From contig NW_005434536.1 in assembly GCF_000315625.1 (NCBI RefSeq), forward strand, positions 1-64,000: 64,000 bases of DNA. The letters are read 5' to 3'. This stretch comes from Guillardia theta CCMP2712. Lineage: Eukaryota > Protista > Cryptophyta. Positions within the stretch are counted from its first letter, which is position 1. The number at the start of each line of letters is the position of its first letter. Under the pieces are notes generated by a model. The model was not told the origin of the DNA, did no database searches, and saw nothing but the letters and a program-made list of their open reading frames with translations. The position numbers were made by a program, and so were the translations under genes. This document shows positions 1 through 64,000 of this stretch, piece by piece.

Positions 1-3000
1 ACCCACCCGGCTGACAGGCTCACCTGACCGGTCACGTGACACATCACGTGACCGAGACAAGACTTTTTTATATCGCACATCCAAAAACCCATAGGACATT
101 TCTCCCAGGGGGAAGAAAACCTCCCTTGACCCCCCTGTTTCTCGACGGATCCTGCCGGCCGGGCCCGTCAGTAGACCGACTGCAGCCTTCAGCCCCGCCT
201 CAGACCCCCTGGAGGCCCGCCAGGAGGCTAAGTGTCCGGAGATTGGCCGGGGGCCTGATCTCTCCGGGCGGCCGTGACCGGTCAGCGGACCGTGTCAGCA
301 GGCCCGTGACATGTCAGCCGGCTGACAGGGGCCGTGACCCGGCTGACAGGCTCACCTGACCGGTCACGTGACACATCACGTGACCGAGACGACAAGACTT
401 TTTTATATCGCAGATCCAAAAACCCATAGGACATTTCTCCCAGGGGGAAGAAAACCTCCCTTGAACCCCCTGTTTCTCGACGGATCCTGCCGGCCGGGCC
501 CGTCAGTAGACCGACTGCAGCCTTCAGCCCCGCCTCAGACCCCCTGGAGGCCCGCCAGGAGGCTAAGTGTCCGGAGATTGGCCGGGGGCCTGATCTCTCC
601 GGGCGGCCGTGACCGGTCAGCGGACCGTGTCAGCAGGCCCGTGACATGTCAGCCGGCTGACAGGGGCCGTGACCCGGCTGACAGGCTCACCTGACCGGTC
701 ACGTGACACATCACGTGACCGAGACAAGACTTTTTTATATCGCAGATCCAAAAACCCATAGGACATTTCTCCCAGGGGGAAGAAAACCTCCCTTGACCCC
801 CCTGTTTCTCGACGGATCCTGCCGGCCGGGCCCGTCAGTAGACCGACTGCAGCCTTCAGCCCCGCCTCAGACCCCCTGGAGGCCCGCCAGGAGGCTAAGT
901 GTCCGGAGATTGGCCGGGGGCCTGATCTCTCCGGGCGGCCGTGACCGGTCAGCGGACCGTGTCAGCAGGCCCGTGACATGTCAGCCGGCTGACAGGGGCC
1001 GTGACCCGGCTGACAGGCTCACCTGACCGGTCACGTGACACATCACGTGACCGAGACAAGACTTTTTTATATCGCAGATCCAAAAACTCATAGGACATTT
1101 CTCCAGGGGAAGAAAACCTCCCTTGACCCCCCTGTTTCTCGACGGATCCTGCCGGCCGGGCCCGTCAGTAGACCGACTGCAGCCTTCAGCCCCGCCTCAG
1201 ACCCCCTGGAGGCCCGCCAGGAGGCTAAGTGTCCGGAGATTGGCCGGGGGCCTGATCTCTCCGGGCGGCCGTGACCGGTCAGCGGACCGTGTCAGCAGGC
1301 CCGTGACATGTCAGCCGGCTGACAGGGGCCGTGACCCGGCTGACAGGCTCACCTGACCGGTCACGTGACACATCACGTGACCGAGACAAGACTTTTTTAT
1401 ATCGCAGATCCAAAAACCCATAGGACATTTCTCCCAGGGGGAAGAAAACCTCCCTTGACCCCCCTGTTTCTCGACGGATCCTGCCGGCCGGGCCCGTCAG
1501 TAGACCGACTGCAGCCTTCAGCCCCGCCTCAGACCCCCTGGAGGCCCGCCAGGAGGCTAAGTGTCCGGAGATTGGCCGGGGGCCTGATCTCTCCGGGCGG
1601 CCGTGACCGGTCAGCGGACCGTGTCAGCAGGCCCGTGACATGTCAGCCGGCTGACAGGGCCGTGACCCGGCTGACAGGCTCACCTGACCGGTCACGTGAC
1701 ACATCACGTGACCGAGACAAGACTTTTTTATATCGCAGATCCAAAAACCCATAGGACATTTCTCCCAGGGGGAAGAAAACCTCCCTTGACCCCCCTGTTT
1801 CTCGACGGATCCTGCCGGCCGGGCCCGTCAGTAGAGCGACTGCAGCCTTCAGCCCCGCCTCAGACCCCCTGGAGGCCCGCCAGGAGGCTAAGTGTCCGGA
1901 GATTGGCCGGGGGCCTGATCTCTCCGGGCGGCCGTGACCGGTCAGCGGACCGTGTCAGCAGGCCCGTGACATGTCAGCCGGCTGACAGGGGCCGTGACCC
2001 GGCTGACAGGCTCACCTGACCGGTCACGTGACACATCACGTGACCGAGACAAGACTTTTTTATATCGCAGATCCAAAAACCCATAGGACATTTCTCCCAG
2101 GGGGAAGAAAACCTCCCTTGACCCCCCTGTTTCTCGACGGATCCTGCCGGCCGGGCCCGTCAGTAGAGCGACTGCAGCCTTCAGCCCCGCCTCAGACCCC
2201 CTGGAGGCCCGCCAGGAGGCTAAGTGTCCGGAGATTGGCCGGGGGCCTGATCTCTCCGGGCGGCCGTGACCGGTCAGCGGACCGTGTCAGCAGGCCCGTG
2301 ACATGTCAGCCGGCTGACAGGGGCCGTGACCCGGCTGACAGGCTCACCTGACCGGTCACGTGACACATCACGTGACCGAGACAAGACTTTTTTATATCGC
2401 AGATCCAAAAACCCATAGGACATTTCTCCCAGGGGGAAGAAAACCTCCCTTGACCCCCCTGTTTCTCGACGGATCCTGCCGGCCGGGCCCGTCAGTAGAC
2501 CGACTGCAGCCTTCAGCCCCGCCTCAGACCCCCTGGAGGCCCGCCAGGAGGCTAAGTGTCCGGAGATTGGCCGGGGGCCTGATCTCTCCGGGCGGCCGTG
2601 ACCGGTCAGCGGACCGTGTCAGCAGGCCCGTGACATGTCAGCCGGCTGACAGGGGCCGTGACCCGGCTGACAGGCTCACCTGACCGGTCACGTGACACAT
2701 CACGTGACCGAGACAAGACTTTTTTATATCGCAGATCCAAAAACCCATAGGACATTTCTCCCAGGGGGAAGAAAACCTCCCTTGACCCCCCTGTTTCTCG
2801 ACGGATCCTGCCGGCCGGGCCCGTCAGTAGACCGACTGCAGCCTTCAGCCCCGCCTCAGACCCCCTGGAGGCCCGCCAGGAGGCTAAGTGTCCGGAGATT
2901 GGCCGGTGGCCTGGGGCCTGATCTCTCCGGGCGGCCGTGACCGGTCAGCGGACCGTGTCAGCAGGCCCGTGACATGTCAGCCGGCTGACAGGGGCCGTGA

Positions 3001-5597
3001 CCCGGCTGACAGGCTCACCTGACCGGTCACGTGACACATCACGTGACCGAGACAAGACTTTTTTATATCGCAGATCCCAAAACCCATAGGACATTTCTCC
3101 CAGGGGGAAGAAAACCTCCCTTGACCCCCCTGTTTCTCGACGGATCCTGCCGGCCGGGCCCGTCAGTAGACCGACTGCAGCCTTCAGCCCCGCCTCAGAC
3201 CCCCTGGAGGCCCGCCAGGAGGCTAAGTGTCCGGAGATTGGCCGGGGGCCTGATCTCTCCGGGCGGCCGTGACCGGTCAGCGGACCGTGTCAGCAGGCCC
3301 GTGACATGTCAGCCGGCTGACAGGGGCCGTGACCCGGCTGGACAGGCTCACCTGACCGGGTCACGTGACACATCACGTGACCGAGACAAGACTTTTTTTA
3401 TATCGCAGATCCAAAAACCCATAGGACATTTTCTCCCAGGGGGAAAGAAAACCTCCCTTGAACCCCCCCTGTTTCTCGACGGGATCCTGCCGGCCGGGGC
3501 CCGTCAGTAGACCGACTTGCAGCCCTTCAGCCCCGCCTCAGACCCCCTGGAGGCCCGCCCAGGAGGCTAAGTGGTCCGGGAGATTGGCCCGGGGGCCTTG
3601 ATCTCTTCCTGGCGCCGTGATCCGGTCAGCCGGAACTGTTGTCATCAGGCCCGTGAACATGTCAGCCGGCTGACAGGGTCCGTGACCCGGCTGACCAGGN
3701 NNNNNNNNNNNNNNNNNNNNNNNNNNNNNNNNNNNNNNNNNNNNNNNNNNNNNNNNNNNNNNNNNNNNNNNNNNNNNNNNNNNNNNNNNNNNNNNNNNNN
3801 NNNNNNNNNNNNNNNNNNNNNNNNNNNNNNNNNNNNNNNNNNNNNNNNNNNNNNNNNNNNNNNNNNNNNNNNNNNNNNNNNNNNNNNNNNNNNNNNNNNN
3901 NNNNNNNNNNNNNNNNNNNNNNNNNNNNNNNNNNNNNNNNNNNNNNNNNNNNNNNNNNNNNNNNNNNNNNNNNNNNNNNNNNNNNNNNNNNNNNNNNNNN
4001 NNNNNNNNNNNNNNNNNNNNNNNNNNNNNNNNNNNNNNNNNNNNNNNNNNNNNNNNNNNNNNNNNNNNNNNNNNNNNNNNNNNNNNNNNNNNNNNNNNNN
4101 NNNNNNNNNNNNNNNNNNNNNNNNNNNNNNNNNNNNNNNNNNNNNNNNNNNNNNNNNNNNNNNNNNNNNNNNNNNNNNNNNNNNNNNNNNNNNNNNNNNN
4201 NNNNNNNNNNNNNNNNNNNNNNNNNNNNNNNNNNNNNNNNNNNNNNNNNNNNNNNNNNNNNNNNNNNNNNNNNNNNNNNNNNNNNNNNNNNNNNNNNNNN
4301 NNNNNNNNNNNNNNNNNNNNNNNNNNNNNNNNNNNNNNNNNNNNNNNNNNNNNNNNNNNNNNNNNCAGGCTCACCTGACCGGTCACGTGACATATCTAGT
4401 GACCGATACAAGACTTTATTATATCGCAGATCCAAAATCCCATATGACATTTCTCCCAGGGGCAGAAACCCTCTCTTGACCCCCCTGTTTCTCGACGGAT
4501 CCTGCCCGCCGGGCCCGTCAGTAGACCGACTGCAGCCTTCAAGCCCGCCTCAGACCCCCTGGAGGCCCGCCAGGAGGCTAAGTGTCCGGAGATTGGCCGG
4601 GGGCCTGATCTCTCCGGGCGGCCGTGACCGGTCAGCGGACCGTGTCAGCAGGCCCGTGACATGTCAGCCGGCTGACAGGGGCCGTGACCCGGCTGACAGG
4701 CTCACCTGACCGGTCACGTGACACATCACGTGACCGAGACAAGACTTTTTTATATCGCAGATCCAAAAACCCATAGGACATTTCTCCCAGGGGGAAGAAA
4801 ACCTCCCTTGACCCCCCTGTTTCTCGACGGATCCTGCCGGCCGGGCCCGTCAGTAGACCGACTGCAGCCTTCAGCCCCGCCTCAGACCCCCTGGAGGCCC
4901 GCCAGGAGGCTAAGTGTCCGGAGATTGGCCGGGGGCCTGATCTCTCCGGGCGGCCGTGACCGGTCAGCGGACCGTGTCAGCAGGCCCGTGACATGTCAGC
5001 CGGCTGACAGGGGCCGTGACCCGGCTGACAGGCTCACCTGACCGGTCACGTGACACATCACGTGACCGAGACAAGACTTTTTTATATCGCAGATCCAAAA
5101 ACCCATAGGACATTTCTCCCAGGGGGAAGAAAACCTCCCTTGACCCCCCTGTTTCTCGACGGATCCTGCCGGCCGGGCCCGTCAGTAGAGCGACTGCAGC
5201 CTTCAGCCCCGCCTCAGACCCCCTGGAGGCCCGCCAGGAGGCTAAGTGTCCGGAGATTGGCCGGGGGCCTGATCTCTCCGGGCGGCCGTGACCGGTCAGC
5301 GGACCGTGTCAGCAGGCCCGTGACATGTCAGCCGGCTGACAGGGGCCGTGACCCGGCTGACAGGCTCACCTGACCGGTCACGTGACACATCACGTGACCG
5401 AGACAAGACTTTTTTATATCGCAGATCCAAAAACCCATAGGACATTTCTCCCAGGGGGAAGAAAACCTCCCTTGACCCCCCTGTTTCTCGACGGATCCTG
5501 CCGGCCGGGCCCGTCAGTAGAGCGACTGCAGCCTTCAGCCCCGCCTCAGACCCCCTGGAGGCCCGCCAGGAGGCTAAGTGTCCGGAGATTGGCCGGG
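1..5597. repeat. Tandem array of a 332-bp GC-rich, palindrome-rich unit (~17 unit lengths including the gap; probably continues left of the window)
   Basis: The same unit recurs in register at 36, 368, 703, 1035, 1365, 1696, 2028, 2360, 2692, 3031, [gap], 4386, 4718, 5050 and 5382. Copies are near-identical with a few indels and one recurrent SNP (GTAGACC/GTAGAGC). The last partial unit ends at ...GAGATTGGCCGGG (5597). Confidence 0.99.
3700..4365. other. Assembly gap (666 N) inside the tandem array
   Basis: Run of N. The flanking repeat copies degrade toward the gap, as low-quality read ends do. Gap length is about two repeat units. Confidence 0.99.
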
Positions 5598-5672
5598 AAG
5601 GACCTGATGGATCTAGCGTACAAGATCCGGCACGGCTTCGTGCGTTTCCCTGCGGAGACTGCGACGTTGTGA
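5598..5672 (+). pseudogene. Probable 3' stub of a gene cut off by the tandem array (KDLMDLAYKIRHGFVRFPAETATL*)
   Basis: 24 codons with G/C-rich third positions like neighbouring genes. The TGA lies 2 nt from the stop of the convergent gene at 5675, matching the tight packing elsewhere. Confidence 0.4.
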
Positions 5673-5674
5673 GC

Positions 5675-5881
5675 TTAGTGGGTGTATGCCTTGGAAGCGA
5701 CGAGGAGGCCGATGTCCTCGGGGAGGAGGCGGGGGAGGTGGACGTTGCGGAGGGCCTTGGAGATCTGGATGGAGAGGAAGATGGCGAAGATCTGCAGGGA
5801 GAAGATGGCGAGGATGAAGCCGAGGAGGAAGCGCCTGGCTGCGGTCGTGTGTTTCCCGTTCCTGGATGACCCCGGGGCCAT
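5675..5881 (-). CDS. Small single-pass membrane protein (68 aa)
   Basis: MAPGSSR start; hydrophobic segment FLLGFILAIFSLQIFAIFLSIQI; GC3-rich codons. Confidence 0.6.
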   Translation of the reverse strand: MAPGSSRNGKHTTAARRFLLGFILAIFSLQIFAIFLSIQISKALRNVHLPRLLPEDIGLLVASKAYTH

Positions 5882-5994
5882 TTGTTTTGTTTTGTTTGTT
5901 TGTGCCATTGCCTGGATCGTAAATAAATGGATTGTGTGTAATGCTTCGTTCCATCCGTGTATTTGGGGAGTGCATGGGAGGGGGACGGTAAAGT

Positions 5995-6441
5995 ATGCAG
6001 CATATGCAGAGTAGGCTGGATACTGCGATGGAGTGCCCGTGGGGGTACAACCGCCTGATCCATGACTTCTTGGACCTGCTGCAGAGAGAGGACGAGCTCG
6101 CGATGCAGGGGCATTCCTTTGGCCCCCTCTCGGAAGAGCGCCTGACGTACGGGCCGGAGGGTCTGAGGATCGTCTCCCCCATGGTGTACAAGGGGGGGAA
6201 TGCGGCGGTCCAGCACGTCCAGTGCGTGAGGAGTGTGTTCCGGGTGTTCTGCCGCGTGTGCCACCGATGGATGCGGGGTCAGGACTGGACGTTCGTGGCG
6301 TGGCGGATGCTGGATAGCAACGACGCGAGGTTCGATCAGCGGTACCAACAGGACTACCTCCTGACGCTGTCGGAGCAGAGTCCGCGGGTGTACAAGAACC
6401 TGCTGATCTGCATCAGGAAGCCGCGGTCTTCCGTTCTTTAA
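5995..6441 (+). CDS. Hypothetical protein (148 aa; start may be 6028)
   Basis: GC3-rich ORF; stop lies 7 nt from the convergent gene; contains CxxCH. Confidence 0.65.
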   Translation: MQHMQSRLDTAMECPWGYNRLIHDFLDLLQREDELAMQGHSFGPLSEERLTYGPEGLRIVSPMVYKGGNAAVQHVQCVRSVFRVFCRVCHRWMRGQDWTFVAWRMLDSNDARFDQRYQQDYLLTLSEQSPRVYKNLLICIRKPRSSVL

Positions 6442-6448
6442 TGATCCT

Positions 6449-7360
6449 TTATTGGATGACCATTCCGTCATCCTCGTCCGACCCGACGACGATGAGCAGG
6501 TCGTCGAGGGTGTTGCCCGTCCTCGACCGGTAGAGGACAGAGCTCGTGCGCAGGTTATTGGAGAGGCTGTTGGCCTGCCGGCTCATGTCCTGGATGCGGG
6601 TCAGGTGCTCCTGTAAGGCGTCGAGCGCCTCGCCGTTGAGCTCCGCCCGCATGGACTCCGCGATGTTCATCACCGAGGTGCAGAGGGTGTTTATGAAGCT
6701 GGCGTTCTCGTGCACCCTGCGGGTCATCTGGATGTTCCTGTTGTTGAGCTCCTCGATCGTCTCGCGGAGGGCCTGCATGTCGATGCGGGTGTTCTGCCAC
6801 TCGTGATAGAAGTAGAGCATGTTGCTGGTGGTGAATTCCATGCCCGTCTCGCTCCGTATCCTGTCCCGCTCCTCTTGCATCCGCATCCGCTCCCTGTGCC
6901 GGTCGCAGGCGATGCGCAGGCGGTGCCGCATCCAGCCCGCGTGGTTCTTGCCCTTGTCGATGCGGTCGAGGAAGACGACGAGCCCGTTGTTGATGCCGCG
7001 CTCGATGACGTCGCAGCTGATCCCGTTGCGGCAGAAGGAGCAGAAGCGCTCGAGCTGGGCGGCCGTGATGTTGTGCCTTGTGGGGATGTGGACAAGCATC
7101 TCCCAGCGGTGTGGCACTACCTCGGAGGACCAGTACCACTCGGCCATGAAGCATGCTTGCAGGAGGCGGAAGACTGAGACGCGGAAATGGATGTCACCGA
7201 AGCCGTAGAACGCCGCCCTCTGCACCGCGTCGCTGTGCTCGTTTTTCGGGGCGACGATGTAGTTGCTCATCTCGATGAGGAAGTCGGTGAAGGCGGGCAG
7301 CGACGCCGGGTCGATGATGCTGTGGATCAGGACGTGGTCGTACTTCCCTGAGAGGGACAT
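6449..7360 (-). CDS. Hypothetical protein with C-terminal coiled coil (303 aa)
   Basis: Long ORF with heptad-like C-terminal half; AATAAA overlaps the stop (TTTATT 6448-6453 on +). Confidence 0.8.
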   Translation of the reverse strand: MSLSGKYDHVLIHSIIDPASLPAFTDFLIEMSNYIVAPKNEHSDAVQRAAFYGFGDIHFRVSVFRLLQACFMAEWYWSSEVVPHRWEMLVHIPTRHNITAAQLERFCSFCRNGISCDVIERGINNGLVVFLDRIDKGKNHAGWMRHRLRIACDRHRERMRMQEERDRIRSETGMEFTTSNMLYFYHEWQNTRIDMQALRETIEELNNRNIQMTRRVHENASFINTLCTSVMNIAESMRAELNGEALDALQEHLTRIQDMSRQANSLSNNLRTSSVLYRSRTGNTLDDLLIVVGSDEDDGMVIQ

Positions 7361-7422
7361 CGATGTTGTTTTGCCGTGCGTGGTGCGGGGGTGTGCTAAG
7401 TGATGGATGGATCCCTTTTTTT

Positions 7423-7689
7423 TTATTCATTCAAGGAGAAGTCCGAGTCGGATAGGGAGGAGGATTCGGCGTCGGATTCTACCGGCGAGTGGATCGGCGT
7501 GAAGGTCTTCCTTTTCTTCACTGGGGTATTTGGCACCTGCAGATCAACCTTGGTCGGCAGCGGGGACAGGATCCCGTCGAAGTCGTCCTCATCCTCGCTG
7601 CATTCTGCCTTTCTTGCAAGCTTGACGAATATGGTGTCCTCGTTGAGCGACTTGATGAGCCAGGGGGCGAGCTGCGGCGTGGTGGCCAT
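7423..7689 (-). CDS. Small acidic Ser-rich protein with NLS-like motif (88 aa)
   Basis: MATTPQ start; PVKKRK; several SP/TP sites; AATAAA overlaps the stop (7422-7427). Confidence 0.6.
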   Translation of the reverse strand: MATTPQLAPWLIKSLNEDTIFVKLARKAECSEDEDDFDGILSPLPTKVDLQVPNTPVKKRKTFTPIHSPVESDAESSSLSDSDFSLNE

Positions 7690-7820
7690 GCGTGGTAGGT
7701 GGTGCGTGGGAATGGCCAGTGGCGGCCCTGTTTTTAAAAAAGGGTCCGGAGGGGGATTTGAATTCTTTTTTTTAAAAAAAAAACGGTCGCGGGGCTCAAC
7801 GGCAAGCGTAGGGGCAAGCA

Positions 7821-8543
7821 ATGCCGGGCCGGCCTCAGATGAGTGTGTCGGATTTTGTATCAGAGCTGCGCGGCATCGTGTGTGCGACGAAGGATGTGGC
7901 GGTGGAGGAGGAGATTTGTGAGTCTACCTCATGCTTCAGCACATATGAGAACTTCAAGGATTACTGCTGCAACAAGGCCTTTGAGGTCATCGGGGACGAC
8001 AACCAGTACAAGCGGTACTTCTCTCAATGCAAGGAGAACGCCGATGTCTGGGCGATCAAGGTTCACGCGGGGGTGCAGCAGGTGATGGGAGACATCAAGT
8101 CTGTGCAGGCCATGGTGGAGACGCTGCAGACACAGGGGAAGGAGAAGCTGTACCGTCTCTGCCTGGAGGTGATGACGAGCTCCGCACCCCCCGTACGACG
8201 GAAGAATGGGTGGTTCATCTGCAGCATCTCGGGAGCCAGGTCGGACATGTGCGTGGAGGTGGGAAGGCAGGGGAAGGATTCATTCTCGATTGTGGTTCAC
8301 CAGAAGTTCTCCCCCTTTATCCTCTATCTGTGGTTCTGCTGCAAGATCGAGCACATCGTCAAGAACCAGGTGCGGGTATGGGTCGGGAGACAGGACACCG
8401 ACGAAGTCGACCAGCTTTGCAGGCTCTTCCAGGATGACGACGCCCTCGTGCAGAGGTGGTACAGCATCTTCCGCTGCTCCGTAGCCCATGTAAAGCTGTC
8501 TATATTGAAGGAGTCTAGGAGCCACTCCGTAGGTATTTCATAG
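7821..8543 (+). CDS. Hypothetical Cys-rich protein (240 aa; start may be 7839)
   Basis: Long ORF with coding-like composition; stop lies 1 nt from the convergent gene. Confidence 0.8.
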   Translation: MPGRPQMSVSDFVSELRGIVCATKDVAVEEEICESTSCFSTYENFKDYCCNKAFEVIGDDNQYKRYFSQCKENADVWAIKVHAGVQQVMGDIKSVQAMVETLQTQGKEKLYRLCLEVMTSSAPPVRRKNGWFICSISGARSDMCVEVGRQGKDSFSIVVHQKFSPFILYLWFCCKIEHIVKNQVRVWVGRQDTDEVDQLCRLFQDDDALVQRWYSIFRCSVAHVKLSILKESRSHSVGIS

Positions 8544-8544
8544 A

Positions 8545-9258
8545 TTATGTGTAAGACAAATGGCCGTGCCGGAGCCGGTCCATGTCCACCCTCCTGCAGT
8601 GAGGCCTGATGATGTGGTAGAGGTCGCTGGGAGTGCAGAGCCGGCTGTTCTCGCTGATCAGCCTCCAGAGCAGCTTCTTCCGCTGGATTGGGCTCTCGTC
8701 AATGAGCGCCCCGGCGAGTTCGTCGTTGTGCAGGCTGTTGCGCAGGGCGAGGACAAAGGCCTGGGAGCAGAAGACCTTCTTGACCTGAAGAGAGCTTTCG
8801 TTGGGGACGTCCTCGAAGAATCCGCTGTCCGGGAGGACGGTCTTCAGCGGTTGGTACAGCAGATCGGCGAGGTTGTACGGCACGCGGCGCTCCACCAGGT
8901 CGATGGCGTAATCGAAGAGCTTCGTGCTTTCTACTGGATCGAGGCGAAGGTGCAGTCCCTCATAGTCCCGACTGTTGTAGGACTTTCGCATGTTCACCGA
9001 CATGCTGAAGTGCTCGCCCATGAAAGTGGTGAGGCTCGGGCTGTCGTTGGGCTTCTCTTCCCGATGCACGTACAGGTCCACGTGTGCAAAGGGGCCCGTC
9101 ATGAGCTTGATGATCCGGTCGGATAGCATCACCGGCCGCCGGAAGACGAAGACACACTGGATCGGGCTCTTGCGCATGGGGTTGTCGCCGCTTGACTCTG
9201 GTGGGGGCTTCGTCGCCTCCTCCCCGTCCTCCTCACCGATGCTGAAGTTCGGTTTCAT
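8545..9258 (-). CDS. Permuted papain-like (NlpC/P60-related) amidase/peptidase (237 aa)
   Basis: His-before-Cys order with family motifs: GPFAHVDL, VPYN, VFCSQ, CTPSDLY. A TATA-like element ~30 nt upstream of ATG 9258 supports this start (the ORF extends to 9321). Confidence 0.8.
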   Translation of the reverse strand: MKPNFSIGEEDGEEATKPPPESSGDNPMRKSPIQCVFVFRRPVMLSDRIIKLMTGPFAHVDLYVHREEKPNDSPSLTTFMGEHFSMSVNMRKSYNSRDYEGLHLRLDPVESTKLFDYAIDLVERRVPYNLADLLYQPLKTVLPDSGFFEDVPNESSLQVKKVFCSQAFVLALRNSLHNDELAGALIDESPIQRKKLLWRLISENSRLCTPSDLYHIIRPHCRRVDMDRLRHGHLSYT

Positions 9259-9365
9259 TTTGGTGCGCTCGCTCTCCCATCTTATGTATATAGACACAGA
9301 GGCTCTGTTGGGAGAATCCATTTAAGGTTATTAAAACAAGGAATCGGCAAGGTACTACGGGTGTG

Positions 9366-9905
9366 ATGGATGATACGAATCTGCGGTTGCAAAACCTTGA
9401 AGAAAAGTTAGATTATATGAATCAAATCATTCAATCACACCAGACCCGCTTGGATGCGGTGAATCCTGTACTTGATTTTTTCAATCAAATGCAACATAAG
9501 ATAAACGAATTTAATAAGCAGCATCATATACCACTCAATGAAAAGCTAGAAGAAATCTTTGTTGCGGTGGAGCGCGTTGATCAAAACTTGGATAACCTGA
9601 AGAAAATACTTGAATTTGTGGATCTTTGCGCAAAGGAGCAGCACGCTCAAAGCAACGCGGGCGATGCAGAACCATCAAAGGATATACAGGACCGTGTGTA
9701 CAGACTGGAGCACGAGTATAACTCGTTGAAAATGGCTGTAGATGGGATCGTCAAGATGAAAGATGACATTAAGCATATTCTCACTGTGTCGGGTTCGATC
9801 AACTCCGATGATAGACTTCTATTCGCCCAACTTGGTGTCATCCGCTCGGACCTTCAAGACGTGGCTTCGACTTTCCGGGACTACCAAAACGGAATGTACC
9901 GCTAA
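9366..9905 (+). CDS. Hypothetical coiled-coil protein (179 aa)
   Basis: Heptad-rich ORF; AT-richer than its neighbours; overlaps the convergent gene by 4 nt. Confidence 0.7.
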   Translation: MDDTNLRLQNLEEKLDYMNQIIQSHQTRLDAVNPVLDFFNQMQHKINEFNKQHHIPLNEKLEEIFVAVERVDQNLDNLKKILEFVDLCAKEQHAQSNAGDAEPSKDIQDRVYRLEHEYNSLKMAVDGIVKMKDDIKHILTVSGSINSDDRLLFAQLGVIRSDLQDVASTFRDYQNGMYR

Positions 9906-10603
9906 GGGTGCTTGTGAATATCAACCAACAGGCGGTCCATGCTCTTCCCCCTCCTCTCGGGCTCTTCGGTCTCGTTGGCATGCTTGTCTTCGGCAGCTTT
10001 CTCGTCGTGCTCCTGTCTCACGGCGACGGAGGGGAGGAGGATGCCGGGCTCGGGGGTGTGGCAGCAGTGGGCCTGCGTGTGCCCCGGTCCCTCGGACCTG
10101 ATCCAGGCGGCGTAGCGCTCGGGATCGACGACCTTGCCCTTCATGAACCTCAGGCTGGTGTAGACGTTGACGATGAGGTCGGCGCAGATGCGGATGATGA
10201 GGAAGTCGACCTGGGAGAGCATGACGAAGAGCGCGAAGACGTTCATGACGCAGCAGTACAGCGCCCAGATCTGCGTGATCATGATGCAGGTAAATTTCGA
10301 GTAGGGGAGGAACTTGGTTTTGTGGTCCTGGATGGTGTTCTGGATCCAAGGGGAGATAGCGTCACCGACAAAGTCGTTAATGGAGGTCGAGACGAAGGTG
10401 AAGACGGCGACGCAGTTCCACTTGTACCAGCTGTTGATCTCCACGCCCATGATCTTGGAGTGCTCACCCGGCCCAAGCGTCATGAAGTTCGAGTCCGTCA
10501 CCCCGAGCTCGGAGAAGATCGCCAGCACCATCACCATCCAGGTCATCAGGAGGACGCAGGTCAGCCTCTTGTCCTCGAAGAGGCGGTGGAGGAGGTAGAT
10601 CAT
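9902..10603 (-). CDS. Multi-pass membrane protein (233 aa)
   Basis: About four hydrophobic segments. The pattern FMTLGP...INSWYKW...PWIQNTIQD resembles, from memory and unverified, an uncharacterised membrane family of large DNA viruses. Confidence 0.8.
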   Translation of the reverse strand: MIYLLHRLFEDKRLTCVLLMTWMVMVLAIFSELGVTDSNFMTLGPGEHSKIMGVEINSWYKWNCVAVFTFVSTSINDFVGDAISPWIQNTIQDHKTKFLPYSKFTCIMITQIWALYCCVMNVFALFVMLSQVDFLIIRICADLIVNVYTSLRFMKGKVVDPERYAAWIRSEGPGHTQAHCCHTPEPGILLPSVAVRQEHDEKAAEDKHANETEEPERRGKSMDRLLVDIHKHP

Positions 10604-10670
10604 GTCCCGCTTTTTATGAACTTACCGTCTCTGGTCTCGCCTAATTATATCCCCGAGTATGCGATAACTA

Positions 10671-10708
10671 AACACGGCAGCCACTTGGTCTCGCCTGCAC
10701 CCTCTCCA
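10671..10708 (+). repeat. 38-bp direct repeat, copy 1
   Basis: AACACGGCAGCCACTTGGTCTCGCCTGCACCCTCTCCA; 34/38 identical to 12600-12637, with the last 22 bp identical. Confidence 0.9.
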
Positions 10709-10785
10709 TCATCTCGTTGAGCGTGCGCTCGGGATGTGGACGACGCTGCACACGCTCTGGATAATGATGTTGCAGATATTGTTAA

Positions 10786-12474
10786 TTAAGTATATTGAGC
10801 TGGAATCATAAGTCTTACGGCTTTCGTCTCAAATTGATTTGGGAATGCGGCGTGTAGATTGTTTTTTGTTGGCTCAGATTTACAACAGATAACAAGCAGA
10901 AAGATGCCAATAATTACGGAAAACAGTATGGTGCTGGTAACACAGAAAGCATTTGTTCCAGTATGTTGCGCACTGATTGATTGAACATATCGTATATTGA
11001 TCGGTGCGACCGTTTGATTCGAATTCATATCGCACACCCCAGGAAATGTATCGTTGCAATCCGATGCATTTGTCCACCCACTGCATAGTGAGCATCTATA
11101 TGTTCTGCTGCATGTCTTATTGCTCAAGTTTGTACCAGGACCGCATGATTCTATGTCAGGGTTACATGTCTTGCCGTTTAAAGTGGTACCTTTTCCGCAG
11201 CTCTGGATGACAGACTCACAAGTCTTTCCTAATAAAGCAGTACCTGCTCCGCAGCTCTCGATAGTAGCATTACAGGCACTTCCAACACATTCTCCTGTAG
11301 TAGAATCCAATGTGGTTCCTTCTCCACAGCTCTGGATTGCAGACTCACAGGTTGTTCCTAATAAAGCAGTACCTGCTCCGCAGCTCTGGATCGTAGCATT
11401 ACAGGCACTTCCAGTAGAGTACGTCCCTGGACCATAGCTTATTGATGAAACACATTCTGCTGTAGAAGAATCCAATGTGGTTCCTTCTCCACAGCTCTGG
11501 ATTGCAGACTCACAGGTTGTTCCTAATAAAGCAGTACCTGCTCCGCAGCTCTGGATAGTAGCATTACAGGCACTTCCAGTAGAGTACGTCCCTGGACCAT
11601 AGCTTATTGATGAAACACATTCTGCTGTAGAAGAATCCAATGTGGTTCCTTCTCCACAGCTCTGGATCGTAGCATTACAGGCGCTTCCAGTAGAGTACGT
11701 CCCTGGACCATAGCTTATTGATGAGATACATTCTCCTGAATTTGAATCCAATGTGGTTCCTTCTCCACAGCTCTGGATTGCAGACTCACAGGTTGTTCCT
11801 AATAAAGCAGTACCTGCTCCGCAGCTCTGGATAGTAGCATTACAGGCGCTTCCAGTAGAGTACGTCCCTGGACCATAGCTTATTGATGAAACACATTCTG
11901 CTGTAGAAGAATCCAATGTGGTTCCTTCTCCACAGCTCTGGATTGCAGACTCACAGGTTGTCCCTGATAAAGAAGTACCTGATCCACAGCTCTGGATGGC
12001 AGACTCACAGGTTGTACCTGATAAAGCAGTACCTGCTCCACAGCTCTGGATAGTAGCATTACAGGCACTTCCAGTGGAGTACGTCCCTGGGCCATAGCTT
12101 ATTGACGAGATACATTTTCCTGAATTTGAATCCAATGTGGTTCCTGCTCCACAGCTTACAGACGAAACACATTGTCCTGTAGCAGAATTCAATGTAGTTC
12201 CTGTTGCACAAGAAATAGGCGTACATTGATTGCTAACACATGTAGTATATTGATTTGGACAACATAGAGTTGTTCCGCAAGCCGAGTAACCTGTTACTAT
12301 ATCACAACTTGAATAACATCGAATCAAAATTGGATCACACTTTTGTGAACTTTGACAGCAGGTGTACGAGGAACCGGTTCCACATTGGATATAGTTAACC
12401 GGACATTGACATCTACTTTCTGGTAATATCATGATCAGAATGAGGAGGGAGTAGATGATATGCATTTTATCCAT
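10786..12474 (-). CDS. Type I membrane surface glycoprotein with Cys/Gly/Thr tandem repeats (562 aa)
   Basis: N-terminal signal peptide; ~20 repeats of 18-19 aa; TM segment FCVTSTILFSVIIGIFLLVICC; short tail; TATA box at 12497-12506. Confidence 0.9.
   Translation of the reverse strand: MDKMHIIYSLLILIMILPESRCQCPVNYIQCGTGSSYTCCQSSQKCDPILIRCYSSCDIVTGYSACGTTLCCPNQYTTCVSNQCTPISCATGTTLNSATGQCVSSVSCGAGTTLDSNSGKCISSISYGPGTYSTGSACNATIQSCGAGTALSGTTCESAIQSCGSGTSLSGTTCESAIQSCGEGTTLDSSTAECVSSISYGPGTYSTGSACNATIQSCGAGTALLGTTCESAIQSCGEGTTLDSNSGECISSISYGPGTYSTGSACNATIQSCGEGTTLDSSTAECVSSISYGPGTYSTGSACNATIQSCGAGTALLGTTCESAIQSCGEGTTLDSSTAECVSSISYGPGTYSTGSACNATIQSCGAGTALLGTTCESAIQSCGEGTTLDSTTGECVGSACNATIESCGAGTALLGKTCESVIQSCGKGTTLNGKTCNPDIESCGPGTNLSNKTCSRTYRCSLCSGWTNASDCNDTFPGVCDMNSNQTVAPINIRYVQSISAQHTGTNAFCVTSTILFSVIIGIFLLVICCKSEPTKNNLHAAFPNQFETKAVRLMIPAQYT
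11110..12213 (-). repeat. Intragenic mosaic array of 54/57-bp units
   Basis: Three unit types (SCGAGTALxGTTCESAIQ, SCGEGTTLDSxxxECxSSI, SYGPGTYSTGSACNATIQ), each near-identical at the DNA level. Confidence 0.95.
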
Positions 12475-12496
12475 TTATTGAATATATGCGGGTTTT

Positions 12497-12506
12497 CTTT
12501 ATATAG
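12497..12506 (-). promoter_or_regulatory. TATA box
   Basis: CTATATAAAG on the minus strand, ~25-30 nt upstream of ATG 12474. Confidence 0.6.
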
Positions 12507-12599
12507 ACGAGCCATCAGCGGTGGACTGGCATCACGCGTGTGATAGGTGCCCGCGTCGCAAATGGTCTCCGTCCACGCGCTGGCAAGAAGGGAGGAAGC

Positions 12600-12637
12600 A
12601 ACACAGCAGCCATCCGGTCTCGCCTGCACCCTCTCCA
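12600..12637 (+). repeat. 38-bp direct repeat, copy 2
   Basis: AACACAGCAGCCATCCGGTCTCGCCTGCACCCTCTCCA. Confidence 0.9.
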
Positions 12638-12650
12638 AACTAACTCGATC

Positions 12651-14542
12651 TTACTTACCGCTAGGGGGTAGGTAGACGAAGATGTCGACATTGTGCTTGT
12701 CCATGTAGCGGCAGAGGAGGCGGAGCATGTGTATCGACCTGTAATCGATGCTGTTCTCGTGCGCGTAGTTCTTCATGTCATCCCAGAATGTCTCCTGCTT
12801 GAGAAGGTCCTTCGGGGTGAAGATGAATGGATTCTCGCGCATCTTCGGCTCGACGGAGGAGGCGGGCGGGGCTGGCAGCGCCTCCATTGCGATCTCCGAC
12901 TCGGCAAACAGGAGGGGGTTGCGCACGCAGATGGGCAACTGGTAATTGCTGGCGGTTCTCAAGACCTCCTGTGAGAGGAAGAAGTAGTAGCGGCAGCGGA
13001 CATCGTCAGAGTAAAGCTTGAGCTGTTCCCAGAAATCCTTGTCTGCCTTGAAGTCGTCGAGCTTGTACTTGATGTCATCTTGCCACTCGGAGAAAGAAGT
13101 CAGGTACTTGTCGAGGTCGGTGACGAACTGGAAGTGGGGGTTCCAAATGCACTCGACCTTCCAGTTGATGGCAATCTTGCATACATCGACGATCAGGCGG
13201 AGATGGGCCATTATGGCGCAGGCCTTGCGGCGGATATCAAAGACATGCAGATACAAGATGGAGTTCAATATGTGATCGTCCTGCGTGATGGCGATGGCGG
13301 TGCAGATGGCGATGATGTCCGACTCCGGAAGGTCGCGAACGTTGTGGACAGTGCTTGGGAAGGGGAGAGATTCCTTCTTCATGCTGCGCTCGATGAGGAA
13401 TACGACATGGTCGATGAATTTCTTCATCAGCGAGATGTTCTCGAGTCCCATGAAAGGCTTGGTAAGGTCCTGTGGGACTGCCCTGCGAATGACATCCTTC
13501 GTCTCTCCGTCGCTGATCCCGTCGTCTATGCACTTGTTGCCGTGCATGATGGCCAGGAAATACTCTGTCGGTTCGCGGATGGGGAAGACGCGCTCGACAA
13601 ACGGCTTGGGGCTGAGCAGGTGCTTCTCACTGATCTTCTGTGCGAGGGTGGTGGCAGATTGGAAGCATGCGTTGTACTTGTTCTCGTATGGGATATTCTC
13701 GACCTGGTCATCTCCCAAAGCCTCCATCTGACAGATGCACTCGTGATACTTGGCCGCGTCGTGCCCCCCAAGGATGTCCTCCTTGCTTTCGGTGGAGATG
13801 ATGTGCTGGGGGTAGCCATGCACCTTTCCGTCAAAGTTGATGGACCTCCGGATGATACCAGTGCTTTCGCCATCAAAGTCGGGGTAGAAGATTCCGCGTA
13901 CCTTCCCCGTGAAGAGTATGCCGATGTTGTCATCGTGACGGTAGAAGCTGATCGACTTCTCAATCGGGAGGTCCGAATGCCTGTGCAGGTGAATGACGCG
14001 AACGCTCTCGTACATCATCGTGCCGATAGAGGGTTGGCCGAAGAAGATGCAGGTGAGCTCGCGGCCAATCTCCCCGAATCTGCAGTAGACAAATGGACCA
14101 GCTCGGCGACGTTGCACGCGAAGGAGAATCCCGTGAAGGCAACGGTACCGGCAGGCTGCGCGCGGAGGAAGGAGGAGAGCTCGCCGAGCGCCGGCGATTC
14201 GATGAAGGTGCGGGCCAGCTCCGCGACGGGGGTGTGGACCTTGACGTTGATGCTCTTGTCACTCCACTTGGGCGAGACGGAACCGAGCTGGGTCAGTCCC
14301 CCGCGCTGAAGCATGCTGCGCTCCTCCTCCTCGTCGATGCCGAAGGAAATGACGATGTCACCGGCGGCGGTGCGAGCGGCGAAGGCGGTGACCGGTCCGA
14401 CGGTGAATTCCTGCACGCCGGTGATGGACGAGGGGAGGGGGAACTGGGATCTGTTGTACGAGTGGAGGGCGCAGTGGCCGTAGGCCGCGACCTGCGAATA
14501 GCGCACGATCCATTGATTGTGTGGCAGCGTGGCGGCACACAT
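12651..14542 (-). CDS. Class-3 lipase-like alpha/beta hydrolase with C-terminal helical domain (~630 aa once one frameshift near 14072-14075 is repaired)
   Basis: ORF 14015..14542 supplies VKVH and VAFTGFSFA (GxSxG-like). ORF 12651..14117 supplies FFGQPSIG, HSDLP and HDAAKY, in lipase-3 order. One extra G joins the two. Confidence 0.65.
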
Positions 14543-14863
14543 GGGGGAAAGCTGGGGGTGCGCGAAATTCCCCCCACCCCGCTTTTATTGGGGGGACCGG
14601 GAGGTTCGTGGATGGCTTTAATTGGGGTGGGTGGTATTTATTACCCGTGGTAATTAGGTACAGACAGGGGGTATATTTAATTTAAATCTAAACCCCCTCT
14701 GCAAGGGGTGGGTGGTCGAGTCCTCTTTTTTTTCCTAAATGCGGAAATTGGGATAAAGAGGGGTGGGTGGGTGGTTTCACGGGGTAGTGCCAGGTAATTT
14801 AACGGGTGAGGGTGGTGATAAATGATCCGCTTCGTTGGCGGAGGTGGGGTAGGAGCGGGGTTG

Positions 14864-14870
14864 TATAAAA
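14864..14870 (+). promoter_or_regulatory. TATA box
   Basis: TATAAAA ~36 nt upstream of ATG 14906. Confidence 0.6.
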
Positions 14871-14905
14871 CGGAGAGTGGCTCGGCGGCCCAACACAACA
14901 AGAGG

Positions 14906-15469
14906 ATGCCACGCTCCTTTTGGTTGCCAAAGTCTGACGGTGACGTTCTTTTGCAGAGGCCCACCCTATACAACCTCGATGATGTGCTGAAGAAGCATAT
15001 CGATCCAAGCTCTAGGAACATCAAGAGGTTGGATGAGTTCTTGGTGGACTTCACTGTGCAGATCATTGAGACGGAAAAGTCTGATGACTTTGTGTATGAG
15101 ATGCATGATAATGATGTCTTGTACGTGTCTGCCAGAGTGATCTGGGATGCCCTGTTTCGGTTGTTGAACGAAAGTGATGTCACCTTCATCAACAAACAAG
15201 TGGAGAAGGATGTTCAAGACGCCGAGAAGATCAAGGAGAATGATGGTTGGATCCACTTCTTGATGATATATGGGCACAAGTCACAGGAAAAGTACCTTCC
15301 CCAAGTTTCTCAGTCTTGTGAGTTTCGTCACAAGCTGGCGATGTACAAGCTCAATGAGGAGGCTGCTGAGCTCGAGAACGAGAAGAAGAGGCTTGAGATT
15401 GAGGTGCTGAGGAAGCAGCTTGGAAGGCCATCGAAGCGTGGACGTGAGTCGGATGACGATGATGAGTGA
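14906..15469 (+). CDS. Hypothetical protein with C-terminal coiled coil and basic/acidic tail (187 aa)
   Basis: TATA upstream and AATAAA at 15479-15484; tail ELENEKKRLEIEVLRKQL...KRGR. Confidence 0.8.
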   Translation: MPRSFWLPKSDGDVLLQRPTLYNLDDVLKKHIDPSSRNIKRLDEFLVDFTVQIIETEKSDDFVYEMHDNDVLYVSARVIWDALFRLLNESDVTFINKQVEKDVQDAEKIKENDGWIHFLMIYGHKSQEKYLPQVSQSCEFRHKLAMYKLNEEAAELENEKKRLEIEVLRKQLGRPSKRGRESDDDDE

Positions 15470-15478
15470 CGTGAAAAG

Positions 15479-15484
15479 AATAAA
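15479..15484 (+). terminator. Polyadenylation signal AATAAA
   Basis: Lies 10 nt after stop 15469; one of at least seven AATAAA hexamers at gene ends. Confidence 0.6.
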
Positions 15485-15499
15485 ACAGCGTTTAATGAT

Positions 15500-16048
15500 T
15501 CACAATTCCCTTGCCCTCTCCATGATCTCGTTCAGCGTCCGCCGGGGGATATGAACTGCGCTGCATACCCTTTGAAGGATGATGTTGCAGACCTTGTCCC
15601 TGACATGTGCTTTCATCCCCGTCCTCTCGGACTCCTTGGTGGCCTGGAAGAACTGGAAGATGACTTCGGATGTGTCGAGGTAGATGCGTTGCCCGTCGGG
15701 CTTCAGCGTTGCCATCCCGCCCCCGCCCATCTGCGTTGAAAGCGTCGCCCTGCTGTTCTCCTGCATAAATTGGAGGATTTCAAGAAGCAGGATCTTCTGC
15801 TCTTCCCGCATGCAGAAGAAGGGGAATATCGCCGTGTTGAAACCTTGAAATGGAGCCAGGCCAATCTTGGTGATGCTGATCCTGATTGGGGTAGATAGGA
15901 AAATGCAGATAGTGTGGGTGATCGGGTCTTGAACGTCCGAGGTGCAAGTGTTACACATGTAGACCATCATGTCTCTCAGGTTCTCCCCTTCCAGGAACAG
16001 CTCGATGAAGCGCTGGAAGAGATCCTTTTCCTTGTCTTCTTGCATCAT
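15500..16048 (-). CDS. Hypothetical protein (182 aa)
   Basis: ORF with coding-like composition, convergent on the previous gene. Confidence 0.75.
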   Translation of the reverse strand: MMQEDKEKDLFQRFIELFLEGENLRDMMVYMCNTCTSDVQDPITHTICIFLSTPIRISITKIGLAPFQGFNTAIFPFFCMREEQKILLLEILQFMQENSRATLSTQMGGGGMATLKPDGQRIYLDTSEVIFQFFQATKESERTGMKAHVRDKVCNIILQRVCSAVHIPRRTLNEIMERAREL

Positions 16049-16299
16049 GTGAGTGAGTTTGTTTCAGGCTGATCATTCTGAGATTTTGGTGAAGTTTTTT
16101 TTTCTATTCAAGGTGGGGTGGGGTTATTCCTTTTTTTTCAAGGGTGGGTCTCGTGAGGGGGGCGTTTTTTTTTACAAAAGATCTTACCACCCACCCTTTT
16201 CCCTTCAAATGAAAAAAAAAACGTCGGGGTGGGCTCCACCCCTCTATTTGATCCCAGCCTTTGCCGCCGGAGGCAAAAACCACGACCGATTGCCACGCT

Positions 16300-17019
16300 A
16301 TGTCGTCGAAGGGCCAATCCAAGGGAAAGGCCGCTCCTACTCACCGTGTGCGGACTAAGATGCCGGATGTCTTCGAGTCGCAGGGTGTCATGTTCACTGC
16401 ATTCGAGCAGAGTCAGTACGATGAGACCTTTGATGTTAGCTATGGGTGGGAATTCAAGGACTGGTTCAAGACTGTGACATCGTCTGAAGAGAGTAAGCAG
16501 CACAATCATGTATTCTTTGTGAAGAAGAGTCCGATCACTGAGAAATGCTTTCCCTGCTTTGACATGGTTCCACCTGCTGCTTTCACCCTCAAGCACAACA
16601 TTCAAAAACTTCAGTGCCCTGAAAAATACAAAGAGAAGGAATTCCAAGCCCGTTGTATACTGTGCGGATTGGACGGGGACAGGGCACACAAGGGCTGTTC
16701 TATGGCATTGGTGACTCGGACTCTCACCAGGAAGGACAAATCATTCAGCGTGGAGAGTCTGAAGTATCCTACTGAGATCAAGAAATTCTTCGGTTTCTCT
16801 TTGTGCAGCCCGCATGCCAACCAGCTTGACGACTGTTGTAATGCTGTACTTATCAATATCGTGAAGCAGTGTATGAAGTCACACTCCGATGTTCTGGTCG
16901 ATACCCTCGTCTTTCGCAAACACAACGACGTTTTTGTCAAGGACATACCTAAGCGAACGGTGAAACCTGCGCTTGACTTGGTTAAGGAGAATCCGGAGCT
17001 CATACCTTCCTCATCGGAA

Positions 17020-17055
<36 letters not shown>

Positions 17056-17886
17056 GAGGATGGTGACGAAGGAAGTGATATTTTCTCTGCATTGGTACAG
17101 AAACAGAACAAGCTGAAGGAACAGGACAAGCAGCAGGAAGCTCCCAAGGAGCCCGCTGAAAAGGACAAGCAGCAGGAAGCTCCCAAGGAGCCTGCCAAGA
17201 AGGACAAGCAGCAGGAGCCTCCCAAGGAGCCTGCCAAGAAGGACAAGCAGCAGGAGCCTCCCAAGGAGCCTGCTGAGAAGGACAAGCAGCAGGAAGCTCC
17301 CAAGGAGCTTGCTGAGAAGGACAAGCAGCAGGAGCCTCCCAAGGAGCCTGCCAAGAAGGACAAGCAGCAGGAAGCTCCCAAGGAGCCTGCCAAGAAGGAC
17401 AAGCAGCAGGAGCCTCCCAAGGAGCCTGCCAAGAAGGACAAGCAGCAGGAGCCTCCCAAGGAGCCTGCCAAGAAGGACAAGCAGCAGAAAGCTATTTCAG
17501 AATCTGCCTCGAAGGATGATGAAATTTTCGACAATGCTCTGAATGTCATCATGAGAATGAAAAATAAGCTCAAGGACAATTCTATTGAGCAGGAGAAAGA
17601 GGAACTGATCAAGGAGAGCCGTGAACTGAAGCGCAAACTCGAGCAAGTGACCCAAGAGTACAACAAGCTGCAGAAGGTAACCGACAGTGTGATCAAGAAG
17701 TCGGACGAGATGAACAATTTCCTCCGTGCTAAGTACCGGCAGAGCTTAGAGCAGAACAAGGTAATCGAAGCTGAAAATGTAATGCTCAGGGCTAACCTGG
17801 TACTTTGTGATGAGAAGCTATCCGCTTTCCAGCATGTGGCACATGATCTTGACAAGTTCAGGGATTGCATCAAGCAGTCAAAGTAA
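16300..17886 (+). CDS. Hypothetical protein: Cys/His-rich domain, poly-Asp, 13-aa repeats, C-terminal coiled coil (528 aa)
   Basis: CILCG...HKGC...CSPH; D11 tract; nine DKQQE(A/P)PKEPA(K/E)K units; long heptad region. Confidence 0.85.
17020..17052 (+). repeat. (GAT)11 microsatellite encoding poly-Asp
   Basis: Read directly from the sequence. Confidence 0.95.
17125..17487 (+). repeat. 39-bp coding minisatellite, 9 full copies plus a partial
   Basis: GACAAGCAGCAGGA(A/G)(G/C)CTCCCAAGGAGCCTGCC-type units in tandem. Confidence 0.97.
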
Positions 17887-17976
17887 CTATGTGTGCGTGT
17901 TGTGTATGTACTTACCTTGTGGAGAGGAAGTATAACAGTCGTGATTAAAGCGTACCTTCAAAACACACTACTAGGG

Positions 17977-18654
17977 ATGTGGCCCATCGCCTACGATACC
18001 ATCCTTAATCTCTTCATATCCCGCGAGCGGGAGGAGCGAGAGGAGAGGAGGAGGAGGCAGGAGGAGGAGGCGCGCCAGACCCGTCTCATCTCACCCCTCC
18101 AGCTGCGTATGCAGGCAGTCAGGGGGGTGGAGCAGAGGAGGGAGGAGGGCATAAGGGACATGGATGGCTTCAAGCGAATGCAGATGTGCCGCGACGCGCT
18201 TTCGGCGATCGACCAGAGGGGTTGGAACCGCTCTTACCATCAGCGGGAGTTTCACAACGATTTCCTCCGAGCCTGTGCCCGTGTGTTCTGGAAGACAGAC
18301 CCGCACGGCCAGTTCAGCCGTGATCACCAGAGGATCTTGGAGCTCAACGGATGGGACCACCTCGCGCAGGAGATCCTTGTCAGCACGCCCCGTCGATTCG
18401 GCAAGACCATTTCCGTGAGCATGTTTGCGGCGGCGATGATGTTCTCGGCCCCTGGGGTGGAGGTGTCGATATACTCGACCTGTAAGCGCATCTCGCAAAA
18501 ACTCCTCCGCAACATACAGAAGTTCCTTTACATCATATACGAGCAGATGGGGGTACAGGCTTACAAGGTGATCCGTATGAACATGGAAGAGGTCGTTGTC
18601 CAGGGTCCTGAAAGCAGGCAGGATGTCAGGATTGTCAACTCCTATCCTTCCAAG
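17977..18654 (+). CDS. DNA-packaging terminase ATPase subunit, N-terminal part (putative exon 1, 226 aa)
   Basis: Q-motif RSYHQ; Walker A LVSTPRRFGKT (STPRRFGKT at 18382-18408; compare herpesvirus VPRRHGKT); motif IYSTCKRIS; ends IVNSYPSK at AAG|GTGATA. Walker B and the nuclease domain are missing. Confidence 0.85.
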
Positions 18655-18739
18655 GTGATACCCGCATGCCGCGCTTGTCTTGTACTTGTTACTGACCCAC
18701 CCGGAGCGGACGCGATCCGGTGTTGACTGACACTGGCAG
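18655..18739 (+). other. Predicted spliceosomal intron (85 nt), or the 5' part of a much longer intron
   Basis: Donor AAG|GTGATA; two ACTGAC branch-like motifs (18691, 18726); acceptor ...CACTGGCAG. Confidence 0.55.
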
Positions 18740-18858
18740 GTCGCTTACAACTTCAAAATTTATCGAAGAGGTGAAAAATTTCGAGTTTTACCTGAAATTA
18801 TTCGGGTGTTGAAATCTTTTTAAATTTCGATCAATTTTTTGAAATTTGTTTTTTTTTG

Positions 18859-18884
18859 GAAAGGCCACGGGGCCGTGGCTTTTC
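18859..18884 (+). other. Stem-loop flanked by T-runs
   Basis: GAAAGGCCACG-GGGC-CGTGGCTTTTC: 11-bp stem with one G-U pair. Confidence 0.55.
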
Positions 18885-19089
18885 AAGAACTTTTTTTTTA
18901 TTTCCCCTACCCCCACCCATAATTTCCCAATCGGGGGAGACTGGAAATGGGGGTGGTAATTGACTCTCCGCGGTATTTATTGGGGGCAGGGCGGTGAGTG
19001 GATTTTCAGAATTGCGCCGTCCGATGCTGCCACGCGCTCCGGATGGTAAGGCGGGTGGGTGTTACGCTGAGGTGAGCCTGCGCTTTAGT

Positions 19090-22000
19090 ATGACCAGTGG
19101 TATGTCTTATGCCAGCATTATAAGGGGTGATGCATGCTATGCCGAGGGTGGGGGGAGCGGGGTGGAGCCTTGCGGCGGAGGACCGCGGCAGCCGGAGGAA
19201 AGAGGGTGTGTGGAAGAAGAGGGTGCAGCTGGTACGGGGTGTGATATACAGCACGAGCTCGAGCTCGACGGGAACCTGGACATGAGTTTCCATCCGGACG
19301 GCTTCGGTGACTTCTTCGATACATATCCCGACGAGAGTGCAGGTTAATTGTTGATCCTTTCTTGATTTTTCTTTCTTGTTGCTTGTTTCTTGGATTCATA
19401 AATTATCTTACTATGTGTGATTGTCATCAGGACTCCCATTATTTTCAGATCAGCGCATATTTGAAGCGAGAAGCAGCGAGGCACTCCCTCCCCCTCCCCC
19501 AGCGGACCACTCAGAGGAGGATGAAGGGAGTGATAAGGACAATGAAGGTGAGAGATAGATGAATGGGGAGAAAATTTGATATGATATGCAATGCAGGTAA
19601 TACAAGCAAGAAGGAATTCATCGTTTTCAGAGATAAAGGTGTCACGGAATATGTGTGCTCAAACGACAAGAGCTTGCGCTCAAAACAGTCCGATTTCTTC
19701 ACGAAGAACAACAAGGAAATACGCTCGTTTCTTTCTGATGTCATGAATGGTCTGGAGTTTGACGGAGTCTTCAAAGATAAAGATTACGTTGTGATTGACT
19801 TCAATCGCTGCATGGGTATCGCCGGCCCCATCATTGCCCGCCTTCACCAGAAGCTGCTGATGGACAAGGATGGGGCAAAGTGTTGTGCCCGTCTGATCTC
19901 CTCCCTGAAGCAGATGCGAGAGGAGGACGTGCAGCACTCGGAGGCCAAGATTAAGCAGCTCGAGTGCCTCCGAGTCTGTGACATGGACTTCTTCAGCTAC
20001 CTCTGCTTTCTCCTCAGCCTGGGCTGCAACCGGAAGATCGACTCCATGGAGGGGAGTGCCATTTACAGTCGTCATATCGTCCCCTGTCTGCAGGAGCTTA
20101 CCTGCACCACACAGTTGGCCGATGTGGATGTGAGGAGCATCATGATGCTAGGCAGCTGGCACATGGTCAATGCCTTCCAGACCTGCTGCGTGAGCCGGAA
20201 GGGAATTGCCTCTATTTGGGGCAGCGTGTGCATCGCGGAGGAGAGGGCGATGGAATTCCTCCGCTCTATCGATATTATTTGCATTTACCGGGGGACGGGA
20301 ATCAAGGCCAACAAGCACCTTACTGAATACCGCACCATAGTGCAGAGGGCGGTGTGGACCACCGTCAACGGACTAATGGGCGTCTTCTACAAGAGAATGG
20401 AGGACGCGTGCGCCAAGATTCCAATCTCTTACATGCGGAAGAATCAGATGTCAGATGTGGGCATGCAGAGCTGCGTGAAGCTCTCTGATTACCTTTCCCT
20501 GTTACCCTTCACCGAATACATCCCTGCAGGTTACTACTACTTCACTCCGACGGAGAAGTACGCCTTCTTCGTGCAGGGCATATGCGCCATCACCACCTTC
20601 CACTTCGACGACTTGAAGCCGAGGGTGGAGATTTTTCTCTATGTCAAGAATTGCAAGATGCCCGGCACTCCTTGGACCATACCACTCCGATTCCTACTCT
20701 CCAAGGAAATGTGCACCTGGGTGGTCGACTGGAGACAGTTCCAGCATGAAATCTTCACCGCCGTCAAGCAGCGTCGTTGCATCATTATGCGGAAGGGCAA
20801 GGTCGATGTCAACTTTGTACCGGAGGAGCATTTTGTGAGGAATGGGAAGATTCCGCATGACGTGAAATCATACAAGGTTGTCAGCCAGTTTCAGACCAAG
20901 GAGACATGCATGTCGATTGTCGGGAATTTGAAGCTCCTTATTGGGAAGTCGGATTCGATGCTGTTTAACATCCGGGATGAGGCCAACCGACCCGCCCTTA
21001 CCGCCTACGGGAGCCATGCAGACGCCGTCTTCAACATCATGAGGGAGGCGGTAAAGTTTGAAGAGCTCGGTAAGCTCCGGGTCCTTCCCGAGGAGAGTCT
21101 ACAGAACGATGTCATCTTTACCAGATCCATCAGCGCATTGATAAGGAAGTTGTCCAGCTCCACCATGGTGAATCATGATAATTTGATCAGCATTTTGCGT
21201 CTTACCCTTGCCCTGTGTGACCGTGAAAATATTGGGAGGTGTATCTACGACAGCATCCGTGGTATCTTCGAGCAATTCTATTCCTCCCTCGAGTTTGGAG
21301 ATGGCAGCTGTATCCGTCTGGAGTTTGATGAAGAGAAGGTGCATGAGTTTGCCATCCTTTGCCTTGGCGCGGATGGTCCATCTGAAAAGGCACCACTTCC
21401 AGACAGCCATAAGCGCAAGGAGATGGAGTCAGGAACTCCCTCTGACAAGATCCCGCAGCAGTCGCCATTCAAGATTCCGAAATTGCCAACTTCCAATGTT
21501 TTGGAGCAGCCACCTTCAAAGGTCCCGGAGCAATCGTCGTCGAAAAACACTCCTGCCCCTGATGTACCTGAGACAGAATCATTTATTCATAAGGACGATA
21601 TTGTGCCCTGCGATCTGGTTGAAATCATCTTCCTACCGCAGGAAGAGGAAGTGATGGAGACTGAAGAAAAAGGATCCGACGAGCCTGCCCCGCGTGAAAA
21701 TGTCGAAGAATTGACGAATAACGCAGAGGTGCTACTGCAGAGCGCCAATCAGATCATGCAGCAAAAGACTTCGAATGAGCCATCCTTGAAGAAGAAGAAG
21801 CCATCAAAGGATGATCCTAGGATTGAAAAGCATGCCGCCATGATCAATGACTTCCTCGACAAGCTCAAGGTCGACGACAGGTTGCTGAAGCAAACCCTTT
21901 TCATGTGTCAGACGGACATGGTCTTCATGGGTTCGGACCTGGACTACTGGAGCCTGCGGAGCAAGAAGCTGGAGAAGGGAGACCCGCTTAACCTTCAGGA

Positions 22001-22208
22001 TGTCGTCGTCTGCTTTGTCCAGAGTTACACCATGAAAATGAACAAGATGAAGGTCGGGACTGACTTCCGCGAGCGTATGAAGAGCTTTTCAAGAGATGTG
22101 GTGAATGATAATCTCGAGTTCATGATGCATTCCTTCGACGAGACGATGGGGATATGTGACTACATGATCAACATTGCTCGGAAGAACATGAAGTTTATGA
22201 TCGTTTGA
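19090..22208 (+). CDS. Large hypothetical, probably nuclear protein; predicted three exons 19090-19342, 19431-19547 and 19597-22208 (~993 aa; 5' start uncertain)
   Basis: Two phase-1 GT-AG introns join ORF 18994..19347 to the 881-aa ORF in frame. NLS-like PSLKKKKP; Pro/Ser-rich linker. Confidence 0.75.
19343..19430 (+). other. Predicted spliceosomal intron (88 nt; alternative in-frame acceptor at 19448)
   Basis: CAG|GTTAAT...TCATCAG; very T-rich; contains an in-frame stop. Confidence 0.65.
19548..19596 (+). other. Predicted spliceosomal intron (49 nt)
   Basis: AAG|GTGAGA...ATGCAG|GT; AT-rich; contains an in-frame TAG; removal gives ...DNEG-NTSKKEF in frame. Confidence 0.7.
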
Positions 22209-22248
22209 GTCTATTTATTAATACTTATTGATGAATTGAAAAGAGAAG

Positions 22249-22638
22249 ATGAGCATGACCGATTCACAGATCGTGGGGGGCGTCCTGTGCTTCCTTCTTA
22301 CATCCATCGCATACTTCATGCTGTATTACATCTTTGTTTTCCCTGAACTCAAGAAGAGGGATTCGCAGGAGACTTATCTTAGTGTGTGGCACTGTCTGCT
22401 CACCCTCTTCATGGCGGGCGGCGTCGCCCTGACCTTCATTCTCTCCTCGAGCGCCAACGGGGAGCAGCAGCTCGCCTTCTACACAACCCTTGTCTTTGGG
22501 TTGGTGTACTTCTGTTGCAACGAGATCGGCATCACTATCCTTCGGCAGAGTTTGACCAAGCCCATCCCGGATCTGTCTCCCTTCTCCTGGGATGTCGTGC
22601 AGACATACCAGAGGAGGATGACGCGGGATGGGATCTGA
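22249..22638 (+). CDS. Small three-TM membrane protein (129 aa)
   Basis: Three hydrophobic segments; lies directly upstream of the portal-like gene. Confidence 0.75.
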   Translation: MSMTDSQIVGGVLCFLLTSIAYFMLYYIFVFPELKKRDSQETYLSVWHCLLTLFMAGGVALTFILSSSANGEQQLAFYTTLVFGLVYFCCNEIGITILRQSLTKPIPDLSPFSWDVVQTYQRRMTRDGI

Positions 22639-22685
22639 GATGGGGAGGGGATATAACAGCCGCGCGGGCGCCCTGCCCGAGATCG

Positions 22686-24233
22686 ATGGACGGTGGGGCT
22701 TACAAGCGCATGCGCATGTCGCAGGATGCGATGATGAGGAAGGAGAAGTTCAGGAGGCACGATGAGGAGGAGAGCTTCTGGCAGCTGATGGAGATGGCAA
22801 GCTACGAACCCGTCATCAATGTTTCCTTTTCGACGATACAGGCGATGTGCCTTTCAAGAGACATAGACGTTGTCGTCGATAAGAAGCCCAGCATCCCTGG
22901 ATTCAAGAAATTTTTGAATATGTATTACAAGCCCTTCCTTGCCCACTGCATCCGGAGCTTCTTCGTGTGCGGCTTCGCGGCCGTCCGCTTCCGCAGGCTC
23001 GCCAGCGGGGACATCGTGCCCGAGTGCCTCCCGCTCGGCAGCTTCCGCTGGACAGTTGTCGCCAACCCGATGAGGAGGGACGGACAGGGAAACGAAGGCT
23101 CCGGCGCAGACAACATCAAGCCCGACGCACAGGAGCCCGCGAGCAGGAAGACCTACCTCCCCAAGTTCACGCCCAGGGAGAGCGACGAGAGCAAGATGCT
23201 CCGCTACAAGATCACGGTGCTTACCGGCAATGTCAAGGAGAACGAGGTCTACGTCTACGAGTTCGTGCAGCCGACCTTCAACGTGTCGGGCAACTCCCGC
23301 TTCTACGCAACGGTCAGCAGCCCGATGGCGGGCCTGATCCATGAGTACCGGGACCTGCGCGAGGCGAGGGCGAGGCGCTCGATGGCCGACGCCTGGAACA
23401 CCAGGGCCCACGTCGTCTGCTCGCTCAAGGACAGCAAGATACCGACGGACCAGCCCAGGGAGAACTTCCTGGCCACCCAACTGACGCTACCCGCCGTCCG
23501 GGCCGAGCACAACCTCTTCCTGGCCAGCCTCGCCGAGGAGGAGGGTATGCAGGCAAGGAAGGTCACCGAGCAGATCGAGGAGGAGTTCCTGGAGAATTCA
23601 GGCAACCATCCCCCGCTCCTGCACATTCTCCCGAAGAACTACGACAGCCAGATGCTCGGCCAGTTGAACCCGGTCGAGGACATATCCCTTCTCTACAACC
23701 AGTGGACGAACTCAGTCTTCCAACTGTTCAAGATCCCGCCCAAGATGATGATCGGGAACCTGGGGCTCACCAAGGAGGCCGGCATGAACCAGCGGATATT
23801 CTCGGCCGAGATGCAGCAGCTCTGCATGCATCTGCGAGCCTTGGCCGGGAATGTCTACTCCATCATCTACGGGGAGGAAGACCCACACAGGGTCAACTTC
23901 GTCATCCAGCCCGCCCCTAAGATCGACGTCGAGAGCATCGAGGACCTCAAGATGCTCTTCGAGATCGGCTCGATCAAACCATCCACCGCTGCTAAACTGT
24001 CGGATACGCTCATCAACGCGGATAAGGACATCCTTGCGAGTGTGAACGGGAATATGGGTGGTATGGTCGGCGTCCCGGGAGAGATGGGGGCGATGAAGGA
24101 TCGGAATGAGTCTAAGGAGGACAGGGATGCCGGGAAGGTTACAAGGACCGAGCTCCAGTACCAGGCCCCGAAGAAGGCCACCCCCGCCAAGTTCGCGCCA
24201 CCGCCCAAGGAGCCAGTGAGTAAGAAGAAATAA
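22686..24233 (+). CDS. Portal protein, HK97-type fold (515 aa)
   Basis: Collinear portal-like pattern: EPVINVSFSTI; FLAHCIRSFFVCGFAAV..RR...GDIVPECLP; ILPKNYD; VFQLFKIPPKMM; IFSAEMQQL; LFEIGSIKPS. ATATAA at 22651 and AATAAA over the stop. Recognised by eye only. Confidence 0.7.
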   Translation: MDGGAYKRMRMSQDAMMRKEKFRRHDEEESFWQLMEMASYEPVINVSFSTIQAMCLSRDIDVVVDKKPSIPGFKKFLNMYYKPFLAHCIRSFFVCGFAAVRFRRLASGDIVPECLPLGSFRWTVVANPMRRDGQGNEGSGADNIKPDAQEPASRKTYLPKFTPRESDESKMLRYKITVLTGNVKENEVYVYEFVQPTFNVSGNSRFYATVSSPMAGLIHEYRDLREARARRSMADAWNTRAHVVCSLKDSKIPTDQPRENFLATQLTLPAVRAEHNLFLASLAEEEGMQARKVTEQIEEEFLENSGNHPPLLHILPKNYDSQMLGQLNPVEDISLLYNQWTNSVFQLFKIPPKMMIGNLGLTKEAGMNQRIFSAEMQQLCMHLRALAGNVYSIIYGEEDPHRVNFVIQPAPKIDVESIEDLKMLFEIGSIKPSTAAKLSDTLINADKDILASVNGNMGGMVGVPGEMGAMKDRNESKEDRDAGKVTRTELQYQAPKKATPAKFAPPPKEPVSKKK

Positions 24234-24250
24234 ATCGTATATTCGTATAC

Positions 24251-27200
24251 TCACGGCATCCTCACGACCGCGGCCTGCCCGGCGGGGATTGCGATGTGGA
24301 TGAAGGAGGTGACCCTCCGGTTGGCAGTGAGCCAGTCTGAGAAGGTCGGGGGCCAGTGGTAGGCGGTTCGCATCCAGAAGTAGGAATAACTAGCAAGATC
24401 TGCCTCCCCACACCTTGCCTCCGCGTAGCGAGACGCGATGGAGGTATACAGAAGCAGATTATCGGAGAGCCAGGTTGTTGCCTGGGAGGTGCAGGCCGAG
24501 GGGGAGTCCGGGAGGCGGAGCAGGTCGACCAGACCAATCGTGCTCGTCTGGGTGACGCAGTACATGGGGTAGTCTCTGAAGCAGGCCTTCTGGAATGTAT
24601 CTGAGAGGACGAGGTGGCTGGTACCTTGGGTGAGGAAGACCCTACTCTGGTCCATCAGCCCGCGGATCAGGCCCGGGAGGAGATCGCCGATGGCGTGGAT
24701 GAGGACGATTTCAATCCTTGTCACCCCAGGGACCCCTATCCTGACCGACAGCAGAGAGTCCTGTATCGACTCGGACAAGGAGGGGAATTCAATGCCTGAT
24801 GTGTAAGGTATCCAGGAGCTGTTCAGCCCGAAGCGGAAGGCGGCGGGTAGCTTCCTTTCGTCCACCGAGACGAGGCTCGCCGTGCAGGTTTCCAGGAATT
24901 TCTCTGTAAGGGCCACCCCTGTGAAGGCATAGCCACCTTTCCTGGAAGCCAGCAGGAGGGTGATCCTTGCTGTGTCGAAGTCATGGTAGAGGTGGGGTGT
25001 TTGAAGGACGACGTACATGGGCCAGCCCGGGCGCCAGGTGAAGAGCGTCTCGCAGTGCGTCCCGGCCGTGTTCTGGTCGATGACGACTGCGCCGTGGAGT
25101 GCTGGGCTCGCGGACCAGCACGAAGGGAGTGGAGCCAGGCTTGCGCAGATCCTCTGCTCGTCGATGACATCCCACCCCTTCCAGCCACCGTAGCGGAGGA
25201 TGTAGGTCATGGCCTGGGCCCTTACCAGGAGCTCCTCGTCTCCCTCGAAGACGAAGCGGGCGGCGTATAGGTTCGAGCCTGCGAACCGGTACAGTGAAAG
25301 AGAGAGGTAGGAAACCATCCCCGGCTGCACCTTCTGGATCACCGACATCGAGGCCGACACGCCCCGGCTGTAGCTCACCCTGTGGTAGACCGTGTGGTAC
25401 GTCGTAGATAGTGTAGAGTCTACCTGGATGAACATGGCCGCGATATAGAAGCTGCAGTTCAGCCACCCCTGACCCCAGGGCGTGCAGTTCACGACGGGCT
25501 CCAGCGCGGCGGCGTCGATGGAGAAGCGGTAGAGCCCGCCGTAGGCCGGGGTGAGGTCCATGAAGCCGTACGTGTCCTGCCCGTAGGGGATGTACCTTTC
25601 GTAAAATGCCTTCTCTAGCCGCTCACAATCGCAGGTCCCATTGGGGCAGGCCTGGTACGTGACGGAGAGGGAGGCGGGGAGGAGTTCTTCAGAAGTATCA
25701 CTCTGGATCTCGGAAAGGCAGCACGCCTTGCATTCGACCTCTGGTATGCTCTTAGAAAGATACAGAACAGGGATTGATGTCCCAGAGGTATGTTTGAGCA
25801 GTATACTCCCGGTGATGGCATCATGAAACCCATCACCTGAAACATTTGTGATGATCAGATCGTCAGTGACGGGGGAGAGGAGCTTGGATTCCGGCTGACA
25901 TGCGTCGTAGTCCTCGTCGAGGATGTAGCCCGGGTCGCAGCGGGCCAGGCAGGAGTAGTCGGTGACGAGGTAGTGCTTGGCGATGCTGTCGCTGAGAGGG
26001 CAGGACTGGCAGGGTTGGTCTCCCAGTCCCTTCTTGAAGGAGAGCGTGCCGCAGGGGACGCAGGTCTTCGTAACATTGGCCTTGGAAGCAAGACCGTAAT
26101 CTGGGATACACTTACACATATCACTCGAGTTGGAGGCACTGCTTGCTGTTGTAGTGTAGAGGCCGACGGCTGTGCACGGGCTGCAGAACGAGGAAGCGGG
26201 AAATTCGGAGAAGTAGCCCACCCAACACGAGACGCATACCTCCGCGTTGCTCAGGGAGGGTTTGTAGCTTCCAGGACTGCAAGGACTGCATGTGTCCTCC
26301 CCGATCCTCTCATATCCTGACTCACAGATGCAACCCTCGATGTTCGCGGTGCTAGAGAGGGACAGGGAGTGATTCGGGCAGGGCAGGCAGCTGGTGGAAT
26401 CCACCGCCCCGTACTCGGGCTGGTACGTGTTGAAATCGCAGGAGGAGCAAGGGAGGTTGCTGACGCCGGGTTTGTAATGCCCAGGGTAGCAGGTCCGGCA
26501 GCCCTTCAGAGGTACCAGCGGGTCGATCGGAGTGTTACCCGGGAGGCAGCGGCAGCTCCCTGTGCTCTGGCTTCCCGTAAAGAGCGTCGTCATACCGGAG
26601 GGGCAGGGGACACAGCCTGAAATAATCTCGATTGAGTTCGATGCGTAGTAGCCTTCTTTGCAGGGGGGGCAGGATGCCTGCCCCTGGCCGATGCCGGAGG
26701 TGCCGAGCGGGCAGTATTCGCAGTACAGCGAAGCATTCTCGGGAGTGTAAGACCCCCTCTCGCAGGGACGGCAGGCATCGTTCAGCGTGCTATCCTTGTA
26801 TTTACCAGGTGGGCAGGCCGTGCAGGTCATGTGGTAGCCCCCCGACGCTACTGGCTGCAGTCTGTACTCGTACCCTGGGACGCACCGGCAGTCATACTGG
26901 AACTCCGCCGCGGTCTTGTACGTGATGGAGTTGGCCGGGCAAGCGAGGCACTGGTCGGCTCGGGTGGCGGCTGTGATGGGCTGGTAGGTATCGAAGTCGC
27001 AGGGGATGCACGCGGAGGACCCGTTGGTGTCTTCGTAGAAGCCCGCGGGGCAGGGCTCGCACTTGTGTAGCGCAGGAGAGTCTCCAAAGTAGCCCGGGGG
27101 ACAGGGCTCGCAGAAGAGCATGCCGGGACCCCGGTAGTGCCCTATCAGGCAGGCCACGCACTGGTAGACCCCCGCAACCAGCTGGATCTCGTATCCGTCC

Positions 27201-30200
27201 TCACATACGCAGTCGAAGACGCTGCCTGACACCGCCGGGCTCGTCGAGTTTAGAGGGCAGTCGCGGCAGACGAGACGGAAGTCGTTGGAGTACGTGTTGT
27301 TGTCACAACCGATGCAGACCCGCAGGTCGAAATCGAGGCGGTAGCCGGGCTGGCACCTGACGCAGGCGGTGTACCCGGCCTCGGAGTAGAAGCCCTCCTC
27401 GCAGTCCTTGCAGTGGGTGGCGTTGGCGTCTGCGTAGGTCTGTGGTACGCACTGGAGACAGGAGCTGAAGCCGGGGAGGGAGACCGAGCCCGGGTCGCAG
27501 GGAATGCAGTCACTCGATGCTTCAAGGGAGTAAGTTCCACCCGTGCAGATGAGGCAGGAGGAGGTTCCGGGGGAGGGGGCATGGTAGCCCGCCGAGCAGT
27601 TCTGGCAGGTGAGGGAGGTGTTGGAGCCGTTGGCCTCGGATGCCTTTCCGATCGGGCAGAGGGAGCAGGAGCTCTGTCCAGGTGACTGCTGGAAGCTCCC
27701 CGGGAAGCATGCAAGGCAAGAGGGATTGGCGAGTTCGGGACCGTATGTCCCTGGAAGGCAAGCGATACACTGGAACTGGTCTAACATCTTTATCATCCCG
27801 AAACCGCACTGGATGCATCCCCTGTGTAGTGCATCTTTGAAGAAGCCATCAGGGCAGGGGATGCACGGCCCGCCATCGGGTCCGAAATACCAGCTTTCAC
27901 ATATGCAGTCCGTATTCTTGACGGAAGCTTGCTGGGAGATGGTGTTGTTGGTGCAGGGGAGGCAGTCCGAAGGTTGGGAGGACTGGTTCAGCGGGTTGTA
28001 AGTGTTGACAGGGCACGCCTCGCACACACGGTTGGAAATGGTGTCCTTGTAGTATCCTTTTTGACACACCGTGCACTTCCCTTCCACATATCCAAAGCCT
28101 TCCAAACACTGACAGCCCAGCTCCGACCCGGTTCCCTCCCCGGAGATGCTGTTATCACGGCAGGTCTGGCAGAGGTCTTCTGAGATGGCAGCGGGGATGA
28201 TGCTATAGGTGTTGTTCGGGCAGGGTGTGCATTCAGTGGAGCCGTAGGTTGTCTTGTAGTAACCAATGGGGCAGGCACTACAGTTCCCAAATGCCCCCGT
28301 GTAGCCCGGGTCACAGAGGCATGCCGCAAGGGTGGCCTTCATCGAATTGAAACTCGTGCTATGCGGGGGGCATTCCAGGCAGGATCCTATCGAATCCGCC
28401 GCGAGGGTGTCGGAGTAGCGGCCGTCCGGGCAGATCTCACACGGCAGGTCGCCCTGCGCGTCTTTGTAGGTTCCGACGGGACAGGGGGAGCAGGCCTGCC
28501 CATCCCTGCCGAAGTGACCATGGGTGCAGCGGCATCCTGTGATGTTACCTGTATGATTATCACTGGTGGTATTATCGGGACACTTCTGACAGTCACTCTC
28601 TGCCACGGTTGTCGCCTTCTCCGAGTACGTTCCCGCTGGGCAGGCGTCACAGACACTCTGGTTGTAGTCCACGGAGTAGTAACCGGGCCCGCACTCCCGG
28701 CAGACGAAAGTGATGCCACCGTCCATGGTGTAGTAACCCGGGACGCAGCTGCAGTTTGATACAGACGAGGAGCCATTGCTGGAGACTGCATTGGAAGGGC
28801 ACTTAATGCATTGATCGATGCTGGAGGCTCCGAGCAAATCCAGGAATGTATCCTCCGGGCACTTCAGACAGCGGTCGGTGCTGGTAGAGACGGACTTGTA
28901 AGTCCCAGGTTTGCAGGCATGGCAATCGCCGGAGCTGTACTCATATCCGGGGTCACAAAGGCACTCTGAACGGTAGACCGAACCCGGGAGAGAAGTGGAG
29001 TTGGGTTGGCACGCCTTGCACACTGTAAGACCCCGCTCATCCGCGTAGGTATCATTAGAGCAGATCGCGCAGGATCCGTTGCCAAATGTTGTCTTGCTGT
29101 AGCCCTTGTCGCACTGCGTGCACTGCAGGCTTCCATCTTGAATCACACCAAAGAACCCCGGGTTGCAAAGGCAAGATGCAATATCGATCGCCAGCCTTGT
29201 GCTGTTCCCTACACAGGCAACGCAGTTGGAGCGGCTCGAAGACGGAGACACAGTGGAGTACTGGTTGTCCCCACATGCAGTGCAGCTGAAATGATTGAAG
29301 GACTCTGTGTAGAACCCCGGTGGGCAGGGCTCGCAGGTATCGTTTCGACGGGAGTAACCTGGCACGCAGAGGCACTGCGCGAGGAGGGAAGTGCCCGATG
29401 GAGACCGGGTGTTGGCGGGACACGCGCGGCACTCACTCGAGTTGATGATCCCCGTTTTAGGAAGGTAGGTGTTTTCCGGACAAGGTGAGCAGGGGACGGT
29501 CTCCCTGGCATCCTTCCAGTATCCCGCAGGGCAGGGCTGGCAGTCGCTGTTGTTGTAGGATCCATAGCCGCGTTCGCATAGGCAATCATCTAGCGATTTC
29601 GATTGCACGTGAGAGTAGGTGTTGGCGGGGCATTCACTTGGGGTAATTGTATTGCGGTCGGGGCAGTATGTGAGCTCGGGGCACGGGACGCAATCCCCGG
29701 ACATGTCGATGCGGTAACCAGCCGGGCAGAAGCATTCCGTCACATATACCGCATTGCCATCCGACTGAAAACGATTGGGGCAGAGGGTGCAGTTGCCCCC
29801 ACCCGTCCCGTAATGGTTTCTAGGGCAAGAAATGCAGGTATACTTCAAGGCCTCTGGATCGGAGTAGTAACCCTGGTCGCAAGTGCATGAGCTCGAACCT
29901 GGTGGACTCGAGCTGTGCTTTGTGCAGTTCTCTATAACCCCATTGGTACAAAACGCATTGGCAGGGCACAGGAGGCACTCGGTGGTGAAGACGTTGAGTG
30001 AGTAGTACCCTTCAAAGCACGTGCAAAAGAAGTTACTTTGCGAGTTGGGAGGAGAGGTGGAGAATTCCGGGCACTTGACTTGTATCTCGTTGAAGCAGTA
30101 GGAGCCGGCGGGGCAGTCGATGCAGATGGCGCACTCGCAGTAGAGGCCGTTGCCGCGGAAGTTCTCGTTGCACTCGCAGGTGAAGCTCCCTGGGGTGTTG

Positions 30201-33200
30201 GTGCAGGTGGCGTCCCTGCTGCAGCCGGCGGTGCCGAGCTCGCACTCGTCGATGTCGAGGCAGGAGCTGTTGGACGCGTCGAGGGTGAAACCGGGCTCGC
30301 ACTCGCAGCGGTAGGCTCCATCGAGGTCGATGCAGACAGAGTTTTCGAAGCAAGGGTCTCCCGCGCACTCATCGAGGTTGACGCAGAGGCCCGTGCTGGG
30401 GTCTTCGCCGTAGCCTTCAATGCAGCTGCACCCGAAGCTTCCAACCGTGTCGGTGCAGACGGAGCTGATCGGGCAGGGCGCTACTGCCGCGGCGCATTCG
30501 TTAAGGTTTACGCAGGCAGCTTCGGATAGGCTGTAGTAGTAGCCTTCTTTGCAAAAGCACATGAATGAACCCTGGGTGTTTTCGCAGAAGCTCACGTTCT
30601 TGTCGCAAGTGTCGGTCCCCTGCCTGCACTCGTCGACATCCTGGCACTGCCCGATGATGGGGTACCAGCCCGAGAGGCAGGTGCAGGTGTAAGACCCGAA
30701 AGTGTTGGTGCAGAAGGAATTGAGCGGACAGGGGCTTGCTAGAGTCGTGCACTCATCCATGTCTGTGCATTCCACTCCATTGGTAGAAGCTTCGAATCCC
30801 GTGATACATTCACAGGACTCTAGGGAGGCTGAAGCAATGGTTGGAGTGGAAGTGTACATGGGGCAAGCCGTGCAGGCGCCATTGCCGGTGGTGTCCTTGT
30901 AGAAGCTGACATTGCAGTGAGAGCAAGTGTCCCCCACCCTCGCATAGCCGACGTCGCAGAGGCAATCGGAGATGGCTACCGATCCCGCCAAGGAGAAGGA
31001 GTGGTCGGGGCAGACAAGGCATAAATCCGAGCGGTTAGCACCTAGGGAGGGCTGGAAGGTGTCTTTCGGGCAGATCTGGCAGGGGAGCATGGAGGTAATA
31101 GCCTTGAAAGATCCCATGGGGCACTCCTGGCAGTAGCTGGAAGACCCTGGCTCGAAGCCGGGCTTGCAGACGCAGGTGTCTTCGCTTGTGCTCCCTGCCG
31201 GACTGACGCTCCCGGCGGGGCACTCCTGGCAGTCGTCCATGGTGGTGGAAGCCAGGTATGGCTGGTATGTGTTGGGTGGGCAGAGGTCGCAGAGAGAGGG
31301 GCCGGGGAGGGTCTTGTACGACCCAGACGGGCAGGCCGCACACTCTCCGCCGTCCGCCCCGGTGTAGCCCGGCTGGCAGCGGCAGGTCCCGAGGGTGTCT
31401 TTCAGGCCTGACGACTGGGAGTTGTCAGGGCAGGGGGTGCAGGCCTCGTTGCCGATGGTCTCCTTGTAGGACTTGGAATCGCAGGGAGAGCAGTCCTCGT
31501 TCGCGTCCCTGGTCCTCCCCGCAATGCAGACACAGCTGGAAGCGCTGGCTTGTCCCTCCTGGTTCGTGGAGAAATCGGGACATAGCGTGCAGGCCCCCGA
31601 TCCGACTTGAGGCTTGAATTTCCCCGCCTCGCATGCCGTGCAATCGTACCCGCCCGGCCCAGTGTAGCCCGGCTCGCACTCGCATGCGGTGGGAGAGGTA
31701 GCGGCGGGCCGGTTCGAGCGCGAGTGCAGCGGGCAGAGCGGGCAGGTCGAGTAGGCGGCGACCTCGCACAGCCTCAGTCCGGAGTTCAGAGAGGGGGCGC
31801 TGACGGTGAAGAAGGTACCCACCAGCGAGCACGCGAATGTGATCGGTGCCCCACCCGCGAGAGAGACGTAGCTCCCGCAGAAGGGGCTGACAGTGAAGTC
31901 GGTGAAGTTGCCCACGTTGACGTCGATTCCAGTCAAGGAGCAGTCGGTGCAGCTCTGGAGTGTGACGAGGGAGAGCAACTGCGGGCTCTGGAACGAGACC
32001 TGCAGCCAGGGGATCATTTCCGTCCCGGTCTCGGCACAGGTGGCCGTGCTTCCGTCCATGGCGTTGCCTGCTGCATTCACCGTAGTGGAAAGTGCTGCAG
32101 ATGCCCATGATTGATTCAGGAGGTTCATAAGGCTGAATTCCCCGTGGTTGGGTTTGTAGCTGTTGGTAGGGCAAGGGGAGCAGGGCCCGCCGTCCGGGCC
32201 GGTGTACCCAGGGAGGCACTTGCAGGCTTCAGCCCCCACCCCCGCCTGGGTGAGGCTGGTGGAGTTTTCGGGGCAAGGCAGGCAGCTCCCGCCATCCTCG
32301 TACTCCCCGGCACGGCAGGCCACGCAGGTGGGGACGCCGTCGACCCGGGTGGATTCATTGAAACCCCTGTTGCAGGCACAATCCAGGGGGGAGTCCGACT
32401 GTTGGGGGGAGAAGGAGTCTGCTGGGCAGGACAGGCAAGCGCTGAACCCAGACCCGTTGGAGTACCTCCCCGCATCGCACTGCGCGCAAGGCCCGCCTCC
32501 CGGCCCGTAGAACCCGGCTTTGCAGAGGCAGAGGGACTGGGCGGCGCTCCCGGGCTGGCTGTCGGAGTCGTCTGGGCACGGCAGGCAAGCGTAGTCGCCA
32601 GTCAGGGATTTGTACTTCCCGGAAGGGCACGCCTCGCACTCCACCCCGTTCTGCCCGTAGTACCCAGGCATGCACGCGCAAGAGGAGAGTAACGGGGAGG
32701 CAGAGGGGCTGGTGGAGTTGGCAGGGCAGCGCTTGCAGGACACCTGCCCGTCGTCGTTGTAGAAGCCGGCCCGGCAGGCCGTGCATCCCACAATGCCGCT
32801 GCCCTCGTAGCCCGGGTTGCAGCGGCACTGCGTGACGTCGGCCGCTCCCTGGGGGCTGGTGGAGTCGTCCGGGCACGGCGTACAGGCCTGGTCCCCCGTG
32901 GAGTCCTTGTACTTGCCCGCATCGCACGCCACGCAGAGCCCGAGGAGGCTGGTGTAGCCGCGGTCGCAGACGCACATGTCAACGTTCGTAGAGGCAGGAG
33001 CAGAAATCGTCCGCTCAGGGCACCGGCTGCAGGGGTTCTGGCTTATGCTGGCCTTGTAGGTGTAGGGAGGGCAGGCCTTGCACACACCGTTGACATCCGG
33101 GCTGTAGCCGGGTTTGCAGCGGCAGGAGTTGGGAGTGGCGCTACCCGCGGTTAGGGTGGTCATGTTTTCTGGGCACTTACTGCAGATCTGGCCGGTGCCG

Positions 33201-36200
33201 TCAAGGAAGTAGCCCTGCGGGCAGTCCACGCAGTCTCCCAAGGAGGGGTCGTACAAGTAGCCCGGATCGCAGATGCAGACCTCCTCGGACGTCCCCCCTG
33301 TGATGATCGTCTTTGTGTTGATTGGGCAACCCGTACATGCCTCGTTCCCGACCGTAGCTTTGTAGGTATCGAGCGGGCAGTCGGAGCAGAAGCTCGGTGC
33401 GCGAAGATATGACCCGGCGTCGCAGATGCAGGCCTCGCTCGAGCCACTGCCGGGTGGTGACACGGAGTTTTCGAAGCAGGGGATGCATCCCAAGCTGCCC
33501 AGCCCCTCCTTGAACGTGTTGTTCCCGCATTGCTGGCACAGCACGCCCGTGGGCGAGGTGTACCCCGGCAGGCACTGGCACTGGAAGCGGGAAGTTGATC
33601 CGAGTTCTGACACCGAGTTGTTTGGGCAAGGGGTACAGGGTTGGGCTCCAGTCGCGTTCTTGTAGGTGGAGGCCGGGCAGGAGCTGCAGGAGGAGGCCTG
33701 GCCGGTGAATCCCTGCAGGCACTGGCAGAAGTCCTCGGAAGGACTCGCCGCGATGATCGTGTTAGAGTTTGGAGGACAGAGACTGCAATTATCTGTCGGT
33801 GTGAACGGGCGGAATTCTCCAAAGGGACAAGGAATACATTCCCCGGCGGACTCGCTGAAGCGGTAGCCAGCCGGACAGTAGCACTGAAATAAATTCAGGC
33901 CATGCTCGACGGTGATGCGCTCCCCGGTACACTTCTCACACTCAAGCGTGGCGTCGTTGTAGGTGAAGCCCACCTCGCACTGGGTGCAGATGTCCCCGAA
34001 GCGGGCAAACCGGTCGTTGCAGATGCATTCCTGTATGGTGGCCGAGCCCGCTGGGGAGGTAGAGTACTGCGGGCAGGGGTTGCAGCCTGTCTCTCCGGTG
34101 GTGTTCTTGTACGTGTCTGTCGGACACTTTTCACAGGCGCTTCCTTCATTCGAGCGGTGAAAGCCCGGGAGGCAGGTGCAGGACTCTGAAGAAATGGAAC
34201 CGTAGTTCAGGGTGGTGGTGTTTTCAGGGCAGATCTCACAAGCGTCGTCCCCCACCCAATTCTTGAACGCCCCCGGATTGCAGGGCGCGCAGCCTTCCTG
34301 AATTGGGTAGAAGCCCTCCGCGCAGACGCAGGATTCTATCGAGTCGCTTGCTGGCGGGGAGTACTGCCCCGTCCCACACGGCTGGCACGTCAGGTATGTG
34401 ATCTTGTAGGAAGAGGAATTGCAGGGTACACACGGCCCGCCCCTCTCCCCGACGTACCCATCCACGCACTGGCAGGCGGTGACAAACTGTGACGCGACGG
34501 CGACGGTGGTGGAGTTAGCGGGGCAGTGGGTGCAGGGCTGACTGAGGCTGTTGTCCTTGTAGGTCCCGATTGGGCAGGGCTCGCAACCGCTCTCCGTGGG
34601 TTGAAACGCGGGCTGGCAGGTACATTGTAGGGCAGACACGGAGGCGATCGGGGAGGTCGACCCTCCCGGGCAGCCCGTGCAGTCCCCGCTCCCTGTCGTG
34701 GGTTTGAATTTTCCCTCTTGGCACGCCGCGCACTCCGATCCGGCCATCCCAGTGTAGCCAGCTTCACAGATGCAGTCTAGGATGGATCCACTAGCGGATG
34801 GAGAGATGGTGTTTTTGGGGCAATCGCGGCAGCTTCCAGGGTTTGACATGAACTTGTACGTACCCGGATCGCAGGCCACGCACGCCTCCCCGTCCCTCCC
34901 GATGTAGCCAGCGTTGCAGGCGCAGGAGGTTATACCCACACTCGCCTCCAAGGAATTGGAATAGTCGGGGCACTGTTGGCATATCCACGATTCCCAGTAC
35001 GTCCCGGCGGCGCAGGGCTCGCACTTCCCAGATTGAAGGAAGTACCCCGGGATGCAGTAGCATTCGTCGATAGAATTGGCGGCAAAGTCAGAGGTCATGA
35101 AAGCGGGACACGACCCACAGTGGGTCTCGTTCACGCGGTACGTACCCAGGTTGCAGCCCACACAGGCGTGCCCGGGATCACCAATGAAGCCGGGGAGGCA
35201 GGAGCATTCGTAGACAGAGTCGCTCCCTGCCAATGAAGTCCTGTTCCCAGGGCAGGGAGTGCAGCTGATGTCACCCGGGTTGGCGAGGAAAGTGTCAGGG
35301 TCACAGAGGACACAGGTCGAGACGTAGCCCTGCTCGACGAAGCCGGTCTTGTACCCCGGAGGACAGAAGCAGGCGGTGACGGAGTTGCTCTCCGACGGGC
35401 TGATCGCGCCCTGCGGGCACGGGAGGCAGACCGCACTCTCAACGGTCGACATCATGTCCGGGTTGTAGTACTCCAGGTTACCCCTGGCCCTCCCCAGCCA
35501 TGCCGTGGTCGGCTCCCCTGTGGTGACGCTGGCTGGAGCGTCGATGAAGGCGCCGGAATTCGTACCCGCCCATTCATAGCCGGTCAGATCACCACCATTT
35601 GCAGCGAAGCCCCTCCCCATGAAGCGCCCGTCGATCCATACCGTTACACTCCCGGGGACGACGGTGATCCTGACGTAGACCTGGTGGTACTGCCCGTCTG
35701 TCGGTGCCTGGAAGTCCGTGTAGGCCATGCCAGTGTAGACCTCCCCGGGTGTGATGGCGGACCCACCGTCCCCAGTCCTCGCCCGCATGGTCCCGGTGCT
35801 ATCGATCAGTCCGACCCAGGTGCCCCTGTCCGACCCTCCAAACTCGAACAGGCAGCCTGGGGAGGGACTGGAGGGGAAGACGATGTCGCAGAAGAATATC
35901 GCATCGACCGTGCGGACAGTCCCCGTCGGCGCGGCGATAGAGTTGGAAGGTGACCATCCTATAGAGGCGGCGAGCAACTCGATGGGCTGCCTGGCAAACG
36001 ACTGCTTGTACGTGCCCTCTGCACAGGGCTGGCACAATTCCCCGTTCCTCCCGGCCTGGCCCGCGGGGCACACGCACTGGATGGCCATCGACGAACCCTT
36101 CATCGAGGTGACGAATCCGGCAGGACAGTCCACGCACGCGGGCTGGGACAGGCTATCCCGGTACGTATCAAACGGACACTCCGAGCAGCTTCCATTGATG

Positions 36201-39200
36201 AACTGGTACCCTGGTGTGCACACGCAGTCGGAGGCCGAGGTGGAGCCGCGGGAGACCGTAGTCAGCATGAGCGGGCAGGGGGAGCACAGCACCGAGCCGT
36301 TGGTTTCCTTGTAGGATCCAAAGTCACACTCGGTGCAGACCGCCCCGTTCCCTCCCGTCCATCCAATGGGGCAGAAGCACTTGGCAAGGCGGGTGGAGCC
36401 TGGGAGGCTGGTTGAGCCTTCGGGGCAAGCCTGACATGAAGTGCTCCCGTTGAAAGGGTTGTACTTGCCGGCAGGGCACTGCAGACACTCACCAGCGGAA
36501 AAGTAATAGCCCTGGTAGCACTTGCAGTCCGTCCTGCTCTTGCTCCCCAGGATGCTCCACGAGTAGGGCGGGCACCTCTCACAGACCTTCGCCCCGTTCT
36601 TGTCGTTGTAAGTACCGGTCGGGCATTGATAACAATAATCCACGGAAATCGTATAAAAACCCGGGAGGCAGTAGCACGAGCTCTTGTTGACGTTGCCCTC
36701 CAAACTCCAGCTGAAGGGCGGGCAGAGCGTGCAAGCGCCGTTCCCCGTGCTCTCCTTCCAGCGGCCCTCCGGGCAGGGCTGGCACGTCCCGTCGGGCTCG
36801 CGGGTGTAGCCCGGTCCGCACATGCAGTTCAGAATCGTCGTGCTCGCCATGGGGCCTTGCAAACCCAGGCTCGGGCACTGCGTGCAGGGAAGATTCCCGA
36901 TCGTGTCCTTGTAGTACCCCGGAGTACAGGCACGACAACCATACGGCCCGATGCCGCCATACCCTGCGATGCAGACGCAGTCGTACATGGAGCGCTCGGA
37001 TGAGCCTGTCGTGGTGTTCAGAGGGCACTGTGTACAGGCAGCAACGTTGCCCGGGGAGAAGAAACCCGGGGCGCAGTCAATACAAGAAGAGGAGGCATCG
37101 GAGGGAGAGAACTGCCCCGGTGGGCATTCAGTACAGTCACTTGGTCCCGTGAATGGCTTGAAGGTCCCGGCGGGGCAGGCCGTGCAGCTTCCAATGTTGG
37201 TACCGGAGTATCCCCTATCACAGATGCATGCCGTCCCATCGCTGCTGATCACCCCGTTGACGCAGAGTGTACATGGGAAATTCCCAGCCTGGGCCTTGTA
37301 GTGCCCTTCCTGGCAAGGAAAACAGTTCCCCTCCGTGTCCGGCTCGAAGGCCGGGAGGCACACACAGTCGAAGGGGGAGTCGGAACCGGTCTGCAGGGTT
37401 GTCTTCGTGACCAGGCATTCCCTGCACTGGCTCGCCCCGGCCACGGCCTTGAACGTCCCCAGCGGGCACGGCCTGCACACAGCGCCCAGCACCGCGTCGA
37501 TCTCCTGGCCGGTGCCCGGAGCACAAAGGCAATCATCAGAAGAAGACGCGGCGACTACCTCCGTGATGAAACTATCAGGACACAGCTCACACGCCGTCTG
37601 GCCTGCATTGGACTGGTAGGTCCCGGAAGGGCAATCCTTGCACTCCCCACCCGCCGACAGCCCGAAGTACCCGGCATTGCAAGAGCACGCAGAAAGGGAG
37701 ATGCTCCCTGCGGGAGAGGTGGAGTGAGCCGGGCACTTCAAGCAGTCACTGTACAGCGCCGTGGTTGTCGTCTTGTAGGTATTCACCGGGCAGTTGACAC
37801 AGCTGTTTTGCAAGGCGTAGGTGCCCGCCGCGCAAATCGAGAGGTAGCAGTTTCCCTGTGTATGCACATACCCTGCATTGCAATTGCACTGCCGCTGGTC
37901 CACCACTCCTTCTCCCAGCGTGCTGGAGGTCGGGCAGGGTCTACAGATCGACTCGATGTTGAAATCCACGCTGATGTCACTATAGTCTATCTTAAAGATG
38001 TTCACTTGGATACACCTAATCCCATTGCTCTTCAGGAAGTAGAATCCAGAGATGTCCACCCCTGTGAAGGAGAAAGCATCGTAGGCCACCATCCCCGTAC
38101 AGTCAGCGGCAGTGGAGTAGTTCATCTCAAAGCGGTTCGCACTGCCGTAGCTCAGGAGGAGGTTCTCCACCGAGATCAGTGAGTCCGTCAGAGAACCGCG
38201 GATAGTGACGGTACAGTGCCGTCCGAAATCATTTACGCTGGACAGCACAGTGAATTGCATAGTGGGGGATGATATCACCCCCCGCGAACAAAAGCCGTCA
38301 AAAGTCACCATGTTGTACACGATGCTGTTGTATCCCGAGAAGGTATTGGCAGGACAAACGCAGCCTGCAATGCCTTGAGCCCCAGTGAAGCCGGGAGGGC
38401 AGGCACTGCAGGTCAGACCATCGAAAGAGAACGTGCCATTTGGGCAGGAGATGCATGATCCATCATTTTCCTTCATACCATACAGGCAGAAGCATTCTGA
38501 TAGGGAGCTTGCGTATGCAGTTGACCACATGTTAGGATCGGGACAAGCCGTGCATGATAATGAATCAGAGGAAATTTCAAGTGGCTTGAGAGAGTCACCC
38601 GTCTTCAGATGCAGGAGGAGTGTATACATGACAGTGTCCATCTCATCGCTCGACAAACCCTGGTCCCATATGTACATCTCACTGAATGCAAAGTTACCTC
38701 TGTAATTTTTTTCAATGTTGATCCCCATGTACGTACCCCCATAACCTCCGTTCTCAGTTCCGATATTGTCAATTTGCAATGGATCGGAGAGCATCGCAGT
38801 CTTGATATTGTAGGGTTTAGACACCCCTCCGTTTGTGCCACATATCACCATCCAGTCGTCTTGTAAGGGACTGGCGTACTGGCCTGATATTGATGTCATC
38901 CACTTTATGTAATGTGCGACACCCACCTTTCCGTTATTCCATCCATGAAACCAATAGAAATCCGTTCTGGAATACTTTCGTATCCCAAAAAAGATATAAT
39001 TTCTTGGGTTACTAGTATACCTCGCAACAGAACATACTGTAAACGTTTCAGGTACGCTGCCGGGTGGAAAGGTGACCGTTGTTTGGTATGTACCCATCAC
39101 ATACCATATGTCCCCCAAAGCCCCGTTACCATTTCCCTTATCATGAGTGATCGTTCCACCTGTGAAGTTGGCATCGGGTTGTTGATTAAGAGAATCAGAG

Positions 39201-41466
39201 ATGGTTCCATTACTGTAGTCTTCTGCATGGTATATAGCCCATGGCCGTTTGTTTTTTAAAAGATTGTTAAAATTCTTGTAGGTCTGTACGCTGTAGTAAG
39301 AATTCCATGGATTATAAGTATATTCCCCTAATGCACACGGTGTGCAGACAGAAGCATCCGAGGTGATTTCACCGGTGAACCCGGCCTTGCAGTAGCAGTC
39401 AGTCACGGAGGTGCTTCCTAACAGGCTGGTAGCGTTTCCAGGGCAGCTGTAGCACGATGGATACAACCCAAGTAGCTGTGCACGATACGTTCCTGCAGGG
39501 CAGGTGATACACTTGAAGTTGTTGCAACCTTCACACTCGAATTGGTACTTGATCACCTGGTTGGAAGCGCAGCTGTCACATTCCGGCCTGTAGGTTACAC
39601 AGTTTTCACACGGAGCTGATCCAATGGTTATCTTGAAGGTGCCGGTAGGGCACACTGTGCAAGCCTGGCTCCCGTCCACCCCCGTGTACCCCACATTGCA
39701 CACACACCCCAGTGAGGAACTAGTACCCCGGTTCCGCGTGGTACTCTCTCCCGTGCAGGCCACACAGTCACTCCCGGTGGTAGACCCGGTCGAAGTCAGG
39801 TACTTCCCAAAATCGCAGGCTGTGCAGACGGCGTCGTTGGAAATGGTATCTTTGTAATGACCCGCTGGGCAAGACATGCACACGCCCTCCTGCGGCGCGT
39901 AGAAACCAGGCTGGCAGAGGCAGTCCCGTAATTTGGACGCACCCGTTATTACAGTCTGCGAGTGGGACCCGCACTGAATGCATGATGTCTGCATGCTCTT
40001 ATCCTGGTAGGTATTTGCAGGACAGACGGCGCAAGATTTTCCTACTATTCGTGTACCCGGCACGCAGAAGGTGTAGCAGTCTTCGTTTGAAGTCGACCCC
40101 GTGTTATCTGTGCTCTTTCCGCTCTCACAGGTGGTGCACGCCGTCTGCGCGGGCGAGCTGGCGTAGGATCCTACAGGGCAGTCCTGGCATGTGAGGGAGG
40201 AGGTGCCGAACTGGCCTGCAGGGCAGGGGTAACAGCTGTCTCCAATGGGATAGTACCCTTGATTGCAGACACATATGTATGACATTCCCGACGCTTGCAG
40301 CAAGCTGTTCTCTTGGCAAGGGATACATTGTGATGAAGAGGTCGACCCTATTGCTCGGGTATAGGATTGAGAGGGGCACGGTGTGCATTTCGATTCGTGG
40401 CTTAGGGAGGTCTTGTAGGTCGCAGCAGGACAGGCAATACATGTGTCTTTAAGTTCGATAACCCCCACCGAAAAGTATGTGTTCCGGTAATACCCGGGGA
40501 TGCACATGCATGATTGTTGCGAAGTACTCCCCGTATCGGAGGTTGACTTGTAAGAATCACATTTGGTGCACTTCTGGTTGGACATTTCACCTTTGTACCA
40601 CCCCACTGGCAGGCCGTACAGCTGCCACTCACCAGCTCATACCCAGCCACGCACATGCAAGAAGACACACCCAGTCGGCTCCCCGACACTGTTCCCGTGT
40701 TGTCCGGGCAGTTCGTGCAAGTTCCCGATGAAAATTTGGAACACCCGCTGAGGTACTGTTTATCACTGCAAGAATCTGCATAAGTGCTACAGCTTATGCA
40801 TGTCCCCGCGGTGCCACCCCCACAGCCCACCAACACGTGGTCCGCGGGACAATTCACCGAGGCGCAGCTCTTGCAGGGGGACTGGATCGAGTCGGTGCAC
40901 TGCTCGTAGTAGAAACCCGAGGAGCAGGAGCACGGAAGGCATGTTCCACTTGAAAGGCCACCACAGCCACTCTTGTAAAATCCAGAAGGGCAGTCATTGC
41001 AACTCAAACAGCCTACATACTGCCGCGTAAAGTACTTGTTGATTACGTGCACCATACTATTGAACCATTGAAAGGCACCGCAGCTCGGGGTGAAGCACTG
41101 GGTGTCTCTTGTACCCGTGCAACTGTCTAGGACCGCAAGCTGGCCCCCGCCGCATCCGCTGCATAATCGGCAAAAACTCAAACTCTGGTAGTTTGGTTCG
41201 TAGGTGTATCCACGGTTGCATGCACACCCCACCCGGATGACGCTCTTGTACTTGGGAGAGCACCAGATTATAAAACAACTCTCTCCATCCGGAACACTTG
41301 TATATCCCCATTCATAGATGTATGCATTGTATGCACAGATAGCAATGGAATTAGCCTTGATCAAGTCCACCCAGTCCTTTTCAAAAATTCGAAAAAAATC
41401 GGATCCATGGACTATGCATACACAACAGAAAAAAAAAACATAGAGCGCACACACCCTGCTCTTCAT
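24251..41466 (-). CDS. Giant secreted Cys-rich repeat protein (~5,738 aa once one frameshift near 40601-40604 is repaired)
   Basis: ORF 40402..41466 carries the signal peptide and ORF 24251..40606 continues it. Many ephrin-receptor-like/GCC2-GCC3 repeats (CxxCPxGxY...CxCxxG). LamG-like domains at ~38580-39270 and ~35450-35990, an F5/8-fucolectin-like domain at ~31750-32130, five Ca-binding EGF repeats at ~30140-30770, and a unique C-terminal ~530 aa. Confidence 0.85.
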
Positions 41467-41544
41467 CCCCTTTCACAGCCGCGGCGAGTGGGTTTCAGGC
41501 TTATATGCAGGCGGGTAGCTCGGGGCTATTTTATTTAATTCCAA

Positions 41545-44500
41545 TCAAAAGGAGCTTGCGGTGCACTGGGAGACGGAGGTGGAGCCTGCGGGGGAGAAGG
41601 GGAACGGGGCGGGGCAGGCAACAACCCGGATGGCGTTCTGGCAAACCACACACCCCCCGGGCACTGGCACGTACCCCTCCAGGCAGCCGCACCCGGTGAC
41701 GCTCTCGGTACCCACAGGACAAGGGGTGCATTCGTCCGTGCCTACCCGGTAGTACCCAGATGGGCACACGACGAAGCTCTGAAGGTACCCGAGGCGGCAG
41801 GTGCAGTTGTCGGAAGAGACCGACCCTTCCGATGAGAAGGAGTTGTTTGCGCAGGGTAAGATGCTGTCACCGCCCGCACAGAAGTGGTTGGGTGGGCATA
41901 TCAGACAGACCCCGTTGCGGTTGTAGTATCCCGGGATGCAGACGCAGGCGGAGGCGTTGGTGGATAGCGTGGGAGAGGAGGACCCGAACTGACAAGGGAA
42001 CGCGTGGATGCCACCGGGGCAGTAGGAGCCGGCGGGGCAGTCATCGCAAGACGCGTCGCCGCTGCCGTAGTACCCTGGGTTGCAGACGCAGTCCCTGGCA
42101 CTGGACCTTCCCGTAAGGCCTAGCGTGGTCGTGTGATTCATGCAGCGGATGCAGGGCCCCAGTGAGGCTGTCTCTGGTAAGTAAGTATTGATGGGACAAA
42201 TGTTGCAGGGCTTGCCAGGCGCGGAGCTATCGGGGCGGAAGCTCCCTGGTGCGCAGGCCCTGCATTCCGTCTTGGAGACTCTCGCATAACCAGGCTCGCA
42301 GTAGCACAGGAGGGAGCTGTTCGAGCGGGTCTGGAGAGTGTATGAATTGACAGGGCAGGGTGTGCAGGCCTCTGTCTGGTTTGGAACGTCTGTGTAGCTC
42401 CCGAGCGGGCAGTCCTCGCACATGCCGGAGGCGTTGTAGAAGGTCCCGTTCGGGCAGGGCACGCAGAAGCTTACCTCGGTGCTGTAGCTCCGGTAGAATC
42501 CTGCAATACAGGTGCAGGAAGTGCTGCCCGGGTCGCTTACCGAGAAATTGGCACATGGCTTGCAGGATTCGAGTGATGTGCTCCCGCGGTCGGCGTTGAA
42601 GGTGTTTGCCAGGCAGGCCGAGCAGGCCGCACTGGCGATGGAGGGCTTGTAGAAGCCAACCTGGCAGGGCTGGCACGCCCCGAAGCCGTCGGGCTCGAAG
42701 CCAGGCAGGCAGAGGCAGGAGTCAGGGTCTGGAGATCCGGATGTCAGAGTGGTAGACTGGGCACGGCACGACCGGCAGAGCTGCTGGCTGCTGGAGTTGA
42801 GAGCGGAGGAGTACGTTCCTTGAACACAGGGGATGCACTGCAGAGGCCCTGGGAGTGACTTGTAAGTCCCCGCCGGGCATGGAGAGCAGGCGATCCCGTC
42901 GGTTGAAGCGGTGAAACCAGGGAGGCAGGTGCAGAAGGAAACACTGGAAGAGCCTTCTGGGGAGAAAGTGTTGAGAGGACAGGGTTCACAGGACACGACG
43001 GAGCTTGCTATGGATATCGAAGTGAAGGTATCGGGTGGGCACTTCACACACTGACCTGGGACCGGGGAATACTGCCCTGCTCCGCATTCTAGGCAACTAT
43101 CCTGTACCCTCTGGAAGCCACCATTGCAGATGCAGTCGGAGATGACGGAACTACCTTTCGGGGAGACTGAATTGGGAGGGCAGGGGAAGCACTGGCTTGC
43201 ATTTGTCGCTCCAGTGATGGGGAGGTACTTGTCCTCTGGGCAGAAGACACACGCGTCATTGGAGATCAACCGCTTGTAACTTCCTGCTGCACATGCTTGG
43301 CATGATCCATTTGTAGGGGTATAACCAGGGAGGCAGTGACAGAGGGACCGGCTGGTCGCCCCCGACTCGACCCAGGACTGGGGAGGGCAGGCCGTGCAAG
43401 CGAGGGAGGCTGCGGCTTCGGAGTAGCTCCCAGCGGAGCAGGGCTCGCAGGCAAAGTTACCCAGCCCACTCTTGAAGGTCCCAGGGGGGCAGGGCGCACA
43501 CGACCCCGGCACGTCGGGGAAGTATCCCGGGTTGCAGAGGCAGCGGCTCCGACTGATAGTCGCCAGCGAGGATGAGCTGTTGCCGTGGCAAGGGGTGCAT
43601 GAAGTGGAAGCCAGCTGATCGGAGAAGGTATTCGTCCTGCAGGCCGTACACGGAGAACCAGAGCCTACAATGTCCGAATAGAACCCCAGGGAGCACGGAA
43701 GGCAGCGCGTCGGAGAGACTGCCACTTCCGCGGGTTGGAAGTAGCCGGCGGGGCAGGCCGTACAGAGACCCGGACCTGTGGTTGTTTTGTAGAACCCAAC
43801 TCCGCAAGGATCGCAGTTTGCACTCGTGTAACCCGGCAGGCAGTAGCACGAATCTACCGAATCCCCTCCAAACACGTCCGAGTCCCTCCCCACCGGGCAC
43901 AACGCACAGGCCTCGTTCCCGGCAGTGTCCTTGTACGTGCCCGGAGAGCAGGGGGAGCAGAGCCCGTTGGCGAGCCTGGAGTAGCCCTTGGGGCAGACGC
44001 ACCCCGCGATACCCGTCGTGCCCTCCGACAGCGTCGTGGTGGGGACGGGGCACGTGAGACAGGCCGTCTGGTTGGAGTAAGGGTTGTACTCGCCTGCAGG
44101 ACAGGGGGTGCAGAGGGAGACACCATCCCCGTAGCTCCCAGGGGGGCAGGCACAGTCCCAGCGATATACGGAGCCCTGGAAGGCCGTGCTCGCCCCCGCC
44201 GCACAGGCATCACAGGGCACATTCCCAGAGGTGTTCTTAAAGGTTCCTGTGATGCACTGGCTGCAGGAAGCACCCTGGAGGGTGTAGCCCTTTTCGCAGA
44301 TGCAACTGGAAAGCGAATTGCTACCGAGGAGTGAAGTGGACCCATCAGGGCATGCCCTGCACACGCCCGCGTCGAGGTACGAGCCCGCAGCGCAGACCTT
44401 GCAGGCCATGGCGGGGAGGAACGTCGGGTCGAGATACTCGTCGTAGTACACCGTGCCGTATCTTGCTGGAAATGACACGTACCCCCTTCCGGGTATTACA

Positions 44501-47500
44501 TGGAGCAGCCCTGTGATTGTTTTCATGGACCCAAGGATCGCTATCCTTCCTCCCGAACCCCCACCACCCTGCCTATTCGATACGTCGGCGCTTCCCCCGT
44601 TGGCGGAGATGGTCCCTGAGAGGATCACCTCCGGTGCGGTGATGACGACGGACCCACCGCTGCCGCCCCTCCCACTCTCAGGGCGTTTTCACTCTGGTAT
44701 GACCCGCTGTTGACTCCGTTGGTGGTGATATCTCCTGTTACCTCTACGGAAGCGTAAGAGGAGAGCAGCAGCGCCCCTCCCCCTGCTCCCCCATTGTTGG
44801 TCTGTCCTGGGACAAGGTTACAAGTCCCGCCTCCACCACCCCCACTTCCAAGGCTCAGAGAAGGCCAACCAGACAGGACATCGACGTTCCCGACCGGGTT
44901 GGGTGCCGAGAACGACCCATCCCCGCCGTAGCCACCGTGGCTGCCGCCAGAGCCTCCGTACCAGCAGGGGCTCGCCGCCGTCCCGCCACCGGGGCCGTTC
45001 CCAGCTGCCCCCGCTTGGCCTCCACTGTAGCCCAGCCCGCTTAGGTCAATCGGGGTACCAATCAGGAGCGGGTAATCTGAATGGATTGCCAGGGGTATGC
45101 CACTTCCAATGACATTCAGTAAGACACCCGAGGACACCGTCAACTGCAAGAATCGGAGATAGCAGGCGCCACCCTGGATGATCCCTGGGTACACCACCGT
45201 GGTTGCACTGATCACCGTCAGACTACAGTCTTCCGTATCGATCTGTACAGCTCCAAATGAGACAGAAACTTCAAAGAATCCCACATAACCGTCATCGCAC
45301 ACGCACTTTCTTGCATCTTCCGAGGAGGCGGAGTGGGTAGAACAGGGTATGCAGTCCTTGTACCTCTCGCTGTAGTACGTCCCGGCCGCGCAGGGCTCAC
45401 AGCTCTCATAGTCAGCATTCGGGGAAAAGCCAAGGGGGCAGTAGCAATCCGTGAGGTTGGTGGATCCCAGGGGGGAGGACATGCCGGGAGGGCAGGGCGC
45501 GCAGCCAACCGACATGTCGTAGTAGCCAACGGGGCAGGTGCACTTGTATCTCCCATAGGTGTTGATGCAGGTGGAGTTGGCCGGGCAGAGAGAAGCGTCC
45601 AAGCACTCGTTGACATCCTGGCAAGTCGAAGTGTTCAAAGAATAGACAAACCCAGGGCCGCACATCACACAGGTGCTGAAATTCCCGTCAAAGGTACCCT
45701 GCATGCATACGCATGAAGTGCTGTTGAGGGCAGAGTAGCTGTTACCTGGGCAGGGTGAGCAGATCCAGTTTCCCGTGCCTGGATCCCTGCCATTTTTGAA
45801 GTAATTCTGCTTGCAGACACAATCGTTGATGCTGGTCGATTGTGGTGATGACGTCATCCCAAGAGGGCAACTATTTATTTGACCATCGCATGTGACACAG
45901 GTCCCATCGCTCGTCTCGCGCATACCGGGCTTACAGACACACTGATGGATGGTGGCTGCCCCCGGTAGCGAAGTGCGGTTCACGGGGCACTGGACGGGCT
46001 GGGCAGGGCAAACGACGCACATACCGTCGATCTCCACACCCAACCCCACACACGTGCACTGCGACCGGGAGATGGAGGCGACGAAGCTCGTGGCGCCGGT
46101 GGGGCAGGGAAGGCAAGGGTCATCCCCGTACATGTCCTTGTACTTCCCAGCAACGCAGGCGCTACAGATCCCTCCCGTCATCTCGTAGCCCCGGTCACAA
46201 GCGCAGTACTCCACCCCATCGGTTTGGTTCTGCAGCTTGATCATGTTGGCCGGGCAGAAGGAACAAGACCCAAAGAGGTTGAGAGACGAGACGGTAGAGA
46301 CCGGGCAGGCCACGCAGGACCGGTTGCCCGTGTCGTAGAAGCCTGAGGCGCAGGAGCAGTTGAAGCGGGAGACACTTCCTTGCCTTCTGGTAGTCTTATA
46401 AGAATCACAATCACTACACTCCTGCGGACCTGGTTCTTCCTTGTAAGTACCGAAATCACACGCACGGCAAATCCTCTCCAACGGTCTTCCAAACACGATC
46501 ACCCCGGGAGCTGACATGTCCTGGTAGTAACCTTCTGGACAAGTGCAGTCTTCTATGCTTGTAGACCCTATCGATTCAGTGATGTAATTGAAGGGACACC
46601 TGAGACAAGAAGTCGACCCTGCCCTGTCCATAAAGAAGCCCACATCGCAGGGCACGCAGATCCCACCGTTGGCGCCGTAGTAGCCCACCGGGCAGTAGCA
46701 CAGAGCGACGGAGTCGGCGGCGGCGGGGGATGACATGAGAATCGGACAGCTCTTACAGGCTAAGAGCCCAGCGACGTCGCTGTAGGTGCCTTCCGGGCAC
46801 TCCACGATGAAGTACAACCCGTTACTGCTCAGCAGGCGCCTGCCCGGCGGAGTCGTCGATGACATGAAGTACCCGGGCCTGGCGACGCAGTTGGTGATGG
46901 AGGCGCTGCCGTTAGGCCCAGTGGTAAGATCCGGGCAGGGCGTGCAGACCACCGACCCGATCGAGTCGGAGTAGGTGTCAGCCGGGCAGGGGAAACAGGG
47001 CGTGGATCCCGTGGTGGAGTTGGTAGAGACGTTGCAGAGACAGTCGGAGACGGAGTTGGCCCCAGGAGATGCCGTCACAGAGGCCTGTGGGCAGACGGCG
47101 CAGGTGTCGTTCCCGATGTAGCCTTTGTAGGTGTTCGGAGGGCACGGTACGCAAGTGGTCAGCTCCTCGTCGGGCTCGTACCCTGGGTTGCACAGGCAGC
47201 CAGTGATGTCCCGCGTCCCCCGGTCGAGCGTGTCCGAGTTGGCAGGGCAGGACTGGCAGGATTCACCATACTTGCCCACCTCACACGGATCGCAGATGAG
47301 GCTGGCCGCTCCCAACCGGGGGAGGAAGCCAGGGTAACAGGCACAGGCAGAGATAGACGTGGCGCCCGTTGTGGAAGTATTCGAATTGGAAGGGCATGGT
47401 AAGCACCTCTCTGCTGCGACGACAGGCTTGTAGAACCCCAACCTGCAGGGGGAGCAGACATCTCCGCCCGTGCCTTCGTGGCCTTCAACACAGAAGCACT

Positions 47501-50500
47501 GGGAGACGTCCTTGGCGCCATGGACGAGGGAGCGGGAGAGGGGTGGGCAGGCCGTGCAGTCATCCGATCCCACGAAGTCCTTGTAAGCCCCTGGAGAGCA
47601 CTGCACGCAGTTTGACCCGAACGTCCCGCTGTAGCCCCGGTCGCACAGGCACGATTCGACCCCCTTGCTCTGCGCCACGCTCGTGCTCCCAGTCGGGCAC
47701 TCCGAGCAGGCTGCTCCGTCAAAGTAATAGCTCGCCGCGCATTCCGTGCATTCGCTCATTGAGTTCAAGAAACCCTTGAAGCAGGCGCAGGCGAAGACGC
47801 TGGAGGAGGCAGGAAAACTGAAAGAGTTATAGGGACACGTGATACACGGCCCATTGGTGCCGTTCTGGTAGGTCCCGGCCGGGCAGGCCGTGCAGCGCGG
47901 AACGGAAGAAGTGGAGGTCGGTGCGAGGGAATAGCCCGGATTGCACACACACTGGTCGATGGAGACGGATTGGGTCTGCAGCGTGGTGGTCAACTCCGGG
48001 CAGCGACTACAGAGAAGCTCCGTCGTGAGCTGGCGGAAAAAGCCTATCGGACAGGCAGTGCAGCCTTCTCCCAGGCTCTCGAATCCCAGCTTGCAGCGGC
48101 AGAAGGTGGAGGCGTTCGGGGCGATCTGGTCCGAGCTGCACTGCACGCACTGGTTCCCGATCTGGTAGGTGTCTTCAGGGCACGGGACGCAATCTCCCTC
48201 AACTTCGACGTACCCATCCCGGCACTTGCACTGGTCGAGGTTGAAGAACCCCGGCCCCGACACCAGCGCCCGAGGGCAGGGCTGCTGGATCGTGAAGGAC
48301 GCCGTGCAGGGCTGCTCCCGGTAGTACGTCGAGGTGTTATCCGGGCACTTGCATATAATGTGAGTCTCATTGATTGCTATGGTAGAGTACCCCTCTGGAC
48401 ACTCTGCCATCTCAGGGACGCATTCTCCGTCCACCCTGCGGTAACCATCAATGCAGCTGCAGGTCAGCGTACCGTAGCTCGCCAGGTACTCTGCCGGACC
48501 CGTGCACTCTGCAGAGGGCAGCAGAAAACAGAGCTGGTTGCAGATGTAGTAAGAGCCTAACACAAGGTCCGACCTCAGCACACACCGGTCTGATCCATCC
48601 CCGGTGATCAGACCCGTGTACACCACTGGGAGTGACTCATCCGAGGGAGGGACAGGGAAAGGAATGTAATTAACCAGGCAATAGCAAGTCGCCGCCGCGG
48701 CGAAGGAGGTGCTGTTATCCGCGCAGGGACGGCACTGATTCAGGATACTATCTGCGTAGGTCCCAGGTGAGCAGGGCTGGCAGGCCACCCCCTTGTCTGG
48801 ACTCCCTATGAACCCCGCCGGACACACGCAGGATAGGTAGGCCTTTCCTGTGGCGTCATCAAAAAGCACGATGCTGGTGGATACCGACCCAGTGACCTTG
48901 CACGACGGAAAGATACAAGCGGCAACGCTTATGCTCATCTCCGGGGAGTAGCTTCCCAGAGGGCATGGTGTACAGAAAGTCATATCCATTGGAAGGTCCG
49001 ATTTTCCCGTACTGTAGGTGTTAGTAGGGCAAGAGACACAGCCATCCTGCGCGTTGCCGACAAAGCCGGGTTTACAGCGGCAGTAGGGATAGAAGAAAAA
49101 CACACCCATCTGTATACCACTCGAATCTAGCACCGGTTGGCTGTCGATCTCCATTCTAATGGGATATGCATCCTCCACTACACATGACGGAGTGTAGCAG
49201 TCCATGGAAGATTCCGAGCCGGGTTGGGACACGTAGCCATCGGGGCATGGTCTGCAGAAGCCGAGCTGCAGCGCCGAGAACCGCACCGTGCCGCCGGAGC
49301 CGGATGGGATCGCGGAGTACAGGACGAGGTGGTTCCGGGTGGTATCCACTGCGAAGGAGCCCGGAGGGGATAGCGTCGCAACCTCCTTCACGGACTCCGA
49401 CATGGCATTCAGCTCAAAGACAGTCCCGTCATTCTGCACCACCACCACCCCGGCCTGTGTCCCCAGCGCGATAACCCCAATCGGAGTAGACAGCAAGAAG
49501 TCCACTGCCTCGTACCTCAGCGGCATCTTGTACTCCGAAGCGGTTTCGTACAGAGCGACCAGGAACAGCTCCGTGGAGGACAGTACCCACACGTGCGCCC
49601 CGTCAGAGAGTACGGTTATGGCGGTGGGGATGAAGCTAAGGGTGTAGGTAGAAACAACCCGTGTTGACGGAACCACCGACCGGATGCCCGCCAGCCCGGT
49701 CTGCAGCGCCACGATCCTCGTCCCATCCGGGGCAATATCCATGTAGAACACACCCTGGAACCTGGCCGCGGCCCCAGTCCCATCCTGAGTGCCGAGGGTA
49801 GAGCTGCCGGCCACCGAGGACTTGGTTCCTGTCGTCAGATTTGTCCTTGTGAGTTCCGTCCCGGAGGTTTCGAACACAAAGAAGATGGAATTCCACACCA
49901 GCATGGCTGAACCCGTGTTGAACGTCGTCGACACGGGAGAGTTGGCCACCCCGTACTGATGGGTATCACCGAGAGCGTCCCAGAAGAGTAACGGCTGAGT
50001 ACATAGATTGTGCTGTCCGCTACCGCCACGAGAGGCGCGCCTGTGTAACCAAGAGTGAATGATATGGTGACCGGAATGGTACCCGCCGAGACCCTCCCAG
50101 TGCCATACTGCATCGCGGGACAAGACGGTGGAAGCAACAGGCTATTCAGTGTAGACTGGATGATTGAGAAGCACTCAGCAGCCCCCGTCCCGTTGGTGGT
50201 GTAGCCCTGTGGGCAGGGTATACAAGCCATAGGCACGGCCAACTGCTTGAAGAAGCCATTACCGCAAGGGACACAGGATGTCTGCCCGATCAGCGCGTTC
50301 TCTGTGCCCTGCGGGCAAGGCACACAGGCCCCGCCAATATCGTAGAAGTGCTGCAGGCAGGGTTGGCACATCGAGGCGATAAAGCTGTGCCCAGCCATAC
50401 AGATACAATCCGAAGATAAGGTTGAGGCTAAGGGGCTTGTCATTCCATTTGGACAGAGGCTGCAAACCCCAGACCCGATCAGCGTCTTGAACGTTCCGGG

Positions 50501-53131
50501 GCTGCAGGCCGTGCAAGTTAGGTGGCTAACGTGAATCGAAATTTCCGACACTCCCCACCATAGTCGGTCAGTTCTCCCACTGCCGGAGGTCTGGTCCAGC
50601 ACCAAAGTAAGATTCAACACTGAATGGGAATCGTCGATGCTGATGGAGAAGAATACCTCGCGGTCTCCAATAGCTGGATCACCGCAGAGGTTCGCATCCA
50701 TCCCGGTGTACATGACGTAGGTGACCCGTAGGTTGTTGTTGGTGAGAATATGGAGTTTTTGCCCCGACCACAGGTCAATGAATACCACCCCAACCCTAAG
50801 CATGAGGCTGTCGTGCACGGGGAGCCCGATGGAGTACACTAGCGCGTCCGTGAAGCCGAAGGAAAGGAATCCACCGACCAGGTTCAGCGTCCCGCACATC
50901 CCAGAACCCATCCTTACCTGCAGGATGTTACGTAGCGTGTTGGAAGTTCCTTGCATCACGTCCCGGAAGGATGTGCTCCCTGTGGTGTAGCCCGCATTGC
51001 AAGAGCAGAGCGCGGGATCCGTGGTGGCGGCTGGAGAGACGGTGTTGTCAAGGCACGGGTTACACACGCTTCCCATAAGCATATCGATGGTCCAGGGGGA
51101 TATCTGTCCAGAAGGATTCCGTCCGATGATACGGAAGCATTGAGCATCGATGAGGTTCATGGTGATGCTGTACGACCAAGACCCGGAGCCTGTATGGGAG
51201 TAGAGGGTGTAGAAGCTTTCGCATGTCAAGCAGTCGTTGCACTCCGAACCAAGCACCTCGAGGGTTTCCAAAAAAGCGGCTGTAAAGCTCGAGGCATACA
51301 GCAGAATGTTCGAATGCGTCTCAATCTCAACTGCACATGTCGAAAAACTCGAGTCCGTCCCTCCCTGGATCACAATCTTTGACCCCACCGCCACCGCGGT
51401 CGCCGTGCAAGAACCCATCGCGGTCACTATCGGCCCCCGCGTGCTGGCGTCCTGCTTGAAAGTGTTCGGGCCGCACGCAACGCAGCTCGACCCAGAGAGG
51501 TAGTACCCAGGCGCGCAGGCACAGCGGTCGGGGTCCGAGACAGCAAAGGCCGCGCGGTTCCAGCGGTTCGGGCCGCAGGCAATGCACTGGTTGCCGTCCT
51601 GGTATGTCCCTGCAGGGCACGGCTTGCACACCCCGTTGCTGACCCACACGTAGCCATCGCAACAGTGCGCTGCGATCCCGGACGATCTCCCCGACGGGCA
51701 GGGCAGGCACAGCCCACCGTCGTTCGTGGGTTGGTATGTACCAATCCTGCAGGCAGAGCACGGCGTCACCCCATTGGAGGATGTGAAGCCGAGAGGGCAA
51801 TTGAAGCAGAAGGATGCCCCCGTCATGAGCTGGTAGGTGCCGGCGGGGCAGTCGATGCAGCCCTCTGGGATGACGGTAGACACCGACGGGGTAATGGAGG
51901 TGAGGGAAGGGCTATACTTCCCCGCGGGGCACGTAAGGCACCCGTACCATTCGCCATCGGGGCACGAGGGGCAGTAGCCCGCGCCCGCCGCGATGTAGAA
52001 GCCCGGCTTGCAGGCCAGCGTGCAGGCCGACCGGTCAGTCAGGAAGTTGGTTGAGGTGCAGCTCAGACACATGTCCTGCGAGTAGGTATCCGGGCCGCAG
52101 CTCAGCTGGTAGTAGCCAAGAGGGCAGCCCTGCTCTCCCGTAGACAAAGACACCATATTAGCGTAGCAGTACTCACAGGTGGTACTCCCCATGATGAAGC
52201 TCCACGTACCCTCCCAGCAGTCCAGGCAAGTAGACTGACCTGTATCCCAATTGTACTTCCCCAGCGGGCACAGCAGGCAGTTCGTTGAGGCTGTACTCCC
52301 CTGGTAAGTCCCCGCCTCACACAGATCACAGACGGCCTGTCCCGCGCTCGCCTGCTTCTGTCCCACGGCGCAGTTGCTGCACGCGCTCGCACCCAAGACG
52401 AACGAGACCGTGCCCGCCGCGCAGTTATGGCAGACTGTGCTTCCGCTGTCCTGTTGGTACTTCCCAGCCGCGCAGTTCGTACATACCGATGTCCCCAAGT
52501 TGTCCGTGTACGAACCGGTGAGGCAATCGATGCATACAGTCGAGCCTGGCTCGGACGAGAACTGGCCTTCAGGACATAGCTGACAACCACTATCGAGGTA
52601 GCCCTTAATCTCAATTTCTATAAAACGTAAACGAACATATTCAGCTTTGTAAGCCCATACGTATCTCCCGAAGCCGCTACAAGCCACAGTTTGTTTTTGT
52701 CGATTCGAGGTGAATTCTCCCATAGCCCCACAAAATGTATTCGAAACTGCAGAATTCTCATTATTACCTACGTATATCTCCATGTTGTCATCGTTATACC
52801 ATGTCCACTGATAATAATAGCGTGGACTACTCCAAATGCTCACCTCCTTAATCAAATATTCACCCTTTAGATCAATATTCCACCAGGTTGGATTGTTGCT
52901 AATTGTCAATATGCCTGTCCAAGCATCATCATCAATCGCATAATTCCACAGATTGTCCTCAGGTCTCCCAAAACCTGACTGAGTGCCCGTGACCCCAGAG
53001 ATATCTTCCAGGTTTGTTGCCGTCCCTTGTGCAACTCCAGATTCACTGTACGAACCTGCAGGGCACAGAGTGCCAAGACTTACTCGGATAATGCACATAA
53101 TTATAAAAATGTATGTCAGAAAATGCGACAT
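41545..53131 (-). CDS. Giant secreted Cys-rich repeat protein (~3,862 aa once frameshifts near 49949-49952 and 44666-44669 are repaired)
   Basis: Three overlapping ORFs (1098, 1832 and 1027 aa) read continuously across the junctions. Signal peptide, N-terminal F5/8-like domain, NHL-type propeller, EGF-Ca, Gly-rich domain and many Cys repeats. AATAAA after the stop (41530-41535). Confidence 0.8.
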
Positions 53132-53196
53132 TATACCTCTCTACTCTTCCCAGATTTATTCTCTTAAATGCACCCACCAATAACTATGACGCCATA

Positions 53197-56100
53197 TTAT
53201 TCTTTCAAAATCTCACAATAAAACCCATCCACACACGGCACGCACTCCCCCTCCACTTCATAGAAACCCGGCTCGCACGCACACCCCTGCGGAAGGCTGG
53301 TGTTCATCCTCGAGAAGCGGAGCAAGGCGCAGTCGTAGCAGAAGGTCATTCCCGGCACATCATTGTAAGTTCCATGGGGGCATTCTATGCAGAAATCTGC
53401 CTCAAAGGTGTCTGTGTAGGTCCCGGGTCCGCAGTCGGGGCAGCCACCGGCGTTGCTGGTCTGCTTGCGCTTACCGGGGATACAGGCCTTGCAGGTGGTC
53501 GAGTTGGGAGGGGAGAAGGTGGCATAGGGGCATGGGGTGCAGCCGGAGACGTTACCGGTCGAGAAGGTGTCGGCAGGGCATGGCGAAAGGCAGACTCCCG
53601 AACCTGCGCTCTCGCAGACCACCGAATCACCCACCACCCGTATCCCACCGGTGCAGTACGACGGGATACTAGACCGTGGTATGCACCGGCCCGCGGAAAG
53701 CCCATCATTGCATCCCACAAGGACATCCTGTGGGATACACCACTGGCATGCCGTACATACCCCGTCCGAATGGGCACTACATCCCAAGTTGTAGTTGCCG
53801 AATGGGCATACCGTGCAGTTTCGGCAGGTTCCCGGCCCGAACCCCCCACAGTTTTCCCTGTACTGATGAACTCCGCATTCCACACACGCCTCACAAGCGC
53901 TCAGGCAGTCCCTCTTGAACTGACCAATCGGGCATCCTGCACACGGCTCGCACGTCCCAGGTGACGCCCCCCCACATCCAACCCTTGTTTTGTACAGACC
54001 ACAGTAACTACAGGGAGCACATTCCCCGTCCTGATTCCCCCGGCATCCCGCCGCGTACTCACCAGAAGGGCACGACTTACAGGCGTTGCAAACCCCGGCC
54101 GAAATCCCACCACACCCGTTCGCGTACTGACCGGGAGAGCAGTGGTCACAGCTCTCGCACGTCCCGGGGCTAGTGTAGGTGCAGCCGGCGCGGTATGTCC
54201 CGACAGGGCAGGGTTCGCAAGGGAGACACTCTCCGACGTTAGAACTCTGACATCCGCTGAGGTACTGGCCTGAGGGACACTTATTCGAAGGACACGCCAC
54301 ACAAACCCCTGAATTTACCCCGGAGCATCCTTCATTGTAGTAATTAGGGGCGCATAAGGGGCACGTCACACAGAGGTTATCCCTGAGATAGTATCCATTG
54401 CAGCATACAGAACCAACCAAGGATGTTACTCCAAATGGACAGGGGTAGCAAAAGGACTGTCTTGAAACATTCTGGTAAGTCCCTGCGGAACATTGCTCAC
54501 AGACCCCGGGCGAGGTAATGTGGCTCCCGGCTGGGCAGTCCGAGCAGAAGGTTTGGGTGACGCTGCTGGTAAAGGTACCCGACGGACAGTCCTCACACCA
54601 ATAATAGTCATGATCTGCATTGTACCGACTGAACATTCCCGAAGGACAAACAACACAGGATTGCGACGAAGCATTGAACCTTTGCCCTTGCGGGCACGTC
54701 CTGCACGCGAAGTCGCCATCCAGGGAAAAGGACCCAGTGGGACACAGCTTGCAGTAGTACACACTGGACGGCACTTCAAACTTCAGGCAAATTGAAGGGA
54801 CGACTGCGCTGCTCGGTTCGTACGCCACATAATACCCCGGCCTGCACTGGCACGCATAGAGCATCACACCATTAAGGTTCTGTACAAGAATCTCATTTTG
54901 CAACGCCTGGTTAATACAGAACGATGTGAATGCCTTCATGCACGAGCCCTCCTCCACCCATCGGAACACGTTGTTACTCGAAAACTTGTAGAGACCAGCA
55001 TTGAAGAAAGTCAACTGAGCTGTATTCATTTTAACACAGGAAAGCGATGAAGTACCGTAAGCGGTCAGATCGACATAGTTAGACGAAGTACAGAAAGACC
55101 CTGTAGTGCATGTCCCAGAAACCAGATATCGATTATAGACAAACCCACTGACACAGGTGGTAACACAAGACAAACCAACGACAACCTGATCTGCAGTACA
55201 GGAGGTGCACACAGACGATCCGACCGCGGAGTAGCTATTCGCGGGGCAATTCAGGCAGATCTCGTTGACTGCATTAGAGTACTTCCCGATTGGACACTGC
55301 GTGCAGACACCCGTCACTGGAATCGAACCGGCTGTCCACGTCCATTCGTATCCAGGGCAGCAGATCTTTGACGGAACAGAACTGGATACCGAACCTGAGC
55401 AGCTCAAACACAAAGAAGACTCCTGCGTTGGTTGGTACAACCCAGACCCACAAGCCATGCACGTGGTGCTCCCTACATTCGGCTGGTACATACCCCTGGG
55501 ACACGGGAAGCACGATGTATATCGATTCTGGGCTGAAGTATAGGTCCCTATGGGGCACTGACTACAGGCGCTGTTCAAGCAGTTGCTCCTGAAGCTCCCC
55601 GCGGGACAAAAATCCCAATGCATGCACTTGTTCGGGTCTGCCTCTGCAAAGAACTTCAGTGCCTTATACTGGCACTTACCCGGGTCCAGCTCCTGACAAT
55701 GCCGGAGATCGTCACCCTGGGCGCACTGCGTAGAGTTGCACACTTCGCACACCCCCAACTGTTCCGAGCTGCACAGTGTCTTCATATACTGATTCGCCGG
55801 GCACATGGTGCACGGCTCGCAGACCCCCTCTGAACTACCCTCGCATCCCACCAATGTGGAATCAATTGGACAGATCGGACAGTTTGCACAGAACCCGGCA
55901 GACGAACCCCCACAAGCCATCGCGATGTAATCACCTGGATTGCAAGAAATTTCACCGATGCAGGACTTGCAGTAGGTCTGCCCCGTCTCGTTCTGGTACT
56001 TCCCGGATAAACACAGGCTGCACTCCGTGGCCCCGGTGAGATTCGTGTACTTCCCTAGAGGGCAGGCAGAACACTTCACCATGTTGCCACCGTCGAATGC

Positions 56101-56580
56101 GTAGTACCCCGGTAAACAACGGCATCTCTTCAGGTCCGGATCATACTCCGAATGATCCATGCATGACATACAGAATCCAGGGCGCCATCCCTCACAACCA
56201 ATGAGAAACTCACCATTTGGACAGTTTTCAACACAAGCTGTGCAATCTCCCATGAATAACCCCCTGCATCCCTTTCTGTAATTTCCAAACCCGCAGTCCT
56301 TCGGGCAATCAAGGCAAACTCCCGGGGAATTCCCACCACAGCCAGACAGGAACTGCCCCATCCCACACCACTCTGTTGGACACGGAAAACATTTATACAG
56401 TATATAATCACTCCCCCATGACCCCACAGCACAAAACTGATTAGCTAGACAATAGTTACTGTCATTATAGCAGCTGCCAATTATAGGTATTTCCGCCGAA
56501 ATTAAAGTCACTCTCATCAATGTTGCCAACATGCAAAGCAGTATTGCCCAGATACTCCATCCCGCATATCCTTTTCTCAT
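53197..56580 (-). CDS. Secreted Cys-rich repeat protein with TNFR-like CxxGxYxxGCxGxxxGxC repeats (1127 aa)
   Basis: Signal peptide WSIWAILLCMLATLM; intact ORF; AATAAA at 53155-53160. Confidence 0.88.
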   Translation of the reverse strand: MRKGYAGWSIWAILLCMLATLMRVTLISAEIPIIGSCYNDSNYCLANQFCAVGSWGSDYILYKCFPCPTEWCGMGQFLSGCGGNSPGVCLDCPKDCGFGNYRKGCRGLFMGDCTACVENCPNGEFLIGCEGWRPGFCMSCMDHSEYDPDLKRCRCLPGYYAFDGGNMVKCSACPLGKYTNLTGATECSLCLSGKYQNETGQTYCKSCIGEISCNPGDYIAMACGGSSAGFCANCPICPIDSTLVGCEGSSEGVCEPCTMCPANQYMKTLCSSEQLGVCEVCNSTQCAQGDDLRHCQELDPGKCQYKALKFFAEADPNKCMHWDFCPAGSFRSNCLNSACSQCPIGTYTSAQNRYTSCFPCPRGMYQPNVGSTTCMACGSGLYQPTQESSLCLSCSGSVSSSVPSKICCPGYEWTWTAGSIPVTGVCTQCPIGKYSNAVNEICLNCPANSYSAVGSSVCTSCTADQVVVGLSCVTTCVSGFVYNRYLVSGTCTTGSFCTSSNYVDLTAYGTSSLSCVKMNTAQLTFFNAGLYKFSSNNVFRWVEEGSCMKAFTSFCINQALQNEILVQNLNGVMLYACQCRPGYYVAYEPSSAVVPSICLKFEVPSSVYYCKLCPTGSFSLDGDFACRTCPQGQRFNASSQSCVVCPSGMFSRYNADHDYYWCEDCPSGTFTSSVTQTFCSDCPAGSHITSPGVCEQCSAGTYQNVSRQSFCYPCPFGVTSLVGSVCCNGYYLRDNLCVTCPLCAPNYYNEGCSGVNSGVCVACPSNKCPSGQYLSGCQSSNVGECLPCEPCPVGTYRAGCTYTSPGTCESCDHCSPGQYANGCGGISAGVCNACKSCPSGEYAAGCRGNQDGECAPCSYCGLYKTRVGCGGASPGTCEPCAGCPIGQFKRDCLSACEACVECGVHQYRENCGGFGPGTCRNCTVCPFGNYNLGCSAHSDGVCTACQWCIPQDVLVGCNDGLSAGRCIPRSSIPSYCTGGIRVVGDSVVCESAGSGVCLSPCPADTFSTGNVSGCTPCPYATFSPPNSTTCKACIPGKRKQTSNAGGCPDCGPGTYTDTFEADFCIECPHGTYNDVPGMTFCYDCALLRFSRMNTSLPQGCACEPGFYEVEGECVPCVDGFYCEILKE

Positions 56581-56678
56581 TTTCCTCACCTAGAATCACC
56601 TACATGTCTTAAATGTCCTGCATGGCACCCCTGGATGCAAAAAAGAAGAGCATTTATTGTCAATATATTTTGTAAAAT

Positions 56679-57467
56679 CTACGGGCAGCTACCCGGACAC
56701 TCATACCCCACGGGGCAGGCAGTACACGTCTTCAAACCAGTACGATAGTAGCCTGCATCACAGACACAATGGAGAATAGACCTCGACCCAGGGTAGCTGG
56801 TCATATGGGCAGGGCATTCCCTACATACACCTTCCCAGTATTGGTTCATTGGACAGCATTCCAATATATCACTCGAACAACATTTATCCGTTTCAAATAT
56901 GTAATACCCAGGGATGCAGGAGCACGATGTAGAGCCCACGGAGCTGATCAGGTCTCCGGAACAGGAAGGACATCCTTTGATCTCAATCTCCCCCCAATTC
57001 ATATATTCAGTGGAAGCTTTGTAAGCCCATACATATCTCCCGTAAACATTGCAGACTACAGTCTTCTTCTGCCCGCCTTCGGTGAAATCCCCTGTATCCC
57101 CACATAGCGTATTCAAGACTGCAGAAATAGAGTTGTTCCCTATGTATATCTGTGTGTAGGAATCCCTGCCCAAATTACTGCCTGCACTCCAGATGCTCAC
57201 ATTGGCAACGTAGTACACACCCTGAAGATCGATATTCCACCAGCTTGGATCTGTGTTCTGTGTTTGTATAGATGTTGACAGATCATTGTCAATCGCATGT
57301 GTCCACGGAAAGGGATTGTAATAATCTGACTGGCTACCCGTGACCCCAACCACATCTTCCAGGTTCACTGGCTTCCCAGAAGCACTGTATGTACCTGCAG
57401 GGCACAGAGAACCAAGACAGACGACAGGGAAGAACATTCCAATGAAAACCAGCCCAAAGCATCCCAT
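56679..57467 (-). CDS. Short secreted F5/8-type/fucolectin-like domain protein (262 aa)
   Basis: Signal peptide; motifs AIDND, PSWWNIDL, GRYV, EIEI; TATA at 57505-57510; AATAAA at 56653-56658. Confidence 0.85.
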   Translation of the reverse strand: MGCFGLVFIGMFFPVVCLGSLCPAGTYSASGKPVNLEDVVGVTGSQSDYYNPFPWTHAIDNDLSTSIQTQNTDPSWWNIDLQGVYYVANVSIWSAGSNLGRDSYTQIYIGNNSISAVLNTLCGDTGDFTEGGQKKTVVCNVYGRYVWAYKASTEYMNWGEIEIKGCPSCSGDLISSVGSTSCSCIPGYYIFETDKCCSSDILECCPMNQYWEGVCRECPAHMTSYPGSRSILHCVCDAGYYRTGLKTCTACPVGYECPGSCP

Positions 57468-57525
57468 CACTCTCCTACACTCACAAGGGCTATGCAACCA
57501 GGCGTATATACCACTTTCTTTTTGT

Positions 57526-60500
57526 CTAGCACTGTGCCGGGCAGTAGAACCCCGCTGGGCAGGGCTGGCAAGTATCGAGACCTACCCTGTAGTAGCCCGG
57601 TTCACAGGAACACTGGTTGAGGGATATGGCACCCACGAAACTGGTGGCAAAGATGGGACACCATTGGCAGGTCGCACCGTCTGGGCTGTATTTGCCCGGT
57701 TGGCAGAGTCGGCATATGTGCAGAGAGTCACTGGAACCGGGATTGCATATCGAGCAGCGGCGGATGCTGTTGTCTACGTCGTACTGGTCCATAATATTGT
57801 CACTGTCAGAATCCATTGAACGAGGACTGATGTTCCATTTCTTGGAGAGATACATATGGGTCGAAGTCATTTGCGAGCTGTTCAGTTTTTTGTTGAAGAC
57901 TAGAATCTCTTGGAGGTAGCCTTCGAATAAGCCCCCGACCTCAATGTACCCATTCGCCGTGGAGACCATCTGTGGGATGGCGGTGGGGTTGCCTGGCTTC
58001 CCGTTGACAAAAACTCTCGAGTAACTCGTCGAATCCATATACCCGCTCAAAATAATGCGGTCCCCAGTCAAGTCAATACGGGGGACGGTCTGCGTGGAAG
58101 AGGAGCTACCGCGGGTGTAGGCAAGTTGCGTTTCCGAGAGGTGTACCCCCTGCTGGACACTGTCGGCATTATCCAGAGAGGTTAGTAGCGTGGCAACCAA
58201 GTTGGTGGGCTTCAGGGTGATAAAGAAGGTGATCTGCTGGGGTAGTGGGGGAGTGAGGTCCGACCGGTAGTGCGATGCATTAAGATAGAACCACACCCCC
58301 TGGTCTGTCAGGTACGGTGTGTGGTCACGTGCGGGGGTAAAGACACGGCTGTACACCCCGAGATCCTTCCACTCCGTCACATAACCATTCGCACGATACA
58401 ATCCATCGTTGCCGAATCCATCCACATTTCTAGAATCCAACCACAGAACGAGGGAGGCCGGGTCGATGCCTGAGGCTGTCTTGCTGATGCCATTGATATT
58501 GGACACGATGTCACCCAGGATTGGTCTCTGGCAATGATCCAATGTGCAAAAGTCACCAGAATAAGAACCATTCATCGACGTGAGACCCGTCGCACACTCG
58601 AAGCAGCCATCGATGCGCATCTTCCTGATTCTGTTGTTGCCCTGGTCTGACACAACTGCATATCGCCCATCTCTGGTAATTGCAACGCCCCACGGGAGAT
58701 TGAACTGGGCGATGCTGGCATTGTTGTCGTCTAGGTATCCGGGATTGGCGGATCCAGCAATGGTCTTCACTTCCAGGGAGTCCAGATCCACCCACCTCAC
58801 CGAATGATCTTTGCTGTCGGCGACCAGCAGAAACTTCCCATCCAGGCTTATGGCAACGCCAGTGGGTTCGTAGAACTGTGCATTGGTACCAATACCATCA
58901 TTCAAACCCGAGACCCCATTCCCAACAAGATCATGACACGTATCTGGAATCTGCCAGTCCACATGCTTGATCGAGTGGTGGGACTTACACGCAATATAGG
59001 CATGGCTCCCAACTAGGTCCAACCCAGCGGGAATCATCGTTGGAGACCCCGCCGGGACAGCCACGATGGAACTCACAGCTCCCGTCTGGAGGTTGATCTT
59101 TCGCATGTGATCCGTGTCGACAACAACAAGCCAGTGGTCATTGTCCCCCAGCGCGGCACCCCTTGGGAGGTTGAACCTGGTGTTGGTGGTGGTAGACCCA
59201 ACGCTCGACGTTGTCACCGTGTCGGTGCAGAGGCCCGCAAACGTACTGACCTCGGCAGTCTTCAGATCAATCTTCCTGATACAATTATTGCCATTATCAA
59301 CGACAAACGCAACAGTCTCGTCCTGTGTGAGAGTGACATCAATCGGAAGTCGAAATTGCGCCCCAATCCCAACCGCATCGATGTATCCCGCAGTTTTTTG
59401 TCCCGCCAATGTGATTGTGTAGCCTGTCTCCAGATCGACCTTTCGTATCGCATTGTTGGCACCATCAGCGACCAGGATGAAAGTCTCCCCACACATTAGA
59501 TTATAGGGAGTGTCAAACCTCGCAAACTCCCCAGGACCATCCCGAAGATCCGCCCAGCCATCCCCAGCCAAGGTCCTGACATCCCACATGTTAGTCAGAG
59601 TGCCATTCCCGTAGAAACCTTCACGGCAGGGGCTTTGGGGTTTGCAGAAATCGATGGAAGTGCTCACAATAGGTGGGCTGACGGTGCCATCTGGGCACTT
59701 CTTGTACATACCCTCGGTCTCACCTCCAAAGTAGTCGATCCACTCATTTGTGTTGGGCTGGCAGAAACTTTTCCCATTTGCCCCCTTGATCGTCACATCG
59801 TTCCCACTGCAAGGGACACAACTGGTGCCATCAAAGTAAGTATTTGCTTCACACTCACTCGGATAGACACAATCATTAATAGACCGGGCCCTAAACCCCG
59901 CACTAATACTCGCATTTGGACAGGGGAGACAATTCCCCGTGGTCGTATCCACGTATTGGTTCATCGGGCACTCATTCTGTTTGCAATAACACTGCGAGGC
60001 TGCCTCGACAGGACTCCAGCTCCCCGGAGGGCAGAATTTGTGCTTGATCTTGATGATTATGATACCAGAGCCTCCACTACCACCTGCCCCAATCCCGCCA
60101 CCTCCGCCACCTCCAGTGCTGGGGATTGCGTTGCCACCCCAACAATACCCATATCTACATCCACTTCCACCACCACCTTTACCTCCACCCGATGGACCCG
60201 CGTAGTACCCACTGCCACCACCACCACCCGCCCAGTAACGCTCATACCCATCGATGTTGATCGGTATACCATCCCCACCACCAGTGTAAGGCCAACCATG
60301 CGCAGCGTCTCCACCCACCCCACCTGCGCCACCACCGCCTGCACCAACGATCGGGGAGGCCCAGTAGGTGCCGGCACCTCCTTTGTTTGCATACCCCGAC
60401 ACATTTGATGAATTCAGTGGTGAGTGCGATGGTATCAAGCCAAACACCGCTTCCCCATCCTTTCCCTCCATACCACTGGATCCACCTGCCCCTGTTTGTC

Positions 60501-63500
60501 CTTTCCCTGCTGTTCCTCCATACGCAGTTGCATAAAATATAGACGATGGCTGCCCATTGGCCCATTGACCACCACCAGCACCGACAACAGCAGTGTATGC
60601 TCCAGCCGGGACAGTCACATCCCGAGCATATATGACACCTCCACCCCCCCCACCCGCACTACCCCCGCCTCCTCCACTACCTCCGCCTCCACCCCCAACA
60701 ATGAGCACATCCAGGACAACATCCGAGTCAAAGGTGAAATCGTGATCAGTTTGCAGTCCGTTCCCATCATACCGGAAATAGTAGAGTGCTTTTCCTTCGA
60801 CCAGGTTCACAAAGCTTTCTGGTATTGCGTCGCACCCAGTGTCGCTGGTCGCCGCGGTGCCCGCAGGAGACAAGGGACTGTCAACAGGGCAGAGCTGACA
60901 AGACCCAGTCGAGTTGGTGTACCCCTCGGAACATTTCGACGTGCAGTTGCATCTAGAAGGGGCTTGGCCAGGGAGAGACGTGGTGCCAGGGGGACAGGAA
61001 TAGCAACCGTAAACCTCGATCTCCGACAGTTCATAATTAATCGTGTAGCTTGGTTGTCTGAACCAGATGTATCTTCCTGACAGCTCGCAGGACACATTCT
61101 TCTGCTCTCCGTTGTACGTGAATGTGATCTCGTCCGCACACTGAACGTTGTTGCTGTAAATGGCGTTGTCATATCCTATCCAGATCGTGGTCAACCCCCG
61201 CTCTGGGACATTCCGATACTGAGAAGCCCACAACCTGACAAATTGTATGTTTACCACACTCTCAAGATCGATAATGAAGTAGCCCTGCTGATTGCCAGTG
61301 TAGAAATTCGTAGTATTGTCAGTGTCAATCAGCGGCAATGGGTCCCCGCTCGATGTGGTGATTGGGCACAGCTCGTTTCCCAACGCGCCACATCTCTGCT
61401 GCAGCTGGAACTGTCCATAATACCCACTCGGACACTTGTAAAGACACGTCGCAGCACTGACCGATCCCCAATACCCCCTTGTATCCTGCCCGACTAAGCA
61501 GCTCTTGCAAAAAGTGCTCCCCACCGTGTCCTGATACGTATCCGGGCCGCAAATGCTGCAAGCCGTGGCCCCGCTCACATTCGAGTAGTACCCGGCAGGG
61601 CAGTCCATGCAGCCATCCTTGGTCCCGATCGAGTACTTCCCGGGCACGCAGGCGGGACAGGCGGAGATGGTGGCACGGCGTAGGCGGTTCCATTCTGTAA
61701 AGTACAGATACTCACCATCGTATGAAGTGGCAATACCAGCAACGTTGCCAACTAATGAGTTGTTGCCCAATACAGCATCAGCATACAGCATTAATCCATT
61801 TCCCACAACTGAAGTGTATGTTTTGGACGATATATTTAGAATGTATATGCGGTATGAAGTCGATCCAGCAGCTGCTATCACGTTTGAATGAACCAGTGAA
61901 TTGGTTTGTTGAATGTTTGCGTCTGTTACCATGGTGACCGATACAGTTGAAGACACCAAGTCATAAACATATGTATTGCCATTGCTGCAAGAGGCTGTAA
62001 TGCTGTCTGAATATAAGAACGAAATTCCTCTACATTGTACATAGAATGTGTACAATGTAACAACAGTTTTAGTTGATACCACTACACGTCGCAGTCTGCC
62101 ACTGTTTGAATCCAATATCAAGAAAGAATTCCCGTCTTTATCCCACACCATGTCAAAAACGACATCCAAACGACTATTTGTACCTACGCCATCATCCACC
62201 GATGTCAAAAGTGCAGTCTGACCACAATAACCAACAAACATCTCCACTTGTTGTGGCGTGCTGAAATCACCATTGCAGAGTACACGCATAATACACTTTG
62301 AATCATAAAGATTAAAATAGATATTGTTTGATTCTGCATCAATCAAAGCAACATGTGGTCTTGTCATAGTAAAACCAGACCCGTCCGAATTGACCAACGA
62401 CAATGTAAATAACTTTGATTGTTGTGTGTCATAAACCTTTAAAACAGTACCAGAGTAAGTTCCAACTACAACATATCTGTCATTTGCGCATATTTTTGAT
62501 TCACCGCTGTTTTCAGCAATTGTCTGCACATCCCACAAGGAATCAATCTGGGGTCTGGGACCTGTTCCCCCGGGGCAGTACACCCCCTGCGAGCACTTCA
62601 CGGCGCCGGGGCCGGAGTAGGTATTCAGGGGACATGTTGTAGATCCAAACACAATGAACTCATCGATATTGATTGCTGCAGGGTTTGCATCATTTTTGAA
62701 TCCCCATACGTAACGCCCATAGATATTGCAGTCTATCGTGTGAAAATCATCTGTGCTTGGATTGAAAAGGCCACAGTATTGATTTTCTGAATAAACCTCA
62801 CTGTTATTACCAATCCAGATTTCCATGTAGGCTTTATTTGCAAAACTCAATCTCGGCTTATTCACAATGTGATTAACAAAACGAACTTGACCCAAGTCAA
62901 TCTCAAACCAGTACGCGGTCTGCATCGTTTGATCGCCATCTCTATCGGGTGGAAGCAAAATGGAATTTTGTAAAGCCAAAACACGATTCAATATTGTGTA
63001 TGGATTCCTTGAAATGTATTGGTTTGTCCATGTGGACCCCACATAAGCACCCACTGAACTATATTGTCGAAAGCGACACATTTCATTACTTCCTTCACCA
63101 CACTTCAACGACCAATCCATCATCCTCCCTGTGCTCGAATAGGTATTCGCGGGAGTCACCGGCGGCTCATAGTCAACCATGTAACAATCTGTGTAATTTG
63201 TACTGCCCATATACTCCGTGGTGGTGCCAGCGGGGCAGCGAAGGCAGGTATTCGTACCACTTCCATCATCATAGTATCCGATATCACATAGTATAACAGG
63301 AATCGAATAATGTTGTTCCACGTCAAATTGAGTGAATGGAAAATCGTAAACTCGAAAATCATCCAAATAATAACCCATAGTAGACCCCATCAATTTATAC
63401 ACTGTATTGCCCCCTAAGTTAAGAAAATTAAAATATTCTCGTTGCGCACTTTGAACGCCGTCAATGTAAATAAAGACATCTCCATTGTTTTCAGGTTCTT

Positions 63501-64000
63501 CAGAAGTGAAAACCATATGATGCCATTTTCCGTCCCTCGTCACCAAAGAAGGTATTATTGAATCTGAATAAAAACCTGCACCATATGTTGCACCAATATG
63601 CCCCTCCGTTGACATTGTAGATATTGTGAATCGATAAAATTCACTATTACCAACTCCAAGTTGAAAGATATTGTCATTGATACTTGTTCCAGCAGGTACA
63701 AGTATCCAAAAAGCTATGGAATTGCCGATTTTAAACAAATCTTCAAAATCTACCGTTGTTGGTATGAGCAACTCAGACGAAATTGGAAAATATGCTGATT
63801 TACTACCTATTAAACCTGGAGAATGTGAACGAACACCTGTATTGATTGCATTATTTCCATTGCCAGAAATATCTTTTCCCAAATCCCCCGCATCCTCAAA
63901 CTGATAACTAACCACCGGCGCATAATCCACGCACTGGCTGACAGAAGTCGCGCCGACTGAATTTGTGGTGGTCATGTGGGGGCAGCGACTACAGGGGTCA
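57526..64000 (-). CDS. Large multidomain adhesin-like protein, 5'-truncated by the window edge (>2,150 aa)
   Basis: The frame stays open to the edge (DPCSRCPHMTTT). Order: LamG-like, F5/8-like, NHL propeller, second F5/8-like, Gly-rich domain (LIVGGGGGG...GSGGSGIIII), NHL repeats (DGIGTNAQFYEPTGVA), second LamG-like, separated by Cys repeats. Confidence 0.9.
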   Translation of the reverse strand, partial: DPCSRCPHMTTTNSVGATSVSQCVDYAPVVSYQFEDAGDLGKDISGNGNNAINTGVRSHSPGLIGSKSAYFPISSELLIPTTVDFEDLFKIGNSIAFWILVPAGTSINDNIFQLGVGNSEFYRFTISTMSTEGHIGATYGAGFYSDSIIPSLVTRDGKWHHMVFTSEEPENNGDVFIYIDGVQSAQREYFNFLNLGGNTVYKLMGSTMGYYLDDFRVYDFPFTQFDVEQHYSIPVILCDIGYYDDGSGTNTCLRCPAGTTTEYMGSTNYTDCYMVDYEPPVTPANTYSSTGRMMDWSLKCGEGSNEMCRFRQYSSVGAYVGSTWTNQYISRNPYTILNRVLALQNSILLPPDRDGDQTMQTAYWFEIDLGQVRFVNHIVNKPRLSFANKAYMEIWIGNNSEVYSENQYCGLFNPSTDDFHTIDCNIYGRYVWGFKNDANPAAINIDEFIVFGSTTCPLNTYSGPGAVKCSQGVYCPGGTGPRPQIDSLWDVQTIAENSGESKICANDRYVVVGTYSGTVLKVYDTQQSKLFTLSLVNSDGSGFTMTRPHVALIDAESNNIYFNLYDSKCIMRVLCNGDFSTPQQVEMFVGYCGQTALLTSVDDGVGTNSRLDVVFDMVWDKDGNSFLILDSNSGRLRRVVVSTKTVVTLYTFYVQCRGISFLYSDSITASCSNGNTYVYDLVSSTVSVTMVTDANIQQTNSLVHSNVIAAAGSTSYRIYILNISSKTYTSVVGNGLMLYADAVLGNNSLVGNVAGIATSYDGEYLYFTEWNRLRRATISACPACVPGKYSIGTKDGCMDCPAGYYSNVSGATACSICGPDTYQDTVGSTFCKSCLVGQDTRGYWGSVSAATCLYKCPSGYYGQFQLQQRCGALGNELCPITTSSGDPLPLIDTDNTTNFYTGNQQGYFIIDLESVVNIQFVRLWASQYRNVPERGLTTIWIGYDNAIYSNNVQCADEITFTYNGEQKNVSCELSGRYIWFRQPSYTINYELSEIEVYGCYSCPPGTTSLPGQAPSRCNCTSKCSEGYTNSTGSCQLCPVDSPLSPAGTAATSDTGCDAIPESFVNLVEGKALYYFRYDGNGLQTDHDFTFDSDVVLDVLIVGGGGGGSGGGGGSAGGGGGGVIYARDVTVPAGAYTAVVGAGGGQWANGQPSSIFYATAYGGTAGKGQTGAGGSSGMEGKDGEAVFGLIPSHSPLNSSNVSGYANKGGAGTYWASPIVGAGGGGAGGVGGDAAHGWPYTGGGDGIPINIDGYERYWAGGGGGSGYYAGPSGGGKGGGGSGCRYGYCWGGNAIPSTGGGGGGGIGAGGSGGSGIIIIKIKHKFCPPGSWSPVEAASQCYCKQNECPMNQYVDTTTGNCLPCPNASISAGFRARSINDCVYPSECEANTYFDGTSCVPCSGNDVTIKGANGKSFCQPNTNEWIDYFGGETEGMYKKCPDGTVSPPIVSTSIDFCKPQSPCREGFYGNGTLTNMWDVRTLAGDGWADLRDGPGEFARFDTPYNLMCGETFILVADGANNAIRKVDLETGYTITLAGQKTAGYIDAVGIGAQFRLPIDVTLTQDETVAFVVDNGNNCIRKIDLKTAEVSTFAGLCTDTVTTSSVGSTTTNTRFNLPRGAALGDNDHWLVVVDTDHMRKINLQTGAVSSIVAVPAGSPTMIPAGLDLVGSHAYIACKSHHSIKHVDWQIPDTCHDLVGNGVSGLNDGIGTNAQFYEPTGVAISLDGKFLLVADSKDHSVRWVDLDSLEVKTIAGSANPGYLDDNNASIAQFNLPWGVAITRDGRYAVVSDQGNNRIRKMRIDGCFECATGLTSMNGSYSGDFCTLDHCQRPILGDIVSNINGISKTASGIDPASLVLWLDSRNVDGFGNDGLYRANGYVTEWKDLGVYSRVFTPARDHTPYLTDQGVWFYLNASHYRSDLTPPLPQQITFFITLKPTNLVATLLTSLDNADSVQQGVHLSETQLAYTRGSSSSTQTVPRIDLTGDRIILSGYMDSTSYSRVFVNGKPGNPTAIPQMVSTANGYIEVGGLFEGYLQEILVFNKKLNSSQMTSTHMYLSKKWNISPRSMDSDSDNIMDQYDVDNSIRRCSICNPGSSDSLHICRLCQPGKYSPDGATCQWCPIFATSFVGAISLNQCSCEPGYYRVGLDTCQPCPAGFYCPAQC

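Follow-up and report, generated by a model that had tools for sequence, protein, structure and literature searches.

A tandem array of 332-bp units meets a mirusvirus-like region within a viral gene of Guillardia theta: a possible host repeat at an integration junction

The window, that is, the whole 64,000-nt stretch of a Guillardia theta scaffold that was analysed, begins inside a tandem array of 332-bp units, which adjoins a gene-dense mirusvirus-like region encoding a portal fold and a terminase-type ATPase. The units are arranged head to tail and have a GC content of 63.5%. The array and its motifs are located as follows.

1..3699, no strand: left block of the array, ~11 copies, the final copy error-rich and read-end-like
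25-34 and 275-284: TGACCGGTCA
29-54: 11-bp inverted repeat
64..73, no strand: A/T element T6ATAT, adjoining the TGAC cluster and TATA-like on the minus strand, in every unit
275..386, no strand: TGAC/GTCA cluster, 12 half-sites in ~110 bp, crossing the unit boundary, in every unit
307-316: TGACATGTCA
312-327: 16-bp palindrome
3700..4365, no strand: assembly gap (666 N) within the array
4366..5597, no strand: right block of the array, 3.7 copies, the final copy ending after unit position 237, within a G5 run

TRF (period 332) reported at least 14.7 copies with 98% matches, in two blocks (5-3695, 11.0 copies; 4366-5597, 3.7 copies), and this copy number is a minimum because the gap lies within the array. 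The 666-base gap was absent from the earlier note on this DNA. Of the 13 complete units, eight have at most two differences from the reference, and the error-rich copies sit on both sides of the gap. The units just before the join with the virus are clean, with 0-1 differences in the two complete ones and 237/237 identical positions in the one that is cut. As for genes within the array, a tandem small-RNA array was rejected (six weak Rfam matches, all far below the gathering score), as was a tRNA or Pol III gene (no ARAGORN hit, no A or B box), and a bacterial promoter or terminator was not supported.

All motifs quoted in the earlier note were found in their places, and their enrichment was evaluated against 2000 dinucleotide shuffles of one unit. 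TGAC/GTCA half-sites number 14 per unit with a shuffle mean of 2.8, a count reached in 0/2000 shuffles and, after correction over all 4-mers, in 1/2000. The dozen half-sites previously noticed within ~120 bp were recovered as well, with 12 in 120 bp versus 2.15 in the shuffles (0/2000). Palindromes of at least 10 bp occur five times per unit versus 0.34 (0/2000), and an inverted-repeat arm of 11 bp arises in 3/2000. The cluster at 275..386 holds nested palindromes and two TCACGTGA sites, and its folding z of -6.8 was equalled by 0/200 shuffles. This TGAC/E-box cluster is a candidate binding platform for host proteins. Each unit also has four matches, both strands counted, to a yeast CDEI-like pattern, a reading that was set aside because no long A/T element follows the matches.

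We then looked for the unit elsewhere. In the window, no copy lies outside the array (best blastn match 16 bp, E 0.66), the remaining 58 kb contains no TCACGTGA, TGACCGGTCA or TGACATGTCA, and the half-site density there is at most 5 per 120 bp. Exact unit motifs were found in none of the viral contigs (26 nt), metagenome contigs (22 nt) or prokaryote genomes (22 nt), a blastn search of 50,697 phage records with the unit returned no match, and a 17-nt unit motif had three viral matches. The absence of a match in the viral, metagenome, prokaryote and phage collections bears on the idea that the array belongs to a third element, whether a plasmid-like or satellite replicon or the amplified end of a transposon, which underwent recombination with the virus. 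The very high homogeneity of the units, their origin-like anatomy and the other integrated elements of G. theta described in the available part of PMC12220804 would suit such an origin, but the window also shows neither a gene nor a terminal structure that would mark such an element, and we consider this explanation improbable.

At the motif level, the double E-box TCACGTGA-N4-TCACGTGA was found in at least 121 viral stretches. In a chosen, partly redundant sample of 31 phage and viral ORFs carrying it, 25 are initiator, replisome-organizer or DnaD-like and four others are zinc-finger proteins. The origin-like anatomy suggested earlier is upheld; the double E-box also occurs in phage replication-initiator genes, and the unit places iterated inverted repeats beside an A/T tract as in a lambda O-type origin. 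This raises a possibility, which we consider real while giving it clearly less than even odds, that the array is an iterated element of the virus itself (origin, terminal repeat or tether) that came to lie beside the gene when an integrated or episomal genome was rearranged or lost a segment. The TGAC palindromes would then be bound by a protein of the virus or the host, which would open the adjoining A/T tract. The palindromic homologous regions of WSSV and the terminal repeats of KSHV are parallels for such an element. On the other hand, the viral matches share the motif only (24-83 bp) and not the whole unit, the A/T tract measures 10 bp versus 39 bp in lambda, and the array frames showed no PHROG better than E 0.3 (four frames) and no Pfam family at E 0.01 (two frames). 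Neither pac2 (CGCGGCG beside a T tract) nor a canonical G4 pattern is present on either strand of the array; a pac1-like T5 between G3 and G2 on the minus strand is too short to mean much.

The features on the other side of the array are as follows.

5597..5598, no strand: array-virus junction with imperfect microhomology
5598..5672, plus strand: last 24 codons, with the stop, of a viral gene of ~96 aa that the array cuts
5598..8162, no strand: segment D, 2,565 bp, also encoded on a 243,622-bp scaffold (protein level only)
5675..5881, minus strand: membrane ORF of 68 aa that runs towards the cut gene, the stops 2 bp apart
6449..7360, minus strand: 303-aa ORF; Hanusia phi and environmental contigs have relatives
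7821..8543, plus strand: 240-aa ORF, whole in the window and cut on the 243,622-bp scaffold
17977..18726, plus strand: terminase-type ATPase domain with Walker A TPRRFGKT, in an ORF without a nuclease domain
22686..24233, plus strand: predicted portal protein of the Duplodnaviria fold
24251..63975, minus strand: block of giant cysteine-rich surface-type ORFs of up to 5,444 aa

The portal was assigned from a predicted structure (pLDDT 55, pTM 0.47). Foldseek returned 105 matches at E<=0.001, the named top rows being mostly portals, and all 50 rows listed by VIA-align are portal or neck proteins (best Z 14.9, rmsd 6.1, 257 aligned). As modelled, the flanking region thus has the Duplodnaviria portal expected of Mirusviricota, in line with the previous suggestion of a herpes-like virus region next to the array. 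Mirusviricota are also expected to have a terminase ATPase, which is frequently separate from its nuclease. The ATPase had Atlas matches of 0.94-0.97, some in clusters with 13-29% of members carrying TerL/Terminase_6N, and no Pfam terminase, PHROG or PDB match; its single-sequence model (pLDDT 47) was too poor for use. No HK97-type major capsid protein was identified in the window. The host is a unicellular eukaryote: G. theta models identical to proteins of the window exist, and Hanusia phi has relatives. Exact look-ups of ORFs beyond 8162 found nine of ten absent from the collection, the viral contigs contained no locus related to the ATPase or the portal, and the one related metagenome contig, whose 2.3 kb do not extend as far as the array position, lacks the unit.

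What is new here is a base-exact array-virus junction within a viral gene. At the break, GGG precedes the join, and CCTGAT lies 2 nt further on in the unit and 5 nt further on in the unique DNA. The frame after the junction is identical to GUITHDRAFT_120169 at 23/24 residues and to GUITHDRAFT_145950 at 23/23, both matches beginning at exactly 5598, and these two proteins share an N-terminus that is not array-derived (55/76 identical). The two sibling copies, on G. theta scaffolds of 100,616 and 243,622 bp that are known through annotated proteins alone, stand beside homologues of the next genes of the window. The gene itself matched no known family. Judged from these protein alignments, the array interrupts a viral gene that runs on unbroken in both siblings, and an array that cuts a viral gene would not be a native terminal repeat at this place. 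The earlier proposal, in which the array is native to this virus at this place as its terminal repeat or origin, is weakened by the uncut siblings, by the lack of recurrence in the other 58 kb and by the missing pac2 and G4, whereas its fallback, a host repeat used as the integration site, now fits best, short of proof.

We therefore favour the reading, with a probability of about one half, that the array is host repeat DNA at a mirusvirus integration junction, on the grounds of the cut gene with its uncut siblings, the absence of the unit elsewhere in the window, the LORE-TEARS precedent compared below and the microhomology. A host repeat of subtelomeric, rDNA-spacer or satellite type would have received linear virus DNA, an end of which would have been joined to the array, probably by microhomology-assisted end joining, leaving the captured mirusvirus-like genome broken within a viral gene. 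Both the host origin of the unit and the end joining are inferred. As expected for a LORE-TEARS-like host repeat, which runs to ~20 copies, the units of the array are homogeneous and a few hundred bp long, and at least 14.7 copies are present. The lack of a telomeric repeat (no telomeric hexamer in 1-5597) or RNA gene in the array counts against host repeat DNA, and no host DNA was seen on the far side, the window beginning inside the array. The iteron-like anatomy of the unit and the double E-box in initiator genes fit a viral origin equally, and a viral repeat displaced by deletion would produce an identical junction.

Segment D extends the comparison with the 243,622-bp scaffold. Its proteins are 100% identical between the window and that scaffold, on which the model of the 240-aa gene stops after residue 114. 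A segment that is duplicated and cut at the opposite end on a second scaffold is expected for a headful-packaged, terminally redundant genome. D could accordingly be read, more weakly than the host origin of the unit, as the terminal redundancy of the captured molecule, with the other end on the 243,622-bp scaffold. A fuller version, tentative and rather doubtful, is that the window is one end (array-D-virus) of a whole, recently captured mirusvirus genome whose other end (virus-D-flank) lies on that scaffold, D being the terminal redundancy of headful-packaged, circularly permuted virion DNA; the linear virion form would have integrated at one site of the palindrome-rich array, which may act as origin or tether. 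The cut 240-aa model ends Pro-stop, as would follow at 12/664 array positions versus 0.58% of random DNA. One such array position lies 2 nt from the left break, but a position of this kind stands within 3 nt of 19% of same-strand positions, so a continuation of the array beyond D on the second scaffold is a lead only. The draft state of the assembly, with a gap and read-end errors in the array, and the occurrence of D on two scaffolds, a situation in which an assembler can go astray, could also mean that the array-virus join is a chimera. This is very unlikely, given the clean units before the join and its microhomology; a swap at D would alter the virus arm that follows yet still require the array-D join.

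A junction known to the base, in a model alga that is kept in culture, bears on how mirusviruses enter host chromosomes, their genome ends and their origins. If the array is host DNA, mirusviruses would have landed in repeat arrays in two unrelated protists; if D is a terminal redundancy, it would reveal the packaging mode and give the first evidence on how mirusvirus genomes are cut and packaged; a viral array would be a first candidate for a cis-element of the phylum. Should the array be no more than a satellite beside a decaying viral fragment, the finding is ordinary.

Among known systems, gammaherpesvirus terminal repeats (803 bp in 21-41 copies in KSHV, according to the available part of PMC13595911) are likewise GC-rich head-to-tail arrays that border directly on the unique genome in a member of Duplodnaviria. 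Herpes-type repeats bound an intact unique region in all copies, whereas the G. theta array joins within a gene and is missing at the same place in the siblings. WSSV homologous regions, large nuclear dsDNA virus elements proposed as origins, have palindrome-bearing units of similar size (250-300 bp), but as far as PMC2855118 was available they form 3-8 units at nine intergenic sites, in contrast to one block of 15 or more copies with an intragenic join; no second block of this WSSV/baculovirus type was found in 5598-64000. Phage iteron origins in initiator genes (lambda O type; PHROGs 2447, 4880 and 345) also iterate the double E-box by an A/T tract, and the lambda origin has iterated inverted repeats beside such a tract (PMC6022878, in part). 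Unlike these, the G. theta array lies outside any initiator gene, is amplified as a 332-bp satellite and has a short A/T tract, so that only the motif is common.

Another close likeness is to the LORE-TEARS flanking AurliV-2 (LE-Chr15) in Aurantiochytrium limacinum. In the available part of that report (10.1101/2023.06.15.545109), host repeats 366-529 bp long, in 1.8-22.6 copies, flank the integrated mirusvirus and are missing from the episome. In both systems an integrated mirusvirus borders directly on tandem units that are a few hundred bp long and reach ~20 copies. The likeness is drawn from their description. In contrast to the LORE-TEARS, the 332-bp unit is below that size range, shows no rDNA or telomere, belongs to another host lineage and joins the virus within a viral gene. 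For G. theta, a mirusvirus major capsid protein of clade E03 has been listed from cryptophyte assemblies (PMC10827195, whose text does not contain the word 'repeat'), and the window adds portal and terminase-type genes to it.

The 332-bp tandem array at 1–5597 is real and non-random. As the earlier note had described, it consists of tandem copies with a 332-bp period (TRF: 11.0 copies at 5–3695 and 3.7 at 4366–5597, two blocks split by 666 N), and every motif quoted there was found at its place in the repeat unit. Eight of the 13 complete units differ from the reference unit at no more than two positions, a single site varies among the copies (G in 4 of 15), and the noisy copies sit on either side of the N gap, resembling read ends. 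The unit carries 14 TGAC half-sites compared with 2.8 in shuffles, a number reached in 0 of 2000 shuffles (1 of 2000 after correction over all 4-mers), with 12 packed into 120 bp. This cluster, which folds with z = −6.8, exceeds chance expectation, and the unit holds five palindromes of at least 10 bp versus 0.34 in shuffles. By RNA-family, tRNA and Pol III box scans, the unit is not a known RNA gene.

The last array unit matches at 237 of 237 bases and ends at 5597 within a G5 run. It is followed by 24 plus-strand codons that end in a stop at 5672; a 68-aa ORF converges on them, its own stop lying 2 bp away. A 40-residue query spanning the join found two proteins among 31 candidates, both Guillardia theta models and siblings of the cut gene:

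GUITHDRAFT_120169: 96 aa, 100,616-bp scaffold, 23/24 residues matched
GUITHDRAFT_145950: 243,622-bp scaffold, 23/23 residues matched

Both matches begin exactly at base 5598, the upstream parts of the two siblings are alike (55/76) and unlike the array, and their neighbours are homologues of the next genes in the window. Because both siblings match from 5598 and share a non-array upstream part, a viral gene, judged by these alignments, has had its first three quarters replaced by the array; since the siblings continue upstream without the array, it is absent at that place in two sibling copies. No further copy of the unit or its palindromes was found in the remaining 58 kb of the window. The break is spanned by a short, imperfect microhomology. 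The junction looks real, and a chimeric join of array and virus is highly improbable.

Beyond the array, ORFs cover about 95% of 5598–64000, and their proteins are identical to G. theta gene models on the 176,329-bp scaffold, with relatives in Hanusia phi and on environmental contigs. This region is very likely a mirusvirus because it encodes a portal fold (515-aa ORF at 22686; structure model and structural comparison) and a terminase-type ORF, and because G. theta is listed as a carrier of mirusvirus capsid protein, clade E03, in PMC10827195. No capsid gene was identified within the window. A Walker A motif is present in the ORF at 17977, some of whose Atlas neighbours carry terminase families; no terminase match was found for this ORF in Pfam, PHROGs or PDB. 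Its similarity to relatives (17977–18726) fades soon after a GT 3' of the SYPSK codons and no nuclease domain lies nearby, which would fit a split or trans-spliced mirusvirus terminase. Other features of the region are:

7731–7785: two T-run/A-run palindromes between divergent genes, possibly a viral promoter or terminator motif
10604–10785 and 12475–12650: intergenic stretches, both containing GGTCTCGCCTGCACCCTCTCCA
11284–12210: coding tandem repeat, a 165/111/54-bp mosaic
12651–14542: two neighbouring ORFs forming one joined G. theta model, whose sibling is named fungal-lipase-type protein
16045–15503 and 10680–10830: a 182-aa gene, the tail of which finds another, diverged match around 10.7 kb
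17123–17487: coding tandem repeat, 39-bp unit, 9.4 copies
24251–63975: about 40 kb of giant cysteine-rich ORFs, all on the same strand (5,444, 2,149, 1,759, 1,127, 1,098 and 993 aa); those scanned have ephrin-receptor-like, NHL and F5/8 domains, and several seem continued past stops or introns

The 182-aa gene tail match and the recurrence of GGTCTCGCCTGCACCCTCTCCA suggest a local duplication around a 562-aa cysteine-rich ORF.

Compared at the protein level, the 100,616-bp scaffold is a syntenic, diverged copy (76–97% identity over five models), and three models on the 243,622-bp scaffold match 5598–8162 at 100%. One model on the latter scaffold matches at 23/23 plus 56/56, a 390-aa protein is common to that scaffold and the 176,329-bp one, and the version of the 240-aa gene (7821–8543, plus strand) found there matches at 114/114 and ends after residue 114. 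Beyond 8162, where most of the other ORFs looked up had no entry in the collection, none of the three clusters holding G. theta members includes one from the 243,622-bp scaffold. Two copies of this 2,565-bp segment (5598–8162), cut at opposite ends, are the trace expected of a linear genome that carried terminal redundancy and then integrated, which is one possible source here; in T4, about 3 kb is added by headful packaging (PMC13595911). The same picture would arise from segmental duplication at a later time, from two haplotypes, or from an assembly swap at this segment.

We put the probability that the unit is a host repeat at about 0.5. This reading is favoured because a gene is broken, its siblings are uncut, the motifs of the unit are absent from the viral intergenic DNA of the window, and the LORE-TEARS, host repeats of Aurantiochytrium, set a precedent. 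What the earlier note held as a fallback has thus become the favoured, though unproven, reading, and its preferred terminal repeat is weakened by the broken gene, the uncut siblings and the absence of pac2 and canonical G4 runs from the array. That the unit is a displaced viral origin or terminal repeat is a tentative alternative. An origin is suggested by the double-E-box motif TCACGTGA-N4-TCACGTGA, found in at least 121 viral stretches. Of the ORFs over it, 31 were scanned, selected by the density of the motif or by their length and with some redundancy among them, and 25 of these have matches to initiator, replisome-organizer or DnaD-like families. However, these loci have just the motif in common with the unit, and the array frames scanned match no such family. 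A third element as the source of the array is unlikely.

Clusters of the double-E-box motif sit inside phage genes for replication initiators that belong to several PHROG families (L026, L060, L084, L118, L121 and others), and the motif may be an iteron-like word common to distant phages. The same palindrome cluster lies just 5' of the C2H2 finger in zinc-finger genes of viral contigs (L002:662–2056, L013:986–2329, L057:986–2329 and L063:665–2038; two are GVMAG), whose protein may, by analogy with phage initiators, bind its own gene.

Returning to the host repeat, the most likely course is that a tandem array of the host broke and one end of a linear virus DNA was joined to it there. From the observed join and cut gene we infer the other steps: the virus end would have fallen within a gene, at no specific position, and been joined to the broken array with the aid of a few matching bases, and the homogeneity of the array would have been maintained since. 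The palindrome cluster could be a binding place for host factors, as bHLH, bZIP or TALE-homeodomain proteins typically bind at E-box and TGAC cores.

Our search found no paper on the array, mirusvirus origins or mirusvirus genome ends; the scaffold or repeat may be named in material beyond its reach, such as figures, supplements to bioRxiv preprints, and subscription papers, among them the one on the G. theta genome. The word "repeat" does not occur in the main text of PMC10827195 and PMC12768974. The unit resembles the lambda origin, as described in PMC6022878, in its iterated inverted repeats adjoining an A/T tract, which argues for a viral origin. The LORE-TEARS (366–529 bp, 1.8–22.6 copies), according to 10.1101/2023.06.15.545109, lie on either side of the mirusvirus integrated in Aurantiochytrium, whose episome lacks them, and the array described here likewise consists of tandem repeats beside a very probable mirusvirus region.

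Follow-up and report, generated by a model that had tools for sequence, protein, structure and literature searches.

Gene content of the window

The window (the whole 64-kb stretch of DNA analysed) carries the first exon of a terminase large subunit gene (17977..18654, + strand), encoding the enzyme's N-terminal ATPase half, and, 4.0 kb further on and on the same strand, a portal gene (22686..24233). The gene between them is an 881-aa orphan (19563..22208, + strand) with no significant match in Pfam, PHROG or Atlas and no homologue in any of 95 fetched loci of relatives. The neighbours of terminase exon 1 and of the portal gave no significant Pfam or PHROG match, in agreement with the spacing and the orphan setting described in an initial annotation of this DNA.

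An array of giant Cys-rich genes follows on the − strand (24251..63975; Ephrin_rec_like, EGF, F5/8 type C and NHL repeats by Pfam), and these genes likely encode viral surface or fibre proteins. In 12 of the 95 loci their homologues lie no more than 10 kb from the terminase, and in the accessible part of the published data members of an orthogroup present in 524 mirusvirus genomes are annotated with this Pfam family too. A frame of 5,444 codons is intact; three frame breaks in the giant genes (at 40605, 44665 and 49948) may be errors of the window, since at all three the reads and contigs have one extra base. Nearer the left end, the gene of a predicted membrane protein (9902..10603, − strand) adjoins the terminase in relatives (10/95 loci; 38-50% identity), a small gene (15500..16048, − strand) is kept near the terminase (5/95 loci), and two small convergent genes (7821-8543, + strand; 8545-9321, − strand) have distant homologues in 3/95 and 1/95 of the related loci, respectively; for the second of these, a pairwise test of its product against a related-looking locus protein was not significant. 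Positions 5..5597 hold a tandem array in which a 332-bp unit is repeated at least 14.7 times, at 98% identity, on either side of a 666-N gap; the array had no match in Rfam, the 95 fetched loci or viral_contigs and may be a viral end, an origin or a host satellite.

From 5.6 to 64 kb the DNA looks viral throughout, the giant intronless Cys-rich genes included, with a coding density of 93.5%. Neither a host gene nor an integration junction was seen within the 64 kb, so that the initial description of a eukaryotic locus holds for the type of virus and not for a host flank. Among the window proteins, Pfam and PHROG revealed no capsid protein, triplex protein or protease; Pfam found no TBP, heliorhodopsin, Snf7, Snf2, RING or histone; and no DNA polymerase or RNA polymerase gene occurs among the 31 window ORFs (58 kb, against a phylum mean genome of 265 kb).

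A portal and half of a terminase ATPase

The portal gene is uninterrupted (515 aa) and has 289 homologues. Its AlphaFold2 model (pLDDT 82.7, pTM 0.75) was searched against PDB with Foldseek, in which the top rows listed were all portals (best E 1.6e-6). In structural comparison (VIA) it aligned best to phage portals, namely those of GBSV1 (Z 14.7, rmsd 8.3, 290 aligned) and HK97 (Z 13.7, rmsd 5.4, 300 aligned), with herpesvirus portals below them (Z 8.3-8.4). The portal suspected in the initial annotation is thus borne out by its predicted fold.

The terminase call made there proved right in its Walker A (TPRRFGKT) and too broad in its extent: the 226 codons, ending in NSYPSK, form a first exon that lacks Walker B, the coupling motif and the nuclease. 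This exon has 1,099 homologues of similar length, and the full-length homologues to which it can be aligned pass Pfam Terminase_6N and match T4 gp17. In Foldseek searches with the half-ATPase model (pLDDT 90.1), the best seven rows were terminase ATPases (E 0.0055-0.039), ranking ahead of helicases, with all E-values above 0.001; the Pfam match to DNA_pack_N is weak (E 0.081). Sequence searches of PDB, by using the half ATPase and both window-based alignments, returned nothing significant, so the assignment to the terminases rests on folds and full-length homologues. A single-sequence scan of viral_contigs gave no match.

Unsplit terminases with 33-42% identity to the half were found on IMG/VR contigs of 14-372 kb, and one of these records also has homologues of the window portal and of a candidate capsid protein; we infer that the records, which carry no such label themselves, are mirusviral. 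The nearest named homologues are hypothetical proteins of the cryptophytes Hanusia, Guillardia and Baffinella, and none is named for a herpesvirus among the matches listed; the annotation in these cryptophyte assemblies agrees with the initial expectation that the element is probably not annotated as viral. In a quick tree search, the window grouped with Hanusia and Guillardia (SH-aLRT 92), Baffinella fell elsewhere, and a long branch led to the unsplit IMG/VR terminases.

A conserved splice donor at the end of terminase exon 1

Exon 1 ends at a splice donor, AAG/GTGATA (18652..18660, + strand; cut 18654/18655), which would serve trans- or long-range splicing. The NSYPSK motif is followed by Val in 118 of 127 proteins and by GT in 68 of 79 relatives' loci, at a position just before Walker B; across 65 non-redundant loci, donor position +5 is G in 41 and +6 is T in 37. 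Removal of a local GT-AG intron (18655-18739, 85 nt, CTGAC branch motif) would extend the protein by 27 aa that do not include Walker B; this intron was rejected as conserved because acceptors of this kind are present in 5 of 61 relatives, compared to 12.4 in shuffles.

The Walker B/nuclease half was not found in the 64 kb by two profile searches (best E 7.1) or motif scans, and tblastn over the window gave a best E of 0.16 among the matches listed. Three natural unsplit relatives have the joined reading NSYPSKIGTTKG; among 52 exon-2 homologues, 3 have the joined reading NSYPSKIGTTKGTGGD and the remaining 49 are without Walker A. At two relatives' loci (L082 and L056) exon 2 begins AG/IGTTKG, 2.5-3.3 kb downstream. 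Of the 19 loci whose downstream sequence extends for 5 kb or more, only 2 contain exon 2. No RNA reads joined the terminase exons, RNA reads being too few.

The donor at 18654/18655 is the only splice signal with comparative support; alignments of the four other genes with homologues in the fetched loci are mostly single stretches, and the portal and giant genes are long open frames. An intron-containing locus, as initially proposed, was therefore an overstatement. The TATA and AATAAA signals proposed with it are present: TATA-like sites precede terminase exon 1 (GTATAACAG, 17930..17938, + strand) and the portal (ATATAACAG, 22651..22659, + strand), and an AATAAA overlaps the portal stop. RTATAACAG occurs 3 times in the window against 0.29 expected, a pattern picked after seeing the sites at 17930 and 22651, and TATAAC is not conserved upstream of the terminase in relatives (2/74).

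Gene neighbourhood of the relatives

Among 81 picked proteins, the relatives' loci encode TBP, heliorhodopsin, Snf7 and a Snf2-type helicase, with a weak RING match; the first four are mirusvirus core functions according to the accessible part of PMC12768974. In 15 of 80 relatives' loci the terminase has a likely capsid protein next to it, whose Atlas feature score of 0.90-0.91 to phage capsid clusters is a lead only. Searches of 50,697 phage records by tblastn gave no match. The terminase half also occurs on six contigs binned in bacterial MAGs, of which five have an AAG/GTA donor, three are further interrupted and two carry the candidate mirusvirus capsid gene; given the shared donor, interruptions and capsid gene, these contigs look misbinned.

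Persistence, copy number and expression

DNA of the window was found in runs of three studies (2011, 2021 and 2026), one of which (run X1) is possibly the window source. Depth was 11.6-15.7x from 1,004 million letters, which fits about one copy in a genome of 65-90 Mb; having been taken from a ChIP library and contigs, it is a rough measure of copy number. Relative depth is 1x at 17.5-24.7 kb; two stretches, 5.6-16 kb and 39.1-57.7 kb, reach 2-3x and have alternative neighbours. A gene fragment of 84 bp is duplicated, and there is an indel of 2 kb between copies. Expression was near nil, with 46 reads of 19.8 million in one RNA run that shares only its species label with the source and comes without a positive control. 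The index of sequencing runs named no RNA run containing this DNA, which says nothing about expression.

Comparison with published mirusviruses

Medvedeva et al. 2025 (PMC12768974, accessible part) describe trans-spliced terminases in the mirusvirus orders Styxvirales and Okeanovirales. The window shares with them a terminase interrupted at canonical splice sites shortly ahead of Walker B, an ATPase piece of ~750 nt, a portal nearest HK97-type phage portals, giant ephrin-like genes, low annotation, and relatives on freshwater and marine contigs; those genomes are environmental, whereas the window is DNA of a cultured organism and its portal has no intron. Mirus_G_0022, a published complete Styxvirales genome, has in its accessible record a 744-nt terminase piece matching the T4 gp17 ATPase, a portal matching HK97 and intronless ephrin-like genes of 6-9 kb, like the window. 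The term 'Cryptophyt' is absent from the main text of PMC12768974, as are Guillardia, Hanusia and cryptophyt from its searchable supplement files.

Clade E03 of Zhao et al. (PMC10827195, accessible part) comprises 18 mirusvirus capsid homologues from three cryptophyte assemblies, including Guillardia theta; the capsid genes are multi-copy and were proposed as isolation candidates. That clade is defined on the capsid gene, which the window lacks, and the split terminase goes unmentioned in that part of the paper. AurliV-1 (an episome) and AurliV-2 (a subtelomeric integrant) of Aurantiochytrium are mirusviruses persisting in a cultured protist, as here (PMC12606086, accessible part), but they belong to Soporavirales, outside the trans-spliced groups, and are expressed and make particles, in contrast to the almost RNA-free window element in the one run. 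In the accessible part of PMC12768974, too, the episomes and the sole chromosomal integrant belong to another order.

Interpretation

We consider it likely, at roughly 80%, that the window is a fragment of a mirusvirus, likely of Styxvirales type, which likely persists as a stable near-silent resident copy in a likely cryptophyte host, the fragment holding the portal and terminase exon 1 only. The initial annotation had arrived at Duplodnaviria packaging genes of a mirusvirus-like, nuclear-expressed and persistent genome of a protist; the portal fold, the terminase homology and the relatives' neighbourhood agree with the first part, the spliceosomal type of the donor with nuclear expression, and the cryptophyte homologues and recurrence of the DNA in three studies with host and persistence.

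On activation, nuclear transcription of the late genes by host RNA polymerase II would start from TATA promoters, and the host spliceosome would join the donor at 18654/18655 to a Walker B/nuclease exon outside the window. With the two terminase RNAs joined at NSYPSK/(I)xTTKGTGGD, a single ATPase-nuclease of ~590 aa would result, which would dock on the portal ring and pump DNA into a capsid of the HK97 fold, the gene for which would lie in another part of the element. Exon 2 of the window element could also have been lost. A stronger version is doubtful, in which a cultured cryptophyte harbours an intact and reactivatable latent provirus from the mirusvirus orders that lack polymerases and use trans-splicing, with the 332-bp array as the herpes-like terminal repeats that bound it.

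Because the window holds no host gene or junction, chromosomal integration is something we infer, and it is somewhat more likely than an episomal state. A tentative alternative is a free low-copy episome or a persistent infection, with the 332-bp array as viral terminus or origin: the dense coding from 5.6 to 64 kb, the lack of recognised host genes and the intact long frames suit it, and other protists are known to have mirusvirus episomes (PMC10827195, PMC12606086, accessible parts), but in the unique part the depth corresponds to about one copy per genome, and a set of fixed copies, some of them recombined in part, would explain the sharp depth steps better than a single replicating circle.

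A decayed endogenous remnant, with the terminase second half and capsid gene gone and no particles possible, is rather unlikely. It would account for the absence of exon 2 and capsid from the 64 kb, the near lack of RNA, the three frame breaks, the duplicated fragment and the indel between copies; however, exon 2 is distant in most relatives too, the breaks may be window errors, and the portal and the 5,444-codon frame are intact.

Herpes simplex virus UL15 consists of two exons. Herpesviruses and alloherpesviruses have animal hosts, and herpesvirus portals score below phage portals against the window portal model. A protist-infecting virus of the herpesvirus lineage, or a new Duplodnaviria lineage outside Mirusviricota, is improbable: alloherpesvirus terminases have separated exons too (PMC12768974, accessible part), and the weak DNA_pack_N match and the long branch to the unsplit IMG/VR terminases could be read this way, but the relatives' gene neighbourhood and anatomy match published mirusviruses, and one IMG/VR unsplit-terminase record also has portal and candidate capsid homologues. 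A prophage or phage contig of a culture bacterium, to which the phage-portal matches and the six MAG contigs might point, is largely refuted by the 50,697 phage records without match, the spliceosomal donor consensus, the apparent misbinning of the MAG contigs and the fact that published mirusvirus portals, in the accessible record, also match phage portals first.

Mirusvirus capsid genes in cryptophyte assemblies (PMC10827195) and trans-spliced terminases (PMC12768974) are both already published, as the accessible parts of these papers attest. Among openly accessible papers, we found no report that connects the two in a cultured host. Split-terminase mirusviruses, abundant in lakes and seas, have been described from metagenomes; here one appears stable in a cultured, likely cryptophyte, organism, which gives this large environmental clade (1,099 homologues) a probable group of hosts and offers a culture for testing trans-splicing, latency and nuclear replication. 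The finding suggests a viral nature for some 'hypothetical' genes, and some giant Cys-rich ones, annotated in cryptophytes. If the element were a latent provirus, it would provide the first laboratory host of these orders, in which terminase trans-splicing and host-dependent replication would be directly testable.

Gene content of the window

Coding density reaches 93.5% from 5.6 to 64 kb of the window. Two plus-strand ORFs, one with a Walker A motif (TPRRFGKT; 17977-18726) and one of 515 aa (22686-24233), are separated by one 881-aa orphan and two small ORFs, and neither gave a significant match when searched alone against Pfam and PHROG. Giant Cys-rich ORFs were identified by Pfam search on the minus strand from 24251 to 63975. 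The protein encoded at 16300-17886 (528 aa, plus strand), which combines an acidic tract with 13-aa repeats (9.4 copies) and ends in a coiled coil, had no family match. Profile search likewise gave no match for a 258-aa protein (8545-9321, minus strand), whose His and Cys motifs (HVDL, FCSQ) we take to recall a permuted papain-like protease. At 5-5597, a 332-bp tandem array surrounds a 666-N gap; its units are 63% GC and 98% identical, with a T6-ATAT box and several palindromes (among them CGGTCACGTGA..TCACGTGACCG and TGTCAGCCGGCTGACA). This array is reminiscent of gammaherpesvirus terminal repeats but could be a host satellite.

Portal and terminase genes

A portal had been proposed at 22686-24233, and structural modeling bears this out. 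The ORF has 289 homologues (search of 1.84 billion representatives), and its model was built from an 88-sequence alignment (pLDDT 82.7, pTM 0.75). Foldseek against the PDB returned 41 matches at E ≤ 0.001, led by the lambda portal (E 1.6e-6), with every listed match a portal or neck structure; against BFVD there were 189 matches, and portals made up most of the named entries in the best 50 of 189. An independent structural aligner gave Z-scores of 14.7 for GBSV1 (rmsd 8.3, 290 aligned), 13.7 for HK97 (rmsd 5.4, 300 aligned) and 8.3-8.4 for herpesvirus portals. On the basis of these matches, the model has a portal fold; portal function would follow from the family. A portal homologue adjoins the terminase in 2 of the 95 relatives' loci examined.

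The terminase proposed at 17977 held for its Walker A ATPase half, where structure ranks terminases over helicases, and not for the Walker B/nuclease half, which is absent from the window. The ORF has 1,099 homologues of like length and 9 longer ones. Its model (pLDDT 90.1) retrieved seven terminase ATPases first, ahead of helicases, at E-values (0.0055-0.039) that for a half-ATPase fall short of a strict threshold. Among 15 IMG/VR loci with terminase relatives (33-42% identity), 13 carry single frames of 567-681 aa; all five unsplit proteins tested exceed the Pfam Terminase_6N cut-off, and their profile matches T4 gp17 (E 7e-6). The window protein ends about six residues ahead of the LRG-GGD-LEEAAF Walker B of these unsplit relatives.

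The break coincides with a conserved splice donor, AAG|GTGATA at 18654/18655 (plus strand). NSYPSK or a near variant occurs in 127 of 129 listed homologues, directly followed by valine in 118 of the 127, after which the sequences diverge. At the DNA level the motif was found in 79 of 80 metagenome loci, followed by GT in 68, AT and then GT four bases on in 9, GC in 1 and AA in 1; G at +5 (41/65 non-redundant loci) and T at +6 (37/65) resemble a spliceosomal donor. In nine loci (L026, L027, L037-L039, L051, L061, L063, L081) the donor is apparently shifted 4 bases downstream into Ile-Gly codons, so the split point appears to have moved within the clade. Three Baffinella gene models (P0006-P0008) fuse exon 1 to unrelated downstream sequence immediately after SYPSK, probably a gene-prediction artefact caused by the orphan donor.

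Five of the 80 metagenome loci carry the second half downstream in the same orientation, at a distance of 0.2 to 3.3 kb, and there it begins AG|IGTTKGTGGD. Of the 19 loci in which 5 kb or more of downstream sequence was available, only 2 had it. In two loci (L082:10574-13092 and L056:1979-5291) the halves are just 2.5-3.3 kb apart with at least two genes nested between, an arrangement like a long cis intron. Walker A is missing from 49 of 52 exon-2 homologues of at least 329 aa; the other 3 run straight through the joint (NSYPSKIGTTKGTGGD), which therefore fixes junction and frame. Across the window's six frames, exon 2 gave no match at E ≤ 10 with the unsplit-homologue profile and a best E of 7.1 with the clade exon-2 profile; motif scans did not find it, and the best tblastn E-value among the matches listed was 0.16. 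Exon 2 of this element must therefore sit beyond 45 kb downstream or beyond 18 kb upstream, be carried by a separate piece, or have been lost. Most mirusviruses that belong to neither Demutovirales nor Soporavirales are reported to have a split terminase of this kind, confirmed by metatranscriptomes, and its trans-splicing has been published (PMC12768974).

Affiliation and likely host

A search of 50,697 phage records found no match to the terminase or the portal at E ≤ 1, and a phage origin was rejected. Six GTDB contigs from bacterial MAGs (L100-L105) carry the eukaryote-type split terminase; since five of them show the identical donor, three contain further interruptions and two hold the candidate capsid gene, they are probably misbinned mirusvirus DNA.

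Hanusia phi, Guillardia theta and Baffinella frigidus supply the close homologues that have a named source, all annotated as unnamed or hypothetical proteins. A quick tree was built from 72 rows, made up of 63 proteins plus 9 locus frames trimmed to the ATPase core; in it the window, Hanusia and Guillardia fell in a 17-row group (SH-aLRT 92) whose nearest rows are unnamed, with Baffinella outside. These homologues and this grouping make a cryptophyte the likely host.

Homologues of four further genes of the window occur close to the terminase of relatives, in 10, 5, 3 and 1 of 95 loci. The giant Cys-rich genes have homologues in 12 of 95 and share a Pfam family with members of an orthogroup in 524 mirusvirus genomes (PMC12768974), so they are probably viral and not host flank. 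TBP, heliorhodopsin, Snf7 and a Snf2-type helicase were seen among 81 picked proteins of relatives' loci; a 983-aa candidate capsid family, scoring 0.90-0.91 against phage capsid clusters and found in 15 of 80 loci, has no member in the window. The complete published Styxvirales genome Mirus_G_0022 resembles the window in its make-up, with a 744-nt terminase piece matching the T4 gp17 ATPase, a portal matching HK97 and intronless ephrin-like genes of 6-9 kb (PMC12768974). The mirusvirus-like call of the initial annotation is upheld. Styxvirales is the favoured order because many relatives' contigs seem freshwater (contig names and run labels, uncounted), a habitat where Styxvirales have been found and Okeanovirales have not (PMC12768974).

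Copies and expression in culture

The element persists: its DNA is present in a 2021 run that may be the window's source, in a sample sequenced in four runs in 2011, and in a ChIP library from 2026 with the same species label, with small shares in two metagenomes. In the ChIP library (1,004 million letters), the unique part at 19.5-24.2 kb has a depth of 11.6-15.7, roughly one copy per ~65-90 Mb genome, a size in line with the contig totals of the other runs (54-99 million letters). Compared with this unique part, coverage rises about 1.5- to 3-fold at 5.6-16 kb, where many sites are split nearly half-and-half, and two- to threefold at 39.1-57.7 kb, a stretch with loose ends on either side; several related copies of the element therefore share blocks. 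Three DNA data sets show the 18.6-kb block at 39139-57721 with two to three times the depth of its flanks; almost variant-free and with alternative neighbours at either end, it is either a recent duplication or a block common to viral copies.

At 10623-12655, a Cys-rich repeat gene (10786-12474) has at its flanks a direct repeat of 38 bp together with an 84-bp fragment that looks like the end of gene 15500-16048. Since one contig leaves out 2,031 bases at this place, the gene seems to be missing from another copy. The giant Cys-rich genes are broken in frame at 40605, 44665 and 49948, through either assembly errors or between-copy differences; one extra base at each break is carried by contigs and by 12/20, 6/13 and 10/12 reads, and arithmetic mending would give frames of ~5,740 aa (41466-24251) and ~3,860 aa (53131-41545).

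In 19.8 million RNA reads (~6% of one run with the same species label), 33 fell on 5.6-25.5 kb (5 at ≥ 99%) and 13 on 39.0-58.9 kb (11 at ≥ 99%), and none of these 46 joined exons. This single run, of unconfirmed strain and without a positive control, suggests that the element is nearly silent.

Implications

Mirusvirus capsid genes of clade E03 from three cryptophyte assemblies (PMC10827195), persistent and integrated mirusviruses of Aurantiochytrium (PMC12606086, PMC12911909) and mirusvirus regions, mainly outside Demutovirales, in eukaryote assemblies (a survey of endogenous dsDNA viruses, 10.1101/2025.04.19.649669) have been described. Searches of the open literature, with most hits judged by their listing, found no paper tying the split-terminase orders to cryptophyte hosts. 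The mirusvirus assignment was correct overall, with the split terminase added to it. The element may be chromosomally integrated and silenced; the rival readings are that it is an episome at low copy number or a remnant in decay. Its genes would be transcribed in the nucleus from TATA promoters, the spliceosome would join terminase exon 1 to a distant exon, and the portal-terminase motor would fill an HK97 capsid encoded elsewhere.

What the first reader, a model, noticed from the sequence alone, without database searches (positions are those of the whole stretch)
17977..18823. Terminase gene stops at a splice donor with its second half missing: candidate long-range or trans-splicing
Seen: similarity ends at IVNSYPSK, exactly at AAG|GTGATA. 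Neither read-through (VIPACR...) nor the local splice to 18740 (VAYNFKIY...SF*, stop 18823) gives the expected xRG / Walker B (hhhhDE) / RNase-H nuclease portion, and no listed ORF in the 64 kb supplies it. Established: the herpesvirus terminase ATPase gene (HSV UL15) is spliced just before the IRGQDF/Walker B segment, with other genes inside the intron. Inference: exon 2 lies over 45 kb downstream, upstream of the window, or on another transcript, and splicing could gate virion packaging.
Basis: partly seen in the sequence, partly recalled or inferred. Interest (0 to 1): 0.88.

Follow-up and report, generated by a model that had tools for sequence, protein, structure and literature searches.

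The report
Front half of split mirusvirus terminase
This is the front half of the DNA-packaging enzyme gene of a herpes-like virus that likely infects single-celled algae; it stops at a splice signal shared across its relatives, back halves exist elsewhere in the same DNA, and the two parts are likely joined as RNA, an arrangement already published for these viruses.

Summary
Real, but known. 17977-18654 encodes the Walker-A half of a mirusvirus-type terminase and ends at AAG|GT. The break is clade-wide: 120 of 120 top homologues lose similarity at the same NSYPS[KRE]. Back halves begin at the next codon behind an acceptor-like Q (66 of 67), in register with unsplit terminases. No back half is in the window (best E about 0.5), but both DNA samples holding exon 1 also hold back-half contigs, one at matching depth (60.8 vs 67). 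18740-18990 is not miscalled. No junction RNA was seen, so trans versus very long cis splicing is inferred. Medvedeva et al. (PMC12768974) published this layout for most mirusviruses, with RNA support, and this scan noted it before on other DNA. Corrections: the partner reads TKG and ILEEAAY, not xRG and DE; the local acceptor at 18739 is not conserved. One new lead, in relatives only: a tRNA or tRNA-like stem 7-108 nt behind the donor in 19 of 80 loci, a candidate cut site that would create the split precursor.

The parts
17977..18654 (+). Terminase large subunit, 5' coding exon (226 codons, ATPase N-part), open and undamaged
   Evidence: 88% identical to P0001 over the 160-residue core; aligns to the N-part of unsplit terminases
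18382..18408 (+). Walker A motif STPRRFGKT
   Evidence: conserved in split and unsplit relatives; aligned to T4 gp17 Walker A
18655..18660 (+). Phase-0 spliceosomal donor (AAG|GTGATA) with no partner acceptor exon in the window
   Evidence: same position in 72 of 80 related loci (GT 70, GC 2), 4-5 nt later in 8
18691..18741 (+). Branch-point-like ACTGAC (18691, 18726) and CAG|GT at 18737-18741: local acceptor that leads to a 27-codon dead end; role unexplained
   Evidence: only CTGAC..YAG|GT in 5600-24300; not enriched in relatives, 2 of 58 vs 1.07 expected
18849..18899 (+). 11-bp hairpin (18859-18884) between two T runs; candidate end of the 5' precursor (inferred)
   Evidence: z -2.4 for 18835-18905, 7 of 200 shuffles as good; z -3.0 for 18655-18910; no Rfam match near a gathering score
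24229..24234 (+). First sense-strand AATAAA after the donor, at the end of three same-strand genes; a cis intron would have to read through it
   Evidence: AATAAA/ATTAAA sit at many gene ends in the window (for example 15479+, 6448-, 7422-, 41530-, 56653-)

Best explanation
The ORF is the intact 5' exon of a mirusvirus-type terminase gene, ending at a clade-wide splice donor, and it is likely joined by the host spliceosome, probably in trans, to a separately encoded Walker B/nuclease exon that lies outside the window. Shown: the donor, its conservation, the absence of the partner within 45 kb downstream and 18 kb upstream, and back-half coding DNA in the same samples. Inferred: which back half is the partner (most likely the P0198-type contig at single-copy depth), that the junction is K|I-G-T-T-K-G as in cis-linked relatives, that the pieces are separate transcripts, and that the element is a persistent or integrated virus of a cryptophyte-like host.
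For: Break invariant in 120 of 120 homologues and 80 of 80 loci. Back halves start one codon later behind Q (66 of 67 with an upstream residue; 0 of 71 carry SYPS upstream). Halves abut with no gap or overlap against 8 unsplit terminases; 13 of 15 distant viral loci are unsplit. Four relatives show the same donor and acceptor in cis, 0.19 to 3.3 kb apart, while 11 of 12 loci with at least 9 kb downstream have no back half. Runs X1 and X2 hold exon 1 (depth 67 and 5.6) and two other contigs with back-half sequence (60.8 and 7.1; 143.7 and 9.4); their flanks match P0198-type and P0208-type proteins, and divergence of the two N-halves (77%) and two C-halves (86%) scales like that of linked anchors (65-67% and 73-76%). 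No sense poly(A) signal directly behind the exon here or in 0 of 58 relatives' first 250 nt (3.9 expected). Published: joined RNA for mirusvirus terminases, halves sometimes on opposite strands.
Against: The position and strand of the partner relative to exon 1 are unknown, so a very long cis intron is not excluded. Pairing rests on depth and divergence only; Logan depth is a rough measure, and the acceptor of the candidate contig was not seen. No perfect 12-nt complement between the intron stub and the rest of the window, and no pairing mechanism was found. A well-formed local acceptor at 18739 would compete with a distant one.
Confidence: 0.62

Rival explanations
1. Very long cis intron with nested genes: one transcript runs more than 45 kb (or round a circular or concatemeric genome) to the partner exon, an enlarged version of the herpesvirus UL15 layout.
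For: L061 and L038 have 2.5 and 3.3 kb cis introns with nested ORFs at the same junction; most genes from 24251 on are antisense; antisense poly(A) signals are enriched behind relatives' donors, 19 of 58 vs 5.3.
Against: The transcript would have to pass three same-strand genes and their AATAAA at 24229; opposite-strand halves are reported in other mirusviruses.
Confidence: 0.2
2. Silent endogenous relic: the split layout is inherited, but in this host copy the gene is no longer expressed or has lost its own partner.
For: The element sits in organism-labelled DNA runs ten years apart with identical sequence at a depth near that of other contigs; at least two different back halves are present, so pairing is ambiguous; cryptophyte assemblies carry many mirusvirus capsid homologues (18 in three assemblies).
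Against: Exon 1 has no stop or frameshift and keeps 88% identity to its nearest relative; a back half at matching depth exists.
Confidence: 0.13
3. Stepwise (recursive) or dead-end local splicing: the 85-nt intron to 18739 is removed first and regenerates AAG|GT as the working donor, or diverts transcripts into a non-productive form that regulates terminase.
For: Branch-like CTGAC plus CAG|GT, unique in 5600-24300; the nearest relative's read-through has Q-V 16 codons behind its donor (3 of 86 tails); YAG|GT in 19 of 58 vs 12.3 expected.
Against: Branch point plus YAG|GT in only 2 of 58 loci against 1.07 by chance; GTCGCT is a poor donor.
Confidence: 0.05

Closest known systems
Trans-spliced terminase genes of Mirusviricota (Okeanovirales, Styxvirales and others; Medvedeva et al., PMC12768974)
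   Same: ATPase half ends at a canonical donor before Walker B; Walker B and nuclease encoded far away; the authors met the same puzzle of a missing Walker B (peer-review file); 'trans-splic' occurs 656 times in the genome table.
   Different: Here the element comes from organism-labelled DNA rather than a metagenome bin, exon 1 has no internal introns, and no junction RNA was seen. Whether this exact K|I site is among those in their Extended Data Fig. 8 could not be seen (figure not held).
Herpesviridae terminase ATPase/nuclease gene (HSV-1 UL15)
   Same: Homologous enzyme (profile hit to the HSV-1 subunit, E 0.0012); spliced between ATPase and nuclease parts.
   Different: UL15 has a cis intron of about 3.5 kb; here nothing lies within 45 kb. 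Motifs differ (TKG and ILEE against IRG and VDE; the HSV motifs are recalled from the finding text, not checked).
Alloherpesvirus multi-exon terminase
   Same: Widely separated exons with trans-splicing proposed.
   Different: Animal hosts; trans-splicing only hypothesised there; not compared by sequence here.
Unsplit mirusvirus-like terminases in IMG/VR contigs (L081-L095)
   Same: 35-42% identical over the matched part; same motif order; 3 of 3 tested pass Pfam Terminase_6N.
   Different: 13 of 15 are one ORF of 569-685 codons and read LRG where this clade reads TKG.

Membership tests
Terminase large subunit (Duplodnaviria) | Packaging-ATPase N-domain with Walker A, homologous to T4 gp17 and HSV UL15 | tested here: met
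   Profile of the window half plus relatives hits T4 gp17 (E 2e-4) and HSV-1 terminase subunit 3 (E 1e-3); alone the half is weak (PHROG 4914, E 0.042; no PDB terminase hit)
Terminase large subunit (Duplodnaviria) | Walker B and RNase H-like nuclease encoded in the same reading unit | tested here: not met
   Absent from the window; present off-window in the same DNA
Trans-spliced mirusvirus terminase | ATPase half ends at a canonical donor before Walker B | tested here: met
Trans-spliced mirusvirus terminase | Walker B/nuclease half encoded elsewhere in the same genome behind an AG acceptor | tested here: inconclusive
   Back-half contigs in the same runs, one at matching depth; linkage to this genome and their acceptors not seen; acceptor shown for relatives only
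Trans-spliced mirusvirus terminase | The two parts are joined in RNA | tested here: inconclusive
   No RNA holder listed; 6% of one RNA run gave no informative coverage
Trans-spliced mirusvirus terminase | The two parts come from separate transcripts | not testable with these tools
   Needs the full assembly and nascent or long RNA reads; no whole genome is held
Mirusviricota | HK97-fold major capsid protein and portal in the same genome | tested here: inconclusive
   No capsid gene recognised among 34 ORFs scanned; 22686-24233 resembles a portal by eye (recalled) but has no family hit and a model of pLDDT 35
Mirusviricota | Placement among reference mirusvirus marker trees (order, family) | not testable with these tools
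   Reference proteins not held; own tree only separates the split clade from unsplit IMG/VR terminases (quick method). Nearest named homologues are from Guillardia, Hanusia and Baffinella assemblies
Herpesviridae UL15-type cis intron | Second exon a few kb downstream on the same strand | tested here: not met
   None within 45,346 bases

The most novel reading that the evidence does not exclude
The split is made at the RNA level by a cutting signal just inside the intron: in one branch of relatives a tRNA or tRNA-like stem (acceptor and T arm kept, anticodon arm drifting or lost) that RNase P would cut, and in this virus a hairpin with a U run. An intronic tRNA, still seen in a short cis intron in L028 and L058, would then explain how viral spliceosomal trans-splicing arose: once the intron is cut anyway, the halves are free to move apart.
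Probability: 0.2. Interest if true: 0.72.

Novelty: new member of a known kind. Interest (0 to 1): 0.25.

Why it matters
As a phenomenon, little: it is in print and common in this virus group. Two things add value. The element appears to persist in a repeatedly sequenced organism, so the junction, its cis or trans nature and any control of packaging could be tested by RT-PCR in a culture rather than in seawater RNA. And the tRNA-like stems behind the donor in relatives offer a concrete, testable answer to how the 5' precursor ends, which the published work (as far as I read it) leaves open.

Tried and rejected
Whole-genome search: no assembly is held and the records behind five long loci are not held, so exon distances beyond 10 kb could not be measured. 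RNA: no RNA holder listed; 6% of run X9 gave 8 scattered reads, 7 of them 90-95% alike, and no joints, and nothing on coding exons of the relative's gene beyond thin coverage near one; this is no evidence either way. Read-through or local splice supplying Walker B: rejected. Sequencing error at 18740-18990: rejected. Conserved recursive site: no enrichment. A tRNA-like element in the window: ARAGORN 0 at default; a relaxed hit at 18756-18828 is AT-rich with a weak T arm and failed the stricter scan and Rfam. Guide pairing between the intron stub and the window: none at 12 nt or more. Fused full-length close relatives: none of 14 longer hits continues into Walker B, and the best 150 of 2273 profile hits are at most 535 aa with the same stretch matched. 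Viral-contig scans with window proteins alone found nothing. Portal identity of 22686-24233: not established; no fold search was run on the low-confidence model. Protein atlas gave no answer. Folding energies of four tRNA-like elements are not better than shuffles (z -1.05 to +0.32), which weakens that lead. I searched for prior reports of the tRNA link: 'tRNA' has 0 hits in the main text of PMC12768974 and 4 hits in one supplementary table, of which the one shown is unrelated (one scanned supplementary file was not searchable); listings of two paper searches (15 of 42 and 15 of 17 shown) gave no such title.

Full report
Observation. The window holds an ATG-started frame from 17977 with the Walker A motif STPRRFGKT, reading to IVNSYPSK at 18654, followed by GTGATA. 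Read-through ends at 18726 and the local 85-nt splice gives a 27-codon tail ending at 18823. The DNA is sound: a contig of run X1 covers 17458-19700 without a difference (X1 may be the source), and an older run of another sample, X3, covers 18592-19381 with 0 substitutions and 3 small gaps.

What the protein is. Alone it scores weakly (PHROG terminase E 0.042; Pfam AAA-like below cut-off; no PDB terminase hit). It has 1174 homologues at E up to 0.001, the nearest named ones from Hanusia, Guillardia and Baffinella assemblies, organisms of a group known to carry mirusvirus capsid genes (PMC10827195, passages read). Fifteen distant viral contigs (35-42% identity) supply the unsplit form: 13 of 15 are single ORFs of 569-685 codons, 3 of 3 tested pass Pfam Terminase_6N, and a profile that includes them hits T4 gp17 and the HSV-1 terminase subunit. 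It is a mirusvirus-type terminase; the phylum is inferred, because no capsid gene was recognised in the window and reference trees are not held.

The break is a clade-wide splice site. In 120 of 120 best homologues NSYPS is invariant, the next-but-one residue is V in 110 (a GT codon), I in 8, A in 1 and absent in 1, and conservation then drops to 14-27%. In DNA, 70 of 80 loci have GT at this boundary, 2 have GC and 8 have GT 4-5 nt later; those 8 form one branch (97%). The missing half turned up in cis in 4 of 80 loci: about 0.19 kb downstream in L028 and L058 (followed by more short introns), 2.5 kb in L061 and 3.3 kb in L038 with nested ORFs. It starts IGTTKGTGGDVLILEEAAY. Of 120 back-half homologues, 71 include this start (49 begin further down); 66 of the 67 with an upstream residue have Q there, as a CAG acceptor gives, and 0 of 71 carry SYPS upstream. 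Against unsplit proteins the two halves abut with no gap or overlap. Only 1 of 12 loci with at least 9 kb downstream has the partner in view, so long separation is the rule.

Where the partner is. It is not in the window on either strand: best tblastn E about 0.5, motif scan negative; 666 N inside the tandem array are unseen. No assembly is held. I therefore laid the runs that hold exon 1 on the cis-spliced gene of L058 at 80% likeness. The window's own exon-1 contig was recovered as a positive control (depth 67 in X1, 5.6 in X2), and so were two other contigs with back-half sequence in both runs: one of 10,690 nt at depth 60.8 (X2: 7.1) and one of 1,488 nt at 143.7 (X2: 9.4). Their flanks match proteins P0198 and P0208. 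The window half is 77% identical to P0008, and P0198 86% to P0208, in step with linked anchors (65-67% and 73-76%). The simplest reading is two related viruses in the same DNA, with the P0198-type contig the partner of this exon. That pairing is inferred.

How it most likely works. Exon 1 is transcribed in the host nucleus, its donor has no productive local acceptor, and the spliceosome joins it to the acceptor of the distant exon, completing the ATPase and adding the nuclease. Trans is favoured over a very long cis intron because this virus places AATAAA or ATTAAA at gene ends and a cis transcript would have to pass three same-strand genes and the AATAAA at 24229, and because halves on opposite strands are reported in the group. 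Against: the partner's place is unknown, relatives show a continuum of cis introns, and no junction RNA could be examined. Odds: trans 0.62, long cis 0.2, silent relic 0.13, local or recursive splicing 0.05. The branch-like CTGAC and CAG|GT at 18726-18741 are real and unexplained, but not conserved (2 of 58 vs 1.07).

Comparison with what is known. Medvedeva et al. [quoted passage not shown] A 2026 review (PMC13595911, passages read) notes the 3.5 kb herpesvirus intron, the mirusvirus case and possible regulation. Four earlier notes of this scan reached the same reading on other genomes; I use them as context only.

A lead from relatives. ARAGORN on 60 of the 80 loci found 5 tRNA genes, all 5 within 7-61 nt behind the donor on the same strand (all 80 loci gave the same 5). 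Rfam confirms 3 of the 10 loci scanned, with one backbone and differing anticodon loops. A scan for a T arm plus acceptor stem finds 19 elements in 15.5 kb behind donors and 3 in the other 1.28 Mb, the inner part shrinking from 41-45 to 15 nt. These are not independent: they fall in 4 of 34 protein clusters at 90%, in three sub-branches of one clade when looser motif hits are added, their folding energies are unremarkable, and the window has none; it has a hairpin between T runs instead. RNase P cutting of such stems is recalled knowledge and untested here.

Verdict. A genuine, correctly interpreted, already published arrangement in a new genome. Interest 0.25; the tRNA-cut origin of trans-splicing is the bold reading (probability 0.2).

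Noticed in passing
L027, L028, L030, L031, L034, L039, L040, L047, L049, L051, L054-L058, L062, L064, L075, L079, 7-108 nt behind the donor: tRNA genes and shrunken tRNA-like stems directly inside the terminase intron; in L028 and L058 a tRNA-Ile(TAT) lies in a 0.19 kb cis intron.
   Followed up: partly
L011, L012, L022, L023, L033, L035, L043, L045: One branch has the donor shifted 4-5 nt (after I-G), an apparent intron slide; it makes the exon look as if it ended at AT instead of GT.
   Followed up: partly
17 of 58 non-redundant loci, first 250 nt behind the donor: Repeated AAAAGTC/T motif (3.1 expected); absent from the window, which has AAATTTCGA-like repeats at 18753-18847. Role unknown.
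   Followed up: no
window 5-5597: Tandem array of a 332-bp unit (98% identical copies) with a 666-N gap; possible genome terminus or junction with host DNA.
   Followed up: no
window 22686-24233 +: Conserved gene (25-28% to L001 and L007 ORFs) that resembles a portal protein by eye; not confirmed.
   Followed up: partly
window 24251-63975 -: Run of very large cysteine-rich repeat genes (ephrin-receptor-like, EGF, F5/8; up to 5444 aa), all on the minus strand.
   Followed up: no
window 9902-10603 - and 15500-16048 -: Unnamed genes with homologues in 15 and 5 related terminase loci, supporting a viral context.
   Followed up: no
L058 10957-10972: A second near-copy of the 16-nt IGTTK micro-exon without a GT donor lies 160 nt after the first.
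   Followed up: no
P0008 and P0208: In a named cryptophyte assembly a front half and a back half are annotated as separate hypothetical genes on different contigs (191 kb and 85 kb).
   Followed up: no

Follow-up and report, generated by a model that had tools for sequence, protein, structure and literature searches.

Upstream of an open reading frame (ORF) of 881 aa (19563-22208) in Guillardia theta CCMP2712 DNA, an earlier note had seen two small spliceosomal introns, which raises the question of whether this gene is spliced and by what machinery. We addressed it in a window of 64,000 nt (contig NW_005434536.1, the whole stretch of DNA that was analysed and to which all positions refer). With a probability of about 0.88, the two segments, which are inserts missing in a close ortholog, are ordinary major-spliceosome GT-AG introns of a cryptophyte mirusvirus-type gene, whose predicted removal by the nuclear spliceosome of the host would give a protein of 1015 aa. 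The features on which this reading is built are collected in Table 1.

Table 1. Features of the spliced gene and its neighbours (positions in the window; a slash marks a splice boundary).
Feature	Position	Strand	Remarks
Terminase large subunit, ATPase (N-terminal) half	17977..18654	+	Walker A motif; ends before Walker B
Orphan terminase donor AAG/GT (predicted trans-splice donor) and acceptor-like site	18655..18739	+	CTGAC and CAG/GT 85 nt on
TATA-like TATTTATT	18974..18981	+	50 nt before ATG 19024; putative promoter element, by pattern match only
Exon 1	19024..19342	+	106 codons and one base; likely start ATG 19024
Intron 1 (predicted)	19343..19430	+	88 nt, CAG/GTTAAT..CAG/G, phase 1, 53% T; absent from P0002/P0005; junction used by P0139
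Exon 2	19431..19547	+	117 nt (multiple of three), acidic and poly-Pro; poly-Pro common to P0001, P0005 and P0135
Intron 2 (predicted)	19548..19596	+	49 nt, AAG/GTGAGA..CAG/G, phase 1, purine-rich; absent from P0001/P0004 and P0002/P0005; junction used by P0139
Exon 3	19597..22208	+	Conserved central region, acidic linker, small C-terminal domain; no known family
Portal protein	22686..24233	+	No intron; AlphaFold2 model pLDDT 64

Coordinates, lengths, GT-AG ends, phase, AT richness and internal stops of both segments were all as the earlier note had described them. Their AT content is 0.70 (intron 1) and 0.63 (intron 2), versus 0.40-0.50 in the three exons, and both carry stops in the frame of the preceding exon; intron 1 is open in one other frame and intron 2 is stopped in all three. 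Without splicing the frame ends after 107 aa, and after 148 aa if only intron 1 is cut out. Removing both introns fuses the three segments in frame, as had been proposed, into a single stop-free frame of 1015 aa (19024-22208), and the ATG of the 881-aa ORF, at 19563, falls inside intron 2. A scan of both strands from 5600 to 64000 for AG/GT..YAG/G segments of 40-110 nt that are AT-rich relative to their flanks returned only these two, its thresholds having been set in the knowledge of their values, which makes it no independent test. An assembly error was considered and rejected, since other contigs agree across both introns and no single indel escapes the stops at 19556 and 19560. The contigs of X1, possibly the source of the window, cover 17500-19717 with zero differences; for X3 the coverage is 18913-19905, where a 1-nt gap at 19150 is the sole departure; both X1 and X3 may share the assembly of the window. 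A freshwater metagenome run (X6) has contigs identical to 19184-19354 and 19352-19560, a hint that the intron-bearing form may not be confined to one assembly, as the exact match runs over intron 1. A raw RNA run that may be free of the element (X9, which carries the species label of X1; 19.8 million records, roughly 6% of the run) placed 13 reads on 17500-24300, one of them at at least 99%, with zero junctions, and two further RNA runs of the same standing (X12 and X15) placed zero reads on the region, which none of the three runs covers.

The most likely start of the coding frame is ATG 19024, not 19090, where the earlier note had begun its region, while both introns do lie within that region. 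ATG 19024 appears the likelier start because its first 8 residues are identical in the ortholog P0005 and because, of the 13 differences listed for the X6 relatives in the stretch from 19024 to 19090, 11 are at third codon positions (a probability of about 2e-4 if one in three is expected there, by a hand calculation on a table without contig ends). The sequence TATAACAG, a candidate late promoter, occurs at 17931, 46 nt ahead of the terminase start codon, and at 22652, 34 nt ahead of that of the portal, and is absent before ATG 19024. A sigma-70 scan gave no signal above shuffles and is not relevant here.

Among 3609 candidates, the 881-aa ORF has 3 homologues near its length. The N-terminal extension, which the earlier note had suggested looking for in homologues, is found in P0002 and its cluster mate P0005 (67,380-nt contig), both of which hold exons 1, 2 and 3 as one uninterrupted open frame. 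Residues 1-190 of the spliced model align with P0005 straight over both junctions (118 of 187 columns identical), and the homology breaks off at the GT and picks up at the AG. A terminase relative (P0140) and a portal relative (P0138) are listed on contigs of the size of that of P0005, 67,380 nt; since P0140 reads through the unspliced terminase donor, the equal lengths indicate that the P0005 contig is probably DNA and not a spliced transcript. In P0001 and P0004 the poly-Pro stretch runs unbroken into exon 3, hence these sequences are without intron 2; as they are called from a start immediately ahead of the poly-Pro, intron 1 is not scorable in them. The gene is absent from all 80 related terminase loci examined, and scans of viral contigs and of metagenome contigs with the gene or the terminase gave no match to the DNA of the relatives.

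The splice signals of the two introns are of unequal quality. Intron 2 has a strong donor that fits AG/GTRAG, and intron 1, with its T-rich body, a weaker GTT donor; at the terminase site of the clade, 56 distinct GT donors comprise 21 GTG and 7 GTT. Pyrimidines amount to 64% for intron 1 and 41% for intron 2 in the last 25 nt, the latter thus being without a pyrimidine tract. Neither CTGAC nor CTAAC occurs in either intron, and the yUnAy sites that resemble branch points, at -21 and -18, are no more than chance would give, arising in 60% and 16% of shuffles. An origin as introner elements was rejected, as no second copy of either intron longer than 11 nt was found in the window and none at E<=0.1 in the 80 loci; the splice consensus by itself would produce the CAGG and AGGT repeats seen at the junctions. 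Shintron or MING-1 introns were likewise rejected, the segments being 88 and 49 nt long and carrying no gene.

The element is mirusvirus-type, because a terminase half with an orphan donor lies upstream of the gene and a portal gene downstream. The terminase half gave a weak PHROG terminase large subunit match at E=0.049, a weak Pfam DNA_pack_N signal (seen in 4 of the 30 members that were aligned, at best with E=0.0081), zero matches to PDB sequences and 131 homologues of 292-2000 aa; no nuclease half was found in the window by motif. Among the best 80 of 429 confirmed related metagenome loci, 78 show the same terminal motif, with GT directly behind it in 69 of these, and none of the 78 reads on in frame to a Walker-B-like motif over the next 45 residues. 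The 65 distinct donor sites comprise 56 GT, 8 with GT four or five bases on and 1 GC. The terminase donor is shifted downstream by four or five bases in L010, L011, L021, L027, L033, L035, L040 and L049. The portal model returned 22 PDB matches with Foldseek at E<=0.001, the listed ones being chains of phage portals or necks, among them the HK97 portal at E=1.3e-4. No HK97-type major capsid protein (MCP), no triplex proteins and no host genes were recognised in the window.

The DNA behind the terminase donor has features of its own. Between 18655 and 18745, two CTGAC sites and the CAG/GT at 18739 lie in a stretch well kept in an X6 relative and in the read-throughs P0140, P0141, P0144 and P0145. 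Cis-splicing to 18739 would restore an AAG/GT donor, as in recursive splicing, and a similar site is found in only 1 of 48 distant clusters. Of 75 loci, 22 have a motif like the T-loop of tRNA at most 200 nt downstream of the terminase donor, as do 9 of 47 clusters formed at 90% identity, while elsewhere the motif has a frequency of 0.0015 per 200 nt; the 22 loci include L024, L025, L028, L047, L048, L053, L058, L060, L061, L067 and L077, and the motif is absent from the window. ARAGORN called 5 tRNA genes in 38 selected loci, all within 200 nt behind the terminase donor. Such a tRNA-like element might sever or terminate the 5' half of the transcript that enters trans-splicing; in the one paper searched for the term tRNA (PMC12768974), the main text lacks it.

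That paper (Medvedeva et al., Nat Microbiol 11:228) gives, in its text, 37,703 introns in 17,119 mirusvirus genes, mostly GT-AG, with sizes that peak near 80 nt and positions that vary among close relatives; it describes a split terminase whose ATPase half ends before Walker B and is trans-spliced in nuclear mirusviruses, and it notes introns in decaying endogenous elements. Our element resembles the Mirusviricota described there in having short GT-AG introns in a large herpes-related protist virus, a split terminase and intron positions unequal among close relatives, and the CTGAC behind its terminase donor equals the Styxvirales branch consensus of that text. It differs from that account in that the intron-bearing gene belongs to no known family and is not one for virion morphogenesis, that the portal and the terminase half are without cis introns, that a strict scan finds two candidate cis introns in 58 kb, and that the host can be named. 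The latency genes of Punuivirus, in the account of bioRxiv 10.64898/2026.10.09.758095, likewise belong to an endogenous algal giant virus with spliceosomal introns in some genes; Punuivirus differs in being a nucleocytovirus with expression data.

The 90% cluster of the portal includes a public G. theta CCMP2712 model, XP_005821782.1 (GUITHDRAFT_146916, P0139), from a record of 176,329 nt, and 2189 of the 2194 residues are encoded, without a mismatch, by 16300-23999 of the window. This model already splices at both junctions seen by the earlier note. It is mis-fused, however: five viral genes are joined as one 'hypothetical protein', exon 1 loses its first 68 residues, the terminase donor is treated as that of a cis intron and coding-looking stretches are cut out. 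We therefore regard it as prior annotation more than as proof of splicing, and as weak support. Relatives of the terminase, the portal and the gene occur in the cryptophytes Hanusia phi and Baffinella frigidus, and a literature term search found no paper joining mirusvirus and Hanusia. Zhao et al. (PMC10827195) list the same assembly, G. theta being among three cryptophyte assemblies with clade E03 mirusvirus MCP homologues; the word intron is absent from their main text. Nine searchable supplements of PMC12768974 do not contain the word Guillardia, and its other large tables may list the introns of this genome.

Spliceosomes act in the nucleus, where RNA polymerase II of the host would transcribe the gene from the TATA-like site near 18974; the major spliceosome of the host would then remove both introns, using acceptor 19430 and donor 19548, and the 1015-aa protein would be translated from 19024. 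The dependence on the host spliceosome suggested in the earlier note is thus supported as a prediction, and it is backed by the orphan terminase donor (GT in 69 of 78 loci), a layout described as trans-spliced in the text of PMC12768974. The guess of a host with short introns also proved apt, since the DNA matches a G. theta model and Table 1 of PMC6260743 gives for this species a modal intron of 47 nt (mean 106), in keeping with the 49 nt of intron 2 and the 88 nt of intron 1. Short GT-AG introns in nuclear mirusviruses are already published in the text of PMC12768974 and both junctions are already in a public model; the finding is ordinary for the group. What is added here is a named host, a corrected mis-fused gene model and a likely recent gain of host-sized introns. 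It provides a mirusvirus intron for which the host spliceosome is known (49 nt versus a mode of 47), and a set of orthologs, 73-75% identical, with and without introns, through which the gain of introns by viruses can be studied; should the element prove inducible in culture, cis- and trans-splicing of a mirusvirus could be examined at the bench and not in metatranscriptomes only.

From the comparison of orthologs we infer that both introns were gained recently at AG/G sites in this lineage and not lost in the relatives. For intron 2, gain would be the simpler history, because the intron is absent in two close lineages and the outgroup P0003 has no stop at the site; for intron 1 it is probable, because the intron is absent in one. 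The 97% identity of portal relatives was counted toward a recent gain. The direction is weakly polarised, the three close sequences being unresolved in the tree (bootstrap 59), and the window copy of the gene sits on a long branch (0.24 versus 0.10) that would also fit relaxed selection. The gene is 75% identical to P0001 and the adjoining portal 97% to P0126, which is listed with a contig of equal size: a fast-evolving gene between conserved virion genes. The introns could instead belong to a silent or decaying endogenous copy that acquired them after entering the host nucleus, the free virus being intron-less here and having no need of them. We hold this to be somewhat unlikely. The sequence does lie within the assembly of a eukaryote, on the 176,329-nt record, environmental orthologs are without introns, the neighbouring genes for Cys-rich proteins contain one-base frameshifts and, as the text of PMC12768974 notes, introns occur in decaying elements; but exon 1, exon 3, the terminase half and the portal are intact, no host genes interrupt the window as far as recognised, the X6 contigs are identical to the window across both stretches given above, and the frameshifts may be assembly errors. 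This alternative bears on timing and activity and is compatible with removal of both introns by the host spliceosome, the reading that we prefer.

Splicing may also be real with other boundaries, and here the candidates were scored against P0005 in a search that combined GT or GC donors in 19250-19660 with AG acceptors in 19280-19720 and gave 2510 stop-free two-intron models. The model of the earlier note ranks 2nd (score 597); the 1st (603) differs only by donor 19530 for intron 2, an in-frame site that the note had overlooked and that would lead to 1009 aa. The second acceptor, 19448, is in frame as had been claimed and also gives 1009 aa, at a score of 560, but drops six residues that have counterparts in P0005. 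If exon 2 is skipped, with a single intron of 254 nt and a product of 976 aa, the score is 518 and the conserved poly-Pro stretch is lost. All three keep the frame and the 19530 donor has the top alignment score, yet its context is GGA/GTGATA, against AAG/GTGAGA at 19548, the other two score below 597, and P0139 uses 19430 and 19548; different boundaries are hence improbable, and by alignment acceptor 19430 beats 19448. When the letters of both introns were shuffled, with the search windows limited to about 70 nt round each boundary, a GT-AG model scored as high in 3 of 500 shuffles and within 10 points in 32 of 500.

Because exon 2 is a frame-neutral 117 nt, two spare in-frame splice sites exist and a start codon lies inside intron 2, both introns might be very recent gains, fitted in size to the host spliceosome, in a mirusvirus that resides in a culturable model alga, and might act as a switch between the 1015-aa protein, forms with shorter N-termini and the 881-aa core; the gene would then be a latency or early gene of host style, set among late genes free of introns. 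We consider this speculation quite improbable. That no splicing takes place, two AT-rich insertions having split the gene into the 881-aa ORF from ATG 19563 alone and a separate 107-aa upstream peptide, is very unlikely: ATG 19563 is in frame with exon 3, and the distant homologue P0003 and P0001 as called are without most of the N-terminal extension, but the inserts end exactly in AG/GT..YAG/G and keep the frame (matched in those 3 of 500 shuffles), the open and conserved 39-codon middle exon would go untranslated, and no homologue matches the 881-aa ORF over its first 11 codons.

The protein has 5 representatives among 1.84 billion and no Pfam, PHROG or PDB sequence match. An AlphaFold2 model of residues 20-606 (pLDDT 38) gave no Foldseek match at E<=0.001 and is too poor to inform. 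From its composition, the product is most probably a factor specific to the virus and without enzymatic activity, its acidic, Pro-rich N-terminus being disordered. P0135 and a 1171-nt X6 contig, which matches 19110-19197 and 21839-22319, have an exon-1-like part, the poly-Pro stretch and the C-terminal domain, without the central region of about 600 aa. Judging from these relatives without the central region, the protein is modular.

Downstream of the portal, on the minus strand of 24251-63975, lie about 40 kb of genes for giant Cys-rich TNFR/ephrin-receptor-like repeat proteins of up to 5444 aa, with one-base frameshifts near 40600, 44640 and 49900 that reflect assembly errors or decay. The gaps between these Cys-rich ORFs were considered as additional introns and rejected, being read as one-base frameshifts. 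At the other end of the window, positions 5-5597 form a tandem array of a 332-bp unit, with copies 98% identical, a possible genome terminus or replication origin.

Follow-up and report, generated by a model that had tools for sequence, protein, structure and literature searches.

Mirusviruses are protist-infecting relatives of herpesviruses. The envelope glycoproteins of herpesviruses, like the viral TNFR-like decoys, carry signal peptides and are disulfide-rich and extracellular; F-type lectins bind fucose through a His...Arg-x-Asp...Arg/Lys motif; and attachment proteins typically gain and lose domains. The closest solved rod to the proteins described here is that of the Chlamydomonas mastigoneme protein MST1. 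Its Cys rod measures 26 nm for 678 aa, and the protein polymerizes via Cys domains into an extracellular filament (PMC11015965, available excerpt).

Long genes of Cys repeats are already tabulated for many mirusviruses. In the seen rows of supplementary table MOESM9 of PMC12768974, orthogroups with the Ephrin_rec_like repeat (PF07699) occur in 524 genomes (OG0000001) and 386 genomes (OG0000009); these groups may lump unlike proteins, since OG0000000 of the same table unites terminase, ubiquitin and TBP. MIRUS_G_0022 has nine such genes, the last ending at 242,640, which total 42.7 kb by our own sum over the rows, and one such gene of MIRUS_G_0001 is 25,128 nt long. Like the genes described below, the tabulated ones are multi-kb, intron-poor Cys-repeat genes with fucolectin-like fold matches, a likeness of annotation and not of sequence, but they are scattered, whereas here five lie head to tail. 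The literature searched does not discuss them. The main text of PMC12768974 has no hit for ephrin, cysteine or lectin, the texts of PMC13524828, PMC10132985 and PMC11465185 have none for ephrin or cysteine, and no title or abstract opening describes a mirusvirus Cys-rod family. Nor did the mirusvirus literature searched hold an account of how these viruses recognize and enter their hosts.

We analyzed a 64,000-nt stretch of DNA from the cryptophyte Guillardia theta (the window), in which all long ORFs between 24251 and 64000 lie on the minus strand. This battery occupies 62.1% of the window, in agreement with the co-orientation and the share of over 60% given by an earlier reading of the letters alone (the sequence-only reading), and it is 99.2% coding, with gaps of 58–98 bp between genes and 17 bp between gene E and the portal stop (Table 1). 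As it stands, the battery holds eight ORFs (2157, open at the 5′ end, 262, 1127, 1098, 1759, 993, 354 and 5444 aa), and the five genes of that reading, A to E, appear only when three one-base frame breaks are bridged. Its proteins of ~3862 and ~5738 aa are likewise absent as single ORFs; D and E come to 3859 and 5737 aa when they are read through the breaks with X. Genes A–E run without evident introns, gene E including a 16.3-kb ORF. A TATA-like word lies 34–46 bp upstream of genes C, D and E, the portal and the terminase (five of six tested, against 0.4 expected on shuffles), a pattern picked after sight of the upstream sequences. Recent tandem amplification of the battery genes was rejected, the only DNA-level self-match being one pair at 65% identity, between the 5′ parts of genes B and D.

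Table 1. Positions of the features discussed, numbered from the first letter of the window
Feature	Length	Position	Strand	Remarks
Terminase ATPase, N-terminal half		17977..18654	+	Walker A-like motif; GT splice donor at 18655
Portal protein	515 aa	22686..24233	+	Tail to tail with gene E
Gene E	about 5737 aa	24251..41466	-	Two ORFs (354 and 5444 aa), frame bridged
C-terminal tail domain of gene E		24254..25993	-	Lineage-specific; predicted beta-rich (low confidence)
LamG-like cassette of gene E	250 aa	38558..39307	-	Missing from both long homologues, P0022 and P0023
Gene D	about 3860 aa	41545..53131	-	Three ORFs (1098, 1759, 993 aa), frames bridged
Gene C	1127 aa	53197..56580	-	Signal-like N terminus, Cys modules throughout
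Gene B	262 aa	56679..57467	-	Signal-like N terminus, F5/8 (fucolectin-like fold) module, short Cys tail
Gene A	>2157 aa	57526..63999	-	5′ end outside the window; ORF and Pfam

Pfam finds Ephrin_rec_like above cut-off in all battery ORFs except those of 262 and 354 aa, with scores of 52.9–617 bits against a gathering cut-off of 23.1 in A, C, D and E and nothing in B. It also detects Laminin_G_3, F5_F8_type_C_2, EGF_CA, NHL and Gly_rich_2, that is, every domain type previously placed among the Cys repeats. The long stalks of the sequence-only reading do not extend to gene A, which is only 3.7% Cys and consists mostly of globular domains (LamG, two F5/8-like, two NHL- or propeller-like regions, Gly_rich_2 and a second LamG-like domain) with short Cys modules between them; its two LamG-like domains show weak similarity to PHROG families labeled ‘virion structural protein’ (E = 1–3 × 10−4). 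Gene C is 13% Cys and free of insert domains, and gene D runs from an F5/8 head through a Cys stalk, a propeller-like region and one EGF-Ca repeat to a Gly-rich region. Gene E joins a Cys stalk (569 Cys) to four insert domains, five EGF-Ca repeats and a conserved tail domain, with 66 N-glycosylation sequons in its 5444-aa ORF. The signal peptides claimed for the four complete genes agree with their hydrophobic N termini (best 12-mer hydropathy 2.55–2.96), a hydropathy measure only, and because no 19-mer beyond the N terminus exceeds 1.72, proteins A–E have no evident TM anchor, C-terminal or otherwise.

A search with the stalk profile finds the Cys rod of MST1 (8tx1, E = 9 × 10−14). Like MST1, the battery rods are predicted to be secreted, anchor-less and disulfide-braced, with the same class of repeat and with β-sandwich domains. 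MST1 differs in being cellular, in having a rod of 678 aa as against about 4600 here, and in its nine Ig domains and glycosylated C-terminal polyproline helix, the latter absent from the translations of A–E. A match of the gene D head to eel fucolectin 1K12 (E = 0.002) and hits of the battery to PF22633 indicate, by sequence, the F5/8-type jelly-roll fold of F-type lectins; the fucose motif of the latter is found in none of six F5/8 modules, of which five come from the window and one is from P0023. The ‘lectin modules’ described earlier thus stand as a label for a predicted fold, not for an activity. A–E show no traits of Eph and TNF receptors, neither a TM-like segment nor a kinase or death domain having been found, and in a comparison with ZP-type proteins (uromodulin), in which a C-terminal ZP module follows EGF-Ca repeats, EGF-Ca is present and the tail is poorly modeled, with no Pfam match at E 0.5. 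The battery proteins resemble the herpesvirus glycoproteins and TNFR-like decoys in being viral, disulfide-rich and predicted to be extracellular, with signal-like N termini, but they lack a TM anchor, are ten to twenty times longer and show none of the fusion-protein features of the former.

The only full-length homologues of gene E are gene models of the G. theta assembly, whose scaffolds measure 41.7 and 35.2 kb. P0022 is collinear with gene E over 4575 residues at 77.6% identity and keeps 478 of 481 Cys; P0023 is collinear over 5144 residues at 41.0% identity (34.5% at non-Cys positions) and keeps 522 of 541. By these alignments, the relatives of gene E keep its Cys modules as a chain in the same order, and the cultured alga has at least three diverged versions of this largest gene. 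Judged in the same way, stalk loops hold inserted jelly-roll domains, of which one or more have been gained or lost between relatives. The 250-aa cassette has a GC3 of 0.48 against 0.61 and 0.65 in its flanks, and its closest labeled Atlas clusters are viral (0.97–0.98). It finds one match in viral contigs, which led to no syntenic locus, and none among 50,697 phage records or in the second LamG-like domain of gene A. A single ‘socket’ loop is not supported as a strict rule, as 29 gaps of ≥70 aa are spread over 13 loop classes, the commonest with 6.

The tail domain of gene E, a candidate docking or assembly module, has no match in Pfam (to E 0.5), NCBIfam, PHROGs or the Atlas (scores of at most 0.78), and the fold matches of its model (pLDDT 36.8) are meaningless. 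It has three matches among 1.84 billion representatives: P0024 (90%) lies on a JGI metagenomic contig of 67,380 bp, a length recorded as well for the contig that carries a near-identical portal (P0010) and terminase half (P0012); P0025 (about 40%) comes from a contig of 9.5 kb; and P0026 belongs to Hanusia phi, in which two portal homologues also occur. The tail was found only with portal-bearing or cryptophyte sequences; no relatives of 964–2750 aa were found. An alignment search with the stalk matched only two near-identical giant-virus contigs (27% GC), whose multi-TM, Cys-repeat protein of 1978 aa (25% identity to the stalk) was rejected as an orthologue of gene E, the match lying at the level of the repeat.

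The adjoining gene, called a portal by the sequence-only reading, proves to be one by fold: all 33 of the PDB matches listed for its model (pLDDT 57) are viral portal or neck structures, among them those of phages (best E = 3.4 × 10−4; Foldseek). It has homologues in two cryptophytes and metagenomic relatives at 97%. The nearby terminase half has only weak PHROG terminase matches (E = 0.04 and 0.12), and its GT donor, accompanied by a branch-like site, marks the point where four of four full-length relatives begin to drift; the nuclease half was not recognized in the 64-kb window. Mirusvirus terminases are often split between ATPase and nuclease and trans-spliced near Walker B (PMC12768974, sections seen). 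Because a true portal lies near a putative split terminase ATPase half, we assign the element to the mirusvirus type, and the portal relatives in two cryptophytes together with the spliceosomal donor indicate a eukaryotic, not a phage-type, host. The battery genes sit in this portal- and terminase-bearing element. An HK97-fold major capsid protein, triplex proteins and a maturation protease were not recognized within the window; the available portion of PMC10827195 reports a mirusvirus MCP, triplex 2 and maturation protease (clade E03) from the G. theta assembly, scores it as portal-absent and does not describe gene content or Cys-rod proteins. Window ORFs at 16300–24002 match G. theta gene model P0011 almost letter for letter, with differences at the splice joints of the model.

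The extracellular viral apparatus proposed earlier therefore holds as virus-encoded, predicted extracellular rods, but a cluster that is singular or tied to the portal is not supported. The four mirusvirus genomes seen in the table of PMC12768974 have 9, 2, 0 and 0 scattered PF07699 genes; one lies 436 bp from the portal in the nine-gene genome, and both are far from it in the two-gene genome. Viral contigs scanned with the portal, tail and terminase yielded no syntenic relatives, and metagenome scans gave a single portal contig, of 2.3 kb, that ends just past the portal.

Our main reading, to which we give a probability of roughly 0.5, is that these are genes of a cryptophyte mirusvirus whose products, predicted to be secreted, disulfide-braced rods, serve as attachment fibers on or around the released particle. 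Each gene would be expressed late from its own TATA-like promoter, and the chains, led by signal peptides, would pass through the ER and are predicted to acquire their disulfides and N-glycans there. The resulting stiff rods, if scaled from the MST1 structure, would reach a length of some 180 nm in E, 110 nm in D and 40 nm in C. Jelly-roll domains inserted in their loops may bind surface glycans or proteins and so vary what the fiber binds, and the anchor-less rods could dock onto enveloped virions at the cell surface by the conserved tail domain or by rod–rod pairing. The nucleus appears to be the site where mirusvirus particles bud; they seem to acquire an envelope-like layer and to gather outside the plasma membrane (PMC12606086, available excerpt). 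Points against fibers are the lack of any anchor, TM or otherwise, in contrast to the envelope glycoproteins of herpesviruses, the missing fucose motif, a portal linkage that is not conserved across the four genomes tabulated, and the frame breaks in D and E, which with the shifted end of P0022 fit decay.

The breaks, which the sequence-only reading passed over, are all −1 and fall within 50141–49837 and 44688–44627 in gene D and 40636–40404 in gene E (at about 49,950, 44,690 and 40,610). Bridging them is justified because the pieces downstream lack strong signal-like N termini (best 12-mers 0.02, 1.53 and 1.02), because past two breaks the old frame drops to a GC3 of 0.33 whereas the new one has 0.58 and 0.72, the third being uninformative, and because P0023 aligns across the third break, in gene E. 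With odds somewhat below even, this copy is a decaying endogenous element with genuine breaks, in which D and E have become pseudogenes and any function is left to free relatives. No XXXYYYZ slippery heptamer occurs at any break and no frame-restoring GT-AG/branch-point intron at two of the three, the P0022 model skips 181 aa to end in an alternate frame, and cryptophyte mirusvirus sequences are termed endogenous in the seen part of PMC11465185. Sequencing error is nevertheless plausible, because a nearby 332-bp array of the same assembly has three single-base deletions in about 3.3 kb and the sequence beside an N gap is poor. The bridged frames, moreover, contain no premature stop over 39 kb, the 97% portal relatives are present in metagenomes, and the other ORFs, 15.7 kb in all, show no evident break, although only 1.2 would be expected there (P = 0.30). 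Decay is compatible with either function, virion fiber or host coat.

The latter, that the alga, during infection or latency, secretes the proteins to make up a coat, a hair-like filament or a matrix on its own surface and not a part of the virion, we regard as rather unlikely. The roles proposed for such a coat are adhesion, aggregation, grazing defense and a decoy against superinfection. It would suit proteins without a membrane anchor whose closest solved counterpart polymerizes outside the cell, and the predicted rods exceed the AurliV particle of ~140 nm (PMC12606086, available excerpt). The two particle-making Aurantiochytrium mirusviruses, the only ones with particle proteomics, are tabulated in the supplements without any ephrin-like annotation, so mirusvirus virions in general can do without Cys-rod fibers. 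Attachment fibers are instead suggested, weakly, by the promoter-like word common to genes C–E, portal and terminase and by the resemblance of insert domains to virion structural proteins, and also by the domain gain and loss.

It is very unlikely that the genes belong to the host, or were recently captured from it as passengers, and merely happen to lie beside a viral insertion; this view is largely refuted. The Ephrin_rec_like family is common across eukaryotes, and the sole full-length homologues of gene E are models from the alga’s own assembly. But a 16.3-kb ORF without evident intron, in a battery that is 99% coding and ends 17 bp from a true portal, is not what the ordinary intron-rich host genes named by the sequence-only reading as its refutation would look like; the tail sits on a metagenomic contig of the same size as the portal/terminase contig, PF07699 is widespread in environmental mirusvirus genomes, and the repeats are old. 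Least probable of all is programmed recoding or splicing that toggles short and long forms, for although all three breaks are −1, the viral terminase carries a spliceosomal donor and 13 GT-AG candidates with a branch-like word would restore frame at the first gene D break, programmed frameshifting was rejected for want of any slippery heptamer, the other two breaks offer no intron candidate, and at the gene E break the repeats are spaced too closely to accommodate one.

Some mirusviruses, then, spend tens of kilobases on one family of Cys rods predicted to be secreted, about 40 kb here and about 18% of one complete genome. We tentatively propose, as a possibility well short of even odds, that mirusviruses recognize their hosts with an apparatus of giant glycoprotein rods that lack an anchor, mature in the secretory pathway of the host, equal or exceed the capsid in length and bear exchangeable jelly-roll cassettes in their loops. 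Such a family may occur in a large share of mirusvirus genomes and could set host range. Attachment and coat can be told apart in a cultured cryptophyte. If the rods coat the alga, the virus remodels its host’s surface on an unusual scale; if they are attachment fibers, they would be the first candidate host-range apparatus of the phylum, unlike the glycoproteins of herpesviruses.

The minus strand carries every long ORF of the Cys-repeat battery (genes A–E), as the sequence-only reading had proposed, and the measured span takes up 62.1% of the window, in line with the >60% claimed for it, and is 99.2% coding. The five genes counted there stand once frame changes are bridged; the sequence itself holds eight ORFs, and sizes close to the earlier ~3862 and ~5738 aa for genes D and E are obtained only by reading through with X. 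Five genes is nevertheless the right reading, given that the downstream pieces of D and E have weak N-terminal hydropathy (0.02–1.53 versus 2.55–2.96 for genes B–E) and codon bias sits in the new frame after two of the three breaks. Pfam recovers the domains previously listed (ephrin-receptor-like Cys repeats, LamG, F5/8, EGF-Ca, NHL and Gly-rich), and a hydropathy scan of genes A–E finds no TM-like segment outside the N termini, in agreement with the claimed lack of an anchor. GC3 in gene A is very uneven (0.26–0.68 per 100 codons), which suggests, from composition, a mosaic of recently acquired domains.

Features of the window and of two giant-virus contigs
Feature	Position	Strand	Description
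Tandem array	5-5597		332-bp unit, at least 15 copies, 98% identical; N gap 3700-4365
Cys protein	10786-12474	-	562 aa
ORFs matching P0011	16300-24002	+	
Repeat protein	16300-17886	+	528 aa
Terminase ATPase half	17977		ORF, then GT donor
Candidate intron	18655-18739	+	85 bp, GT-AG, branch-like site
Battery	24251-64000	-	genes A–E
Cassette in gene E	38558-39307		250 aa
Gene A	57526-63999	-	single ORF, 5' end beyond window
Gene B		-	262 aa, single ORF
Gene C		-	1127 aa, single ORF
Gene D		-	three ORFs, -1 frame changes between; 3859 aa with X
Gene E		-	two ORFs, -1 frame change between; 5737 aa with X
L002 and L003 protein	8687-14623	+	1978 aa

No slippery site lies at any of the three breaks, and only the first break of gene D offers intron candidates. 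Three single-base deletions in ~3.3 kb of a nearby tandem array make assembly error plausible; decay is plausible too, since P0022, a Guillardia theta model related to gene E, terminates in a shifted frame. That D and E are truly broken in this copy is a serious possibility, put a little below even, and a question separate from function.

Gene E is collinear with P0022 (41.7-kb scaffold; 77.6% identity, 478 of 481 cysteines kept) and with a second G. theta model, P0023 (35.2-kb scaffold; 41.0%, 522 of 541), so that an ordered chain of ~5,400 residues is preserved across deep divergence. The 250-aa cassette, inside a loop of gene E, is missing from both models, has lower GC3 than its flanks and shows LamG-like features; other inserts in this gene are shared with them. 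Inserts spread over several loop classes rather than a single socket. The C-terminal tail domain of gene E has three further matches among 1.84 billion representatives: P0024 (90%, 255 aa) on a 67,380-bp JGI contig, P0025 (~40%) on a 9.5-kb contig, and P0026 (56%, 81 aa) from Hanusia phi. A near-identical portal and terminase half are assigned to a contig that is also 67,380 bp long, and we infer that P0024 lies on it too; a contig end or a break may account for the shortness of P0024.

We give a probability of about 0.5 to the reading that the battery genes are expressed late and that their products would be secreted as disulfide-braced rods, docking on released particles without a membrane anchor and displaying variable binding domains. 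The main rival, in which they coat the infected alga or form a matrix around it, seems rather unlikely. The F5/8 modules are fucolectin-like by sequence match, and the fucose motif is kept in none of six. The battery stalk matches the Cys rod of the Chlamydomonas mastigoneme protein MST1, given as 26 nm for 678 aa in PMC11015965; by extrapolation, rods would reach ~177 nm (E), 114 nm (D) and 42 nm (C). Elsewhere in the window, the 562-aa Cys protein, with no Pfam match and low GC3 (0.33), has a signal-like N terminus, a C-terminal TM-like segment (hydropathy 2.69) and Cys repeats (18, 37 and 55 aa) whose copies are nearly identical; such a membrane-anchored protein could serve as a docking partner.

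The portal proposed as the battery's neighbor is upheld by a 515-aa ORF, 17 bp from the gene E stop, whose predicted fold resembles tailed-virus portals and which has relatives in metagenomes (up to 97%) and in the cryptophyte H. phi. Relatives of the terminase ATPase half agree up to its GT donor and drift beyond, in keeping with PMC12768974, where most mirusvirus orders are said to have a terminase that is split and joined by trans-splicing. The candidate intron follows this exon, a short closed frame comes next, and the intron end is a candidate default acceptor beside the trans-splice donor. The plus-strand ORFs match P0011, a G. theta model on a 176-kb scaffold, nearly letter for letter, differing at splice joints; this public model is a 2194-aa fusion of five separate viral ORFs, including terminase half and portal. 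PMC10827195 lists its assembly with clade E03 mirusvirus markers and scores the portal absent there. No capsid gene was recognized within the window. From the portal fold and its relatives, the terminase half, the P0011 match and the E03 markers, the element is a cryptophyte mirusvirus; a host origin of the battery genes is very improbable. The 528-aa protein combines an acidic run with a 13-aa Lys/Glu/Gln/Pro repeat present in 9.4 copies, and no family was found for it. The 332-bp array, with several 8–16-bp palindromes and a T-run/TATA-like stretch, could by its sequence be a terminal repeat or latent-origin-like array; an EBNA1-like gene is tabulated for another mirusvirus (PMC12768974).

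The supplementary gene table of PMC12768974 covers four mirusvirus genomes and holds 11 genes with PF07699 (Ephrin_rec_like): nine in MIRUS_G_0022 and two in MIRUS_G_0001, where one intronless gene measures 25,128 nt; the other two genomes have no such gene. Most belong to an orthogroup spanning 524 genomes, and one is separated from a portal by 436 bp that include a small ORF (PMC12768974). The main text of that paper does not mention such genes, and the Aurantiochytrium virus tables contain none. Whereas these genes are scattered, ours are packed; given the scatter and the orthogroup, the battery is not unique as a structure but is a dense example of an accessory family that is widespread and undescribed, and its portal adjacency is weak evidence. 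Two giant-virus contigs (L002 and L003, 27% GC) encode a protein of the battery's repeat class but in anchored form: its start is signal-like, and it carries several TM-like segments as well as Cys repeats.

The rod family is large, unexplained and open to testing in a cultured alga; it is made of known modules and already tabulated. If the H. phi sequence set is, as we presume, transcriptome-derived, portal and fiber relatives would be transcribed in culture.
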